DNA of 64,000 nucleotides, from NCBI GenBank assembly GCA_963775895.1, contig CAVZKL010000027.1, positions 1 to 64,000 on the forward strand, given 5' to 3'. Below the pieces are notes generated by a model, which ran no database searches, was not told where the DNA came from, and saw only the letters and a program-made list of their open reading frames with translations. A program made the position numbers and the translations under genes. The stretch comes from Candidatus Bathyarchaeota archaeon. GTDB lineage: Archaea; Thermoproteota; Bathyarchaeia; Bathyarchaeales; Bathycorpusculaceae. The stretch's first letter is position 1; the number at the start of each line of letters is the position of its first letter. Positions 1 to 64,000 of this stretch are shown here, one piece after another.

Positions 1-922
1 CCAATCCAGGTGATTATTGCTTGCCTGCGTTTTCTCGAGTTCTGCGATATTCGCTAAGATCAGATAACGTTGATAGCCGTAGTCGTTGATGGCGTCTTTT
101 TGCTGGGTTGTGATGATCTCTAGCTGTCTTTTTTCCTCTTGTAGCTGCAAAATGACCTGCCGCAATTCTTTGACAACGCGCTCGAGGTTTGCCAGTTCAT
201 CTTGTTTTGTCGGCAGCTGTCTCTCGAAATAGGCTACCAATTTCGTGATGGAGCCATGCTTCTTGATGAGGGAGACCATGTGTTTGGGGTTGCCGCCGGC
301 TTCTTTGATGTTGTCGAGTGCTTTGCACACGGTTTCGGCGTCGTTTATGTCTATTCCGTGTCTGCGTAATGCCGCCTTACATTCCAAGAATTCCGAGAGT
401 TCCTTCGGGGTCGTATTGGCTCGTTCAAGAGTCTCGTTGAGCAATCGTCTGTTTGCTTCTGTTTCAAGCTGAAGTTGCGAATTCTCCCGTCTTAGTTCTG
501 GTATTTGCTGCGTGAATGTTTTGAATTCCTTCAGGGTTTCAGGATATTCTTTGCCGGATTGATTTTCGAGCTCTACGAGTTCTGTTGATGCTTGAATCAC
601 TTTTTCTGGTTTGTACCGTGCTTCAGTGGACGCTTTTTCGATGGCTTCGATGGAAATGGGTATCTGTTCGGGGGTTACTCCACGTTCCGCTAGTAGCCGA
701 AGAAGGTTGACTCCTATCAAGGCATCGCCGGGTAGGAGGTTGAGTTTTCGCAGTGCTTTGCTCAGATCTCTGAGGGGTTCGAGGCAGGAGGGTAAAGATT
801 TCAATTTTTCGGTGACGGTTCCCTCACCAACCATCAGAATCCCTGGCTATTTCGTCCCGGGGAAAACCTTGAAACCACATTTCAATAATTTTCGCTTCGA
901 CTTCAGAAGAAATTCTGTTCAA
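1..922 (-). CDS. N-terminal helix-turn-helix plus long coiled-coil protein; runs off the window start; one frameshift near 843
   Basis: Hand translation, not in the ORF track: TTG at 922 gives MNRISSEVEAKIIEMWFQGFPRDEIAR, then after a 1-nt shift ILMVGEGTVTEKLKSLP...LRDLSKALRKL, followed by heptad-rich sequence open to position 1. Confidence 0.65.
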
Positions 923-1069
923 GAATTCCGCCTTCCGATCCTAACTGCGGATAGCCTCGCGCGCGCTAAAAGGTAGGTTAGGCTACTCATAGAGAGGATT
1001 TTCTCTTGAAGGGTTTAAAAGGCTTTGCCTTGTTTCTAGCGCGTGCAGGAGGTTGGGTCGCCGCGAGCA

Positions 1070-1191
1070 CCGTCAGGTCGTCGGATCGTCGAATCCGTCA
1101 GATCCCGTCGAATACGCGTATAACACAGGCGTTTTACAGGGTAAAACACGGGAGACAATTGTAGATAATAGAATAACTGACGACCTGACGG
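1070..1191. repeat. 13-bp perfect inverted repeat with degenerate CGTC-core copies next to the left arm
   Basis: CCGTCAGGTCGTC at 1070-1082 and GACGACCTGACGG at 1179-1191. Confidence 0.8.
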
Positions 1192-1345
1192 AAAATTCGC
1201 GCTTTGTGTTTGCTCTTGAGAAATCCAAGTAATGATGAAGGAAGAATAAAAAAGAGCCTAAAGAGGTGTTTTATTGCACGTTCTCTCGCCAGCGCTAAAT
1301 TAACGTATCCATAAACCTTCACGCTGTTGTAGGAATAAGGTTTTA

Positions 1346-3917
1346 ATGTTTAGTCAGCAGTTCTTTTTGGCGAAGGGAGCGCTTGTGAGAGGCCGGCTTT
1401 TGTTGGTTTTGCTAGTTTTGCTGGTTTGTGGGCTGGTTTTGTTGGCTTCCTTTCGTTTGGGTTTTTTGTTTTCGGGTTCATCTATTGCTGTTTCTTCTGT
1501 TTCTGATTTTGCGCCGAGCATGAGGGTTGTGGGTGGCGCCGACAGGGATCATGATGGAGTTGAGGATGGCTTTCAGCAGGAGATTGCTGCTAGGCTGAGT
1601 AATGGTTCAGGTCAGGAGTTTGCGAATGTTACAGTTATGCTGAGAAGCATACCGACTGCTCCGGACGATGATGCTTTTGTTTCTTCCGGTGGTACTTTGA
1701 CAACCAGCAATTGGAAGTATGCCATTTATGGGTTTGGCGGGCGCATACCCTACAACAAGGTTGGAGTTTTTGTTAAGCAAAACCCTAACGTGTTGTTGGT
1801 TGAGAAGGAAGCTGTTTGTAACGCAAATCTAGCTTACGCGGCCACGCAGGTTGGGGCCAGACCCTACGTGTGGAGTACTCTCGGGCTTCAAGGGGACCAG
1901 AATTCATCGGTTGCAATCATAGACACGGGGATAGACGCCTCTCACCCGGATTTCTCGCCTGGATTCGGCGACCAGAACTTCTCAAAAAAGATCATCGGAT
2001 GGAATGACCAAGTGGGGATAACCACGTCTCCCTACGACGACAATGGACACGGCTCACACTGCTCCGGACTATCTTCCGGAAACGGATTCTTCAGTGTAGA
2101 TGCGTCAGGAAATGCCACTGCAACGTGGGGAGCCAACCTCGGGTCAGTATCCAGTACAGGTACTTACTTCGTAAGCGGAATGATGGTGAACAAAACAGGC
2201 ACCATAACCATCAAAGTGAAATGGGCAACCACTGGCACAGCCACGCTCTCAGCGCTCCCGCTGTACTACGGCGACAAGACCCTCAGTACCTCATCATGGA
2301 CTCCAGTAGCCTCGATAAGCACACCCGGCCAAAACACTTGGTACACGCTGACCTACAACGTAGCTGCAACGCCTTCAGGCGGATACGACATGTACCACGC
2401 GCGAATGACCCTAACGGCTGGAACGGGAAATCTCTACGTGGTATTTACGATGTCATGGCCCTATGCGCCGCCGTCAGATGGTTTTTCAGCATGGACAGGC
2501 ATAGCACCCCAATCGAAACTCGTAGGGGTCAAAGTACTTGACAACTCAGGTTCAGGAACATCAACAGGGCTGATCAGCGGCCTTAACTGGATAATTGCGA
2601 ACAGAATGGCCTATCACATAACCGTTGCCAGCATGAGCTTGGGCTTCAGTTCTGAGGTTAGCACGGTCGACGCGGCTGTGGCGAATTTGGTGAATAGTGG
2701 CGTGAGCACGATCGTTGCGGCTGGCAACAGCGGTTCAGGCGCCAACAACATTTACACTCCTGGCTCGGTGGATGAGGTTTTGACTGTTGCGGCCATGAAC
2801 CAGTTTGACGGTGTCACAAGTTACAGCAGTCAGGGTGGGACTTCGCGGTACACGGGGCAGACTGTGAAGCCGGATGCAACTGCGCCCGGCGGCAGTTTCT
2901 ACGCCGTGCCACTGTTCAGTGCGGACTCCAATTATAATGATGCGGAGGGCGAGTGGCCGGATGCGGTGGCTAATGATGCGGCGCCTATGCAGGGCACGTC
3001 GATGGCTACGCCTATCGTTGCTGGCGCTGCAGAGATTTTAGTGCAGGCGCTTAGGCGGCTACAAAGCGTGGAATTATACGAGAAGTCAGGCTCTGTTGCC
3101 GAAGATGTTGTTGTCGATGACGGCGACTGAGACCTACCCGAACGCTCGGGAGAGTGGCACTTCGCCCACGCTTGAGCGGGGTGGAAAGGATGCGCAGGAA
3201 GGATACGGGCGGGTTAACCTTGATGCTGCCGCGGATGCTGTGTTGAAGAATTATTACGCTGGAACCACGGTTGTGGATTCACTTGGGTCGCCGCCGACGC
3301 TTGGGAATATTACGGTTTTGGGGCAGAGGCTCTGTTGGGCAAGAAATGTTCAGCTGCTTTCGGGCATCGCCTATAATTTCACGCTCACCGTTCCAGCTGG
3401 CGCGGATTTTGACTTGTACCTTTACAATTCGACTGGCACAGCGTATGGAGAGCCTGTTGTTTTGACTAAGAGCACTTCGGCTGCGGCTGGTGCAAATGAG
3501 AGCATCGTGTACACGCCTGTTTTGTCTGGGGAAATATTTTGTTGTTGTGAAGCGTGCCCGAGAGGACACAGGTGGTGGCCAGTTTACATTGACGAGCACG
3601 CCTCGTCAGACTGCTCACCTTCTCCTTAGCGTAGAGCCGAGCCAGGCTGCTTACTCGAGGGGGCAATCAGTGACTTTTGCAGTGACCGTGTTTAACCAGT
3701 TGTTGCCCCTCTCGACGCCACTTTGACTCTGACCGTTACCGGCCCAAACAACTATTACTATTTTGACTTTCAATCTGTAAACGTGTCAGCTAACGCGGTT
3801 AGAGAGTACAGTTTTGATTGGGCTATTCCGAATGTTGCTGGAACATGTGTCGTGGAGGTCAACCTTGTTCCCTCAAAATTGACGGCATACGATGCCGTGT
3901 GGTTGGAGGTAATCTGA
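1346..3917 (+). CDS. Secreted subtilisin-family (S8) serine protease with propeptide, internal insertion domain, PPC-like domain and shared C-terminal beta domain; three frameshifts
   Basis: Hydrophobic N-terminus; catalytic motifs IIDTG, HGSHC, AAGNSG, GTSMATP. ORFs 1346-3130, 3096-3629, 3490-3726 and 3723-3917 join by single-base shifts. Confidence 0.9.
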
Positions 3918-3935
3918 GTTGAATAGGGGCGTGCT

Positions 3936-5784
3936 TCTCGTAGCAATCGAAACGCTGGGATAGAAGATGCTTTCGTAATGGATATATGTCTGCCCTATTC
4001 TTGTATGATTGGAGAAGGGAGAGGTGCCCAAGCGGGTAAACTACAAATTAGCAGTACTGCTTTTGCTGGTCGGTGCGGTGTCTGTTCCATTGATGGTTAG
4101 ATCCAGCTTCACGTACACCGCAGCCTACACGATCTACATCACAAGCACCGGTTTAGTAGTTCCAGACACGGCTCCTATCACTCAAAACGGAAACACGTAC
4201 ACGCTTTACAGCAACATTACGAGCAACCTCCTCGACACAATCGTCGTGCAAAGAAGCAACGTAATACTGGACGGTGCAGGTTTCACCGTTCAAGGAAGCA
4301 TGGTCACGGGCTCGAACGGCATAGACCTCACTCAAACCAATAACGTAACGATACGGAACATGACAATAACATCTTTTCACAATGGAATCTTCCTCAAATC
4401 CTCAATGAACAACCATATCACTGAAGCTAACATTTCCAGCAACAAATACGGGCTTTACCTGCAATCCTCTAATCTCAACCAGATTACTGGAAACAATCTG
4501 ACCCAAAACACGGTGGCTGGAATCTGGCTTGACATCTCCCAGAACAACAACATAGCCAAGAACAGACTGGCCAACACAGTATCAGGCAACTTCGGCGGCA
4601 TCGTACTCCACGACCGGTCAAACAACAACAGCATACTTGACAACAACATAGCATCAAACACACGCTACGGAATGTACATTGAAAACTGCTGGTCAAACCG
4701 CATATACCATAACAACTTCAACAACAATTTCTTACAAGCATATGTCGACCCACTTACGTCCCACTTAAACACGTGGGACAACGCGTATCCTTCTGGCGGA
4801 AACTACTGGAGCGACTACGGCGGAATCGACATCAAAGGTGGGCCGTACCAGAACCTGACGGGAAGCGACGGGATAGGAGACACAGCAAAAATCATTGATT
4901 CTTCTAACATAGACCATTACCCGCTCATGAATCCTTGGGACCCGCCAGAAGCCGAGCTCTACATTGATCCGACTTCCGTGAACAAGAATCCTAGTGACTT
5001 AGGTTCTGCCTTCACTGTAAGCGTTAGAATCGCAAGCGTCACGGATCTGTATGGCTTCGACATGAACATTACTTGGGACAGCACGTTGATAACGTTCCTG
5101 AGCCTCGATAACACGCCTCTCAATGCCGTGTGGCCTCAGGGCTTTTTTGACCTTGGTCCTCAAACCGGCGTTGGCTACGTCAGGTACGTAGCAACTGCGT
5201 TTGGAGGATCCGGTTACACAGGTGTAGGTCCCACAACGCTTTTCACGGTTACGTTTACTGTTGTGAAGGCTGGCAACCTCCAACTGAGCACGCCTATCCA
5301 TTTTTACCAAGTCAAACTCAGCGATTCACATGCAAACTCTATCTCAGCGACACTGACTGACGGGGTGTACAGCATGAGTGCGCGTGCGGTACATCTTCTC
5401 TTGATCGTGGATCCAAATCAAGCGACGTACGTGCCGAATCAGCCGGTAGCCTTTGAGGTGAGTGTACTTAATCAGTTGGATCCGTCTTTAGACTCTGTTT
5501 TGACGTTGACCGTTACTGGTCCTGGCAATTACTATCACTTTGACTTTCAAACGATTGATGTCACTGCGAACGCGGTGGGTGAGTACAGTTTCACTTGGAA
5601 CGTTCCAGCCATCGCTGGAACCTACGTGGTGGAGGTCAGTCTGGTTCCTGCGCAGTTGACGGCTTACGATGCTGTATGGCTGGAGGTAGTCTGAGTTGAA
5701 GAGCCTACACCGGTTCAGGTCAAGGTCGTGTTCATTACAGTGTGTGCGCGGCTCTCGTAGCAGTCGAAACGCTGGGATAGAAGA
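3936..5784 (+). repeat. 32-bp direct repeat in two successive intergenic regions (3936-3967 and 5753-5784)
   Basis: TCTCGTAGCARTCGAAACGCTGGGATAGAAGA, one mismatch between copies. Confidence 0.85.
4009..5694 (+). CDS. Secreted NosD/CASH-type parallel beta-helix protein with cohesin-like domain and shared C-terminal domain
   Basis: Signal-like N-terminus; Asn-rich GIxL..SxNNxI repeats; GGNYWSDY...DGIGD...DHYPLM cap; then LYIDP...FTVSVRI...LYGFDMNITWD...LFTVTF cohesin-like pattern. Confidence 0.85.
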   Translation: MEKGEVPKRVNYKLAVLLLLVGAVSVPLMVRSSFTYTAAYTIYITSTGLVVPDTAPITQNGNTYTLYSNITSNLLDTIVVQRSNVILDGAGFTVQGSMVTGSNGIDLTQTNNVTIRNMTITSFHNGIFLKSSMNNHITEANISSNKYGLYLQSSNLNQITGNNLTQNTVAGIWLDISQNNNIAKNRLANTVSGNFGGIVLHDRSNNNSILDNNIASNTRYGMYIENCWSNRIYHNNFNNNFLQAYVDPLTSHLNTWDNAYPSGGNYWSDYGGIDIKGGPYQNLTGSDGIGDTAKIIDSSNIDHYPLMNPWDPPEAELYIDPTSVNKNPSDLGSAFTVSVRIASVTDLYGFDMNITWDSTLITFLSLDNTPLNAVWPQGFFDLGPQTGVGYVRYVATAFGGSGYTGVGPTTLFTVTFTVVKAGNLQLSTPIHFYQVKLSDSHANSISATLTDGVYSMSARAVHLLLIVDPNQATYVPNQPVAFEVSVLNQLDPSLDSVLTLTVTGPGNYYHFDFQTIDVTANAVGEYSFTWNVPAIAGTYVVEVSLVPAQLTAYDAVWLEVV

Positions 5785-5811
5785 CACTCAAAAAAATGAA
5801 ATAATCTATAT

Positions 5812-6712
5812 ATGTTCGCCCACATTCGTGTACGATTGGTGAAGGACCCGGTGCTCAGGCAAGTAATCTGCAAGTTAGTGTTGGTGCTTTTGCTGGTCGG
5901 CGCTGTGTCTGTTCCATTAATGATTAGATCCTGTTACACGTACACCGCAGCCCGCGCGGACACAGAAACCCAGCTCCTTATTGATCCGGCTTCCGTGAAC
6001 AAGAATCCTAGTGACTGTAGGTTCCACCTTCACTGTAAGCGTTAGAATCGCAAGCGTCACGGATCTGTACGGCTTCGACATGAACATTACTTGGGACAAC
6101 ACGTTGATAACGTTCCTGAGCCTCGATAACACGCCTCTCAATGCCGTGTGGCCTCAGGGCTTTTTTGACCTTGGTCCTCAAACCGGCGCTGGCTACGTCA
6201 GGTACGTAGCAACTGCGTTTGGAGGATCCGGTTACACAGGCGTAGGTCCCACAACGCTTTTCACGGTTACGTTTACTGTTGTGAAGGCTGGCGACTTCCA
6301 ACTGAGCACGCCTATTCATTTCATGCTGGTCAAACTCAGCGATTCACATGCAAACTCTATCTCTGCGACACTGACTGACGGGGTGTACAGCATGAGTGCG
6401 CGTGCGGTACATCTTCTCTTGATCGTGGATCCAAATCAAGCGACGTACGTACCGAATCAGCCAGTAGCCTTTGAGGTGAGCGTGCTTAACCAGTTGAATC
6501 CCTCTTTCGATTCTACTTTGACCCTGACCGTTACGGGGCCAGGCAACTATTACTATTTTGACTTTCAACCTGTAAGCGTGAAGGCTAACGCTGTTGGCGA
6601 GTGCACGTTCACTTGGAATGTTCCAGACGTTGCTGGAACGTACGTGGTGGAGGTTGGTTTGGTGCCGTCGCAGTTGACGGCTTACGATGCAGTATGGTTA
6701 GGAGTGAAGTGA
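5812..6712 (+). CDS. Signal peptide plus cohesin-like domain plus shared C-terminal domain; paralog of 4009-5694 lacking the beta-helix; frameshift near 6015
   Basis: ORFs 5812-6045 and 6011-6712 join; DNA nearly identical to about 4965-5470. Confidence 0.8.
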
Positions 6713-6778
6713 ATTGGACATGAAAAATGTGTTTTCTTGTGTTGAGAACAACGTTATTAAGCATGGGAGGAATTAAAA

Positions 6779-7868
6779 ATGTTGGAGAAGATCAAATTGA
6801 AATTCTCTAAAAGGAGAAAACTGCTCCTAGGAACAGTTGGATTGTTTGTGATTTTAGCGGTTAGCTCAATCGTTTTGTGGCAATCGGGCAAGGTTGCCGA
6901 AGCCGCTGTTCTGGATCCTCATCCCGGACTGGTCGGCTGGTGGCGATTCGATGAAGGAACCGGAACAGTAGCCGGCGAGAGCAGCGGAAACGGAAACAAC
7001 GGCACCATTAACGGCGCAACATGGGTGGCGGGAAATATGGCCAAGCACTCAGCTTCGACGGCGCAAGTAACTATGTTTCGATACCTCACAACTCGGTTCT
7101 CAATTTCGGAACGGGAAGTTTCAGCGTTGCAGTATGGATAAAGACGACCGATACAACCGCAGGCGAACATGTTGTTTTGCGAAAAGATTTGGAAAGTCAG
7201 AGTCCAAGACGGCTCTACAGCATTTTATATTTGGGAGGTAGGGTACAATTTGAAGTCTATGATAGTTCTGCAACTCCAGATGATGCAACCGTAGCGTCTT
7301 CAATTTCGGTTAACGATGGAAACTGGCACTATGTCGTCGGTGTCAAAAACAGTTCAAACTACTACATTTACGTTGACGGCGTACAACAGGGAAGCTACAC
7401 CGAAACCACGCCACACAATGGAGACAACACGGGGACCATAAAGCTGGGACGGTACACAGAATTCCAGGTGGATACTTTGGAGGCGTAATCGATGAGGCCC
7501 AAATTTACAATCGAGCCCTATCCGCAGCCGAGATCCAAACTGGCTATCAACAAAGCCCAGACTTTTCCTCAAACCTTCTGGCTAAAGTACCAAAGGGAAC
7601 AACCGACTTCATAGCCACATTGTCTTGGCAAGGAACCGGAAGCATAAACGTTACGATCCAATCTCCGTCGCAAACCTATACAGAAGATAACGATGCTGCT
7701 GTCTACCAGAAAACAACCTACTCCACTACCGGCGGCACATCTACCATGCTGAACATAAAACGCGTTGAAGTGTCGACCACCGCTCTAGCATCTGACCAAA
7801 ACTGGAACGTCACATTAACGTTTGCCAATACAGTAAACTACCAGATAAGTGTCGAAGTCCAGAAATGA
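6779..7868 (+). CDS. Membrane-anchored or secreted LamG (concanavalin A-like) domain protein; frameshifts
   Basis: GLVGWWRFDEGTG...GNNGTINGATW / GKYGQALSFDG...FSVAVWIKT...DGNWHYVVG...IYVDG; pieces 6779-7141, 7021-7488 and 7620-7868. Confidence 0.85.
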
Positions 7869-7943
7869 GTTACTAACACGTACAAACAACACCAACACTC
7901 TTTCACATATCTAGTTTACACGCTTTAGAAATATAGCGCGCGC

Positions 7944-8051
7944 AGCTACAACACAGTGATTTTCAGCCAATAAAGTAGTCATTCTTCCCAACTTACATCC
8001 TATTTCAAGGCAAATACCATCCGATGTAGACGCTGCCCATGTTGTTCTCAT
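7944..8051 (-). pseudogene. Class I SAM methyltransferase fragment between two GCGCGCGC tracts
   Basis: Hand translation MRTTWAASTSDGICLEIGCKLGRMTTLLAENHCVVA resembles motif I (LEIGCGxG) leading toward motif II. Confidence 0.5.
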
Positions 8052-8076
8052 GGTAGCGCGCGCTCTCACCCGTTTA

Positions 8077-8874
8077 TTAAACGCAAACCACTATGAAGTC
8101 TAAACAATCTTCTGATGGATTTTCACATACCTCATAAAATGTATCCTCATCCATTTTAAAGAGATAGCGCCCGAAAACCTTTCTTATTTTCAGGGGGCTT
8201 AAGTCTAACAATGATCGAAGGCGCAGATTCCCTATAAATGCTTCCAATTTTTCAGCTCGATTGCCGAGATCTTTAATCTGAGCAGTTGGATAAACGCCAA
8301 ACATTTTCACCTCTTGGAAAACTTTTTGAAGCAAGACTTGCAAATCTTTTAAGTAAAACTCTCTCGTATGAAATGGATTCCTACCAGCGGCATAATATGT
8401 TTTTTTGTTCGGTGTTGAGACGATGAACATCTTGGACATCCTGTGCACTTCAGATAAGTAATTGTCGAGATTTTCTATGTGTTCTATTACCTGAAATGAT
8501 ATGACACAATCGAAACCATTATCCTTGAAAGCTAATTGTGAACCATCCATTGTTCCGTATTGCAGGTTCTCATTGAAATATTGACCCTTACAATACTTTA
8601 TGGCTTCTTTCGATATGTCAACTCCAATAATGTACTTAGCGCCTTTTGTTGATAAATAGTATGTTCCGTAGCCAGAACCGCAGCCCAGATCAAGTACGAC
8701 TTTGTTATTTACGTATGGAACCGCAAATTTATACGCGCACATGTGCCCAACCCAAGGCGCATCAAAATATGACAACTTTTCTTTTCTTAATTCCTCTTTC
8801 GATACAAGACTTCTTTCACTGGCTCTTTCCTCTCTCCTTTTTGTCTTTATAGGAGATTTTGACTCAGATTTCAT
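8077..8874 (-). CDS. Class I SAM-dependent methyltransferase
   Basis: VLDLGCGSGYG, GVDIS, FDCVISFQVIEH, STPN. Confidence 0.9.
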   Translation of the reverse strand: MKSESKSPIKTKRREERASERSLVSKEELRKEKLSYFDAPWVGHMCAYKFAVPYVNNKVVLDLGCGSGYGTYYLSTKGAKYIIGVDISKEAIKYCKGQYFNENLQYGTMDGSQLAFKDNGFDCVISFQVIEHIENLDNYLSEVHRMSKMFIVSTPNKKTYYAAGRNPFHTREFYLKDLQVLLQKVFQEVKMFGVYPTAQIKDLGNRAEKLEAFIGNLRLRSLLDLSPLKIRKVFGRYLFKMDEDTFYEVCENPSEDCLDFIVVCV

Positions 8875-11800
8875 ACTGGCGCGCGGACTTGCTTAATTCT
8901 AATTGTTTTTCTACGGGGTAAGATAGCATAAACCACTAAGACTGCAGATATTGCTGTGACCAAAATCACGTGGAAGGGCGATGTTAAGACGCTAAGCCAA
9001 GGTATATCCATTTCAGTGAATGAGGGTTGTTGTGTTTGTTCGGTTGTAGGATAAAACCACTTACCGTCAAAAGCAAAGTTATCTATGAAATTTATGCCAT
9101 TATCTGATTGTGCGATTTCAAACGTTACATTTCCAATTACCTCAAAGGGTTCTGAACCATCATCGTAAAACAAAGGCATTTTATAATAGCTCCGGTAAAT
9201 TCTGGCGCTGCTGAAATAAGCGTTCCCTTCTGCTGTGACTGTTGGGTTTTTCACTGAAACAATTGTTGAATAGCCGTTGTTAATGCTTAATTGAATGTTG
9301 CTATCTTGGAATGTTTCATTTAGCAGTGTCTGCCCGTTCCACATTGACATATTAACATTGCTGTTTTTCGGAATTTCCATCGTTAAGTTGAAGTCACCAC
9401 TGATGCTAACATTCAAATAGCTTCCTATGCCCGTTCCAATTAACTGAATCGCCGAAGCATCTATCCTGAAGTTTACCGGATAAACGTATTCAACTTGTTC
9501 TATCACGGAATCGGTAAAGTTTATTGATTTTGTTTCGTCACTATTTGAAACAATTGTTATACTGCTCGCGTTTGAATTTGGAAGCTGAACAAAATCTGTG
9601 TCTATACTTACCTTGCCAGTAAAGTTCGCAGGGTCTTTTGTAAAGTCAAATTGAGGGAAAAAATCTGTTCGTTCGACAATGTTTTTGTTCAATTTTGGGT
9701 CTGCCACATTGAGCAAAGAACCCATGTTTTTGAAAAAGTCCCTGTTAATGTCGCTCGTCGAATTTTCAATCGCGGAAAAATACGGTGACAATGCTAAACA
9801 GGTGACTTCCCCATTTCCAACGCTCTTTGTAAGAGCATAAGGAGAGACAGATTCATCATTCATCGTGTAATTAGCGATGATTCTTACATTTACATCACTC
9901 GAATGAACTACAGGCACTGTGATCGTTGACGGAAAACTCAAGTCACTTGTTTGTCTTCGGATGCCATTAGCCTCGACATTGTTTTCACTGTATATTGATA
10001 GCGCATTAGCGAAACCCAGAGACGGTGGTAAAGGGTACACTTTGTAGAATCCTATGAAACCTATCGAGTACGTCGCATTTTCGACGAAACTTCTGAACAG
10101 CATCTTATCAATCTGTTCATCGCTTCTGAAACCAGTGTAGTTCTTCATTACAATATCATAGAAGTTCTTAAGGTCAATGATACTTGTGGTCCATTCTGTC
10201 GATGCTCCCAGCTCTATGTAACCATAGCCGCTCTCAGTGCCGTGAGGGTAGAAGAAAAGAGGAGAGCCATCCGTCTTCCAGTGAATAACTACATATTGAT
10301 AAGTGCCACTGAAATATTGACGGGGGGTGAATTAAAGTCGTGATGTATGCTTTCATTGCTTGTCTCCACGCTTATGACGCTGCCGTTGGATAAAGCAGAA
10401 CATTCAAATGTGGTCCACTTAGTGAAGTTTTCGTCTTCCCAACCAATATAATCGCTTTCTGTCAAGTTTCTAGTCTTATATGATGGCAAAGTAGCTCGAG
10501 CTCTCAAGAACAATCAAATGTCCCCCGTTGTTCACCCAATCCATGTATTCTTGCAAGTGTTGTTCTTCAGTTTTAGCCCATTGGTTCAGGTCGTGTGGTA
10601 TAATAAGGGTTGAGCAATTGAACCTGGCTGGGTCATTATCGAGAACTGTTGAATACTCATTTTGCGAGAGAGCAACCATGCTTAGGGGAAGGAATTCACT
10701 TTCAGAGTCGTTGTTTGAAAAACCAGCAAATTGAATGGAATCAATTGAATACTCTGAGTTTAACTCGAAATCGCGGAACAGTACCGAACTGATTTGTTCA
10801 TTGGACCCGACTCCAATGGTCTCATTTCTGACGAAGTCATAAAAATCGATGCAGGTTTATAACAGTTGTTTGCCAGCTTGTGGAACTACCCAATGAAATG
10901 TAATAAACAGTTTTGACGCCTATAAGGTAAAAATAGAGGTTCGCCCCATCTGTTTTCCATCGGATTGTTACATAAGGGTACTCATTTGAATTTATGTTAA
11001 CGGGTAATTCAAAGTCATGGTGATCGCTCGAATTATCTGTTTTCAAGGTTATGATGTCACCTGTAGTTAATACCGAGCAAAGACTGCAGTATTTATCATA
11101 GCTTGCATCAAATACATCCTAGAAATATCCAGTATTAACATTTGGGGTGACTAAAGCTGTGCTTGAACTTGTTGGAATGGAAAAGTCTGGTACTTCGTAT
11201 ATTGTGACTTCTTCGTTTTGAAAGGCAATAGGCAGATATTTCAGCAGATAATCTCTCACAAATCCCGAATAACTTGGATTTTGCTCCAACTCCTTCATTA
11301 TCTGCGGAGCTTAAATACAGATACTTGAGTTGAGACTTCGCTAAAGAATAAATTGCTGTTTCAGAAAATGAAGGAGTGAAGATTAATGAAGGGTCTCTAT
11401 TTACATAAGTCTGTACGTCGGACAAGCCGGCATAAGATAAAAGGTCGATTTGATCTAGTTGTCAATGTCAGAACGGAACAATTTGAAGGAGTATTTAGCC
11501 TTAAGAAGTTGAGAGCATCTAACTCTGAACTTGATAATTTTTCGCCCTTTAGCCGGAGCCAGTAATTGAAATCAACCGCTTCCTCAGTAAGTAAACCGGG
11601 TAAAAACCTAAAACCAGAATCATTGAAAGCACAAATCCGAATATTATGCTTTTACTGTTACCTTGAGTGTCTCTTTAGAATCTGACCTGAACTTTACTAA
11701 TAGATATGACGCCAGTATCACGGTCGGTATCATGATGAAAAATGTAAGTCTGTCTTCATAGTAAAAAGAAGGGTAAAGATGCAAAATTCTGGCAATTAGA

Positions 11801-13618
11801 AAAGACACTGGAATTAAAAGTATGAAGAAAGAATACTCTTTGATGCTTTGTTTTTATGAATCAAGTAGATTATTCCGGGCAAAGCGATTAGACCGATATT
11901 CCTAATCTGTTCGGCCATGCATACCAAGGTACCGTGTGCGTATCAGTTGGTAGATATTATAAGTTTCAAAGACCTTTGCTCCAAATAATTAGGCATAACC
12001 CATAGAAATATATGATGAATACTGAAACACGCTATTTTTAAAGCTCTGATTTTGTTATGGCTCATTTTAAGGTTAACTGTGGAGAGTTTTTAGATGGCCT
12101 TTATAAACGACAAGAAGAAAGCAAGCGACGCTAAAGATAAAGCTTCCATAGTAGAGGGAAAACCCATAAGATGCAAATACATTTCCCTCAGTGTAATATG
12201 ATCCTTTTACAATAATGTCTGGTAAAGCAATTAGTATTAAACCGAAAATAATTGATACGGCGCATTTTCTGTATGAGGAAACATTTTCATGCTTAACAAT
12301 TAATATTGATGCCAGAAAAATGAAAATGAAAAACACAATTTCAGCTACATGCGCTAAAAATCCTAAGTGCAATCATAACAGGTATAAAAACATAGCGTAG
12401 ATTTCCAAGCTTATTAGCTCGTTTAGAATAGATTAGCCATATTAAGGCAAAAATCGAAGTTAAAGCATAAGTGTAAAGTGGATAGATTCCAGTGGTTCCG
12501 GGGGCAGAATAGAAAGACGGTACAAGGTAGCCGGAGTCGGTTCTTGCCATAATGTCGAATAGCTTATATAGACTTTGGACTGTTTGACTGCTAGCAAGTA
12601 AGTGCGCGCCAAAGATCCACCCAAATCCTCCACCAAAAAAACCGAGTAAGGTTGCAATAATCGGGATTTTCTTATGTCTTGATCTCTTCAAAAAAGGCTG
12701 AGACCATCACATAGAAAGAAAGAATCGGCAAAAAGGTAATAGGGATGCTTACAAACTGAAAAGCGTTCACGTAGGGAACTCCGGATATGATCAAAAATTG
12801 GGCGAGAAACACAAAGGGCCAATAAGGATAACTCGGTCCTGGTCCAATCGGACTGAGAGGCAAAATGTCTTTTGTGAATGAAACTGAGTAACCATAATAA
12901 CCATTTAGATCTCCGTAATCCCACGTGAGATTTAAAGAATATTTAGCAAGCATCAATATTGACATAAAGATTAGTAAAGAAATTAGAACTAACTTTTCAT
13001 TTAAGTCGAAAGAAAACTTTTCATTATTTTTAGATTTCTCTCTTTTGACGAAAATGTACGGCATCAATAGAATCACGTTTAGAAGGATTATAGAGAGTAT
13101 TCCAGATTGTTGAATGTTCGATCCAAAAGTGAAGCTGAGAATGCCTAAGAATGGAAGTATAAGCAGACTAATTAAGATCGAAACAAGCATTTTCTCTGTT
13201 ACCGTTAGTTTTCCGTTTTTGTCCATTAGACTCAGAGTCATGTAGCCTGGGGAGAACAAAGTTAAAAATGAGCTCAGTAGGAGTCTTAATAGATTAAGTA
13301 GAGGAATGGCGTTCCAAGAAATGAGCTCAAATGTTTCAGTGATGGGATGAACAAGCAATACGCTTAAAACAGATAACACGACGAAACAAGAGAATAATGC
13401 TTTTCTGAGCCTCGAAGAGATGAGAATTGTAGCTTCACCTCCTTTTCTTCACGAACTACGTACGTATATGCCAAGAAAAATACAATTGCGACCATAGGAG
13501 CTATGAAAAACCTTACTGGAACTATCAAAATCTCCCAGAAAATTATTGCCACGAGAGATGAAAAGAAGAGGCCGATTATCTCTATTCTGTAGTTCATGAA
13601 ACCCATCTGTTTCTGCAA
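8871..13618 (-). CDS. Very large polytopic membrane protein (many N-terminal TM helices, extracellular region with two repeated beta-sandwich-like modules, C-terminal TM); heavily frameshifted
   Basis: Chain of abutting - strand fragments from 13364-13618 down to 8871-10148; internal repeat HHDF..PVNI....YVxIxWKTDG..L.FY......YI.LG.ST.W.T.II.L near 10.85-11.0 kb and 10.17-10.35 kb. Could be more than one gene. Confidence 0.55.
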
Positions 13619-14813
13619 AGTACGTTTTCATTAAGAAAATGATTGTAATCAACCTTGTCTTTGTAGAATAGGTTCCAGATAATGCCTAAAAATGGAGAAT
13701 TACCTTTAATCATGAGTTTCTTAATTTGATCATCAGGCACCTTCCGGACCAAACGTTGCACCTTTAGCCTTTTTCTCCAAATATGTCGAAAATTCAGCAT
13801 GACCCACGATAACGCCCGTACACGCTGACAAATTATATGTTTTCTTTGAAGGAAAGGCAAGAGACATCAAGAACATGAGTTAATTCAACTGATACGTTAG
13901 ATAATTCCGCCCATAAATAAGTTCCGCATATCATAATTTTTAATGAGCATGATAAGGCTGTTCCTTGAATTGTAATAGTAACTTTCTTCTGAACCTTGAA
14001 CCTTTTTCTAGTGCCTGAACCAAAATGGTAAACAATCGACTTTAGGTACAAACATGACTTTATAGCCATTTAATCTAATTCTCCAACCTAGATCTATATC
14101 TTCACAAACCATAAAAAAAGTTGGATCGAAATAGCCTACTTGTCTTAAAATTTGTTTTTTAACAATCATAGCGGCTCCTCTTGCGAGAAAAAATCTCATC
14201 TACTTTATCATATTGACCCTTATCCTCTCTCTTCGCAACCTCTCATCCATCCTTTTCCGTAACAATTGACGAAGTCGCCTGCACTGTCAATTGTTTTAGC
14301 GCGCGCGCGCGCTAATAATAATAATTTGCTTTGTGCAGCGCCTACAGTCTTATCAGACTCCACAACAATGAGTAATTCTTGTAACCATTCTGGGTCAACT
14401 TCGGTATCATTGTTCAGGAAAACCACATATTTTCCCGTAGCTGCTCTCGCTCCAATATTGTTTCCTTCAGCAAACCCCAGGTTTGTGCCATTAGTTACTA
14501 TTCTTAAATTACTATGTTGGTGAAAGTTCTTTTGCACCAATTCGATGCTTCCATCAGTGGAAGCGTTATCAACAAGGATGACCTCAAAATTTCGGTAATC
14601 GCTCTGTAAAACCGAGTCTAAGCATTGATTCAAAAACTTTTTCCCGTTGAAATTTAAGATGACAATTGAAACCATAGGCTGAGTCGAAAGGTCTCCCTGG
14701 AAGCTAGGATTATGCGCACGCGCATGGGATCGTCCATAGGAATCAACAGACAGTTTAGCGTGTGCGCTAGGCCAGGCACGCGTAGTTACAATTCTGATAC
14801 TACTTTTTGACAA
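13594..14813 (-). CDS. GT2 family glycosyltransferase; several frameshifts; true start uncertain
   Basis: VSIVILNFNG, VILVDNASTDGS, NLGFAEGNN, FLNNDT, GAAMIV, EDIDLGWR. Confidence 0.85.
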
Positions 14814-14905
14814 CGGTTAACCGAAGCCCTCCATAAAGCAGCCCCGATGCAAATTCCAGAATGCAAGCCTTTTCGCTTCTCAGAGTGATCGTGCTCGGGC
14901 ATGGT

Positions 14906-15604
14906 CTATTTTTGAGCCTCAACAAACAGACTTATCTCTTCTCTATTATCGAGCGCTTCGATATCTGGGACTCTGCCTTCTCTGAATCGTCTTCGCGTGA
15001 CTCTTCTGAAACCGCACTTGTTCAGTAAACAAGCTAGCGACCGAAAATCGTACAGCCACCTTGTTTCTAAATGCCTGCAAAGGAAGTTGGACGTCATATT
15101 TCTTGGAGACGAGCAGCCTATTCCTAGGGAATGTAGGAAGTCTTCTGCTGTTATTTCGTCCCTAGTATACTTGGTGGCGTAAAGCCTTAGGTCTGAAACC
15201 ACTATTCTTAGATAGCCCTGCGGCTTCAAAACACGGTAGCAATCTCCAATGATCCTAACTGCCTCGTGTTGATTAACATGGCCCAAGAAGTGGGAAGTGT
15301 ATATATAATCAACAGAATCGTCCTGAAATGGTAATCCTTTTCTTATATCATGACGTACTATTTCGCTAGGCCACTTTGTTCTATAAGATGCATCATCAAG
15401 CAACCTCACTTCGTATAAAATGCGCTTCAGAAAAGGATGCCTAGAGAGCCATATATTCGGCGATATATCTATGTTAGTCCATCCAGGAACTACCGTAATC
15501 CCACAGCCTAAGTTCACTTTTAAGATGTTGTCTCTCTTCGTCTCGCCAATCTTGTGTTGGCGCTTGGGAGACGGATTATTTACAGGTCGGAGGCTCAACC
15601 TCAA
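14906..15604 (-). CDS. Methyltransferase type 11-like protein
   Basis: KVNLGCG, GWTNID, DIRKGLPF, YRVLKPQG. Confidence 0.85.
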   Translation of the reverse strand: MRLSLRPVNNPSPKRQHKIGETKRDNILKVNLGCGITVVPGWTNIDISPNIWLSRHPFLKRILYEVRLLDDASYRTKWPSEIVRHDIRKGLPFQDDSVDYIYTSHFLGHVNQHEAVRIIGDCYRVLKPQGYLRIVVSDLRLYATKYTRDEITAEDFLHSLGIGCSSPRNMTSNFLCRHLETRWLYDFRSLACLLNKCGFRRVTRRRFREGRVPDIEALDNREEISLFVEAQK

Positions 15605-16671
15605 TTTTCAATCAACTCAGTCAAAAATGATTCTAACTCTTTTCCAATAGCTTTTGGACTAAGCTTCTTCTTGAATAGCCCATAACCATTCTCGGCTATT
15701 CTATTCCTCAACTCCTCATCTTCCTTCAATGTCAAAATGGCTTCTGCGAGTGCCTCCGGATTAGCCATAGGAACAAGTATACTGTTTAACCTATCCACCA
15801 AGATCTCTCTTGCTGCAGGTGAATCGCCTGTGATTAAAGGCTTTCTCATGGCTAAGGCTTCGAAGGCTTTGTTAGGTATTACTCTTTTCGCTTTCTCGGT
15901 TTCGCCGAAGATCCCAAGGCAAACGTCTGCTTTAGCAACGCAGTTAGGCAATTCATCATAAGACACCCATGCGGAAACGAAAGTTATATTCTTAACCCCT
16001 AAGCTCTTAGACAACTCGTAGACTTCCTGGAATGTTTGACCAGAACCTCTTAACTCAAATTTAATATCTTCATACCTTTCGAGCAACTTGGCGGCCTTAA
16101 TGATATATTTCACGCCTTGAAGTGGAATAAAATCGCCCCAATACATTACAAGAAAACAATCGCTTTCTTTTACCACCGCCCTCGGGTAGAAAACTTCATC
16201 ATCAGAACCGACAAACACTCTCCTAAACTTGTTAGACGCTACGTTAAAAAAGCTTGAATAATATTTTGCATGTGTATTAGTATCAGATAAAACTAAGCTA
16301 ACTTCATGCAAAGCGTTGTAGTCCAAAAAATACCACAGTTTAGCCTTGATCGATTCCCTATTAATACGTTGCCTATCGACTACCTCCGTTTCGTATAACG
16401 TCAGCACTGCATCAAACACAAGGGGTTTCACAGTCATGGCCTTTGCAACTGGCACAAGCGGCTGGCCGTAATGTGTACCTCGAGCTCCAAGCAGAATAAG
16501 ATCATAATCTAGACCCAGTTGTCTTCTTAACGATCTAAGGTAGTCCAAAAGACGGTTAGATGAATAGGCATTGCACTCAATTACTTTGACACCATTTTTC
16601 ATTAACCCTTTAATAATCACTCTGTTTCTTCCATATCCTGGGTCATAGGGTCCCAGATAACAGATCCTCAT
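15601..16671 (-). CDS. GT4 family glycosyltransferase
   Basis: FIPLQGV, ADVCLGIFG...VIPNKAFEALAMRKPLIT. Confidence 0.9.
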   Translation of the reverse strand: MRICYLGPYDPGYGRNRVIIKGLMKNGVKVIECNAYSSNRLLDYLRSLRRQLGLDYDLILLGARGTHYGQPLVPVAKAMTVKPLVFDAVLTLYETEVVDRQRINRESIKAKLWYFLDYNALHEVSLVLSDTNTHAKYYSSFFNVASNKFRRVFVGSDDEVFYPRAVVKESDCFLVMYWGDFIPLQGVKYIIKAAKLLERYEDIKFELRGSGQTFQEVYELSKSLGVKNITFVSAWVSYDELPNCVAKADVCLGIFGETEKAKRVIPNKAFEALAMRKPLITGDSPAAREILVDRLNSILVPMANPEALAEAILTLKEDEELRNRIAENGYGLFKKKLSPKAIGKELESFLTELIEN

Positions 16672-16801
16672 ATGAATTCACATGCACAATTTATTTCGGT
16701 TCATTTACCCTGCAAGAGTTTATTTCTAAACGTCGCCACTATCTTAAGATTGGAATTTGATGATTGCAAAGCTTCAATATGATAACATAGAGTTTTTGTA
16801 T

Positions 16802-18142
16802 TCAGTAATAACCCCATCCTATTCCATAATATCTAAACCCTTTTTCCAGAGCCTGATGTGGATCAACAACCCTACCACAATCCACGAGGACAGGTTTTTC
16901 CTTCATTAGATTTTTGAGTTCACTTAGATTTATTCTTCCAAAATCAGGATGATTCACCATAATAATCATGCAGTCAGCGTTTCTGATAGCTTCTTCAAGC
17001 TCTCTTGCCTTTTTGGCACCGAAACATTCCTCACAGTATGGATCGTAAGCAACCACCTCACCCCCCAAACTCAGAAGCTTTTTGATCACTTTTTGTGACG
17101 GGCTCAACGTCGGACTTCCTACACCTCCTTTGTAGGCAGTTCCTAGGACGGCGATCTTGGACTCTTTAATGTCCTTTCCGACAAATGATGTGCCTTTAAC
17201 AACAAGCTTCACCACATGTAAAGGCATATAGTCGTTTATATGGCGAGAAGCCAAGATGATTTTCGGATCAAGGTCTCCAAGTTCAGCAGGATGTATCAGA
17301 AGGTATGGATCTTTAGGTAGACATGGACCCCCAACGCCAGCACCAGGAAGGTGAATCTTTACTCTTGGATGAGTATTGGCTAGTTTTATAACATTTAACA
17401 CATCAACTTCTAGTTTTTCACATATTAAAGCCAACTCGTTGGCAAAAGCCACATTTACATCTCTAAAGGTGTTTTCAGCCAGCTTAGCGACTTCAGCGGT
17501 AGAAGCATCGGTTTCAATTACTCTCTTGCAAACTTTCGTAAAAAGCCTTTCAGCCGCTTTTGTACTGTTCTGGCCTATGCCTCCAATGACTCTTGGATTC
17601 TCAACAAACTCCCTCAATGCATTGCCGGGGGCGATTCTTTCGGGCACATAAGCCAGATAGAAGTCTAAGTCTGCTCTCAAGTTACTGGCGGACTCAAGTA
17701 ATGGCTTTACTACATTAATCATCGTTCCAGGAGGAACCGTACTAGAAACAACTACAAGCATCTCTTTCCTCAAAGCATCGGCTACTTTTTGAAGGGTTTT
17801 AATCAAAAATGATAGATTCGGCGACTTCTTTTCGTTTATAGGAGTCTGAACTGAAATTATGATGGCGTCTGCTTGGCTGAGAGCCTCGGCAGAGTTCAAA
17901 GTGGCTCTTAGCCTATTGACTTCAACGTTATGCTTTACCAGAGCGCGTAAACCAGGCTCGTCGTTAGGGCTGTTCCCTTTGTTTATTGCCTCAACGACTT
18001 GGGGCTTAACATCGAGAGCAACGACGCTAAAGCCTGCTTCAGCAAACAGAGCTGCAGTAGGTAAACCTACATTGCCTGAACCTATAACTGCAAGGGACAT
18101 CTTCCTCTTCTCTATTTTCCTTAAGATCTGATTTGTTTCCAT
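16802..18142 (-). CDS. wecC: Nucleotide-sugar dehydrogenase (UDP-ManNAc/GlcNAc 6-dehydrogenase, WecC-like)
   Basis: VIGSGNVGLP, PERIAPG, KLAENTFRDVNVAFANE, GVGGPCLPKDP, C-terminal LGTAYK domain. Confidence 0.85.
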   Translation of the reverse strand: METNQILRKIEKRKMSLAVIGSGNVGLPTAALFAEAGFSVVALDVKPQVVEAINKGNSPNDEPGLRALVKHNVEVNRLRATLNSAEALSQADAIIISVQTPINEKKSPNLSFLIKTLQKVADALRKEMLVVVSSTVPPGTMINVVKPLLESASNLRADLDFYLAYVPERIAPGNALREFVENPRVIGGIGQNSTKAAERLFTKVCKRVIETDASTAEVAKLAENTFRDVNVAFANELALICEKLEVDVLNVIKLANTHPRVKIHLPGAGVGGPCLPKDPYLLIHPAELGDLDPKIILASRHINDYMPLHVVKLVVKGTSFVGKDIKESKIAVLGTAYKGGVGSPTLSPSQKVIKKLLSLGGEVVAYDPYCEECFGAKKARELEEAIRNADCMIIMVNHPDFGRINLSELKNLMKEKPVLVDCGRVVDPHQALEKGFRYYGIGWGYY

Positions 18143-18174
18143 CGCAAACCTCAGAAGGAGTATTTTACGCGTTC

Positions 18175-19452
18175 TTAACTTCTTTCTGGCGACTCGATGT
18201 CGATTTTTCCTAGCCCAGACCTTATTAGTTCAGAAGGATTGTACGCATCAAAGAGTTTATTCGGTGATATTGCAATTTTTGGTGACTGACCGTCCGCTTT
18301 TATTCCTCTTATTAAAGCGTATGAAAGTAAACCCAAAATATTCAAGCCAGGTTCATAACTACGTTGTTCCAGTTCATATGGTTTATCAGTTAAGCCGGCA
18401 AAACTTCTAACAACAAAACCCAAATGATCATAAATGCTGCTTTTCTTCGCAGCATATGATATGCCTTTGTTGATGCTTTTCATCACATTCTCGCCGGAAT
18501 CACATGCAGTAATATACAAACCGAGAGCATAGGGGGCCATCCCAAGCTGATGAACCGTATAAGTCAAGTCGGGTAACAGCCTCCAGCACCCGGTTCTTTT
18601 GTTAAAACGCCATCTCCATTGCCCATCAGAGCCTTGATTATTAAGCTGATTATAAACAAGATGTCTTGCAAAATCTAGAAATACTTGCCGCCCAACAAGT
18701 AAATAAGCTAATGACAATGCGCCTATAGTGTCAATGTCGTATGCGAAGGAACCGAACGACTTTAAATTGCCCAACTCAGAGACCAACTCCCTGCATAGTA
18801 TCTCTATGAAAGATAGATAGCGAGCTACATCAGGTTGGACGTTACATGCTTGCGCTAAACCGTAAACAAATCGCGCTTTTTCCTGAGACGTAAGAAACTC
18901 CCTATTGCCCATCAACCAATTTGCCGTTTCATCAAGTTCGTTAATTATCTGATTTTTCTCTTTTAGATCAATAAAATCGCATGCTGATGACAACGCCCAC
19001 AAAAAGGAATTTGTTGTCTCGGAAGCCGAAAACTTGTCAGTACCCCTCATCTTTTTCTTATCAATATAACGGCATTTTATGTATTCTGACGATCTTCTGT
19101 AACTTAATAGATACTCAAGATTATTCTGTAAAAAGTCCAACAAGCGGCTATCATGATTATTTACCATAAGAAGATAATATGAAATGCCTACGCAGGCGTG
19201 ACCGATGTATTTTAGGTCCTTCTCATTATCCACAGAAATGGCATAATCATGCAATCTCGAGGAAAAAGGAAGTAAGTTGGGGATTAAATTGGAAATGCTA
19301 GTCCCTAAAAAACTTTGCAATTTCGTAAATCCATCATTGGCATAAATCCTGCAATTGAACACTCCTAACTCACAATCGTAAAGTTTATGCAACGTCGACA
19401 AGTTCATTTCTATTAATTTTTTGACCGAAGTCGTCCCTGCAGTGGTGTTCAT
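18175..19452 (-). CDS. Hypothetical helical protein in the glycan cluster
   Basis: 425-aa intact ORF; motif QGSDGQWRW...YTVHQLGMAPYAL; function not recognisable. Confidence 0.65.
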   Translation of the reverse strand: MNTTAGTTSVKKLIEMNLSTLHKLYDCELGVFNCRIYANDGFTKLQSFLGTSISNLIPNLLPFSSRLHDYAISVDNEKDLKYIGHACVGISYYLLMVNNHDSRLLDFLQNNLEYLLSYRRSSEYIKCRYIDKKKMRGTDKFSASETTNSFLWALSSACDFIDLKEKNQIINELDETANWLMGNREFLTSQEKARFVYGLAQACNVQPDVARYLSFIEILCRELVSELGNLKSFGSFAYDIDTIGALSLAYLLVGRQVFLDFARHLVYNQLNNQGSDGQWRWRFNKRTGCWRLLPDLTYTVHQLGMAPYALGLYITACDSGENVMKSINKGISYAAKKSSIYDHLGFVVRSFAGLTDKPYELEQRSYEPGLNILGLLSYALIRGIKADGQSPKIAISPNKLFDAYNPSELIRSGLGKIDIESPERS

Positions 19453-19495
19453 GTTTGAAATTCCTTAGCCGAGGAAAGATTTTTCTTTGGCTTAT

Positions 19496-20699
19496 TTAAT
19501 CTTCGTCTAAAGAAAGAAAATCTAGAAACTTTTTCGAGATAATATCCCAGTCAAGTCTTTCTGTATATTTCTCAGCATTCTTTGACATGATTTTTCTTCG
19601 ATCTTCATCAACCAATTCTTCCATTTTCATTCGAAGGTCGTTCACATCCCCCTCACGATATACCATACCCGTCCCCTCGCTAACTCGTTCTACCGTTCCG
19701 CTCTTGTCTGATATGATAATCGGTAGACCGCAACACATCGCTTCAACCATGCTAATTGAACATTGAAGAGGCCAAACCCCCACATCTGCTGCATTGTAAT
19801 ACCGGTATAATTCTTCATTTGGTACTGCCTCAATGAACACGAATCTATTCGAGAAGCCTGATTTTCTTATTCTTTCTCTTAGCTGTTCAATGTAAGCTTG
19901 GTAGCTACCTCCAACAAACATCAGTTTGACATTCGGATGTCTACTGCACATCTCTATTCCCGCATCAACGAGTAAATGAACACCCTTTTCAGGTATAATT
20001 TTCCCAACATATAAGAAAACTACGTCATTATCTCTGAGCTTATACTTGTTTCTGAGGATCGGCCCTAGACTCTAAATCACAGTGGAAGATGCTTCTATCA
20101 GCACCCAAAGGAACTACTACAGTTCTCCCAGCGGGTATTGCGTACATTTCTTCCATAAAACGTCTCGTTTCATCCGAGACAGCAGCGACAAAAAGATCAA
20201 CTGCCTTCAACAACATAGGCGTAAAAACTCTTCTGAATATTGCATACGTCAAAAGTGTCCAACCCCTGCGCGTTGCATTATTCGTCATATGATCGTCAAA
20301 AATGAACTTTGCAGCGGGAAGTTTGGATTTCAATTTTGCGATCCGGATAGAGGTAATGCTAGCTACGCCGTGAACAATTATTACATCAGGTTTAAAGTCA
20401 ACAACTGCCCGTTCAAGGCCAATTAACCAAGGTTTATTAAAGGGTTCTACATCAAGTAATGTTGGAAGCCTTAGAGTTTTTATTCCTTCTTCTGTGAAGA
20501 GACCAGAACCGATCACTCTTTTTTTCAAGAGGTTCTTGTTGGGGAGATAAATTCCTTTCCCAAAGCGATCCGAGGTTACCACAAGGCTTTCATGGTGACG
20601 ACCATGTGCTTTTGCTAAAAAAGTCTCCTGATACCCTAGCACCGGATAGAAATGATCGATTATATGTAATACTTTAAGCCTTTTACTCACGCTTTTCAC
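19496..20699 (-). CDS. GT4 family glycosyltransferase; frameshift near 20060
   Basis: N-terminal HFYPVLGYQE; C-terminal YNAADVGVWP...EAMCCGLPII. Confidence 0.85.
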
Positions 20700-21405
20700 T
20701 CTTCACAACCAAGTCCCCGCCTAGAGTTGAAGACCACCACCGACGTTGCTTTGCCAAGACGCCGCTACATGACACAGAGCTGATTTCAAATCCTTTCTTT
20801 GTAAGTAATTCACAGAGAGTTGACTTGGTGAATTCGTGTAAGTGTTCCCAATCTGCCCCAAAGTAAACACCACCTGATCTGGGTAATTTTCCAAACAATA
20901 ATTGAATTCGATACGGAATCCAAGCAATGTTGGGAACTTGCACGATGAAAGTGCCACCTTGTTTTAACACTCTACGAATCTCATCTAGTACCCTAGGCGG
21001 ATTAAAAACGTGTTCAAGGACGGCAATGCATGACACCGCGTCAAAAAACGAATTGCTGAAAGGCAATCCTTCATCAACATCACATTCATAGAAATGAAAA
21101 TCATCTCCATCTGATCTCTCTTTTGAGCCCTCCTTTGCTCGTTCAATTCTTAGCGGTGAAACATCAACCCCATAACATTCTTTGAACTTATCTTTTGCCA
21201 TAAAGATAAAGTAACCATCACCACAACCTACATCCAGCAATCTTCCTTGATCAGACTGCAACAAGGCATAAGCAACCTGATAACGGTTCACCTCAAACCT
21301 CAAAAGCTTCCCGTAAAGAAAAGCGATTACACCATGAGAAGGCTCATAGGAAATTTCCTTACGACCGTATACATTATCGTAAACCTTTTTCTTGGCGTCT
21401 TCCAT
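20683..21405 (-). CDS. Class I SAM-dependent methyltransferase
   Basis: LLDVGCGDG, GVDVS, LPFSNSFFDAV, VLEH, RVLKQGG. Confidence 0.9.
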   Translation of the reverse strand: MEDAKKKVYDNVYGRKEISYEPSHGVIAFLYGKLLRFEVNRYQVAYALLQSDQGRLLDVGCGDGYFIFMAKDKFKECYGVDVSPLRIERAKEGSKERSDGDDFHFYECDVDEGLPFSNSFFDAVSCIAVLEHVFNPPRVLDEIRRVLKQGGTFIVQVPNIAWIPYRIQLLFGKLPRSGGVYFGADWEHLHEFTKSTLCELLTKKGFEISSVSCSGVLAKQRRWWSSTLGGDLVVKSEKRE

Positions 21406-21529
21406 AAATCAGCTCACCAAAGCATTTTTGCCAAGCCAACGCCTGATGGCACGCGTGCTCACAGCTTTTTACATCTTCGTAAACTTTTTCAAGTTTTGAT
21501 TCACGCTGGTCAGCTGGCGCATGTAGGCC

Positions 21530-22707
21530 TTAATCAGTTCTTGTCACTTCGCCATAGATATGCTCTAACTTGTCAACGGTATTCTCCAAAGAAAAATCGT
21601 TCCTAACCATTAACCTACAGTTTCTGGAGAATTTTTCAGCCAATTCAGTATCGGAGAGCAGGGTACAAATTGCCTTGGCTAAGGCGTAATACGTTGGTGG
21701 AGTCACATAGCCCACATTACCGTTTATCCAATCCAATGTGTCTCTCAGAGTTGTCGTAATTATGGGAGTCCCAACAGCGCATGCTTCCAGAAACGTCACA
21801 GGAAAACCATAGAATGAAGGTGTAACGAACATGTCAGCATCCACAAAAGCAGCAAGTTTATCCTTGCTATTGATAAAACCGGTGAATAAGACGGAATCAG
21901 ATGTGCCTGCCGAATCTACTAAAGACTTGGCCTCGGCTAAATACCCATCGTCTGGTCCAGCTATTACTAGTAGTATATTGTCACATTTCATTTTCTCAAT
22001 CATGTACGCATGGGCTTTGATCAGAAGGTCTATTCCCTTAGTCTTGTGAATTCTGCCCAAGTAAAGTATTATCTTCTTGTCATCCTGAATGTTGAACCTC
22101 TTCTTTGAAAGAACCCTTGGGCGGCAGATCAGCATACTTTGACAAATCTATTCCATTAGGTACAACTACAATTTTGTCATCTGGCACACCAGAACGCCTA
22201 TACTGTTCAGCTTCAATTCGGCTGAGAGCGATAACTTTCGCAGCATCCCTCAATAATCTGTGACCAAAGAAAACATAATAGAGCCACTTTCTGCCCTTCC
22301 TGCCTATCTTGGGCAGAGAACCATGAGCTTGAAGAACATAGGGAACGCCGTATTTCTTTGCAAACCTATGAACAATTATGTTCTGATAAGTTGTATACTC
22401 GTGAGTGTGAACAACATCAAACGATTTCAAGTCAGACTTAATTTTCTTAGGTAATTCGGGCGTTATGAAAAGCTTCGACTGCTTAACAAAAAACATCGAC
22501 AAGTTACTGAAATAGTGAACCCTCATTCCTTCAACTTCATCACTTTCAACATCAAGCTTGTCCCCCAAATTCCTAGCATCAGAAGTAAAAACAACAACTT
22601 CATGGCCTTCGCTTCACCAATTCCTTCCCAACATCAAACGCAACCTTAACAGGACCCCCAAAAGCCTCGGCCGGATCAAGATACGGAGTTACGAATAAGA
22701 CTTTCAA
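21530..22707 (-). CDS. GT4 family glycosyltransferase; two frameshifts
   Basis: TTG at 22707 gives MKVLFVTPYLDPAEAFGGP; then AHGS, VVPNGID, LYLGRIHKTKG, FLEACAVGTP. Confidence 0.85.
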
Positions 22708-22747
22708 GGTTCAGAAACTCGTCTCTCTGTCAGCGCGCGCATTTATG

Positions 22748-23978
22748 TCAAGACGCGTATTTTGAAGAAGCGACTGAAGCCAAAACTGTGTACATTCGTT
22801 CGCCAATCTTTTCTGACGTCAAATGCTCCGAAACGTAATGTCTGCCGTTTATTCCAAGTTCGGCACCCAATCGTCTATCCGTGCGAAGTCTAGTCACAGC
22901 TTCTGCAAAACCACCTGCATCTCTAGGTTTAACAATAAGGCCTGATCTACTTGTCTCAACGTACCTAGCAGGTTCTCCATCAGAAACACAAACAATAGGC
23001 TTACCATAAGCTTGATACTCAAAAACCTTAGTCGGAAGCCCCAAATCCACAAAACTCATAGTAGCCATGGGAAGCACAAAAACATCCGCAGAGCCCAGTA
23101 AGGAAGCCAGCTCATCCTTAGGCAAAAAACCACGTATTCAAAACAACATTCTTAAGACCAAGCTCACTAATTGTCTTTTTTAGCATCGGAGCCAACTCGC
23201 CAACACCCCTGATAACGAAGACAACATCTTCATTTTTAGAAAGAAGCCTCGCAGCCTTCAAAACGACATCAAAATCATAACCTAAACCCAAAACCCCAGA
23301 ATACATAACAACAAAACGACCCTTCGAATTCTTTTCAGTGCTCAAGGGTTTAACACTCTCAACACCGACCTCAATGACGTGCACTTTATCTGGAGAAACA
23401 CCGTAGTCACCAACTATTTTACGCTTATATCCCGCGCTTATGGGCGTAATGGCTGCAGGAACGACATAAGAGAGCCAAGCCAGGAAATTCAATACTTTCC
23501 GCGCAAACTTGGGCTTTATATATCCCAGCTCGTAAAAAACCTCAGGCCACAAATCATCCACATTTCGCACAATAGGCACATGCTTGACAACGCCATAAAC
23601 AAAACTAGGAAAGAAAGAAAACAAGTTAGGGTTAGCGCCCCAAACCACATCAACCTTTCCTACGAAAGGTAAAGCAAACAGAGAAGAAACAACAAAACAA
23701 AAATGCAAAACAATCCTCTTTAACGGATTGCTATGTGGCAAAGCAGGAATCCACACACGATAAACCATTGCAGCACCAAACCTTTCAGAAACAATAGCCT
23801 TACGATTATACTGGCTTGGAACTTCACCATGCGGATAATGCGGAAAAGCAGCCACAACAGTGACGTCGCAACCGCTACTGAGCAGCCCATTTACAACATT
23901 AGTTGCCCTCGTGCTACCGCCGCCCATGTCAGGAGAAAAATATTGGGCTAGAACCAAAACCTTCAAGCGATTAACCAT
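22748..23978 (-). CDS. GT4 family glycosyltransferase (WbuB-like); frameshift near 23125
   Basis: QYFSPDMGG, FPHYPHG, DLWPE, YSGVLG, PTKVFEYQAYGKP. Confidence 0.85.
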
Positions 23979-24040
23979 AGCGACGACAGTTTTGGATGCA
24001 GCTCTGTTATCGCACGCTTGCATTCCAACGGACATGTAAC

Positions 24041-25007
<967 letters not shown>

Positions 25008-25021
25008 CTACCTTCCACCAT

Positions 25022-26044
25022 CTATTGGGAAACTTCTTCTAGAATTTCATATCCTTCACCTACAGGGTCTAAACCAGCTTTTTGCATGTCCGCATCCACC
25101 ATTATTTTTATCAGTTCCTTAAATCTAATCTTCGGATTCCAAGCTAACTTTTTTCTAGCTTTACTTGGATCAGCAACCAACTCTTCAGTCTCAGTAGGTC
25201 TAAAATACCTTGGATCAATCTTTACATATTTGTCAAACTGCAAATCGACATAAGAGAAAGCTTGTTCAACAAACTCTCTAACCGAATGCGCTTCACCTGT
25301 CCCTAAGACAAAATCCTCTGCGGGGTTGGTTTGTAATATTTTCCACATAGCCTCTACATATTCTGGTGCATATCCCCAATCACGTTTTGCATCAAGATTC
25401 CCAAGATAAAGAACATTTTGTTTCTTAGCCAAAATGTTCGCTATCGCTCTTGTTATTTTTCTGGTCACAAAAGTTTCACCTCTTCTGGGAGATTCGTGAT
25501 TAAACAAAATTCCATTGCACGCAAATAGGTTGTACCCTTCCCGATAGTTAACCGTCGTCCAAAACGCATGGACTTTCGCAATTGCATAAGGACTCCTCGG
25601 CCTGAAAGGCGTTTCTTCGTTTTGAGGAGGGGGAGAACTCCCAAACATCTCACTACTGGACGCTTGATAAAACTTCACATTATTTCCACTTCTTCGAATA
25701 GCTTCCAAAATCCTGGTTGTGCCCAACGCAGTGACGTTTCCTGTATATTCTGGAATATCAAAACTTACTCGGACATGACTTTGAGCACCCAAATGATAGA
25801 CTTCATCTGGCTTGATATTATAAATTATGTTTGATATTTGCTCAGCATCCGAAAGATCCCCGTAATGAAGAAAGAATCTCGCCCCAGGTTCATGAGGATC
25901 TACATAGATATGATCTATCCTCGCAGTATTGAAGGTACTAGCTCTTCTAATTATTCCATGCACTTCATAGCCTTTTGAAAGCAAAAGTTCTGCTAAATAC
26001 GAACCATCTTGTCCAGTTATTCCAGTAATGAGTACTTTCTTCAT
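25022..26044 (-). CDS. gmd: GDP-mannose 4,6-dehydratase
   Basis: [58 protein letters not shown]. Confidence 0.95.
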
Positions 26045-26108
26045 CAAAATCTTCCTATGATATTTTTCCGCGCGCGCGTTGCGTCCACCGGTAACCAGGA
26101 CCTTTAAC

Positions 26109-27188
26109 TTAGGCAAATTCTTCCCTCAGTACTTTGACTATTTTCTTGCCTGCTTTTCCGTCTCCAAACGGATTCTTCCAGCCCCGATCCTTGTTAAGCA
26201 TTAGTTCTGCTTTCTTGACTATTTCAGCCGGATCTGTGCCTGCTAAGGCATTGGCCCCAACCTCTAGAGTTTCCGGTCTTTCCGTGTTGTACCGCAGGGT
26301 CACACATGGGACGCCGAGAATGCAGGCTTCTTCCTGAACGCCGCCGGAATCTGTCAGGACAAGCTTGGCATTGCTCTCAAGCTGTAGAAAACTCAGATAG
26401 TCTAAAGCTTCAACAACTCTAATGCCGTTCGCCGCTAGATTGAACATCTCAAGCTGCTTCTTAGCCCTCGGGTGAATCGGATACACGACAGGAAAGCCGA
26501 ACTTTTCCTGAACCATTTGCAATCCTTTCAGGATACCGTGAAATCTAGCTTCGTCGTCAACATTCTCTTGTCTGTGAACCGTGGCCAACGAGTAATTGCC
26601 ATCTTCGATGCCTAACACGCCTGAGACTTCTCCCTTCTTCTTTGAGATTTCCAGGTTTTGGTAAACAGCATCAACAATAGTGTTGCCAGTCACGAAAATC
26701 GTGCGAGCGTCCATTCCTTCGCCAAGCAATATTTCTCTCGCTTTTGCAGTTGGGGCAAACAACAAGTCTGAACAATGGTCGGCCAGAACCCTGTTTATCT
26801 CCTCCGGCATCTCACGGTCATAGCTTCTCAAGCCAGCTTCCACGTGTCCAACTTTGAAGCCTAGCTTTGCGGCTGCCAAGGCCCCAGCCAGAACTGTGTT
26901 GGTGTCGCCTTCAACCAAAATGACATCGGGCTTCTCCTGGCTCAATACCTTCTCTATTCCAATCAGCATCTTTCCAGTTTGTTCAGCATGTGTTCCGGAG
27001 CCCACGTCGAGATTATGGCGTGCTTGAGGCAATTCAAGCTGTTCAAAGAGTACCTCGTCCATGTTGTACGAGTAATGCTGGCCCGTGTGAAGAATAGAAT
27101 AGTCTAAGGCAAGGCGTTCACATTCTCGGATGATCGGCGAGAACTTGATAATTTCTGGCCGAGTCCCCAAGATGATTGAAATCCTCAT
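26109..27188 (-). CDS. wecB: UDP-N-acetylglucosamine 2-epimerase (non-hydrolysing)
   Basis: [42 protein letters not shown]. Confidence 0.95.
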
Positions 27189-27532
27189 CTTCGAGTTTCT
27201 CTCTTGTTCCGTGCGGTTATTTTTTGACTCTCCACGGCTCTTTTGACTTTTCCGATTCTGAAAATAACTGTTCCGCCATGGGTGTAGGGCTCGCCCGGAT
27301 CGACACACTGAATATATGCATGTTCTCTATCTCTTGGCTTGGACAGACCCAACTTGACCGGGTCAGCCCCTTGTTCTAATGCCAACACATGATGCAGCAA
27401 AGAAGAAAGAGCATGGGTACACAGAGCGTCTGTCTCCTCCAAGACAATGGCAGGGTCATCGACGGTTATCTTGTCGCCAACCTTGTAGACGGGACAGCGA
27501 CCTCGCACTTCACAGACCTCAATCTCAATCAC
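27185..27532 (-). CDS. Small Cys-containing protein, TIGR04076-like
   Basis: EVRGRCPVYKVGD...LCTHAL...CVDPG...GGTVIFRI. Confidence 0.7.
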   Translation of the reverse strand: MIEIEVCEVRGRCPVYKVGDKITVDDPAIVLEETDALCTHALSSLLHHVLALEQGADPVKLGLSKPRDREHAYIQCVDPGEPYTHGGTVIFRIGKVKRAVESQKITARNKRETRR

Positions 27533-27547
27533 GCCGATGCGCCACTC

Positions 27548-28510
27548 TCATTTTTTCCCATTCGTCCTCTGTGCAAGCCTCGCAATCGCGTACAATGTTA
27601 TGGAAGTTGACAGCAGGAAGAACCCTATCAGCACGAATGCAAGTGAGGCCAACGCAATGTTCGTTACTATGTGACGTTCTGCACCGTAGATCTGAAGCAT
27701 CCAAACCCCAAAAAAAACTCCTATCATCAGGGATAGAACACCAGGTATTCCCATAAACACCAAAGGACTGTCTTCAACTACGAGCTTGACGATGGACATC
27801 AATACGCCAACGCCGTGCCTCACCGGGTTGTGCACATGTTTCTTTAAGTCTGCTCCGTAATAGCATGTTGCTGGGACCTCTTGAATTCTTAAACCGTTTT
27901 TTCTGGCGCTCATCAGGATTTCTACGCTTGCGCCCATGCCATTTTCTGCCACGACCAGCTTGTCTAGGCATTTGCCGCTGTAGGCTCTCAACCCGCATTG
28001 AGCATCCCCCACACCCTGCTTAGTGTTGTTAGCGCGCGCTACAAGTCGTGAAATGAATTTTATGCCGGCTCTCCTGTACCAGGGCATAACACTTGGCAAG
28101 TGTTCATCGATGAACCTTGAACCGAACGTGATGTCGGCCGCACCGTTCTTTATGGGCTCGACAACGTTTGGAATATCGCGCGGATCATGCTGGCCGTCAC
28201 CATCCAACGTGACTAGGATGTCAGCATCCAACTCTCTGGCCCGTCTGAACAATGTCTGAATCGCCGCGCCGTAACCAAGGTTCTTCTCATGTCTCACCAC
28301 GTCAGCTCCTAACCCCTTCGCAATCTCCCCCGTCAAGTCCGTTCCGCCGTCGTCACAGACCACAACCTTGTCCGCATACTTCTGAGACTGCAAAACTACC
28401 TTCGCAATAGTCTTCTCTTCATTAAAAGCTGGAATCCCAACCACAACGAAGGGTTTCAAAGCAGCTACAGCTTCAATCTCAATATTATGGCTTTTTGAAA
28501 TCTCTACCAT
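27548..28510 (-). CDS. GT2 polyprenol-phosphate glycosyltransferase-like, with two C-terminal TM helices
   Basis: IPAFNEE, DDGGTD, NLGYG, LDGDGQH, GSRF, DAQCGLRAY. Confidence 0.9.
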   Translation of the reverse strand: MVEISKSHNIEIEAVAALKPFVVVGIPAFNEEKTIAKVVLQSQKYADKVVVCDDGGTDLTGEIAKGLGADVVRHEKNLGYGAAIQTLFRRARELDADILVTLDGDGQHDPRDIPNVVEPIKNGAADITFGSRFIDEHLPSVMPWYRRAGIKFISRLVARANNTKQGVGDAQCGLRAYSGKCLDKLVVAENGMGASVEILMSARKNGLRIQEVPATCYYGADLKKHVHNPVRHGVGVLMSIVKLVVEDSPLVFMGIPGVLSLMIGVFFGVWMLQIYGAERHIVTNIALASLAFVLIGFFLLSTSITLYAIARLAQRTNGKK

Positions 28511-28514
28511 ATTC

Positions 28515-30101
28515 TCAACCTACATAAAGGTAAACTGAAATCCGATCAAAACTCGTCAATCGAACAAAACTGCTTGGAACAGTAATTCCGTACCAGCCTA
28601 TGTCCGTGTTCCACCATATAAAATACAGTGTGTCGAATCCGTGTGCATTCGCAGTCGTAATCGCCGCATGAAAATCATTCTTGAAGTCAACAATCGTGTG
28701 CGTGTTATCCAAATAGAGTTGACTCCAATAATAAAACGCGTCTTGAGCAAGAAAAGCAGAGCTGCTGCTCATTCGGGTATTAACCCATTTCAAAGCGTTA
28801 ACTGCTGAATCAACGTCAATCAGTGGCAAGCTGTTGCTCTGCATTGAAGATGGTATATAGTTGACCGTTGTTGGAAGACTGACCACTCCAATGCGTCCAT
28901 ACAACAAAGGACAAGCCATAAACACGAACCCCAAACAAGAAGAAACGACAAGAAGACTTTCTGCAACACGCTTCGAAATCCTCAGCCAATTCAATCTTAT
29001 CCAAATCGGACGTGCACTTAACCCGCCTGCGTGCAAGACCTTGCCAATTCCGTTAACCACAAAGAAAGTGAAGGGATAAACAAGCATGAGCATCCATCTA
29101 CTCCACATGTCCGGAGCAAACCACGGCACAACCAAAGCCCCAAACCCTCCAACAAGAAGAAGCCCAGACCAGAAAACCAGAAGCCTGTTTCTGAAGAAGC
29201 CAACCAAGACCAACGGCAGAACCAGAGCAAACAACAGAACGAAAAGAGAAAACACATGCGAAAACAGAACCAAATATGAAGAGTAAGATTGAACAGTGTC
29301 AAACACGCTGAGATAGTTTGTGAAGAGACTGAAGACTCCGTGATAATGGCCAGTTATTTGGTAAGCAGTGAGAACATTCTCGGGTGGAGCGGCATAAGCA
29401 ATGGGAAATGCCAGGAAATACACTTGCCCCAGAAGCACGGCAAGCGCGGGCACAAAGAATCCTAGAACCCTGATTGCAGTTAATTTCGTTTCCTTCAAGG
29501 CTGTGAACGCGACAACACCTAAAACGACAATGAACAGGATAATCGACGTAAACTCGTGACTGAACATTACAAGAACCGAGAATAACACGAAAAACAAAGA
29601 AGCCTTCACGCTCTTGCCAACATCCTTAAGGAACGCAAGAGCAAAAAGCAAGAAACCTAAGCCTAGCATGTTTCTATAGAATTCCCACGAAATTGCCAAT
29701 GCTGCAATCTGAAAGGAAAAAACCAAACTGCTAAACAAAGCCTTCCTATCCGTCCAATTCAAAGCTCTCTTAGCAAAATAGTAAATGCCACACGTGTTCA
29801 ACCCAAAAAGCAAAGGCGCCGCCACTTTCAAAACCATAAACGGGTCTCCCAGAACAAAATTCTGAACCGGAACGAGAAACCCGTACAGCAGCCACGAAGA
29901 GAAAACCTGTGACCAATTATACCATACAACACCTGTCCTAATTCTCCAAGCATAGTAAACAGTGTCAAAACCAATAGCATGAGGATAAGACAACAGTTCA
30001 GGCACAAGCCTGATAATAAACCCTACAAGAAAAGCAATAACTAGAGCCTTCCAGCCAGAAGCTCTGAAGTTAGAAAAGAAACTTGTCACTCTGGAGCTCA
30101 A
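28515..30101 (-). CDS. Polytopic membrane protein (possible GT-C fold transferase or polymerase)
   Basis: About 12 hydrophobic segments, GFDTVYY loop after the first TM, soluble C-terminal domain; start inferred from overlap with the upstream stop. Confidence 0.7.
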   Translation of the reverse strand: MSSRVTSFFSNFRASGWKALVIAFLVGFIIRLVPELLSYPHAIGFDTVYYAWRIRTGVVWYNWSQVFSSWLLYGFLVPVQNFVLGDPFMVLKVAAPLLFGLNTCGIYYFAKRALNWTDRKALFSSLVFSFQIAALAISWEFYRNMLGLGFLLFALAFLKDVGKSVKASLFFVLFSVLVMFSHEFTSIILFIVVLGVVAFTALKETKLTAIRVLGFFVPALAVLLGQVYFLAFPIAYAAPPENVLTAYQITGHYHGVFSLFTNYLSVFDTVQSYSSYLVLFSHVFSLFVLLFALVLPLVLVGFFRNRLLVFWSGLLLVGGFGALVVPWFAPDMWSRWMLMLVYPFTFFVVNGIGKVLHAGGLSARPIWIRLNWLRISKRVAESLLVVSSCLGFVFMACPLLYGRIGVVSLPTTVNYIPSSMQSNSLPLIDVDSAVNALKWVNTRMSSSSAFLAQDAFYYWSQLYLDNTHTIVDFKNDFHAAITTANAHGFDTLYFIWWNTDIGWYGITVPSSFVRLTSFDRISVYLYVG

Positions 30102-31369
30102 TCGTCTCCAACCAAGGTTCGCGCGCGCGATGTGGGACGTGTGATCGTGCCCTTCTTGTCCGTCTTCAACCACTTGTGTGGTCTTCGTAGCACAATGAGC
30201 AGCATCGCATAGAACGCGATGAAAGCTTGGGCACTCCAATAGGCGTAGATGAACGGGACCCAGAGCAGGTCCAATGCTTTTCTCGGTTTCGAAGAGTAGA
30301 GCAAGGCTAAACCGCAAGCAAACATAGTGGCTGTCGCAAGGATAACCGTGAATTCCGTGATAAGATACAGAAAAGTGCCAAGTGGAAACGGCATCAACGC
30401 CACAAAGGAACCCGCAAAGTAAGCCAGCAAGGATGCTATCAACACAAACGGTCCGAACAGGGTCATTTCGGCATCAAAGCTCTTTTTGCTCGGCTTGGCC
30501 ATCAATCGACCATACTTCATTGCGACTTCCATGGTTCCTCTGTACCAACGAGCACGCTGCCTGAACAACTGCTTCAGGTCACACGGGCTCTCCTGCCAAG
30601 ATCGAACGTCCGGGGCATACTTAATCTTGTAACCTTTTTCGGTTGTTTTCGCTGAAAGTTCCATATCCTCAGACAGGGCGTTTTCGTCGAAGCCTTCCAC
30701 TTGTTCCAAAACATCTCGCCTGATGAACTGGCAGCTTCCTTTCAAATGGACAAACAAGTTCAGAGCGTCTTTGCCGCGCAAATACGTCTCATACCAAATG
30801 TCCTCCTCTCGTGAAATCATTCTTGTCAACATGTTTTCTTCGGAGTTGATCGACAACGTTCGACCCTGAACTGCCGCCACCTGCGGATCCTCAAAATACC
30901 TAGAGACATTCAGCAAAGCATCGCTAGCAGGAACACTGTCCGCGTCAAAAACCCCGACTATCTCGCCCTTTGCACACGTGATACCAGCATTCAGAGCCGA
31001 AGGCTTTCCATCCGAAAATGGTCTTTGAACAATTCTTATGTTCAACCTCTGCTCTCTGGCAAAAGCTTCACACACACCGACACTTCTGTCGGTTGAACCA
31101 TCCACAACGACTATTATCTCCTCCTTATCAGAAGGATAGCTCATCTCAGTCAAAGCGTTCAGCAATCTGCCCACCACTTTTTCCTCATTTTTCACGGGCA
31201 CAATAATCGAAAAGACTGGCAACGCTTCTCTTTTAGCAGACTTCCTACGCGACTTTCTTTTGCTTTCGCGAAGGTTCTTTACGCCTGCCACCAAAATCGG
31301 AAGATTGTAGAACGACCAAGCGTAGACGATGAGGAGTGTGCAGACTAATCCGATATACGGCCAGATCAA
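30098..31369 (-). CDS. Processive GT2 synthase (cellulose synthase/PgaC-like)
   Basis: D,D,D,QxxRW set: VDGS, FDADS, SED, QRARW; flanking TM helices. Confidence 0.9.
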   Translation of the reverse strand: MIWPYIGLVCTLLIVYAWSFYNLPILVAGVKNLRESKRKSRRKSAKREALPVFSIIVPVKNEEKVVGRLLNALTEMSYPSDKEEIIVVVDGSTDRSVGVCEAFAREQRLNIRIVQRPFSDGKPSALNAGITCAKGEIVGVFDADSVPASDALLNVSRYFEDPQVAAVQGRTLSINSEENMLTRMISREEDIWYETYLRGKDALNLFVHLKGSCQFIRRDVLEQVEGFDENALSEDMELSAKTTEKGYKIKYAPDVRSWQESPCDLKQLFRQRARWYRGTMEVAMKYGRLMAKPSKKSFDAEMTLFGPFVLIASLLAYFAGSFVALMPFPLGTFLYLITEFTVILATATMFACGLALLYSSKPRKALDLLWVPFIYAYWSAQAFIAFYAMLLIVLRRPHKWLKTDKKGTITRPTSRARTLVGDD

Positions 31370-31415
31370 AGTAATCGTTTTTGCTCTTTCAACTTTTCCA
31401 AAGTGTCCTCAATGA

Positions 31416-31802
31416 TTAACGGTCAATGACTCCGGACTTGTTGAGATTCATTATGGCCAGAAAATTTGCGAAGGAAATGTCGAATGCCCAGTTTCGAGCA
31501 CGTGTGTTGCCCCATTTCTGAGCTAAGGAACTGAGCCTACGGGCGAGCCGAAGTCCAATTTCTCTCATTATACGTGAGAAGGCAAGATTGTTCTCAGAAA
31601 CTCCCTCCAACTTGTTCACGACGGAGAAAATGGCTTTCGCCAACGCTGGACTGTGAACTCTGTCAGCAACCCTAATAGTCAGATTGACCAACACGCGATC
31701 GATTCTATTTAGATTTCTCAGCCATGAGCCTACTCTTTGTGCCCTCAACCTCAGCTTCAACAGCCCAGTTCTACCAAGAACAAAATTATCCTTTCCACTC
31801 AC
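31416..31802 (-). CDS. Basic hypothetical protein heading the glycan operon
   Basis: 128-aa ORF, Arg/Lys-rich, AQKWGNxxAxxW motif. Confidence 0.65.
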   Translation of the reverse strand: MSGKDNFVLGRTGLLKLRLRAQRVGSWLRNLNRIDRVLVNLTIRVADRVHSPALAKAIFSVVNKLEGVSENNLAFSRIMREIGLRLARRLSSLAQKWGNTRARNWAFDISFANFLAIMNLNKSGVIDR

Positions 31803-32001
31803 GCTATCCCTTCATGCATTCAAGATTATGCGCGCGCCACCTAACCTCCAATTTCTGTGAAGCAATCAGATAAAAGACTTGCGTACACAAACGTTTCCCA
31901 GTGTACGCCGCAAATCTTGGCAGATAGTGAAATCTTGTCCCAGCTCATAGAATGCATAAATCCAAGGTTTTATCTCCTCAAACGATGTCCTACTGGCTAA
32001 G

Positions 32002-32469
32002 GTGGGTCAGATGAAGGCAGAGATTGCAATGCACAAATTGGCTAGGAATTGTCTCGAAGCTGGAGAATGGAAAGACATGCACCTGCCCGGAGGATGGTTA
32101 GGCAAAAAAGTGTTCGGCAAAATTATCGCCTGGTTCTCTGGCGAAATTCCATCCACTCAGGTTGAACTAGTGATCGACGATGACGGTCTGTCTTTGAGGG
32201 ACTATGGAATTTCTGGAAGAATCGTCTACACTCCCGGGCACACGATGGGTTCAGTCAGCGTGCTGTTGGATTCTGGAGAGGCTTTTGTGGGAGATCTCAC
32301 AATGAACAAGTTTCCCCTCAGGCTTGGACCAGGACTGCCCACCATCGCTGAAGATGACCTCAATGTCAAGGAAAGCTGGAAAAAGTTACTGGAACTCGGA
32401 GCAACAACAGTCTATCCTGCACACGGAAAACCCTTCTCAACCGAAGTCATCAAGAAAGCTCTTAAGTAA
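32002..32469 (+). pseudogene. MBL-fold metallo-hydrolase, N-terminally truncated
   Basis: TPGHTMGS, FVGD and YPAHG present; the N-terminal HxHxDH motif is missing. Confidence 0.7.
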
Positions 32470-32605
32470 TACACCATAGGCATGAGTGTTGTATTCGCGC
32501 CAGCTGGCAAGTTGGAGATAAGACTGGGAAAGCCACTGCTCTTCTACACCGTCACCGTGAATGGCTGTCGCTCGAATACGTTTCCCTTTCACAAGAACAG
32601 CGTTC

Positions 32606-33037
32606 TCAGAAGATATTGCGTTTCCTTTTCTTTGACCCTTCTTGGGGCACTTCAGCTTCGCTTTGCTCAGGCTGCGGCAACACGCCTGCGCTAACGCCCT
32701 CGCCAGCTTCTTCAGAAATCTCTTGTACAGGCTCAGGAGGCGTCTCGCTTGGAGTGCTCTCTATTGCAGACGAAGTCTTCAGTTGCTGTTCCAAGATCGC
32801 TATCTTGTCCTCCAGTTCTTTCACTGCAGCATCGTGCGTACGCTTCTCTTCTTCAAGAATTTGGACAAGTAGATTCCTATCGATAGCGAGTTTTTCCGCG
32901 CGCGCTTTTTCCTCCAGAATCTTAGTCTTCTCTTCCAGCGATCTTCGTCCCTTTTCAAGGCGTTTGGATTCTTCTTCTGGTCTTGTCTTTGTCTGTTGAA
33001 GTCCCTGAAGGTTGTCTGTGTTGCTCAATTGGTTCAC
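32606..33037 (-). CDS. Coiled-coil protein with acidic/Pro tail and basic C-terminus
   Basis: Heptad E/K-rich segment; ends KKRKRNIF. Confidence 0.65.
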   Translation of the reverse strand: MNQLSNTDNLQGLQQTKTRPEEESKRLEKGRRSLEEKTKILEEKARAEKLAIDRNLLVQILEEEKRTHDAAVKELEDKIAILEQQLKTSSAIESTPSETPPEPVQEISEEAGEGVSAGVLPQPEQSEAEVPQEGSKKRKRNIF

Positions 33038-33192
33038 CTTGAAGGGTAGTTTCTGTTGAAGATATAATTGATTTATGAATTGGAACTATGTATCGCAGAT
33101 ATACTCAAGGGACGCGCACTTCAGCGCGCGCGTTGCTAGAGAATGAAATTTGATTGATTTCTCATAGAAAAAAGAGAGAAGAAAGAGCTGTC

Positions 33193-33447
33193 TTAGCTCT
33201 TTCCAAAGTTCTTAACAACTTCAGCAATGTCCCTCAGATCTATGCGTCCATCTAGGTTGAGATCACAGGCAGGATTCCATCTGGGATCAGACGGAAAAGC
33301 TCCAAAAGCTTTCACAACAAGTGCTACATCTTTCATGTCAACCTTTCCGTCACCATTGACATCACCTGCAATAGCATGTACCGAAGAGATGCAGAACACA
33401 GACATGAGGAACAGTAGAGCTATTCCGACAAGTATTTTCCGGTTCAC
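33193..33447 (-). CDS. Signal peptide plus single dockerin domain
   Basis: GDVNGDGKVDMKDV...WNPACDLNLDGRIDLRDI duplicated Ca-binding loops. Confidence 0.85.
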   Translation of the reverse strand: MNRKILVGIALLFLMSVFCISSVHAIAGDVNGDGKVDMKDVALVVKAFGAFPSDPRWNPACDLNLDGRIDLRDIAEVVKNFGKS

Positions 33448-33605
33448 GGGTTATCACCTCAAGATAACATACGTATGTTGAATCACTAAAGATTGTTTTC
33501 AGTTTAACGCGTTGAAATGATGGTTGAAGTCCTGTTGAATGAGTTTACTCTGTTGAAAGAGGGAATTTTGATTGAGCATGCACGCTAAAGTCTAGGCATA
33601 AAAGA

Positions 33606-34523
33606 CTACTTGTTGTATTTCTCCCTAAGCTGTGGGATGGCCTCCGTCGCTATCCTCTCGAACATGGGCAGCTGCTCCTCACGGTAAGGATAGTAGAGTC
33701 CGAACTCGGTAATCCCCACCCCGATGAATTTCTGCACCATATCGACGAAGATTTCCTCTGATTCATAGTAGTTAATCAACCCACCACTCGTTCGAGCCTT
33801 CGTATCGAACATCAAGTAAGAACGACGAAGTGAGGAGGGGTCCCTCCCGATATCTGAACAGTATTTGTCAACAAGTTGGTTGCGTTTGCGCGTCTCATCC
33901 AGCTGTTCCTCTAGAGTGTTGGCTTGGCTGATTGAATTCCAAGTATCCGCGTATCGAGCCGCATACTTCATCATAATGATCCTCCATGCAGCAATGGTGA
34001 TGGGAGGACGAGGTTTCTGAATCGAACGCGGTTTCATCACGGCTCCCTCAACATTGTAATAGCGTCCTTTGTAGGTTGTGACCTCGTTTGACAACATTTG
34101 ATCCACGATCTCAACATACTCTTTGAAGCGTGCCACTCTTTCTTTGTTGCTCCAATTCGGGATACCCATCATGTCACAGGCAGGGTCGATTCGAAACCCC
34201 GTGCCCAAGCCCAGCTCCAGTCGACCGTTCGAAATGTGGTCGACCGTCAGGGCTTGACGGGCAAGGAGAGCAGGGTTCCGGAATGGAATCTGAGTCACCA
34301 ACGTTGCTAGTCGTATGTTGGTTGTTTCAGCAGCTACCGCAGCTAGGAGGGTCCATAGCTCAAACCAGGGGTCATTTGGGTTAGACCAATTTACAAAATG
34401 GTCTCCGGTCCCTGTGATATCGAAGCCTAACTCTTCAACGTGTTTAAAACGCTTAATCATCTCTTTCCAAGATGCGTTTGGCAATGGACCTGTGAAGAAT
34501 CTCAGCTTATGATTCAACTTCAT
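33606..34523 (-). CDS. LLM-class flavin/F420-dependent oxidoreductase
   Basis: GFD...DHF, LAAVAAETTNIRL, RNPALLA, DHISNGRLELGLG, PRPPI. Confidence 0.9.
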   Translation of the reverse strand: MKLNHKLRFFTGPLPNASWKEMIKRFKHVEELGFDITGTGDHFVNWSNPNDPWFELWTLLAAVAAETTNIRLATLVTQIPFRNPALLARQALTVDHISNGRLELGLGTGFRIDPACDMMGIPNWSNKERVARFKEYVEIVDQMLSNEVTTYKGRYYNVEGAVMKPRSIQKPRPPITIAAWRIIMMKYAARYADTWNSISQANTLEEQLDETRKRNQLVDKYCSDIGRDPSSLRRSYLMFDTKARTSGGLINYYESEEIFVDMVQKFIGVGITEFGLYYPYREEQLPMFERIATEAIPQLREKYNK

Positions 34524-34622
34524 ATTCTTCTCGATGTTTTTGTTATACACTTCTAAGGATAAGGGTTTGGGGTAAAGTTTTATCCAACCACACCAAATCA
34601 AAAAGACTGTGCGCGCGTCACT

Positions 34623-35420
34623 TCATACTCCTATCTTGAATAGTAATTGACTTAGAGTTTCAACCGTTACCCCAATGCTTTTCAGATAAGCCATCTGAAT
34701 TGTAAAGTCATCTGTCGTAACACTATATTCAGTTCCACTGTCCAATTGATGATAAACCAACGCTACTATCTCACTTCCACCAGCAGAATCCGTAATATTC
34801 TCAAAAATGTCAATGTTTGTCATGTTGGTGATTGTGTAAGCTGGAATTGCCCATCTGTCAAACTCAGTGTCATTTATGTCGAAACTTCCTTCCTCAACTG
34901 TTCTTGCTGAAAGATAATACTTAGCAACTTCATTCCTTACTGTATTGTTATCGAAACCTTCTCCCTCTGGATATATGAATAACTTTGAATCATAACCTTG
35001 TTCCTTGAGAACCTTCTGACTTTGCGAAAGTTCAAAATCTAGTTCAGCAGAAGACACATTGTTTAGATTTGGGTGTGTTACTGAATGACTTTCAATGTCA
35101 TTGCCTTTATCGAACAATTGCTTCACTTCGTCCCAAGTAACGTATGCTGGATATTCTCCATCAACATAACTTGTTACTATTCCGAATGTAGCTTTGAATC
35201 CAAAAGTATCAAGTATTTCAGACATATTCATTTGACTCTTCCAACCGTCATCAAAAAACAATATTACCACACTTTGATTATCATTTGGAATGTTTGGACT
35301 ATAGATTATGGCATCTAATGTAGAAGAAGGTAAAGTAATTACAAATTCGTAAGCTATGAATCCGAAAGTGACACAAAATATGAGAACGAACACTATTAAT
35401 AGATTATTCATGCTTCTCAT
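34623..35420 (-). CDS. Membrane-anchored polysaccharide deacetylase (NodB/CE4)
   Basis: N-terminal TM, FFDDG, SHSVTH, FIYPEG, LVYH. Confidence 0.9.
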   Translation of the reverse strand: MRSMNNLLIVFVLIFCVTFGFIAYEFVITLPSSTLDAIIYSPNIPNDNQSVVILFFDDGWKSQMNMSEILDTFGFKATFGIVTSYVDGEYPAYVTWDEVKQLFDKGNDIESHSVTHPNLNNVSSAELDFELSQSQKVLKEQGYDSKLFIYPEGEGFDNNTVRNEVAKYYLSARTVEEGSFDINDTEFDRWAIPAYTITNMTNIDIFENITDSAGGSEIVALVYHQLDSGTEYSVTTDDFTIQMAYLKSIGVTVETLSQLLFKIGV

Positions 35421-36571
35421 CCAGTATGCTCAGTCTTAGTTTCTCCCCATGACTTTGTAAAAGAAGAAAGAATGAAAACTAGTAACCAATGGTAAGAAAA
35501 AATATAATGTGCTGGAAGATATTTCAACAAACGCTTTCCATTATTCTTGATTAAAACAATCGACACTGCTACATAAACACTTAAAGATGAAATTAGCCAA
35601 ACAGCTACAGGAGGATACCAATATTTTATAGAATTTGTCAATATATAAACTGCCATCAAACAGTTTGAAGAATACCACGCAATGTTGTAAAATGGATGAA
35701 CCATATAAAGAAAATCAGCGAAGTTCATCTTTTCTCTAAAACGTTTTTTCATAACATTAAAATGACCTTTATTCCATCGTCTTCTCTGACGAAAAACTGT
35801 TGACCAAGTAGAAGGTTTTTCATCAAACGAAATTAGATTTGGAACATACATTATTTTTGCTTTTTCTTTTTCAAGTTTGCAGAATAAATCATAATCTTCT
35901 GTTAATTCGTGGTCCCATCCACCTACTTTTTCGATAAGTTTTTTTCTGAAGAATACTCCAGTACCTCCTAACGTGCAACTAATATTCCACGCATTTCTTC
36001 CTCCCCAATATATATGAGCAAACGCTTCGTATTCTAAACATTGAACTTTTGTTAGTATGTTAAAATTCTCGTTTGCTGTTTTGAGTTTTGACTGAATAGC
36101 GTCTGCATTTACTGGAGGCTCAAAATACTTAACGGCTCTTTCTAAATATGTGTTTGAATTGATTCTATTATCAGCATCCATTTCTAAAATCAAATCGCCC
36201 TTGGCATATTTTAATGCGTAATTTAATGGATATGTTTTACCACTTTTAGCTGTTTTAAGTGGTAGCACTCTAATTCTTGGATCTGAATATTTTAGAGCTA
36301 CTTCTTCAGTATTATCTTTACAATTATGAGGTATTACAATTATCTCAAAGTTCTTATATGTCTGAACGAGTAAGTCAGAAATGAGATTTCCTATGACTTT
36401 TCCTTCATTGTTTGCTGGTATAAAAACTGAAACCATTTTACTGCTTTCTGTTTTTTCATTTGTTTTGGGTGGATGATAGAATAAACTTGAAACAGCAAAA
36501 AACACCCACGTAAGTGCATACAATGCCATAAAAGAAGAAATTATGATTGAAAGTATAGAAACATCAATCAT
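35417..36571 (-). CDS. Processive GT2 synthase (IcaA/PgaC-like)
   Basis: MDADN, LGGTG, TED, QRRRW; one N-terminal and several C-terminal TM helices. Confidence 0.9.
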   Translation of the reverse strand: MIDVSILSIIISSFMALYALTWVFFAVSSLFYHPPKTNEKTESSKMVSVFIPANNEGKVIGNLISDLLVQTYKNFEIIVIPHNCKDNTEEVALKYSDPRIRVLPLKTAKSGKTYPLNYALKYAKGDLILEMDADNRINSNTYLERAVKYFEPPVNADAIQSKLKTANENFNILTKVQCLEYEAFAHIYWGGRNAWNISCTLGGTGVFFRKKLIEKVGGWDHELTEDYDLFCKLEKEKAKIMYVPNLISFDEKPSTWSTVFRQRRRWNKGHFNVMKKRFREKMNFADFLYMVHPFYNIAWYSSNCLMAVYILTNSIKYWYPPVAVWLISSLSVYVAVSIVLIKNNGKRLLKYLPAHYIFSYHWLLVFILSSFTKSWGETKTEHTG

Positions 36572-36951
36572 CCAATAACACCTACAGGCAAAGGCAAAGA
36601 AAATCCAATTGAAGACAAAAGCGTAGTTACGAGAATTGTAGAAACAGAGCTAGCAAACAAAAAAGTTAACAAAAAAAGAGCTAAGTCACTTAGATTTTCA
36701 ATGCCCAATTCTGATCGTAATGGTCTAGCATGTATCTTACTACGAGACAAAGTAACAAAAATCAAAAGAGTAACTATTATTCCTATAGGAGATGCTAGTG
36801 TCCTTGTAAAAACTACACCAACCATACTAGAAGCAATAATTATTAATATCCACACATAAAATTTCACTCTATAAGCGCGCGCTTTGGTTATTCCAGAAAC
36901 TGCTATAGAATATTTATTCTTCTTCTTGCGTAGAAACATTAAATGCACCAT
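36568..36951 (-). CDS. Small membrane protein (about 3 TM)
   Basis: Hydrophobic 127-aa ORF overlapping both neighbours. Confidence 0.65.
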   Translation of the reverse strand: MVHLMFLRKKKNKYSIAVSGITKARAYRVKFYVWILIIIASSMVGVVFTRTLASPIGIIVTLLIFVTLSRSKIHARPLRSELGIENLSDLALFLLTFLFASSVSTILVTTLLSSIGFSLPLPVGVIG

Positions 36952-37738
36952 TTTCTAGCGCGCGCGCCAAAAATTTCTTATATTCTTCATCTATGTTTAT
37001 CGCACCTTGAAGAATAGGTGAACTCATCATATGAAGAAGATAGCGAACATCTTTTGGAAGACATTCACCACCTATGCCTTTTCGTGCTTCAAGTATTTGC
37101 AAACTATAATCTTCCCTTTTTAGAGTATTACAAGCACGCCTAAGTTCTGCAAAAGAAACCTTACTTTTCTTACAAGCCATCAACAACGATTCTGCAAATG
37201 CAATTTGAACGAAACGATATGCATTCTCTGTCACTTTTGTCATTTCTGCAATTTCCAATGATGACAAAACTGTTATAGGAATGCCGAGACTTTCGTAAAA
37301 TCCTTTTCCTAATACTAAACTTTCATCATTTAGTGCTCCAAAAACTCTTTTTTGTACTACACCGTAGTTCTTTTGGTCGTATTGCCACCATCTATGTGGA
37401 CAAACAACTACATGATTAAACCCGTATTTGTTTGCCATTGCTCTTGCTGTACCAACTGATAAAGTAGATTCAAAACAAATAAGCGATTCTTTGTCTGCTA
37501 TTTTACTGCAAACTGAATCTACAGCAGACATATCGGGCTCATTATTCTTGAACCAAGTGTTTACTGCAATAATATAAACATCTGGGTCTTCTAATTTCAT
37601 TGAAGCTTTCAATCCCGCTTTGATGGCCGTCTCTATAGCGACACTAGATATATCACACCCATACGTTTCATAAAATTTAGAAACATGCAAAGCTACTGGC
37701 AACCCTATGTTTCCTAGTCCTATTACACAAACTTTCAT
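36914..37738 (-). CDS. Short nucleotide-sugar dehydrogenase lacking the C-terminal UDP-binding domain
   Basis: MKVCVIGLGNIGLP, ESTL, KVTENAYRFVQIAFAE, GIGGECLPKD. Confidence 0.85.
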   Translation of the reverse strand: MKVCVIGLGNIGLPVALHVSKFYETYGCDISSVAIETAIKAGLKASMKLEDPDVYIIAVNTWFKNNEPDMSAVDSVCSKIADKESLICFESTLSVGTARAMANKYGFNHVVVCPHRWWQYDQKNYGVVQKRVFGALNDESLVLGKGFYESLGIPITVLSSLEIAEMTKVTENAYRFVQIAFAESLLMACKKSKVSFAELRRACNTLKREDYSLQILEARKGIGGECLPKDVRYLLHMMSSPILQGAINIDEEYKKFLARALENGAFNVSTQEEE

Positions 37739-38146
37739 ATCGCGCGCGCAGGGTGTCATATACTCTGCGTCATGGGAACCTATTTGGCCTGATCCAATTA
37801 TGAGCATGTCAGATTTGCTAACGCTCAAGCCTTACGACCTCAGAATCCGTATACGGAATCTTGAGTCGTAATAAACGTTGTGCCAGCCCTGTCTTACACA
37901 ACTACACACACCGCGAAACGACCTTTTCATAGCGCGCTATTGGTCTTAGGTTTATTATGAGGGGTAAATTTTCGTTCTTTTTTGACCCTCGTAGCATCAA
38001 CTGACTATCCTGTCCTTTTCTGTTACACTGATATTCCGTGTGGTCGTCGTGGTCCGTGATCGTTCGTCGTTGGTTGGGGGTAAAGTTTTATCGCACGCGC
38101 GGTACATTTTTAACTGTCTTTCGTCCAATAGAGTGAAGGTGCGTTC

Positions 38147-38320
38147 ATGGACAAGTATGATGTCCTGTTCCTTTTTGGGGCTATCTTAGCACTGTGTGGT
38201 GCTATCTTGGCTGCACCCTTGCAGCTGCAAGGAGGCAATAATCCTGGAGTGGTGCTTCTGTTCGTGGGAATCATTGTGATGATTGTCGGCGTAGCTCTCA
38301 AGTTCACCAAAAAGCCATAG
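38147..38320 (+). CDS. 57-aa two-TM small protein
   Basis: Hand translation MDKYDVLFLFGAILALCGAILAAP...VVLLFVGIIVMIVGVALKFTKKP; GAAGGTG upstream. Confidence 0.6.
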   Translation: MDKYDVLFLFGAILALCGAILAAPLQLQGGNNPGVVLLFVGIIVMIVGVALKFTKKP

Positions 38321-38499
38321 TCAGGTTGTGGTTTACCTGTTGGGTTTGGTTCGATAAAACTTCACGTCAACCAACCAAAATGACGATGAATGCGGAAAAG
38401 TCATAGCTGAAACCGAAAATGGGGAAGTATCGTTCTGTAAATGAACCGAGTTATTGGATGTGGCCATAGTCTTAAATAGATCCCTGAAAGAGTGTTTTT

Positions 38500-38898
38500 T
38501 TGGCAAACATCATGAATTTGGCGAAACTGTTGTGGGTGTGTGCGTTTGCCTTTATGGTCTATCTATCGTTGTTGCTTCTCAGACTGTCTAGTGTCCTGGG
38601 AAGCGAGTTCGACATCTTGATGCGATCGGTTTCAGCTATTGACTTAATCTTGTTAGGAGTTTTTGTGGGAACACTCATCTCGCAAAAGCAGATTCGAGTT
38701 CGAGCGATGCTGTTACCCTCTCTCTTGTTTGTCCTAGGATTCTTAGCTGCTCCATTCGTTGGAATTGGAGTGCTGGTGCTGTTTGAAAACCTAGGTTTTG
38801 ACAATCCAGCGATGTTTGGAGTGAGTATCACAACCTACCTCTTTCTCTACATGGGACTATGGTTCTGGCTTAAAAAGAAGGGCATATTCAAGAGGTGA
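38500..38898 (+). CDS. Four-TM hypothetical membrane protein
   Basis: Hydrophobic segments, basic C-terminus, TTAAATA upstream. Confidence 0.6.
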   Translation: MANIMNLAKLLWVCAFAFMVYLSLLLLRLSSVLGSEFDILMRSVSAIDLILLGVFVGTLISQKQIRVRAMLLPSLLFVLGFLAAPFVGIGVLVLFENLGFDNPAMFGVSITTYLFLYMGLWFWLKKKGIFKR

Positions 38899-39102
38899 AA
38901 CACTTAAAAGCGCGTGCGAAGCTGGCAATGTGGCGATCGGATACGCGGCAGTTCTATGCATACACCAAATTGAACATAACGGCCACGTAGAAACTACTTA
39001 AACGCTGCTACATTCACCTCGAGCTAGGACAACGCGTGGAACCTGAATCTGAATTCGGTCTTCATAATCGAGATATCCCCCTCAACAGCAGACCCTCACC
39101 CT

Positions 39103-39468
39103 ATGGAATCAGAAACCGAGAAACCCGCGATTCAAATAGACGCGCAAAACAAACGGGAGACTCGTCCAAAAAACTTTGTGCTGTACGAGGAATTCAGCCA
39201 CAAAAACATTGCGGAAACCATCAAAATTCACAGAACCAAGTTCGAACGGGCAAACGCTGAAAAGAAGAACAGTCTCGAAGTCGAAGCCGACGACGAAGTA
39301 CAAGCCTTCCGCATCTGGCTCGAAGAAACCAAACACTTCCAACCCATCGAAGCCCACTACTACTCGATAAGCCTCAAAAGCCTACTCGTCGGCCTACCCA
39401 CAGGCATCAGCCTCGCACGCCTGTTCAACACAATCCTCGACAGACTCCCCACACCCGACGACGTTTAA
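39103..39468 (+). CDS. Hypothetical protein
   Basis: 121-aa ORF with consistent codon bias. Confidence 0.55.
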   Translation: MESETEKPAIQIDAQNKRETRPKNFVLYEEFSHKNIAETIKIHRTKFERANAEKKNSLEVEADDEVQAFRIWLEETKHFQPIEAHYYSISLKSLLVGLPTGISLARLFNTILDRLPTPDDV

Positions 39469-39482
39469 CACGCACACACCGG

Positions 39483-39533
39483 GCATATTTGGATCCTAAT
39501 ATTCATGATACATTGAAACCGAGGAGGGGGAGG
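39483..39533 (+). repeat. ~50-bp dispersed repeat, copy 1
   Basis: GCATATTTGGATCCTAATATTCATGATACATTGAAACCGAGGAGGGGGAGG; reverse complement at 60800-60849. Confidence 0.9.
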
Positions 39534-39597
39534 TACACAATAAGCTTTTTTCAGCGAATAAACAGCCTCCAACCCACACTCAAACCGCGCTAAAACC

Positions 39598-39936
39598 CTA
39601 ACCGGCTGCACTAATCCTTCTTATGCCTCTCCTTCTCATCCGCTTTTTCCCATGTTTCTTCCTGAAAAACCAAGGATAACGCTGCATATCCTCATAAATG
39701 GGTCTCGGCATGCGACCCGTGTAAACGTCCGGACGCCCCTCAGGGTTCACCAACGGATACTTCATCCTAGCATTCTTAATCGTGACCCAGTACACAAAAT
39801 ACACCGAAAACACGAAGGCAGCCACCGCCAACGCCAACGGCCAAATCAACCCAGCGTAAGCAAGACCACCCATCGGAAGCAAATACAAGAGAACGACAAA
39901 CAGGAAACCCAACCAGAACCTCGTCTTCCTGCGCAT
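39598..39936 (-). CDS. Small two-TM protein with basic tail
   Basis: MRRKTRFWLG..., two hydrophobic segments; start inferred from a GGTGGG RBS. Confidence 0.55.
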   Translation of the reverse strand: MRRKTRFWLGFLFVVLLYLLPMGGLAYAGLIWPLALAVAAFVFSVYFVYWVTIKNARMKYPLVNPEGRPDVYTGRMPRPIYEDMQRYPWFFRKKHGKKRMRRRGIRRISAAG

Positions 39937-40095
39937 CCCACCCACCAAAAACACAATGGAAACAACCAACTCTTACATCTTACGGTCAACACCCAAGCCC
40001 AGCTCTCCACACTCCACCGAGAAACAAACGAGAAGTTGTCAAAAAACAGAACCACCAAACAGCTTTGAATTGATTTTAAACCATTTTGACCGAAG

Positions 40096-40110
40096 GAAAA
40101 CCATATAAAT
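40096..40110 (+). promoter_or_regulatory. Putative BRE/TATA for the ribosomal operon
   Basis: GAAAACCATATAAAT about 45 nt upstream of the uL22 ATG. Confidence 0.5.
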
Positions 40111-40152
40111 CACCATACCGCTGTTGAATTGCACAACTGGAGAGTACATAGA

Positions 40153-40641
40153 ATGCCAAAATGGGGATACTCGATACCCGAAGAAAGGCTGGACCCCGAA
40201 AAAAGCGTGAAAGCCAGCGCACGCGAGATCAGAGTATCCCATAAAGCAGCCAGAGAAGTGTGCAAAGCCATAAAAGGAATGATGCTAACCCAGGCCAAAA
40301 AGTACCTCAACGACGTCATCGCCAAGAAAAAACCCGTGCCGTACAAACGCTTCACAAAAAAAGTCGGACACAGACACGGGTTGGAAAAGGCTTTCGCCGG
40401 CAGATACCCCGTGAAAGCCTCAAAACACATCCTCAAACTCCTCGAAGGCGCCGAAGCCAACGCTGAAAACAAAGGCTTAGACACAGACCGCATGCGCATC
40501 ATCCACGCGGCTTCTCATCAAGGCATGAAACAAAAACGTTTTCAACCCAGGGCCCAAGGAAGAGCAAGCCCCAGTTTTGAAACCCTAACACACGTGGAAG
40601 TGGCCCTCGAAGAAATGGGCGAGAAAGGAGAAGCCACGTAA
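40153..40641 (+). CDS. rpl22: 50S ribosomal protein uL22
   Basis: MPKWGYS, RVSHKAAREVC, GRYPVKA, PRAQGRA. Confidence 0.97.
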   Translation: MPKWGYSIPEERLDPEKSVKASAREIRVSHKAAREVCKAIKGMMLTQAKKYLNDVIAKKKPVPYKRFTKKVGHRHGLEKAFAGRYPVKASKHILKLLEGAEANAENKGLDTDRMRIIHAASHQGMKQKRFQPRAQGRASPSFETLTHVEVALEEMGEKGEAT

Positions 40642-41457
40642 TGTCAGTCGTCAAACACTTCATAACAGAATCCATCAAAAGAACAGAAATCGACGAGTAC
40701 CTGCAGAAAAAACTCGACAGAGCCGGCTACGGCGGCGTGAACATCTCAAAAACCCCGCTGGGAACCCACATCGTCATCTACGCGATGCGCCCCGGCATCG
40801 TCATAGGACGCGGCGGAGAAACCATAAGAGAACTCGCAACCTTTCTACAAGAACGATTCAACGTTTCAAACCCGCAGATCTCTGTTTCTGAAATAGAAGT
40901 TCCCGAACTAAACGCTTACGTCGTGGCATCACGCGTTGCCTCCGCCCTGCAGCGAGGAGTACACTTCAGACGCGCAGGCTTCTGGTCTCTGAACCAGGTC
41001 ATGGAGGCAGGCGCCTTAGGCGCCGAAATAGTCATCAGCGGAAAACTCAGAACCGAACGAGCAAGATTCGAGAAGTTCCGCGCCGGCTACCTAGTCAAGT
41101 GCGGCGAACCATCCCTCAAGTACATGCAGAAAGCCGAAGTCCACGTGCAACTCAAACCCGGCATGTTCGGAATAAGAGTCAGAATCATGCCGCCAGACGC
41201 CGTTTTTCCAGACAAACTGAAAATCGTCGAAACCGCACCACCCGACGAAGAACTCGCAGCGAAAGCGGCTGAAAAAGAAGCCAAAACAGAAGAAGTCGAG
41301 ACCGACGAAGAAGCGACCGAAGAAACAGTACAAGAAGAGACCCAACAGGCCGTAGAAGCCACGGAAACCGAAGCTACCAAACCTGAAACCGAAGAAGCCG
41401 AGGCCAAAGAACGCCGAACCCCAAGAACCCGAACAGAAAGAGGAGGACGACAAGTAA
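40641..41457 (+). CDS. rps3: 30S ribosomal protein uS3 with acidic tail; frameshift near 41408 creates an apparent fusion to uL29
   Basis: RAGYGG, RPGIVIGRGG, GAEIVISGKL; the alternative frame ends AEPQEPEQKEEDDK-TAA, overlapping the next ATG. Confidence 0.95.
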
Positions 41458-41693
41458 TGCCGATCATCCGAATCAAAGACATACGAAACCTCTCAGCGGA
41501 AGACAGAACCGCAAGACTCGAAGAAATGCGCACCGAACTCATGCGATTGAAAACCATGATCAAGGCAGGCGGAACGGTCGAAAACCCAGCGAGAATGAGA
41601 CAGCTGCGCAAGACAATCGCCAAGATACTCACGGTGGAACATGAAGAAAAGCTTGGAATAAGAACCAAGACAGAAAGGAAGAAAACCAAATGA
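41457..41693 (+). CDS. rpl29: 50S ribosomal protein uL29
   Basis: MPIIRIKDIR...ENPARMRQLRKTIAKILT. Confidence 0.93.
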   Translation: MPIIRIKDIRNLSAEDRTARLEEMRTELMRLKTMIKAGGTVENPARMRQLRKTIAKILTVEHEEKLGIRTKTERKKTK

Positions 41694-41971
41694 ACGTGAC
41701 CCCGGACATCGTTCGCCGCGAACTCATAGGAACACACGCAAAGATAAGCAAAAGCAGCCACCGAGGCAACGTAGGAATATCCGGAAAAATCTTGGACGAG
41801 ACGCGAAACACCTTCACGATCCTGCACAACGGAAGAACGAAAACAATCATAAAAAACACAAACGTTTTTCACTTCAAGTTTCACGATGACACCGTCGTTG
41901 AAATCGACGGAAAAATCCTCGTCGGAAGACCAGAAGACCGTCTCAAGAAGACCATCAGGAGACTATGGTAA
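41690..41971 (+). CDS. rnp1: Ribonuclease P protein component 1 (Rpp29)
   Basis: ELIG, GISGKILDETRNT, IDGKILVGRPEDR; canonical position. Confidence 0.95.
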   Translation: MNVTPDIVRRELIGTHAKISKSSHRGNVGISGKILDETRNTFTILHNGRTKTIIKNTNVFHFKFHDDTVVEIDGKILVGRPEDRLKKTIRRLW

Positions 41972-42288
41972 TGTCACTAACCTTCAAGAAACCAAAGAAA
42001 GCATGCGACGACATAAACTGCCCGTTTCACGGAGAACTACCCGTGAGAGGCCGCGTTTTTGAAGGAATCGTCGTGAGCGCGAAAATGGACAAAACCGTGG
42101 TTGTGGAACGCAACTACCTCCAGTACATATCGAAGTTTCACAGGTACGAGAGAAGACGCAGCCGAATTCCATCGCACAACCCACCATGCATAGACGCCAA
42201 AGAAGGCGACCGCGTGGTCATAGCCGAAACCCGCCCAGTCAGCAAGACAGTCTCGTTCGCCGTCGTCGAAAAAGTGGAGGAAAAATAG
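41965..42288 (+). CDS. rps17: 30S ribosomal protein uS17
   Basis: [25 protein letters not shown]. Confidence 0.97.
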
Positions 42289-42289
42289 C

Positions 42290-42730
42290 ATGGCAGCCAA
42301 GGCGAAGGGAAGAGGACTCGTCGCAAAAGGAATGCTCGGACACGGAGTCAAACTGTCAAGGGGACTTCAACCCCCAGCCGTACTCAAATGCACCGACAAC
42401 ACCGGAGCCAGAAGGCTAAGACTGATTCAGGTGATGGGTTACAAGGGCAGACTGAGACGCTACCCCTCAGCAACGGTCGGCGACAAGATAACAGTGTCCG
42501 TACGCCAAGGAACGCCAGACATGAAGAAGAAAATATTCCAAGCCGTGATCGTCCGGCAGAGGAAACCTTTCAGAAGAATAGACGGCTCCTGGATCCAGTT
42601 CGAAGACAACGCAGCCGTCATAATCACTCCCGAAGGAGAAATGAAAGGATCAGAAATTCGCGGACCAGTCGCAAAAGAGGCAGCCGAAAGATGGCCCAGA
42701 ATAGCCAGCGCCTCAAGCATAATCGTATAA
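42290..42730 (+). CDS. rpl14: 50S ribosomal protein uL14
   Basis: [29 protein letters not shown]. Confidence 0.97.
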
Positions 42731-42743
42731 CGGTGAAAGAAGA

Positions 42744-43451
42744 ATGCAGACACACAGACCAGTGACGAAACCGACAAAACAAAGAAAAATGATCTACCAG
42801 GCTCCAGACCACGTGAGACACAAGCTCCTGGCCGCACATCTTTCACCCGAACTGAGAGCCTCACACCTCATAAGAAGCCTACCAGTCAGAACCGGAGACA
42901 CGGTTCGCGTCATGCGGGGAGACCACAAGAGCGTAGAAGGAAAAATCACGCGAGTGGACCTGAAGAAGTATCGAATATACGTTGAAGGACTGACACGCGA
43001 GAAAGTCGATGGAACAACCATTTTCGTTCCGATTCACGCTTCAAAAGTGATGATAACACGCCTAAATCTCGACGATAAATGGCGCAAAGAAATTCTGGAA
43101 ACGAAGCTCAAAGCGAAGAAACCAAAGCGAACCGAAGAGAAACCCAAACGCGCGAAAAAACCCGAAGAAAAGCCCATGGAAATCGAAGAACCGAAGAAAG
43201 TGATTGAAGAAAAACCACCAGAAGCCGTCGAAGAAGTCAAGGAAATCGTCGAGGAGAAACCAGCCAAGAAAGAGAAGGCTCCAAAGAAGGAAGTAGCAAA
43301 AGCCAAAAAACCAACGAGAAAGAAAACCGCTGAGAAAACCAAAACAAAGACCAAAGCAGAAGAAGCTGAGAAAGAAGAACAACCCAAAGAAAGGAAACCA
43401 AGGCGAACAACCAAGAAAACCGCGAAGAAAACCGTAGAGGAAGAAGAGTAA
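42744..43451 (+). CDS. rpl24: 50S ribosomal protein uL24 with long Lys/Glu C-terminal extension
   Basis: KPTKQRK, LSPELR, GDTVRVMRGD, IHASKV, then over 100 aa of K/E/P-rich tail. Confidence 0.95.
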   Translation: MQTHRPVTKPTKQRKMIYQAPDHVRHKLLAAHLSPELRASHLIRSLPVRTGDTVRVMRGDHKSVEGKITRVDLKKYRIYVEGLTREKVDGTTIFVPIHASKVMITRLNLDDKWRKEILETKLKAKKPKRTEEKPKRAKKPEEKPMEIEEPKKVIEEKPPEAVEEVKEIVEEKPAKKEKAPKKEVAKAKKPTRKKTAEKTKTKTKAEEAEKEEQPKERKPRRTTKKTAKKTVEEEE

Positions 43452-43453
43452 TC

Positions 43454-44212
43454 ATGGGAAGAAAAGGAATATCGTCAGGACTGAAACGCAAACCAGCGCC
43501 AAGATTCTGGCCAATCCACAGAAAAGAATTCACTTGGGTCGTGAGGCCCACACCAGGACCGCACTCATCAATGAAATGCATGCCTCTCGCAATCGTTTTG
43601 CGCGACACTCTGGGCTTCGCCAACACTCGAAAAGAGGCAAAAACAATAGTCGCACAGGGCAGAGTCCTAGTGGACGGAAAAATAAGGAGAAACGACGACT
43701 TTCCAGTCGGGGTCATGGACGTAATCTCCATTCCAGACGCTGGCAAAGCCTTCTGTGTTCTGCCTTACTACAAGGGACTGTTGCTGAATGAAATCGACAT
43801 GGAACAGTCTAGGTTCAAGCTATGCCGAATAGAAGACAAGACGACAGGCAAGAACGGGCACGTTCAGCTTCACCTTCACGACGGATCAAACATGATCATC
43901 AAGGTCGCCGACCCGAAGAACCCGCAGGAAGACAAATACCAAACACTCGACACGTTGAAGATCAGTCTTCCAGAAAAACAGATCCTTGAACACACGAAGA
44001 TGAAGGAAAAAGACTTCGCGGCCATAATTGGTGGAAAAAACGTCGGCAAATTCGGCAAGATAGTCGAGATTGAAAAGGCAGAAGGAAGGAAGCGCCGCAG
44101 CGCGCTCGTGACCGTTGAAGATGAGAAGGGCAATCGCTACCAGACGACTCTCGAATTTGTTTTCGCCATAGGAGAGGCAAAGCCATTGATTTCGCTCCCG
44201 GAGGCAGCCTGA
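43454..44212 (+). CDS. rps4e: 30S ribosomal protein eS4
   Basis: LKRKPAP..WPI.RK, PGPH, FPVGVMDV, KLCRI, HDG. Confidence 0.97.
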   Translation: MGRKGISSGLKRKPAPRFWPIHRKEFTWVVRPTPGPHSSMKCMPLAIVLRDTLGFANTRKEAKTIVAQGRVLVDGKIRRNDDFPVGVMDVISIPDAGKAFCVLPYYKGLLLNEIDMEQSRFKLCRIEDKTTGKNGHVQLHLHDGSNMIIKVADPKNPQEDKYQTLDTLKISLPEKQILEHTKMKEKDFAAIIGGKNVGKFGKIVEIEKAEGRKRRSALVTVEDEKGNRYQTTLEFVFAIGEAKPLISLPEAA

Positions 44213-44213
44213 A

Positions 44214-44750
44214 TTGTCTGAAGAAGAAATCCGCAGGCGATGGGAGACGCAACCCATGCTCAAGCCGCGAATAGAAAAAGTCGTCGTCAACATCAGCGTT
44301 GGCAAGTCGGGCGAACCTCTTGAAAAAGCCGTAAAGGTTCTGAAGGAAATAACCGGACAGACCCCGTGCAAGAGAAAGGCCAAAGAATCAATTCGCGATT
44401 TCAACGTGAGAAAAGGTGAATCAATAGCCTGCATCGTGACGCTCAGAGGAGAAGATGCCATTGCATTCCTGAACAGAGTGCTGCCCGTCGTCGACAAGAA
44501 GCTTTCCAGCAGGAGTTTCGACAGACAGGGCAACTTCAGTTTCGGCATAAAAGAGCACATCGAAATCGCAGGAATCAAGTATGACCCTGAAGTGGGTATA
44601 TTTGGAATGGACGTGTGCGTGTCAGTCACCCGCCCAGGCTACCGAGTCAAGAACAGGAGGAACGAGAACAAACTCGGTGCGAAACACGTGTTGACACCCG
44701 AGGAATCCATAGTGTTCGCGAAGGACGCGCTTGGAGTCGAGATAGTCTAG
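44214..44750 (+). CDS. rpl5: 50S ribosomal protein uL5
   Basis: IEKVVVNISVG, VTLRG, GNFSFGIKEHI, YDPEVGIFGMDV. Confidence 0.97.
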   Translation: MSEEEIRRRWETQPMLKPRIEKVVVNISVGKSGEPLEKAVKVLKEITGQTPCKRKAKESIRDFNVRKGESIACIVTLRGEDAIAFLNRVLPVVDKKLSSRSFDRQGNFSFGIKEHIEIAGIKYDPEVGIFGMDVCVSVTRPGYRVKNRRNENKLGAKHVLTPEESIVFAKDALGVEIV

Positions 44751-44765
44751 CAAGGTGATTGGGAA

Positions 44766-44930
44766 ATGGGAAAACAGAAAGCTGGTAAACAACGAAAATA
44801 CGGTAAAGGCGCTAGACCCTGTAGTAGATGCGGATCCTACGGTCCAATCATCCGCCGTTACAATTTATATTTATGTCGGCAATGTTTCAGAGAGGTAGCC
44901 AAAAAACTCGGGTTCAAAAAGTATGAATGA
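44766..44930 (+). CDS. rps14: 30S ribosomal protein uS14 (Zn type)
   Basis: Below the ORF-track cutoff; [23 protein letters not shown]...[19 protein letters not shown]. Confidence 0.97.
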
Positions 44931-44942
44931 TAGAGGAAAGGC

Positions 44943-45329
44943 ATGATGGATACACTGGCAAACGGGTTGACGTCGGTCGTCAACAACGAGATGCGGAACA
45001 AACACGAGTGCATAATCTCTCCAGCGTCCAAGCTGCTCGGCCGGGTGTTGAGGATTATGCAGTTGAACGGTTACATCGGTGAATTCGAGTTCGTGGACGA
45101 TGGACGAAGTGGAAAGTTCAAGGTTCAACTGCTCGGAAGAATAAACAAGTGCGGCGCAATCAGGCCACGCTTCTCAATCAGAACGGACGAATTCGAGGAA
45201 TGGGAGAAAAAGTTCCTGCCGTCAAGAGAAGTGGGCTTACTGGTCGTTTCGACGCCGCAGGGCGTACTGTCACACAGAGACGCGAAGGAAAAGCACGCTG
45301 GAGGCAGGCTGCTCGCCTTCGTCTATTGA
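44943..45329 (+). CDS. rps8: 30S ribosomal protein uS8
   Basis: GYIGEFEFVDDGRSG, GRINKCGAIRPR, GGRLLAFVY. Confidence 0.97.
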   Translation: MMDTLANGLTSVVNNEMRNKHECIISPASKLLGRVLRIMQLNGYIGEFEFVDDGRSGKFKVQLLGRINKCGAIRPRFSIRTDEFEEWEKKFLPSREVGLLVVSTPQGVLSHRDAKEKHAGGRLLAFVY

Positions 45330-45343
45330 AGAGGTAAATGCCC

Positions 45344-45893
45344 ATGCGCGTTCCAGAGAAGTCAGAAACAATTCAAGTCCCGGACGATGTGCAGCTGATG
45401 CTCGACGGTAGAAAGAGTCACCGTGAATGGACCGAAAGGCACTTTGACACGCGACTTCTCTCACGAACCCGTCTCGCTTGGAATGGACGGAAAAACCGTC
45501 AAGGTATGGGCCGAATGGCCACGCAAGAAAGAGTCAGCGTTGGTGGGTACGATTCATTCACACATTCAGAACATGATCACGGGTGTAAGGAAAGGCTACA
45601 CGTACAAACTCAAGATCGTTTTCTCTCACTTTCCCATTTCAACCAAGGTCAAAGAGAAGACTTTCCTCATCGAGAACTTCACGGGCGAACGGAGTCCGAG
45701 GAAAGCCAAGATAATCGGCGGTGTCCAAGTCAAGGTTCAAGGAGACGACATCATCGTTCAAGGCATAAACCTTGAAGAAGTCAGTCAGACCGCGGCAAAC
45801 ATTGAACAGGCGACGAAGGTGAAGAGGAAAGACCCGCGCATCTTCTTGGATGGACTTTACGTTTTCGAGCAGGCCGAAGGGATGGAAGCATGA
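45344..45893 (+). CDS. rpl6: 50S ribosomal protein uL6; frameshift near 45415
   Basis: GPKGTL, SHIQNMITGV, SHFP, QTAANIEQAT, DPRIFLDGLYV. Confidence 0.95.
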
Positions 45894-46438
45894 CTGAAAC
45901 AGGCAAGATAACCCGTGAAAAAGCCTTGAAGGTCAGACAGCGCGTCAAGAAGAACAAGCCGAAGTTCGTCAGACCTGAAAGCTGGCGTTACGTGAGACTG
46001 AAGAAAAACTGGCGCAAACCCAAAGGCTTAGATCATAAGGTGAGACTGATGTACAAGGGCTGGCCACCAGCGGTCAGTTCAGGATATGGCGGACCCAAGG
46101 TTAGCAGACACCTCCATCCGTCGGGATACATGGAAGTCCTCATCTACAACGTGGAACAATTAGCCAAAGTGGACTCCTCCACCCAAGCCGTGCGGATTGC
46201 CCACACGGTAGGCAAGAGAAAGAAAACCCGAATCCTCGCCGAAGCGAGAAAAAAGAAAATAGTTGTGCTCAACCTCAGAGAAGTCAAAGAACCAGTTGAA
46301 GAAAAACCCGCTGAAGAAAAGAAAGAAGAAACAATCAAAGAAACGGGCAAAGAAGCCGAGAAGGAAGAGACGGCCGAAGCAGGGAAGAAGCAGGAAGAAG
46401 CACGCAAGACATCCAAAAGGAGAGCTGCGAAACGATGA
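45890..46438 (+). CDS. rpl32e: 50S ribosomal protein eL32 with charged tail
   Basis: KPKFVR, WRKPKG, LHPSG, IAHTVG. Confidence 0.96.
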   Translation: MTETGKITREKALKVRQRVKKNKPKFVRPESWRYVRLKKNWRKPKGLDHKVRLMYKGWPPAVSSGYGGPKVSRHLHPSGYMEVLIYNVEQLAKVDSSTQAVRIAHTVGKRKKTRILAEARKKKIVVLNLREVKEPVEEKPAEEKKEETIKETGKEAEKEETAEAGKKQEEARKTSKRRAAKR

Positions 46439-46890
46439 CCACGTTGAACAGTCAACGCCGTGTTGCGGCCCAGGTCCTCAAGGTCGGTCAGAACCGCGTG
46501 TGGATAGATCCTGAAAAAACAGACGACGTTGAGGCAGCGATGACACGTGATGAAATAAGAAGACTAATCCATGAAGGAGTAATCAAGTCCTTGCCCCAGA
46601 CCGGCGTCAGCCGTGGAAGAGCGAGAATACTGCACGAAAAGAAGAAGAAGGGGCGCCGCGGCGGGCCCGGAAGCAGAACGGGGACAGCTCACGCAAGAGT
46701 CTCCCAAAAGGAGGCTTGGATGAGCAAGATAAGGGCTTTGAGAAAACGGTTGAAGACTTTGAAGGCTAAGAAAATCATCCCCGAAGACTCTTATCAGCAA
46801 CTGTACAGGATGGCCGGCAGCGGCAGGTTTGCATCAGTCGCCGACTTGGAGCGCTACTTGAAGGCGCATGAGCTCTGGAGGAAGCGGTAG
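46435..46890 (+). CDS. rpl19e: 50S ribosomal protein eL19
   Basis: QRRVAA, RVWIDP, GVSRGR, GPGSR, WMSKIRALR. Confidence 0.97.
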   Translation: MTTLNSQRRVAAQVLKVGQNRVWIDPEKTDDVEAAMTRDEIRRLIHEGVIKSLPQTGVSRGRARILHEKKKKGRRGGPGSRTGTAHARVSQKEAWMSKIRALRKRLKTLKAKKIIPEDSYQQLYRMAGSGRFASVADLERYLKAHELWRKR

Positions 46891-47490
46891 TGGCAAGGAA
46901 CGCACGGTACTGCACAAAGTTCCGCCGCAGAAGGGAGGGCAAGACCGATTACAAGGCTAGGAAAGCCCTCATAATCTCTGGGAGACCTAGACTCGTAACT
47001 CGCGCCAGCATCAACAACGTTATCGCCCAGGTGATAGTAGCCAAACCGAAAGGAGACGAAGTCCTCGTCTCAGCTCACAGTCGAGAACTCGAAAAATTCG
47101 GTTGGAAAGCCCCCCGAGGAAATCTTCCAGCCGCATATCTGACAGGCTACCTTTGTGGATTGAAAGCCAAGGCCGCGGGTGTTCAAGAAGCAATCTTTGA
47201 CATAGGATTGTATGCTCCCACGAAGGGCGCAAGGATCTTCGCCGTGCTAAAAGGAGTATTGGACGCCAAGTTAAACGTGCCTCACAGCGAAGACAAACTT
47301 CCAGATGAAAAGAGACTGAGGGGCGAACACATAGCCGCGTACGCGCAGAACTTGGCTTCAGAGCCTGAAGAGTATCAGACAAAAGTTTTCAAAATACTTG
47401 CAGCAGGATGTCAAACCTGAAACGCTTCCAAAGCATCTGGCACAAGTGAAAAGCGACATGCTTGCTGCATTCAAGAACAGAGGTAAATAA
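46890..47490 (+). CDS. rpl18: 50S ribosomal protein uL18; frameshift near 47385
   Basis: RRRREGKTDY, GNLPAAYLTG, GEHIAAYA; the shifted frame ends ...AAFKNRGK-TAA. Confidence 0.95.
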
Positions 47491-47493
47491 AAA

Positions 47494-48159
47494 TTGGCAC
47501 ACCGAGGTCGTAGAAGACAAACCGAAAGAGAATCGCGTTCACAAAATCTTGAACAGTGGGTCCCAAAGACCAGATTGGGAAAAATGATCCAAGAAGGCAA
47601 GATAAGTTCGATTGAAGAGGTTTTTATGGCCGGGCTCCAAATCCGTGAATCGCAGATCGTCGACGCCCTAATACCCGACCTACAAGAAGAAGTCATCAAC
47701 ATAAACCTCGTTCAAAAACAGACGGACGCCGGCGAGAAATCAAGGTTCAAAGCCGTCGTTGCCGTCGGCAACCGCGACGGTTACATAGGCCTAGGCTCAG
47801 GAAAAGCCAGCCAAGTACGAAACGCGATAGAAAAGGCGGCCACGGACGCAAGACTGAAGATCGTGCCCGTCCGAAGGGGATGCGGAAGCTGGGAATGCGG
47901 TTGCGGAAGACCGCACTCGGTGCCCTTCCAGATCGAAGGCAAAACGGGCGGCGTCAGAGTGGTCTTCGTCCCAGGACCCAGAGGTTTAGGACTCGTGGCA
48001 AGCGAGGTTTCCAAAGTAATCCTCGGGTTAGCAGGTGTAAAAGACTGTTGGGCAAGAAGTTACGGGTCAACCCGTACGATTCCGTCGTTTGCCTACGCAG
48101 TTTTTGATGCGCTCAAACAGACGTACAGCCTAATAACTCCGGCAGATTGGGTGAAGTAG
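47494..48159 (+). CDS. rps5: 30S ribosomal protein uS5
   Basis: WVPKTRLG, VQKQTDAG, RRGCGSWEC, PRGLGLV. Confidence 0.97.
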   Translation: MAHRGRRRQTERESRSQNLEQWVPKTRLGKMIQEGKISSIEEVFMAGLQIRESQIVDALIPDLQEEVININLVQKQTDAGEKSRFKAVVAVGNRDGYIGLGSGKASQVRNAIEKAATDARLKIVPVRRGCGSWECGCGRPHSVPFQIEGKTGGVRVVFVPGPRGLGLVASEVSKVILGLAGVKDCWARSYGSTRTIPSFAYAVFDALKQTYSLITPADWVK

Positions 48160-48648
48160 TTGGACGAGAAAACTGAACAACGCAAATGCATCGCCGTTGT
48201 AAGAATCCGCGGAACCATCAGCGCTTCGATGCAAGCCAGAGAGACATTGGAGATGCTCCACCTGAAACACAGCAACCACGCCGCGTTGGTCGATGATCGT
48301 CCGTCGTATTCAGGCATGCTAAGAATTGTGCGGGACTACGTTACCTACGGCGAGCCTTCGAAAGAGACTGTTGCCCAACTCATAAAGCACAGGGGAAGAG
48401 TCCTAGGCGACAAAAAGCTCACCGAAGAGTACGCACAGAAGTCTGGGTTCAAATCACTCGACGATCTTGCTGAAGCAGTTCAGACTGGACGTTCCGAATA
48501 CTGGAAGCTCCCAAGCATACAGCCTTTCTTCCGATTGCACCCACCTTCCAAAGGCTATAAGGGCAAGATCAAAAGGAACTTTGGGTCAGGCGGGGAGCTA
48601 GGATACCGCGGAGACAAGATCAACGAACTTCTGAAGCGCATGTTCTAG
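48160..48648 (+). CDS. rpl30: 50S ribosomal protein uL30
   Basis: AVVRIRG, FRLHPP, GGELGYRG. Confidence 0.96.
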   Translation: MDEKTEQRKCIAVVRIRGTISASMQARETLEMLHLKHSNHAALVDDRPSYSGMLRIVRDYVTYGEPSKETVAQLIKHRGRVLGDKKLTEEYAQKSGFKSLDDLAEAVQTGRSEYWKLPSIQPFFRLHPPSKGYKGKIKRNFGSGGELGYRGDKINELLKRMF

Positions 48649-48739
48649 TTGCTTCACGCAAACTCGTTTTTTCATTTTCCGTGTGCGATACGTTTTATAG
48701 TCACTTTTCAAATGCCATGTAGTCTGGGGGAAGGCGGAA

Positions 48740-49195
48740 GTGAGCGCGAGGTGGCGGAGACACAAAAAACCCGCGAGAAAATTCAACATCTTCAACGTTT
48801 TTAACAAGAACAAAGAAAAGAACGTTCCGAGAACCTTCCGAGTCAAAGCTTCAAACGTGAAATGCAACACGCGCAACGTTAAGTACCGAGTTGAGAGCAT
48901 ACCCGGGGAGAAGCTGAAGGAGCCCCCACGGCTGATCGACGTTCTTGAGGAGAACGAAGAGATCGCAGTGTTCGCCGAGTTTGCGGGGTTCAGCAAAGAG
49001 AACCTGAGAATTAACGTTAAAAACCAGAGACTGACGCTGTCAGCCCACACTTCGGAACGCAAGTACCATAAAAGCTTAAATCTTCCGAAGAGAGTGATTC
49101 CCGAAACCCTGTGCACAACATATAAGAATGGCGTGCTCGAAATACGGTTAAAAAAGGCACTTGAACAGGAAACACTGGACAAAATAGCAGGTTAA
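48740..49195 (+). CDS. Small heat-shock protein (Hsp20/alpha-crystallin domain) with basic N-terminus
   Basis: LIDVLEENEEIAVFAEFAGFSKENLRINV...YHKSLNLP...YKNGVLEIRLKK. Confidence 0.88.
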   Translation: MSARWRRHKKPARKFNIFNVFNKNKEKNVPRTFRVKASNVKCNTRNVKYRVESIPGEKLKEPPRLIDVLEENEEIAVFAEFAGFSKENLRINVKNQRLTLSAHTSERKYHKSLNLPKRVIPETLCTTYKNGVLEIRLKKALEQETLDKIAG

Positions 49196-49199
49196 AAAA

Positions 49200-49691
49200 A
49201 TGCCCCATGATCTGAGGAAAACAAGGAAGAAACGCGGTTCAAGAACTGTAGGTTGGGGTAAGGTAGGTCAGCACAGGCGAACGGGCGGAAAGCCATACCG
49301 CAACCCGGGAAGACACAAAGCCTTATGGTCCTACGTCATAAAGTACGAACCAGACTATTACAGCAAAACAGGTTTCACCTCCCCGAAGAGTCACCGGCTC
49401 AGACACAGGACCAACGTTGTGAATGTCGGAGCGCTAGACGGGTTAGCGGCCAAGTTTGCTGTTGAACAGGAGAAGGGAAAAATGTTCGTAGACTTGGAGA
49501 ATCTGGGTTACACAAAGCTCCTGGCTACAGGCAAAGTCACGAAGCCTCTCGTATTGAAAGTCCCCGCCTTTTCAGACTCTGCGGCTGAAAAAGTAAAAAG
49601 GGCGGGCGGAGAAATCGTGGGAGCCGCGGATAAGCAAGCGGAAGCGGGAGAAGCAACGGAAGAGAAAGCAGAAGAGGAAACCGAGGAGTAG
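49200..49691 (+). CDS. rpl15: 50S ribosomal protein uL15 with acidic tail
   Basis: RKKRGSRTVGWG, GYTKLL, SAAEKVKRAGG. Confidence 0.96.
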   Translation: MPHDLRKTRKKRGSRTVGWGKVGQHRRTGGKPYRNPGRHKALWSYVIKYEPDYYSKTGFTSPKSHRLRHRTNVVNVGALDGLAAKFAVEQEKGKMFVDLENLGYTKLLATGKVTKPLVLKVPAFSDSAAEKVKRAGGEIVGAADKQAEAGEATEEKAEEETEE

Positions 49692-49701
49692 CAGTTAGCC
49701 A

Positions 49702-51149
49702 ATGGCCGGCAGATTCCTTAGTATTTTCAAACCTGTTGCAAGGATCATCCCGGAAGTAAAAATGCCCGAGCGCAGGATCAGATTTAACGAGAAACTCTTC
49801 TGGACAGCACTCGTTCTGATAGTCTTTCTCATCATGTCAGAGGTTCCTCTTTACGGAGTCCAGACGCGCGCCTCTCGGTGAACTTGCTGCGTTAAGGGTG
49901 ATTTTCGCTTCAACCCGAGGCAGTCTCATGGAGCTTGGAATAGGCCCCATCGTAACCGCCGGTTTGATCTTGCAGCTTCTGGTCGGGTCCAACATGATTC
50001 AGGCCGACATGGGTGATCCTGAAGACCGAGGCTTGTTCACTACCGCCAGCAAAGTGTTCTCCATTGTTCTTACAGGTGTGCAGGCATCTGCCTACATCAT
50101 AGGCGGCATGTACGGCACGCTAACTGGCACTATTGCAGTGATAGTGTTCTTGCAGTTGATAGCCGCAGGGATAGTTGTTCTTCTGCTTGACGAACTGGTT
50201 CAGAAAGGTTGGGGGTTCGGCAGCGGCATCAGCCTCTTCATCATGGCAGGAGTGGCCCAGCACATCTTCTGGCAGTCTTTCTCGCCAGCCCCGGCGGTCG
50301 GCGAAACAGGATCCTACGGCTTCTTCGTGCAGTTAGGCGAATATCTCACGTCAAGCAAGAATCTCTCTCAGCTGTGGCTGAGACAGAACGCACAGAACCC
50401 GTCTCTTGTGGGTTTGATCGCCACGATATCCGCATTCTTGGTCATCATCTACATGGAAGGTGTGAGAGTCGAATTACCTCTCTCCTATGCTGGATACAAG
50501 GGCTACCGCAGCAGATACCCAATAAAGCTGCTGTACGTGTCAAACCTTCCTGTGATCTTTGCGTCAGCTCTTTTCGCTAACGTTTACTTCTTTTCACAGC
50601 TCTTCTGGGGTATGAGCGGACACCTCGCCGCGGGCAAGAACCTGTGGCTTGACATTCTGGGACAATTCAAAGAAGTCCCGCCCACGGCAAGCTGGCCAGC
50701 GTCAGTGCAGTCAATTGGAGGACTAGTGTATTACGTGACTGCGCCCACAAACCTTCCTGCTGTCATGGCAGACCCTTTGAGAGCCTTAGGATATCTCGGC
50801 ATCTTAACGGTTTTCTGCGTCGTGTTCTCACTCACGTGGCTTGAAGTCGGCAGGCCTGGGAGCTTCAACGGTGGCCGGGCAGCTCGTCGATGCTGGGATG
50901 CAGATTCCAGGTTACAGGCGGTCAGGGAAGGCCATCGAACAGATTCTGAACCGCTACATTCCTGCGGTCACAGTGGTCGGCGGAATACTAGTTGCACTCG
51001 TTGCGGGTATCACAGACTTTTTCGGAGTCTTCGGTTCAGGAATGGGCATCCTGCTTTCAGTGGGCATAATCTACCAGTACTACGAGATACTGATGCAAGA
51101 GAGAGCCGCGGAAATGTATCCGGCGTTTAGACGTATATTCGGCGAGTAG
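49702..51149 (+). CDS. secY: Preprotein translocase SecY; frameshifts near 49870 and 50853
   Basis: EKLFWT, GSLMELGIGPIVTA, GSGISLFI, YPIKLLYVSN, IPGYR, SGMGILLSV. Confidence 0.95.
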
Positions 51150-51290
51150 CGGCGAGAACACCGAGACTCTCCTAAATATCTGGGCAGAAGAATAATCGTC
51201 CTCGGTTTTCTGAAGGTTCTCCCGATCGCTATGAGGAAAACTTGAAGAAGCCACAAAAGATATACTAAGGGTTCAGGAAGTAGTGTAGGT

Positions 51291-51791
51291 ATGCTGCCAA
51301 TAGTCATGGACATACTTCCAGCTTTGTTGAAGGATCTTCCTTACGCTACGCTATTCCTATTTGGGCTTAGTGCCTTGATCTCGCTTTTGACAACCTCGGC
51401 GAACCGCCTCTTAACGAACCCCGAGCAGGCTAAAACGGTGAGAAAAGAAGTGGGTGAGTGGAACAAAGAACTTCGAGAGGCACAACGAAAAAAGGACAAG
51501 AAAACGACTGATAAGCTGATGAAGAAACAGCAATACATGATGCAGCTTCAGTCTAAAATGATGTGGCAGTCTATGAAAGTATCGCTTCTGTTCTTGATTC
51601 CGTTGCTGTTAATGTGGCAGTTGCTGGGCCAGTTCTTTGCTGGCTATGCCGTGGCCATTTTTCCAGGAGCTGGTCCTGTTCTTCCAATTCCAATATTCAG
51701 CGGTTCTCTTTTGTGGTGGTATCTTCTATGCTCGCTTCTCTGCGGTACAGCTTTTTCGCACTTGTTGGGAATAACCGAGGTGAGCGAATAA
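51291..51791 (+). CDS. DUF106/EMC3-TMCO1 family membrane insertase-like protein
   Basis: TM, coiled coil, TM, TM with WYLLCS; canonical post-secY position. Confidence 0.88.
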   Translation: MLPIVMDILPALLKDLPYATLFLFGLSALISLLTTSANRLLTNPEQAKTVRKEVGEWNKELREAQRKKDKKTTDKLMKKQQYMMQLQSKMMWQSMKVSLLFLIPLLLMWQLLGQFFAGYAVAIFPGAGPVLPIPIFSGSLLWWYLLCSLLCGTAFSHLLGITEVSE

Positions 51792-51792
51792 C

Positions 51793-52056
51793 ATGCCAAG
51801 ACCAAGTGAACGAACTCGAAGCAGGAAACGCGTAACCAAACCCCTGCCCGGCGGCAGAACAGGAACCTTTTTCAAGGGTGAGTCAGGCGCACGACAAAGG
51901 TGCAGCATCTGTGGACAAGAACTCGCAGGAGTTCCTAACACTGCAAAGACGAGGAAACTCAACCAATCCAAGAAGACAGTCAGGCGCCCGTACGGTGGAC
52001 AACTGTGCGCTAGCTGCCTCAAAACAGCCTTCAGACAAGCTGTGAGAGCAGCCTAA
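51793..52056 (+). CDS. rpl34e: 50S ribosomal protein eL34
   Basis: PGGR, CSICG, RPYGGQLCASC. Confidence 0.95.
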   Translation: MPRPSERTRSRKRVTKPLPGGRTGTFFKGESGARQRCSICGQELAGVPNTAKTRKLNQSKKTVRRPYGGQLCASCLKTAFRQAVRAA

Positions 52057-52077
52057 CTGGTTTCTGAGGCAGCCCAG

Positions 52078-52683
52078 ATGTCTTCAGTTAGGAAGACGCC
52101 GACAAAAAAGGAGAGAGCTTCCATTGTACTCTGCATCTGTGGCATGGCCGGAAGCGGCAAGAGTACTCTCTCAAGAAAGATCGCTGAAAAATACCACTTA
52201 CAATACTTTTCCGGTGGGGATGCTTTGATGGCGCTGGCTTTGGAAAAGGGTTATTCTGCTCTTGAACGTGGATGGTGGGAGAGCAAAGAAGGACTACGTT
52301 TCCTTGAGAAAAGAGGCAAAGACCCAGCCTTTGACATGGCTGTTGACAAGAAGCAACTAGAAATGGCTGAAGAGGGAAACGTGGTTTTGGACAGCTGGAC
52401 CATGCCGTGGCTTCTCCAGAAAGGCTTCAAGATATGGTTGGAAGCGTCACCTGAGAAGAGGGCTGAACGAATCGCTGGAAGGGACAAAATTGGCTTCAAC
52501 GAGGCGTTGGCAGCTTTGAAACAAAAGGAAAAGCGGACCCAGGTTATCTATAAGAAGATGTACGGCTTCAGTCTGGGAGAGGATTTCGCGCCCTTCAACT
52601 TCATTCTTGACACGGAGACGTTGGACGCTGAAGAAGTTTTTCGAGTTTTGTGTATGGTAGTAGAGAACGTTGCGTTTGGGTAG
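52078..52683 (+). CDS. cmk: Cytidylate kinase (archaeal type)
   Basis: GMAGSGKST P-loop, KIWLEAS..RAERI; canonical position. Confidence 0.9.
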   Translation: MSSVRKTPTKKERASIVLCICGMAGSGKSTLSRKIAEKYHLQYFSGGDALMALALEKGYSALERGWWESKEGLRFLEKRGKDPAFDMAVDKKQLEMAEEGNVVLDSWTMPWLLQKGFKIWLEASPEKRAERIAGRDKIGFNEALAALKQKEKRTQVIYKKMYGFSLGEDFAPFNFILDTETLDAEEVFRVLCMVVENVAFG

Positions 52684-52769
52684 GTTTTTTCTGGAGCACG
52701 AACCTGCTCTCTTGGTCCCTGGAAAATTGTGAATGAGTATTGCGTATGAATGGTCAGCACAAGATCATC

Positions 52770-52898
52770 TTATATGACGACGGCTTCTTCGTCAAGCGTT
52801 CCGTTTCTGATAAATTCCTCTGGATTGGTTACGATGACAACAAAGCCTTGGACCTGAATGCTGATGCTGAATTCTTCCGTATTTTCCTCGATGGACAT
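52770..52898 (-). CDS. Candidate 42-aa acidic small protein
   Basis: Hand translation MSIEENTEEFSISIQVQGFVVIVTNPEEFIRNGTLDEEAVVI. Confidence 0.4.
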   Translation of the reverse strand: MSIEENTEEFSISIQVQGFVVIVTNPEEFIRNGTLDEEAVVI

Positions 52899-53138
52899 GA
52901 TCTATCAATAGTCGTTTTCGTCGTATTGATTTGACAGTTCTATCGTTGCTGGCATGCCTAGAACATCTTGTGCGCGTTCATGCGGTCAACAGCCATTCGA
53001 TTTGGCAGAAAAAGATTGACAAAACTCCGAGATTTCAGCATTTGGCTAGGCCAAACCGCTTTTCTAGTGCATTAAGACTTAAGTCGTTCCGCAAAATATT
53101 TAAACAAACCGAACTCTAAAACACTAGCGATCGACTAC

Positions 53139-53267
53139 ATGGCAGATCGCGAACTGTTTCAGCTCGAGAACACGGAAATCAAGCAAATCTCGAAAGATTT
53201 GGCGCTCGTCTGGAAACAACTGGCTCGTCTCGTTGACATCGAAGCAGTTGGTGACAAAAAAGCCTAG
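53139..53267 (+). CDS. Candidate 42-aa small helical protein
   Basis: MADRELFQLENTEIKQISKDLALVWKQLARLVDIEAVGDKKA; TATTTAAA about 35 nt upstream; stop overlaps the radical SAM stop. Confidence 0.45.
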   Translation: MADRELFQLENTEIKQISKDLALVWKQLARLVDIEAVGDKKA

Positions 53268-54349
53268 TACGCCGCGACCCGCTGTTCCCAACGCAATTGC
53301 GCGATCGGTTTCTTTCTTAGAATCAGCCGTCTGGCGTTTTTCCATTGTTCCTGTGCCACTAGAATGTTGGCGAGTACGCTTCCGTGCAATGAATAGAAAA
53401 TGTAGCACATGTAAGTGCAGCGCTTGCATTTGCTGTATTGCTCCTGCAGCGCCTTCAGTTCTGGTGTATCCCAGATTGATGGCAAATCAAACACGGTCGT
53501 GGTCGGGTCGTGCAGGTGGCATCCAGCGACTCTTCCTACGTGGTCGATCATGAAGAAGTTTTGGAAAGCTCGGCATTCCCAAGGTCTTTCTCCCGTCAAG
53601 TATAGATTCTTGATTGCCTTCAGCAATTTCGTGGTCATCATGATGTTGCTGGTTTTCTTCTTCATCTCTATGAGAGAATCGCACAGCTTGACCATTGCGT
53701 CTTTGTCAACGATCGTGAACTGGTCATCTTTTTTGCCTATCTTGAAAAGATTGCCTTCGTCGGGCGTTGTATCATAGGAGTAGAGGCTGTACCAGACGGG
53801 TATATCCTTGGCTGCAAAGTACTTGGTGAAGTCGAGAATTTCGTGGAGGTTGTACTGAGATATCGTCGGTGCGACTCCTACAGAGACGCCTTGGTTGTGC
53901 AGCTCTTCAACAGCCTGCATAGCCATGCGCCATGCCCCTTTGACGCCTCTGATGTAATCGTTCTTCTTGGGATCAAGACTGTCAATCGAGATTGCGACGA
54001 GATCCGCGTGGCGTAAAGCATCGATTTTCTTGAGAGCCATGCTTCCGTTGTCGTATACTGTTGTTATGAAAAACTGTGAAGCGTATTCTACTATTTCGTT
54101 AATGTCGTCTCTCAAAAGCGGGTTGCCACCCGATAGAACCAGGTCTACCACACCTATGTCTCGCAGAATACTGAGGCCCCTCTTCACCGCTTCTGTTGAC
54201 AGTTCGTTTCTGTCTTGTTGTCGCCACACGTTACAGCCCCTGCAACGGAAGTTGCATTTTCTGGTGAGCATCCACTGAGCGTGGTGGGGCTTGTTGGGGG
54301 TGAGTGAACGAATCGCTATGCTTCGGGCCTTTTTGAGAGACATTACCAA
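53264..54349 (-). CDS. Radical SAM protein with C-terminal SPASM/Twitch-like cysteines
   Basis: CNFRCRGC, SGGNPL, ISIDS, WEC...AGC...CKRC...C. Confidence 0.9.
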   Translation of the reverse strand: MVMSLKKARSIAIRSLTPNKPHHAQWMLTRKCNFRCRGCNVWRQQDRNELSTEAVKRGLSILRDIGVVDLVLSGGNPLLRDDINEIVEYASQFFITTVYDNGSMALKKIDALRHADLVAISIDSLDPKKNDYIRGVKGAWRMAMQAVEELHNQGVSVGVAPTISQYNLHEILDFTKYFAAKDIPVWYSLYSYDTTPDEGNLFKIGKKDDQFTIVDKDAMVKLCDSLIEMKKKTSNIMMTTKLLKAIKNLYLTGERPWECRAFQNFFMIDHVGRVAGCHLHDPTTTVFDLPSIWDTPELKALQEQYSKCKRCTYMCYIFYSLHGSVLANILVAQEQWKNARRLILRKKPIAQLRWEQRVAAY

Positions 54350-54576
54350 ATATTATTACGCCTTGTGAAGTGATTCCCTAATCGACAAACTGCCGCTCTT
54401 GCTAGGAGCGACATAGTGGGGAATCCTATATAAAGGTAAACTCTTCAGGACATAGAACTGGAAGTTTCCTGGTCTTGCTTGACGATGGAATCGGATGTGT
54501 TTCAGAAGACTCTTCCTGTGAGGCCGCGAAGGTTCATGGCGAAATGGTTTACTGTCAGCAATTAGGTGCATGATGG

Positions 54577-55317
54577 ATGAAAACAGACCGAGTGGATGTC
54601 GTTGTGCTCACGAAGAACAGCGAAAGGCTTCTCGAGTTATGCTTTGACTCGATATTTGCAAACGTTCCCGTGAACCGCCTGATCGTGGTAGATGGATGCT
54701 CAACTGATTCTACTCAGAGCATAGTGCAAACGTACATGGAGAAATATGGAAACGTGGTTCTGTTAGAGGACGATGGGACTCGCGGAAGTGCAAGGTTAAA
54801 GGGAATAAGAGAAGTTGAAACCGACTGGTTTGTTTTTGTCGACAGCGACGTAATCTTGTGCACCGACTGGTTTAGCAAGGCCAAGAGATACGTTGAGAAA
54901 GATGTGGGCGGAATCTGGGGAACGGAAGTCTGGACAGGCATTCGCAATCCCGAGGTGCTGAAACTCTTTTTGATGGTTACGCGGCGAATTTTCGAGTTGA
55001 GAGGCGGAACGCATGATCTGCTCGTACGTTCCGAGGCTGTCAGAGGAATAGATATCCCGTGGAATCTGCACGTTTTTGAGGACGCTTACATCAAGGACTG
55101 GATAGAGAAGAAAGGTTATCGGGTGGTTCCCACGTACATTCCGTTCTGTTTGCATCACAGGCCCGAGTCCGTCTGGACAGTTCGAGGAAGTCGAAACCTC
55201 ATAGTTGAAGCCTTGAGATACGGTTCACTACGAAAAATGCCCAGCTATTTCCTTGCCTATGGTTTCTACACCCTCTACGTCGGTTACAGAATGTTCGCAG
55301 AAAGGCGGAGAAAATGA
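54577..55317 (+). CDS. GT2 family glycosyltransferase
   Basis: VVDGCSTDST, FVDSD, FED. Confidence 0.85.
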   Translation: MKTDRVDVVVLTKNSERLLELCFDSIFANVPVNRLIVVDGCSTDSTQSIVQTYMEKYGNVVLLEDDGTRGSARLKGIREVETDWFVFVDSDVILCTDWFSKAKRYVEKDVGGIWGTEVWTGIRNPEVLKLFLMVTRRIFELRGGTHDLLVRSEAVRGIDIPWNLHVFEDAYIKDWIEKKGYRVVPTYIPFCLHHRPESVWTVRGSRNLIVEALRYGSLRKMPSYFLAYGFYTLYVGYRMFAERRRK

Positions 55318-55337
55318 TTACTGATGCGTAATGATAA

Positions 55338-56348
55338 TTAGGACTTTGCCAAGGCCATCCACAAATGGTCACAGATAGGCCGCGCAAGTTCCTTTTCAGT
55401 TCCGTCTCTAAATATTATAGTCCGCTTCTTGGTTGCGGGCAAGAATTCACCGACCACGGTTGCCAAGATACTTTTCTTTTCTAGGTTGTGCACAATGTTT
55501 CCTGCGCGATTCCTGCTTGCTGCAATCAACATGCTCCCTGAGGCAATCAAGTAGAACGGATCGATTTCGAAGCTCTTGCATATTTGAATGGTCTCATCTG
55601 CGATGGGAACTTTTTCTTCATAGATTTTGAAGCCAAGGTTTGACGCGTCTGCCATTTCGTGTATTCCTCCGGCTACTCCACCTTCTGTCGGGTCGTGCAT
55701 TGCATGGACGCCGCCAGTCTTGTACGCTGTTAAGGCTTCTTTTGTCACGCTGATCTGGGAAAAGAACTCTTGGGCCTTTTTGATGACAGATACGTTGATG
55801 GTTTTTGACAGTTTGTTTTCTCGGTCTGACGCCAGTATCGCGGTTCCTTCAATGCCAGCGGTCTTGGTCAGGATTATCCAATCGCCTGCTCTGGCTCCTG
55901 CTGCTGTCACGTAGTCGTTCTTCTCTGCTATGCCCATGGCACAACCTACGATTATGGGGTTTTTGAGTCCGGGAGTCGTTTCGCAGTGTCCTCCGATTAT
56001 TGCCATTCCAAGCTCTTTTGCTGCCTTGTCCATTTGTGTACTGATGATTTCGACGGTATTTTTGTCGACCTTTTCTGGAAGCAGGATGCATGAGAGAAAG
56101 AAGGCTGGTTCAACCCCGAATGTGGAGACATCGTTGGCGTTTACGTTTACTGCGAGCCAACCGATTCTTTCGAGGGCTCCTGTTATCGGATCTATTTTTG
56201 CGATTAGCGATTTGTTTCCTAGACTTATGACGGCGCAGTCAATTCCAGCGGCGGGTCCAAGTATCACATCTGCGCGTTTGGCGCCTAAGTTTTTGAACAC
56301 TATTTGTTTCAGGATGTCTACAGGGATTTTTCCAGGTGGCAATGGCAT
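55338..56348 (-). CDS. AIR synthase/HypE-like protein (PurM superfamily)
   Basis: DPIT, NANDV, GGHCE, GIEGT, MHDPTEGG. Confidence 0.88.
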   Translation of the reverse strand: MPLPPGKIPVDILKQIVFKNLGAKRADVILGPAAGIDCAVISLGNKSLIAKIDPITGALERIGWLAVNVNANDVSTFGVEPAFFLSCILLPEKVDKNTVEIISTQMDKAAKELGMAIIGGHCETTPGLKNPIIVGCAMGIAEKNDYVTAAGARAGDWIILTKTAGIEGTAILASDRENKLSKTINVSVIKKAQEFFSQISVTKEALTAYKTGGVHAMHDPTEGGVAGGIHEMADASNLGFKIYEEKVPIADETIQICKSFEIDPFYLIASGSMLIAASRNRAGNIVHNLEKKSILATVVGEFLPATKKRTIIFRDGTEKELARPICDHLWMALAKS

Positions 56349-56368
56349 CGCAAGGCCTCCTGCAAGCT

Positions 56369-57136
56369 CTAGACGTTCGTCCAGCTTTTAAGCTGTGGAA
56401 GGCTTCGCAGGACAATTCGTGCGACGGGCAGGGCGACCACCAGGCCGATTATCATTTGTCCAATGTTGATCGGAACCTCCACGATCGCCGCGCCTTTGCC
56501 CAGAATGAAGGTTTCGTAGAGGAAATACCCCAGAACCATTTCCAGGCCTCCAGCTATCATGGCGAGCATAGCTCTTCCAGATTCGGGGTCAGTTTTGAAT
56601 CCTAAGAAAACTATGAGCAAAGCTACGATTGCTCCCAAGATGAACCAGAACTCCACTGGAAGAGAGAATGTGAAGGTCGGGTTCAAAGGAGGAGGGATTC
56701 CGAGGAATAATTGAATTTCTCCGGTGTAGTAGATGGAGCCTGTGAGAATCAAGGCACCTCCAACGATAACTCCCAGAATAGCGGTTAGTACGCGCCAACT
56801 GGCTTTAGAAGTTCCTCGCAACCTATCGCTGACGAATCCCACGATGGCTCCTTCACACGCCTTTATCACGAGCGTTCCTGGGAAGAAGGGAAAAGCGACA
56901 AGCATGTCGGCAAGGGCCGCACCAACACCGCCCGCGAAACCGCCGACGTATGGTCCGAAAACAATTGCGGCGACGTAGATTACGGTCTCTCCGATGTTGA
57001 AATACCCTGATGTGGCCGGAACTGCGACAGTGAAAACCAGCGTTGCCACAAATGTAAGGGCGGCGAACACTGCGCACAGGGCCAGTGTGAAAACAACTCT
57101 CGCGGAGTGTGTGACGGCGTACATCTCGCAGACCAC
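56369..57136 (-). CDS. ECF transporter S component
   Basis: PATSGYFNIGE, GVGAALAD, TLVIK, NIGQ; multi-TM. Confidence 0.88.
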   Translation of the reverse strand: MVCEMYAVTHSARVVFTLALCAVFAALTFVATLVFTVAVPATSGYFNIGETVIYVAAIVFGPYVGGFAGGVGAALADMLVAFPFFPGTLVIKACEGAIVGFVSDRLRGTSKASWRVLTAILGVIVGGALILTGSIYYTGEIQLFLGIPPPLNPTFTFSLPVEFWFILGAIVALLIVFLGFKTDPESGRAMLAMIAGGLEMVLGYFLYETFILGKGAAIVEVPINIGQMIIGLVVALPVARIVLRSLPQLKSWTNV

Positions 57137-57272
57137 TTGAATATTACATCAAGGTACTCGTCTTTAGTCTTTCGCAATAGGTGGAAGAATTTTGGCGTTT
57201 TTGTTCGTTTTGTGGGCAAAGAATGAGAAAACCTAAATGCAAGTCTCACGATGATACGTAGCAAATTGCGGG

Positions 57273-57659
57273 TTGAAAATCATGAGCCAAGAGAAAGAAG
57301 ATCCGGTCAGACTGCACAAACAGGCTAACGCTCTTTTCGATGCGGGGAAATTTAAGGAAGCAGAAGAGATCTTTGCGAAGACCGCCGAACTTTACTACAA
57401 GGTGCAAGACTACTTCGATTCAACTTCGATGCACTACAAGGCTGGCGAGTCTGCCTTTGCGCTTAAGAACTACGAAAAAGCGGTTGAACATTTCTCGAAA
57501 TCAGCTGAAATTGCCTTCCAGAAAGGGTTCGATAGGTTCGGAGTTAGCGCTCTTGAGTACGAGAGAGACTGCTACAAAGCCTTGACCAAGAGTGCAAAGG
57601 TCAAAGAACTGGACAAGAAGATTCAAGAAATCAAGAAGAAACTGGAAGAGACGTTCTAA
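57273..57659 (+). CDS. TPR/SNAP-like helical repeat protein
   Basis: ANALFDAGKFKEAEEIF and AGESAFALKNYEKAVEHF repeats. Confidence 0.75.
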   Translation: MKIMSQEKEDPVRLHKQANALFDAGKFKEAEEIFAKTAELYYKVQDYFDSTSMHYKAGESAFALKNYEKAVEHFSKSAEIAFQKGFDRFGVSALEYERDCYKALTKSAKVKELDKKIQEIKKKLEETF

Positions 57660-57770
57660 ATCTTTCTGCTTTGTTCCGCTATTCTTTTTGGTTTTCTGGT
57701 CCAAGGCAATGCTTATCTTTTCATTATTGGTAGAGGACACCGTGAAACTGTCTTAAGGGTTTCAGCGGTT

Positions 57771-59462
57771 ATGTCGACACCATTTAAGTCTCTGGCAGAA
57801 CTGGGAGAAAAACTGGAGGCAACGACAAAACGGTTGCTCATGATAGATTTTGCTGCTGCTTTCTTGAAGTCAGTGGAGTCAAAAGAGATCGAACCCGCCG
57901 TGAACATGCTTCTCGGCAGACCTTTCCCGAAGTGGGACCAGCGAACCCTTGACGTAAGCTGGACAATTCTGAGCGATATCATCAGGCGCATAACTGGCGT
58001 GGATTGGAAAGTCTTCGGAGAAGCTTTCGGCAAAACGGGCGATATAGGCGCAGCAACGATGATAGTGTTCGAAAACAGCATGGTCAAACGACAGGCTTCA
58101 CTTTTTGAAAAAGTCTTGACGATATCAGAGGTCAGACATAACTTTGAAGCAATCGCAGAGACAGCGGGTGCTGGTTCGCGAGAAAAGAAGGAACGCCTCA
58201 TAGAAGCTTTGCTGAGCAGGGCCTCTCCCCTCGAAGCAAAATATTTGGTTAAGATTTTCACAGGGGAGATGCGAACTGGTTTTCATGAGGGTCTGATGGA
58301 GCAGGCGGTCTCTGAGGCTTTTCAAATCCCTCTTCATGAAGTGCAGGAAGCCAGCATGATCCTCGGAGACGTTGGAACGGTGGCGTCGACAGCGAAGACC
58401 TATGGCCAGAATGGTCTCAGCAGGGTTGAGTTCAAGATTTTTCGTCCCGTCAGTCTCATGCTCGCGCAGGTGGCAGAGGATGTCAAGACCGCATTGAAAG
58501 AGCACGGCGGTAGAACGGCTTTTGAATTCAAGTATGATGGGGCAAGGATTCAGATTCACAAATCAGAGGACGGCGTCAGAATTTTCAGTCGAAGACTGAC
58601 AGATGTTACGGACAGTCTGCCAGAAATCGTCGACTTGGCCAAAGAATTGTCCGCTGAAGAAGTGATCTTGGAGGGAGAAGTGGTCGCAGTTGACGATAAG
58701 GGCTACCCTATTCCATTTCAGCATCTTATGCGTAGATTCAGAAGAGTCCATGGAATAGCGGACGCTGCTGAAAAGATTCCTTTGAGACTATTTTTGTTCG
58801 ACATACTGTATTTGGATGGAAAGAGTCTCATCGCGTGTCCCTACGTGCAGCGCAGGGAAACGTTGGCTTCCGCTGCAGGAAAGCTTCCTTTGACCTCTCA
58901 ACTGGTGACCGGCAATGTGGAAGAGGCTGAACACTTTCTCGAACAGGCCATGGACGCTGGGCATGAGGGTTTGATGGCTAAGAAACTCGATGGCCCATAC
59001 ACGCCTGGTGTACGCGGGAAGCGTTGGCTCAAAGTCAAACCCGTTCTAGACCTTCTGGATCTCGTGATAGTCGCTGCTGAATGGGGTTACGGGCGAAGGC
59101 ACGATTGGCTTTCGGACTACTACTTGGCGGCGAGGGATACTGAGAAAGGCGGCTTTCAACCTGTCGGGAAGACGTTCAAGGGATTAACTGACGCTGAAAT
59201 AATAGAGATGACCAGGCGACTCAAAGAATTGACTGTGGAAACCGAGCCCAGAAGGGTGGTTGTCTTGCCCAAAATAGTCGTTGAAGTAGCGTACAACGAG
59301 GTTCAGAAGAGTCCAAAGTATGAGTGTCAAATGGCGTTGCGATTCGCGCGAATAACCAGAATTCGAGACGACAAGACGCCTGAAGAAGCGGACACGATCC
59401 AACGGGTCAGAGAGATCTATGAGAGACAGTTTCAGAAAAAAGGCAGATATACGACTGAGTGA
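57771..59462 (+). CDS. lig: ATP-dependent DNA ligase
   Basis: EFKYDGARIQIH, LEGE, FDILY, EGLMAK, WLKVK, LRFAR..RIRDDK. Confidence 0.96.
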   Translation: MSTPFKSLAELGEKLEATTKRLLMIDFAAAFLKSVESKEIEPAVNMLLGRPFPKWDQRTLDVSWTILSDIIRRITGVDWKVFGEAFGKTGDIGAATMIVFENSMVKRQASLFEKVLTISEVRHNFEAIAETAGAGSREKKERLIEALLSRASPLEAKYLVKIFTGEMRTGFHEGLMEQAVSEAFQIPLHEVQEASMILGDVGTVASTAKTYGQNGLSRVEFKIFRPVSLMLAQVAEDVKTALKEHGGRTAFEFKYDGARIQIHKSEDGVRIFSRRLTDVTDSLPEIVDLAKELSAEEVILEGEVVAVDDKGYPIPFQHLMRRFRRVHGIADAAEKIPLRLFLFDILYLDGKSLIACPYVQRRETLASAAGKLPLTSQLVTGNVEEAEHFLEQAMDAGHEGLMAKKLDGPYTPGVRGKRWLKVKPVLDLLDLVIVAAEWGYGRRHDWLSDYYLAARDTEKGGFQPVGKTFKGLTDAEIIEMTRRLKELTVETEPRRVVVLPKIVVEVAYNEVQKSPKYECQMALRFARITRIRDDKTPEEADTIQRVREIYERQFQKKGRYTTE

Positions 59463-60531
59463 CAGCAGAATAGTTGTTCAGAGGGTCAGTGTGTCGAGAA
59501 AAAGTGCGCTTCCATCGTTTGCCGAGTACTATAACCGTCAGATTAGGTTGAACGAGTTCGGGGTCAAGGGACAGAGGAAGCTTTCCAAGTCAAGGGTCGC
59601 GATTGTAGGACTCGGCGGGTTGGGGACGGTTTCATCCTTGTATCTTGCCGTTGCAGGGATTGGGCATTTGCGTTTGATCGATCAGGATACGGTTGAGGTG
59701 GCAAACTTGCATCGGCAGATTCTGTACACTCCGGAGGACGTGGGCTATCCGAAGGTTGAAGCATCGGCGAAGAGATTGGCTAAGACGAATCCGTTGGTTG
59801 AGGTTGAACCAGTTCCTGAAAACGTGAACGCGAACAACGTTGAGAAGCTGCTTTCAGGAGTGGACTGCGTTGTTGATGGTCTGGATAATTTGCGTACACG
59901 GTATTTGGTCAATCGGGCTTGTGTGAAGTTGACTGTTCCGTACGTTTTTGGAGCGGCTATAGGGCTTGAGGGTAACCTTTCAGTTTTTCAACCGCCCGAG
60001 ACGCCTTGTTTGGAGTGTGTGTTGTCAGGGGTCGATGACAATTATCTTCAGACGTGTGACGTGAGAGGGGTTCTCGGCGCCACGGCTGGAATTATCGGAA
60101 CGATGCAGGCTATGGAAACAATTAAGGTCTTAGCCGGGATTGGCTCGACTTTGAAGGGTCGACTGATGATCTGCGACTTCAGCGATATGTACTTTTCAAC
60201 GATCGAGATTTACAGACGAGAAGGGTGCTCGGCATGTCAGCCTGGGGTTGCTGCCCCAGCAACGAGGGAGAAGTTGGTTTGGCTGTGCGGACGGGATACG
60301 GCTAACATAAACCCTGACTTACCGTTGAAAATGAGCTTGGACGATGCTTACCAACTGATCGAGAAGGACTTTAAGGTGCGTATCAAGTCCAAGCTTGCCG
60401 TGATATTCGACTACAACGGTTTTGAGGTGACGTTGTTCAACGGGGGACGGATGTTGATCAAGAACGTGAAGACTGAGAAAGCCGCTTTGAACGTTTACAG
60501 GCAGATCAGAAGAAAGCTCGGCGATGGCTGA
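59419..60531 (+). CDS. ThiF/MoeB/E1-like adenylyltransferase with C-terminal extension; start uncertain
   Basis: YNRQ, VGLGGLG, NLHRQ, DGLDN, CLEC, CSAC. Confidence 0.92.
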   Translation: MRDSFRKKADIRLSDSRIVVQRVSVSRKSALPSFAEYYNRQIRLNEFGVKGQRKLSKSRVAIVGLGGLGTVSSLYLAVAGIGHLRLIDQDTVEVANLHRQILYTPEDVGYPKVEASAKRLAKTNPLVEVEPVPENVNANNVEKLLSGVDCVVDGLDNLRTRYLVNRACVKLTVPYVFGAAIGLEGNLSVFQPPETPCLECVLSGVDDNYLQTCDVRGVLGATAGIIGTMQAMETIKVLAGIGSTLKGRLMICDFSDMYFSTIEIYRREGCSACQPGVAAPATREKLVWLCGRDTANINPDLPLKMSLDDAYQLIEKDFKVRIKSKLAVIFDYNGFEVTLFNGGRMLIKNVKTEKAALNVYRQIRRKLGDG

Positions 60532-60567
60532 TAAGCTATTTATCTGAGTGTTTTCGATATCTTCCTT

Positions 60568-60640
60568 GCCGGGGTGGCCGAACGGTTCAGGCGGTTGCCT
60601 GCAGAGCAGCTATATATGGGTTCAACTCCCATCCCCGGCT
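60568..60640 (+). tRNA. trnC: tRNA-Cys(GCA), intronless, CCA not encoded
   Basis: Acceptor GCCGGGG/CCCCGGC, anticodon arm GTTGC-CTGCAGA-GCAGC, T arm ATGGG-TTCAACT-CCCAT, U discriminator, TATTTAT upstream. Confidence 0.93.
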
Positions 60641-60799
60641 TTTCAGCATAAACCCATAGATTCAATCATGTTTAATGGATGGCTTGACGTGCGCGCGCCT
60701 CATTCCTCATCCTACCGTTGCTCTTCATAATGATACTGTAGGCAGTCGTTGTCCGCGAGCATAGTGCCCGCTATTGGGAGATTTCGGTGCATTATGGGC

Positions 60800-60849
60800 C
60801 CTCCCCTCCTCGGTTTCAATGTATCGTGAATATTAGGATCCAAATATGC
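60800..60849 (-). repeat. ~50-bp dispersed repeat, copy 2 (inverted relative to 39483-39533)
   Basis: One substitution and one G-run indel versus copy 1. Confidence 0.9.
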
Positions 60850-60901
60850 ACGCATGCGATTGGAGGAATTCACTCAAGCCATTGGGTTTTCAGCCTTTCT
60901 C

Positions 60902-60922
60902 TGACACTCATTTTGAGTGTCA
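60902..60922. other. Perfect 9-3-9 palindrome between convergent genes (operator or terminator-like)
   Basis: TGACACTCA-TTT-TGAGTGTCA. Confidence 0.55.
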
Positions 60923-60977
60923 CTAGCGCGCGTTACCGTGCTGTTCTTTCATACAGTGGGCTTTTCCAAATGCGCGC

Positions 60978-61535
60978 TCACAGCTTGACGCTCACTTCAA
61001 GTCCGTCCTCACCCATCGGAACATATTTGCTACTGTACTTACCTGAAGACCTTATGTAACTGAGAAAGTCTTTCATCTCATCAGCGAAGATCCCTGCGTT
61101 GTCCGCGACAATGTTGCTTCCTTTGTGCAGTTTGTTCTCAACAAGCCGCAAATAGTCCAGATATTCACTTTTTTCAGCATCCAGAAAAACCAAGTCAAAC
61201 TTGCCCCTCAGAGTTGGAATGACCTCGATTGCATCTCCCACGACTACCTCTACGGTTGCCGCCACTTCAGCCTTTTTTATGTTTTTTCTCGCTTCTTCTG
61301 CTTCCTGTGGATGAATTTCAATGGTTATCAGATGGGCGTCGCTCTCGAGCTCCTTCGCCATCAGAATGGCCGAATAACCGATGAAAGTTCCAACTTCCAA
61401 AACTCGCTTTGGTCTGATTTTTCGAATGACTTCCACTAGGACTTGACCTTTTTGAGGTCCGACGATGGGTAGAAACTTTCTTTTAGTCATTGCTTCAATT
61501 TCCATCAATACACTGTCGGCCTTACTCAAAATCAT
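60978..61535 (-). CDS. O-methyltransferase (caffeoyl-CoA/COMT-like)
   Basis: VLEVGTFIGYS, GDA, FDLVFLDAEK, VADN. Confidence 0.92.
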   Translation of the reverse strand: MILSKADSVLMEIEAMTKRKFLPIVGPQKGQVLVEVIRKIRPKRVLEVGTFIGYSAILMAKELESDAHLITIEIHPQEAEEARKNIKKAEVAATVEVVVGDAIEVIPTLRGKFDLVFLDAEKSEYLDYLRLVENKLHKGSNIVADNAGIFADEMKDFLSYIRSSGKYSSKYVPMGEDGLEVSVKL

Positions 61536-61903
61536 CCAACCCTAAACAAACTGTTCTTCCCCTTTAATCAAGTCATCCTTGGCCACGGTTGTTTTTGATG
61601 GAAGGAAGTAATCAGGAGCCAATCTTGGCTTCTTTCACCACTGGACGAGCTATTGCGCGCGCGTGGATGACTTCCGATCACTGCATACTGGGGCATGATC
61701 ATTTCACCTAATACATGATGTCGTCAGAGCACCTTTTGAGTATGAGTGACTGCCACCCGACAGCAACAGCGAAGAAGACGTACCGTTGACCATGTTAACA
61801 CTTGCCGTTCTGGCGAACAGATTTGCGCAGTTGCAAATCACGATATCTCTCTTAACTCGAGACCACAGATTAATGACCAGTCGAAAAGTGAGAAAAAGGC
61901 CGA

Positions 61904-62422
61904 TTAGACTCCACGTCTTCTCCTGAAGGCTAACGCGACGGTCATCGTACACGCGGCCAGAATTGAAAGCATGATCAGTGGCTGGAATTCTGGGACTGCA
62001 GGGGTCACGATAAAAGTGCCGTACATCGGACTTGGATGGAACACGCAATAATAAGTAAAAGTGCCTGAAACATTCGCTGTAAAAGTTAGAACGACGGTTT
62101 GTCCGGGACCGATATCGGAAGAGACGACATCACCCGAATGTTGAGTCGAACTGTTTTCATAGCTAAGCAGGAATCGATGGGAAGCAGCGTAGTATCCCGT
62201 GTCCACGTTTATGAGCGTCAAATTCACAACATCGTTCAAGTCAACGACAATGACAGGTCCTGGACTGGTAATGTTGCTAGCCGAAAAGCCCCATCCAGAA
62301 ACATAGGAACCGTACAAAGTGAAGTTGCGGACAGTTGCTGCTTGTGCCTTCAAAACTTGCCCAGCCCCACACATAACGGCGCAGAGAATCAGTATCCTTG
62401 CGATAATCCGTTTCACATTCAT
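61904..62422 (-). CDS. Secreted cupredoxin-fold protein with PEF-CTERM sorting signal
   Basis: Signal peptide, PGPVIVV, HRF, YYCVFHPSPMYG, then VPEF, a TM helix and RRRR. Confidence 0.8.
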   Translation of the reverse strand: MNVKRIIARILILCAVMCGAGQVLKAQAATVRNFTLYGSYVSGWGFSASNITSPGPVIVVDLNDVVNLTLINVDTGYYAASHRFLLSYENSSTQHSGDVVSSDIGPGQTVVLTFTANVSGTFTYYCVFHPSPMYGTFIVTPAVPEFQPLIMLSILAACTMTVALAFRRRRGV

Positions 62423-62614
62423 TTCTTGATCCCTTCTTTTTCCATACCTGCTTGGATTATTGTGCGAGTGGATTGTTTTCCCAAACTTCTCCAAAAAAGT
62501 AAAGCCGAGAGCCTGTTTATAGCTTTTGCTCATACGTTTTTTCGCGGTGCAGACCTCAGCTGAAAGAGATTTAATCCACAAATTACCTCCTACAGGTGAA
62601 GAAGCTCCTCACCG

Positions 62615-62851
62615 GTGAAGAGTGTGAAGATAAGTAAGAAGTACTCAACCCTGCTACTCGCCACGTTCATGACGCTTGCCATGGATTTCGCGATGACGCT
62701 AACCATGACCATTGCAATGACAGGAATCGATCCTGGTTTTCTCATTAGATTCTTTGGCGGTTACATGATCGGGCTCATAGTAGGCATCCCAACAAGTGTA
62801 CTGGTGATTCCTTACGCTCGAAAACTCGTGGAAGTACTCACCGTAGACTAG
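62615..62851 (+). CDS. Small two-TM protein (DUF2798-like)
   Basis: Met-rich first TM, GFLIRFF, second TM followed by PYARKLV. Confidence 0.65.
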   Translation: MKSVKISKKYSTLLLATFMTLAMDFAMTLTMTIAMTGIDPGFLIRFFGGYMIGLIVGIPTSVLVIPYARKLVEVLTVD

Positions 62852-62965
62852 TTCCTGAATGTGCACGCGCGCCAGGTTTAAGCCGAAATTCAGTTTTCCT
62901 GTCATCTGCGGTGTCCCTGACTAAATCTTTAAGTCACTTCGAACAAATATTAAAATGAGCGCAAA

Positions 62966-63942
62966 ATGCTTAGCGTCAACCAGCTCGCCGTCAAAATATG
63001 CAGAGAACTGATGGACAACGCTGACGAGTTCAATGTGAAGCACACTCGTTTCAAGAACGGGGTTCATCTCATCGACACTGGAAACAAGGTCTTCGGAGGA
63101 ACAGAAGTTGGATTGCACGTAACTGAAATCTGTTTAGGCGGGGTCGACAACGTCTCTGTTACGTCCAAGGATCTTGACGGACTGACACTTCCTGCAATCG
63201 AAGTTTCAACAGACTTTCCAGTACTGTCTCTCTGTGTCAAGCGTCAGGCGGTTACCGTGAGGCCATGGAAGGCTGGATCAACTTCAAAAGCGGCTCGTAC
63301 TCCGCGATAGCAAGCGGACCGGCTAGAGCGATTGTACACGAGCCAGAAGAATTGTTTGATACGCTTGGGTATTGGGATGATGCTGACGTCGCTGTGGTCG
63401 TTCTCCAATCAGAACATAACGACGAAAAAGTGGCAGCGCGACTTCTCGAAAGATGCAAGGTGAACCCAGAGAACCTGTACCTGGTTTTGTCTCCACTTTC
63501 AAGTATGTCAGGCTTAGTTCAGGCGACTGGAAGATCCGTTAAGAATGCAATGGTGAAATTGCTCAGTCTGAGCTACGACGTTAAAACAGTGAAGCATGCT
63601 TTAGGGGTCGCTCCTTTGCCGCCGCTAGGATCAAGGACAATAGTACCAGACGATATGCTCTCGTACGCCAGCATCGTTCACCTTTACGTTGAGCCTAATG
63701 AAAAAACAGATCTCCGAGATATGGCCCAAAAAATGCCATAGCAAACATCCAAAGACTACGGCAAGTCATTCACAGAACTCACTAAAGAACACAGAGTGAG
63801 AGGAATCGACATCAACCTAATTGCTCCAGCACAAATCTACGTCAATGATCTGAAGAGCGGCGAACTCTACACATATGGAAAAGTCAACAGCGAGTTGATA
63901 AAGAAAATGATGGGCTTTCAATCAAGGACAAACGTCAGATGA
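62966..63942 (+). pseudogene. mch: Methenyl-H4MPT cyclohydrolase-like gene; frameshift near 63230 and in-frame TAG at 63739
   Basis: MLSVN, EICLGG, SGPARA, then past the TAG QTSKDYGKSF...APAQIYVNDLKSG...GKVN to TGA at 63942. Confidence 0.75.
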
Positions 63943-64000
63943 CGAAATGGTCAAGCATCGGTCAAAAAACTTGTTAGAAAAAGAGAAACGAAGAAAAATG

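What the first reader, a model, noticed from the sequence alone, without database searches (positions are those of the whole stretch)
958..62872. Highly iterated (CG)n palindromes punctuate the accessory genes: candidate cassette-swapping system
Seen: pure alternating CG tracts of 8 nt or more at 958, 7936, 8056, 14299 (14 nt), 22733, 26069, 28032, 30120, 31830, 32897, 33124, 36875, 36958, 37741, 60691 and 61655 (16 by hand count). There are also 7-mers at 8879, 34611, 49865, 60926 and 62866, and CA/TG-containing variants. A rough hand estimate at about 44% GC gives one or fewer by chance in 64 kb. None of 8 nt or more lies in the core block from about 37.8 to 60.6 kb, yet three occur in or at the edge of the most AT-rich DNA. 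Many sit within tens of nt of a gene end, and several mark breakpoints of gene remnants (next findings). Known: cyanobacterial HIP1 (GCGATCGC) is a comparable iterated palindrome, and (CG)n is the classic Z-DNA former. Inference: the tracts act as recombination joints for acquiring and shuffling surface and glycan genes, integron-like in logic but without attC structure. No recombinase is visible in this window.
Basis: partly seen in the sequence, partly recalled or inferred. Interest (0 to 1): 0.88.

Follow-up and report, generated by a model that had tools for sequence, protein, structure and literature searches.

The report
GC-repeat scars mark DNA rearrangement joints
Short GCGCGCGC tracts, hugely over-represented in the non-coding DNA of this soil archaeon and some of its relatives, sit where DNA was deleted, inserted or inverted, so they look like scars of an unusual way of joining broken DNA.

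Summary
All 16 tracts lie at the stated coordinates; shuffles expect fewer than one.

It is a genome-wide feature of a Bathyarchaeia genome (1.77 Mb, 47.7% GC), not a window feature:
- GCGCGCGC occurs 254 times against about 20 expected and is the top octamer.
- 207 of 263 tracts lie in the 17% of the genome I called intergenic, 60-100 times expectation.
- Consensus is TA-(GC)4-5-TA; wider flanks are unrelated.

Two congeners about 90% identical show the tracts at rearrangement joints:
- Where both flanks map and lengths differ by 250 nt or more, the tract is on the short allele in 13 of 14 cases.
- At least 4 joints have no tract at either edge of the long allele, so the tract arose de novo.
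- Tracts also flank a replaced 60-nt piece and a small inversion.

In this genome they lie at 18% of duplicated-segment borders against 0.6% at random.

Best reading: filler made when DNA ends are joined, later re-used as breakpoints. The enzyme is unknown:
- A Ku-LigD operon exists, but Ku does not track tract richness across 401 genomes.
- No cognate cytosine methyltransferase was found.

The parts
958..966 (.). (CG)n tract, 9 nt, in a divergent intergenic region
7936..7943 (.). GCGCGCGC tract in a convergent intergenic region
8056..8063 (.). GCGCGCGC tract about 14 nt beyond the stop of the methyltransferase gene at 8077-8874 (-)
14299..14312 (.). 14-nt (GC)7 tract, about 27 nt past the point where likeness to the GT2 domain ends
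   Evidence: the GT2 domain is matched only at positions 1-110 of 168.
14220..14813 (-). Truncated family-2 glycosyltransferase (gene remnant) ending at the 14-nt tract
22733..22740 (.). GCGCGCGC tract between a GT4 gene end and a 5'-truncated GT4 gene
   Evidence: A gap-free public contig covers it.
26069..26078 (.). (CG)5 tract between the epimerase and GDP-mannose dehydratase genes. Contigs of related strains lose likeness on both sides of it.
   Evidence: a contig stops matching at 26066 although it runs on; another starts matching at 26081 after 212 unlike letters; one contig covers the tract with no difference.
28032..28039 (.). GCGCGCGC tract inside an apparently intact GT2 gene, one of the minority of coding tracts
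30120..30129 (.). (CG)5 tract at the junction of the GT2 gene (30098-31369) and the 600-aa ORF
31830..31837 (.). GCGCGCGC tract in a divergent intergenic region, 65 nt from a 663-nt presence/absence variant seen in a related strain
   Evidence: joint 31902->32566.
32897..32905 (.). (CG)n tract, 9 nt, in an ORF with no family match
33124..33132 (.). (GC)n tract, 9 nt, intergenic; 2 nt shorter in one public run
   Evidence: table 4.
34611..34617 (.). 7-nt tract at the right edge of a 1,038-nt presence/absence variant (weak: 30 letters on the shorter side)
   Evidence: joint 33572->34611.
36875..36882 (.). GCGCGCGC tract just beyond the truncated 3' end of the dehydrogenase remnant
   Evidence: Gap-free contigs cover it.
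36958..36967 (.). (GC)5 tract about 64 nt past the end of likeness of the dehydrogenase remnant
36914..37828 (-). UDP-glucose/GDP-mannose dehydrogenase remnant. Only residues 13-284 of the 446-aa paralogue are matched. It is bounded by tracts.
37741..37749 (.). (CG)n tract exactly where likeness to the dehydrogenase starts (37744)
60691..60698 (.). GCGCGCGC tract 50 nt beyond tRNA-Cys. Two congeners carry a tract at a different spot of the same spacer.
61655..61663 (.). (GC)n tract, 9 nt, intergenic

Best explanation
The tracts are copies of a short palindrome, consensus TA-(GC)4-5-TA. It is made de novo as filler when broken or non-homologous DNA ends are joined.

Each illegitimate joint (deletion, capture of a DNA piece, inversion, segmental duplication) tends to receive one tract. 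Joints survive only where sequence is dispensable, so tracts pile up in intergenic DNA, gene remnants and variable islands such as the glycosylation island of this window. Afterwards they decay, mostly by C-to-T type transitions, change length by 2 nt, and are re-used as breakpoints.

Shown: the enrichment, the intergenic location, the coincidence with joints, de novo appearance at deletions, and fast turnover.

Inferred: that the tract is synthesised or ligated in during end joining. One possibility is reiterative extension of self-complementary GC ends; another is a palindromic linker. Which enzyme does it is unknown. The genome's Ku-LigD operon is a candidate here, but it cannot be the general cause.
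For: (1) Enrichment.
- GCGCGCGC occurs 254 times per strand against about 20 expected and is the top octamer under order-1 and order-3 models.
- In DNA I called intergenic it occurs 199 times against 2-3 expected, and it is the commonest intergenic 8-mer.
- 207 of 263 tracts are intergenic.
- The intergenic length distribution peaks at exactly GCGCGCGC: 96 against 21 for CGCGCGCG.

(2) Joints between G001 and G008 (720 kb each, about 455 kb aligned at about 90%).
- Both 250-nt flanks mapped for 43 of 185 tracts.
- 14 of these differ in length by 250 nt or more. The tract is on the short allele in 13.
- All 13 extra segments carry long open frames and 9 of 13 have a protein-level match in outgroup G000.
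- Synteny with G000 was checked for two and holds.
- Of the 9 junctions printed, 4 have no tract at either edge of the long allele, one is ambiguous, 3 have the tract in both alleles at one border, and 1 has tracts at both borders.

(3) Other joint types.
- About 85 nt is replaced by an unrelated 60 nt flanked by tracts on both sides.
- A roughly 20-nt inversion is flanked by tracts on both sides.

(4) Large indels. 12 of 36 carry a tract of 6 nt or more at a junction, against a background of 1.4% per 40-nt window.

(5) Within G000. 23 of 127 borders of duplicated segments have a tract of 6 nt or more within 10 nt, against 0.6% of random positions. For tracts of 8 nt or more it is 14 of 127 against 0.16%.

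(6) Turnover.
- About 15 of the 43 mapped tracts are kept in the other genome (my reading of the rows).
- One orthologous site differs by four transitions.
- Transition variants are about 7-fold enriched in intergenic DNA, against 1.6-4-fold for transversions at the same positions.

(7) Replication. In distant genome G080 (420 kb read, 39% GC) 72 of 86 tracts are intergenic. That is 102 occurrences against 0.09 expected, with the same TA flanks.

(8) In the window. A dehydrogenase remnant is bounded by tracts, and contigs of related strains lose likeness at the tract at 26069.
Against: - 24 of 36 large indels have no tract, so many rearrangements (IS insertions, microhomology deletions) do not use this route.
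- The 13:1 asymmetry is conditional on both flanks mapping. In 43 further tracts only one flank maps, and a tract at the edge of lineage-specific DNA could mark an insertion.
- 4 of 36 indels have the tract only at an edge of the long allele.
- Three events have the tract in both alleles at a fixed border, which fits a pre-existing hotspot as well as a scar.
- Related strains carry an 11-nt pure insertion or deletion of a tract at window 27220, with no loss of flanking DNA.
- No enzyme is identified. Ku occurs in 126 of 401 Bathyarchaeia genomes, mostly tract-poor ones (genus g23: 45 of 56 Ku-positive, 0-54 tracts). It was not found in most tract-rich ones: G219, G320, G376, G080, G089, G100, G105, G244.
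- PolX and reverse transcriptase were not found in 3 rich and 2 poor genomes.
- Gene calls are my own crude ORF calls, so coding and intergenic counts are approximate.
- Outgroup synteny was verified for only 2 of the 13 deletions.
Confidence: 0.6

Rival explanations
1. Pre-existing recombination sites: the palindrome is a target at which a dedicated recombinase or nuclease cuts and exchanges segments, an integron-like cassette system.
For: - Three events have the tract in both genomes at a fixed border with different DNA on one side.
- One 1,765-nt segment is flanked by tracts in the long allele, with a single tract in the short allele.
- An inversion border region carries tracts at both ends.
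- Tracts are dense inside variable islands: 7 and 11 tracts in 24-kb and 34-kb G001-specific blocks.
Against: - At least 4 clean deletions have no tract at either edge of the long allele; for two of them outgroup synteny shows that allele is ancestral.
- Only 1 of 36 indels is flanked on both sides.
- Nothing beyond T-A is conserved in the flanks.
- Most resolvable events are losses of coding DNA.
- No recombinase was linked to the tracts, and none was searched for systematically.
Confidence: 0.13
2. Excision footprints of a TA-targeting cut-and-paste transposon (IS630/Tc1-mariner type). The TA duplication plus the last bases of both inverted ends would give TA-GCGC-GCGC-TA.
For: - The extended consensus is T-A-(GC)n-T-A in G000 and more strongly in G080.
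- Related strains carry an 11-nt pure presence/absence of a tract at 27220.
Against: - None of the 43 tracts with both flanks mapped is a simple 8-12-nt insertion relative to the other genome. Gains come with loss or replacement of DNA.
- Among the 40 longest repeated segments of G000 listed I recognised no element bounded by TA with GCGC-type ends at both termini.
- Tract length varies from 6 to 14 nt.
- The IS630 transposase family was not searched for.
Confidence: 0.1
3. A selected functional element of intergenic DNA: a binding site of a dimeric protein, a terminator or insulator, or a DNA-uptake-type self-recognition signal.
For: - The sequence is a palindrome and strongly intergenic.
- It is 2-3 times denser in convergent (3'-3') spacers (1.31 per kb) than in tandem (about 0.58) or divergent (0.45) spacers.
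- It is skewed toward the upstream stop in tandem spacers.
- Its distribution is lineage-specific, as for uptake sequences.
Against: - Only about 10-25% of spacers have one.
- Sites turn over fast: about 15 of 43 are kept at about 90% identity.
- Decayed copies are common.
- Position relative to starts and stops is broad.
- This reading does not explain the coincidence with indel, inversion and duplication borders.
Confidence: 0.08
4. A HIP1-like iterated palindrome produced or kept by a cognate cytosine methyltransferase and biased mismatch repair.
For: - It is an octamer palindrome and the top over-represented word.
- Decay is dominated by CpG-to-TpG/CpA transitions.
Against: - No PF00145 C5 methyltransferase in G000 or in complete G001. 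It is present in only 2 of 10 congeners.
- It is absent from rich G320 and G080 but present in poor G066 and G324.
- The only PF01555 hit in G000 is a THUMP-type RNA methyltransferase by its sequence, and G080 has none.
- 79% of tracts are intergenic, unlike HIP1 as I recall it.
- Gains are linked to structural change, not to point mutation.
Confidence: 0.05
5. Assembly or sequencing artefact.
For: All genomes are metagenome-assembled.
Against: - The same trait appears in 10 of 10 congeners and in many other genomes with different record titles.
- Independent public contigs from three studies cover window tracts without gaps.
- 8-14 nt is far below assembler word sizes.
Confidence: 0.01

Closest known systems
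Filler DNA and N/P nucleotides at end-joining junctions (eukaryotic NHEJ and polymerase-theta joining; mutagenic Ku-LigD joining in mycobacteria). Recalled knowledge; only the search listing was seen.
   Same: Extra nucleotides appear exactly at deletion, insertion and inversion joints, together with loss of flanking DNA and capture of foreign pieces.
   Different: Known fillers are variable, or are copied from nearby DNA. Here the filler is one constant self-complementary sequence, TA-(GC)n-TA. It is frequent enough to become the commonest intergenic 8-mer. Ku does not track it across the class.
HIP1 (GCGATCGC) of cyanobacteria. Recalled; abstracts were seen only in the listing.
   Same: An octamer palindrome that is the most over-represented word of the genome and is lineage-specific.
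   Different: HIP1 is linked to cognate methyltransferases and, as I recall, is common inside genes. Here no cognate methyltransferase was found, 79% of tracts are intergenic, and the tracts coincide with rearrangement borders.
REP/BIME-type intergenic palindromic repeats of bacteria (recalled)
   Same: Hundreds of intergenic copies with a preference for gene 3' ends and convergent spacers.
   Different: REPs are 20-40-nt imperfect palindromes that can form hairpins and are mobilised by RAYT transposases. Here the unit is 8-12 nt with unrelated flanks. RAYT was not searched for.
Z-DNA-forming (CG)n tracts as fragile sites that provoke deletions (recalled from work in mammalian and bacterial cells)
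   Same: Alternating CG next to large deletions, and possible re-use as breakpoints.
   Different: In that work the tract exists first and causes the break. Here at least 4 deletions have the tract only in the deleted allele.
Archaeal primase-mediated microhomology end joining (PMC12019639; abstract read)
   Same: It offers a Ku-independent archaeal route with terminal transfer and annealing of microhomologies. That could in principle build and pair self-complementary tails.
   Different: The abstract mentions no sequence-constant filler. No link to the primase was tested here.

Membership tests
HIP1-type highly iterated palindrome | An octamer palindrome far above expectation, genome-wide | tested here: met
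   254 against about 20 expected; top octamer
HIP1-type highly iterated palindrome | A cognate DNA methyltransferase present wherever the palindrome is frequent | tested here: not met
   PF00145 is absent from G000, G001, G320 and G080. PF01555 is absent from G080, and the only hit in G000 is an RNA-type enzyme. G000 is 88.8% complete and G080 86%.
HIP1-type highly iterated palindrome | Spread over coding and non-coding DNA alike (recalled property) | tested here: not met
   207 of 263 tracts lie in the 17% of the genome called intergenic
Integron-like cassette array | Each cassette bounded by a structured attC-type imperfect inverted repeat | tested here: not met
   Flanks are unrelated beyond T-A. 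1 of 36 indels is flanked by tracts on both sides.
Integron-like cassette array | An integrase next to the array | not tested
   No recombinase family was searched. Of the window, only the 29 ORFs of the 8-38 kb island were scanned, and none of them is a recombinase.
Ku-LigD non-homologous end joining as the source | Ku, LigD polymerase, phosphoesterase and ligase genes present | tested here: met
   G000 contig C22 carries LigD Prim-Pol (29589-30452), Ku (28789-29592), and ligase C-terminal region plus phosphoesterase (27397-28245). The adenylation domain was not seen in the ORFs scanned.
Ku-LigD non-homologous end joining as the source | Tract richness follows presence of Ku across genomes | tested here: not met
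   It holds in the 31-genome sample: 8 of 11 genus genomes are Ku-positive and 1 of 20 outside. It fails in 401 genomes: tract-poor g23 is Ku-positive in 45 of 56, and many tract-rich genomes show no Ku.
IS630/Tc1-type excision footprint | TA on both sides of a short palindrome | tested here: met
   In G000: -1 A 47%, -2 T 38%, +1 T 46%, +2 A 36%. Stronger in G080.
IS630/Tc1-type excision footprint | The footprint is a simple short insertion relative to the empty site | tested here: not met
   0 of 43 tracts with both flanks mapped. One 11-nt presence/absence appears in public contigs.
REP-type repeats | A 20-40-nt imperfect palindrome conserved among copies | tested here: not met
   Only the 8-12-nt core is shared
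DNA uptake sequence | Preferential uptake of DNA carrying the motif, plus a motif-binding pilin | not testable with these tools
   None

The most novel reading that the evidence does not exclude
Some Bathyarchaeia possess a Ku-independent end-healing and joining activity that puts one fixed self-complementary linker, TA-(GC)n-TA, onto broken DNA ends. The linker could be protein-templated, oligonucleotide-templated or made by reiterative synthesis. Every illegitimate joint would then be barcoded. The tracts would be a countable fossil record of deletions, captures and inversions, and the activity would be a new kind of DNA repair enzyme.
Probability: 0.35. Interest if true: 0.92.

Novelty: new variant of a known kind. 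Interest (0 to 1): 0.8.

Why it matters
If the tracts are joint scars, they give a sequence-readable record of illegitimate recombination in an uncultured, globally abundant archaeal class. Gene loss, DNA capture and inversions could be counted and dated from genome sequence alone.

A constant alternating-GC filler also points to an unknown enzymatic activity at DNA ends. That would interest people working on archaeal double-strand-break repair, which is poorly understood, and possibly tool builders.

It further warns annotators that the non-coding DNA next to these tracts is often degraded genes.

I found no description of this in the held library.

Tried and rejected
- Longer repeat element. 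Flank alignment and logo show only T-A beyond the core. Rejected.
- Methylation-driven palindrome. Cytosine methyltransferase families do not follow the trait. Rejected as the main cause.
- Ku-LigD as the general cause. It looked good in 31 genomes but failed in 401. Kept only as a local candidate.
- PolX palm domain and reverse transcriptase. No credible hits in 3 rich and 2 poor genomes.
- GC richness as an explanation for high counts in other lineages. Rejected for G320 (51% GC), G105 (47%), G024 (43%) and G080 (35-39%). It is probably true for some f24 genomes where pattern and reversed pattern are equal. G135 of that family has 50.5% GC, yet 6 of its 7 tracts lie outside ORFs.
- The 36-copy, roughly 85-nt repeat found beside the tract at 60691. 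It is not tied to the tracts: most copies lie kilobases from one, and 3 of 36 lie within 20 nt. No Rfam match.
- Expression. No RNA holder was listed for this DNA, so nothing can be said about it.
- Coverage gaps in the laid contigs are not used as evidence.
- Supplementary files of papers were not consulted.
- Structure prediction, complex prediction, the protein homology searches and the protein atlas were not used, because the question is about DNA.

Full report
**Observation**

There are sixteen alternating C/G runs of 8-14 nt and five 7-mers. Dinucleotide-preserving shuffles of the window expect 0.4-0.7 octamer matches against 13 and 20 observed. None of 100 shuffles reached the observed number.

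**Organism and scale**

The window is contig C27 of a 1.77-Mb, 28-contig genome with 47.7% GC, 88.8% complete. Close relatives of its ribosomal protein carry record titles naming Bathyarchaeia or Bathyarchaeota metagenome-assembled genomes; one title names a bacterium.

The tracts are not a window feature.
- The genome holds 263 runs of 8 nt or more.
- GCGCGCGC occurs 254 times per strand against about 20 expected under order-0 to order-3 Markov models. It is the most over-represented octamer, followed by CGCGCGCG and words that extend the core with A...T.

**Where the tracts lie**

I used my own crude ORF-based gene calls: 1,964 genes covering 83% of the genome.
- 207 of 263 tracts are intergenic, 47 coding and 9 straddle a border.
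- In intergenic DNA GCGCGCGC is seen 199 times against 2-3 expected (order 0/1), and it is the commonest 8-mer of all.
- In coding calls it is seen 46 times against 13.6 +/- 2.6 in synonymous-codon shuffles. Some of these ORFs are remnants.
- The intergenic length distribution peaks at exactly GCGCGCGC (96, against 21 for CGCGCGCG).
- Flanks are unrelated apart from T-A on each side.
- Density is 1.31 per kb in convergent spacers, about 0.58 in tandem and 0.45 in divergent spacers. In tandem spacers tracts lie toward the upstream stop.
- Single-transition variants are about 7-fold enriched in intergenic DNA, transversions less.

**Distribution among genomes**
- In a 31-genome sample all 10 congeners have 29-464 copies. 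Other genera of the family have 0-14, and one genome of another family has 53.
- A 401-genome sample of the class shows the trait is patchy. Several other genera of the same family and members of other families have hundreds.
- Fetched pieces show this is not GC richness. Examples are G320 (51% GC, 27 tracts per 100 kb), G105 (47%), G024 (43%) and G080.
- In 420 kb of the complete genome G080 (39% GC) 72 of 86 tracts are intergenic. That is 102 occurrences against 0.09 expected, again the commonest intergenic 8-mer, with the same TA flanks.

**What the tracts mark**

Congeners G001 and G008 are about 90% identical and largely syntenic. I compared 720 kb of each, of which about 455 kb aligned.

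In the first 320 kb of each genome:
- 54 of 79 tracts lie in unaligned DNA (35% of bases).
- 13 of 79 lie within 20 nt of an alignment edge (0.9% of all bases, 4.8% of non-ORF bases).
- Only 12 lie inside aligned blocks.

Mapping 250-nt flanks of all 185 tracts gave these classes:

| Class | Tracts |
|---|---|
| Both flanks map | 43 |
| One flank maps | 43 |
| Neither flank maps | 90 |
| Discordant | 9 |

Of the 43 with both flanks mapped, by my reading of the rows:
- About 15 are kept in the other genome.
- 14 differ in length by 250 nt or more, and in 13 of these the tract is on the short allele.
- The rest differ by point changes or small replacements.

The 13 extra segments all carry long open frames, and 9 have protein-level matches in the outgroup G000. 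For two of them I checked synteny with G000 and it holds, so these are deletions in the tract-bearing lineage.

Junction anatomy of the 9 events printed:
- 4 long alleles have no tract at either edge, so the tract is new.
- One is ambiguous.
- 3 have the tract in both genomes at one fixed border, with different DNA beside it.
- One 1,765-nt segment is flanked by tracts, with a single tract in the short allele.
- In 3 of the new joints a GC dinucleotide sits at one ancestral break edge. This is a small-number hint of GC-primed extension.

Other joint types also carry tracts:
- About 85 nt is replaced by an unrelated 60 nt with a tract on each side.
- A roughly 20-nt inversion has a tract on each side.

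Counting from the indel side, 12 of 36 large indels carry a tract of 6 nt or more at a junction, against 1.4% background per 40-nt window. Five have it on the short allele only, three on both alleles, four at a long-allele edge only, and 24 have none. Many of those 24 show target duplications or microhomology, as expected of IS insertions and slippage.

Inside G000 itself, 23 of 127 borders of duplicated segments have a tract of 6 nt or more within 10 nt, against 0.6% of random positions. For tracts of 8 nt or more it is 14 of 127 against 0.16%.

**The window in this light**

The 8-38 kb block is a glycosylation island with GT2 and GT4 transferases, epimerases and dehydrogenases, and it holds several broken genes.
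- It has 12 tracts against 4.2 expected from its intergenic DNA.
- The dehydrogenase remnant at 36914-37828 matches only residues 13-284 of the intact 446-aa paralogue at 16802-18142. Likeness starts at 37744, within the tract at 37741-37749, and ends about 64 nt before the tract at 36958.
- The GT2 remnant at 14220-14813 loses likeness about 27 nt before the 14-nt tract.
- The tract-free block at 37.8-60.6 kb is tightly packed ribosomal-protein and core genes with 2.9 kb of spacer. About 2 tracts would be expected there, so its emptiness is unremarkable.

Public contigs from three studies bear on the window:
- They cover five tracts without gaps.
- They show a 2-nt length difference at 33124.
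- They lose likeness on both sides of the tract at 26069.
- They show an 11-nt tract present in relatives at 27220 where the window has none.
- They show presence/absence variants ending next to tracts at 34611 (weak) and near 31830.

**Mechanism**

What is shown:
- The palindrome appears de novo at joints that also lose, replace or invert DNA.
- It is short-lived.
- It recurs as a border.

What is inferred is that it is added during end joining. A self-complementary GC tail on both ends would let any two ends pair, and reiterative extension or a palindromic linker would give a constant filler.

G000 has a complete-looking bacterial-type end-joining operon on contig C22: LigD polymerase, Ku, and ligase C-terminal region plus phosphoesterase. 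In the small sample Ku and the polymerase follow the genus. The large sample removes this link. Ku is common in tract-poor genera and was not found in most tract-rich genomes, including the complete G080.

Other candidate families also fail:
- Cytosine methyltransferases do not follow the trait.
- PolX and reverse transcriptase were not found.

So the enzyme is unknown. A Ku-independent archaeal route through the replicative primase exists in print (PMC12019639, abstract read) but was not tested here.

**Comparison with known systems**

The tracts share statistics with HIP1, location with REP elements, and logic with junction filler DNA. They fail the defining tests of the first two (see the membership table). 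They differ from known filler by being one constant sequence. The integron analogy fails on site structure and on the direction of events. A TA-targeting transposon footprint fits the flanks but not the lack of simple insertions.

**Limits**
- Gene calls are crude.
- Only one close genome pair was analysed.
- Polarity was checked by synteny for two events only.
- The short-allele asymmetry is conditional on both flanks mapping.
- Related genomes are not independent samples.
- GC content of most surveyed genomes is unknown.
- No literature match was found in the held library; papers outside it could exist.

Noticed in passing
window 60791-60865 (+) and 39480-39529 (-); 36 copies in G000: A conserved repeat of roughly 85 nt, 90-100% identical among copies. 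It is intergenic, contains a GGATCC site and a C-rich run, and is also present in congeners, for example just after tRNA-Cys in G001, G008 and G009. There is no Rfam match. It is not tied to the GC tracts.
   Followed up: partly
window 19496-20699, 21530-22568, 22748-24083 (all on the - strand): Three family-4 glycosyltransferase genes are each split into two ORFs, with the N-domain and C-domain in different frames. These are frameshifts or pseudogenes, with no tract at the split.
   Followed up: no
G000 contig C22:27397-30452 (L053 7397-10452): A bacterial-type end-joining operon in an archaeon: LigD primase-polymerase, Ku, and ligase C-terminal region fused to the 3'-phosphoesterase. The ligase adenylation domain was not seen in the ORFs scanned; a 540-nt gap lies between the ORFs.
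   Followed up: partly
G000 contig C22:23190-26106 (L053 3190-6106): A class-I tRNA synthetase, leucyl type by its editing domain, is encoded as two overlapping ORFs of 408 and 565 aa. It is either a split gene or a frameshift.
   Followed up: no
G080:C1:1-420000: Besides GCGCGCGC, the palindromic words AGCTAGCT and TAGCTAGC are among the commonest intergenic 8-mers (68 and 57). This may be a second iterated palindrome.
   Followed up: no
G001:C1 local 111983-113520 of L031-L036: An insertion of about 1.5 kb with roughly 26-nt terminal inverted repeats and an 8-9-nt target duplication, absent from G008. It is an ordinary IS element, and its junctions carry no GC tract.
   Followed up: no
G001:C1:957247-957985 and G005:C10:254436-255177: The LigD polymerase gene is matched in two pieces in these two congeners. 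This is either a frameshift or a sequencing error.
   Followed up: no
window 60568-60640 (+): tRNA-Cys (GCA), the only RNA gene found in the window.
   Followed up: yes
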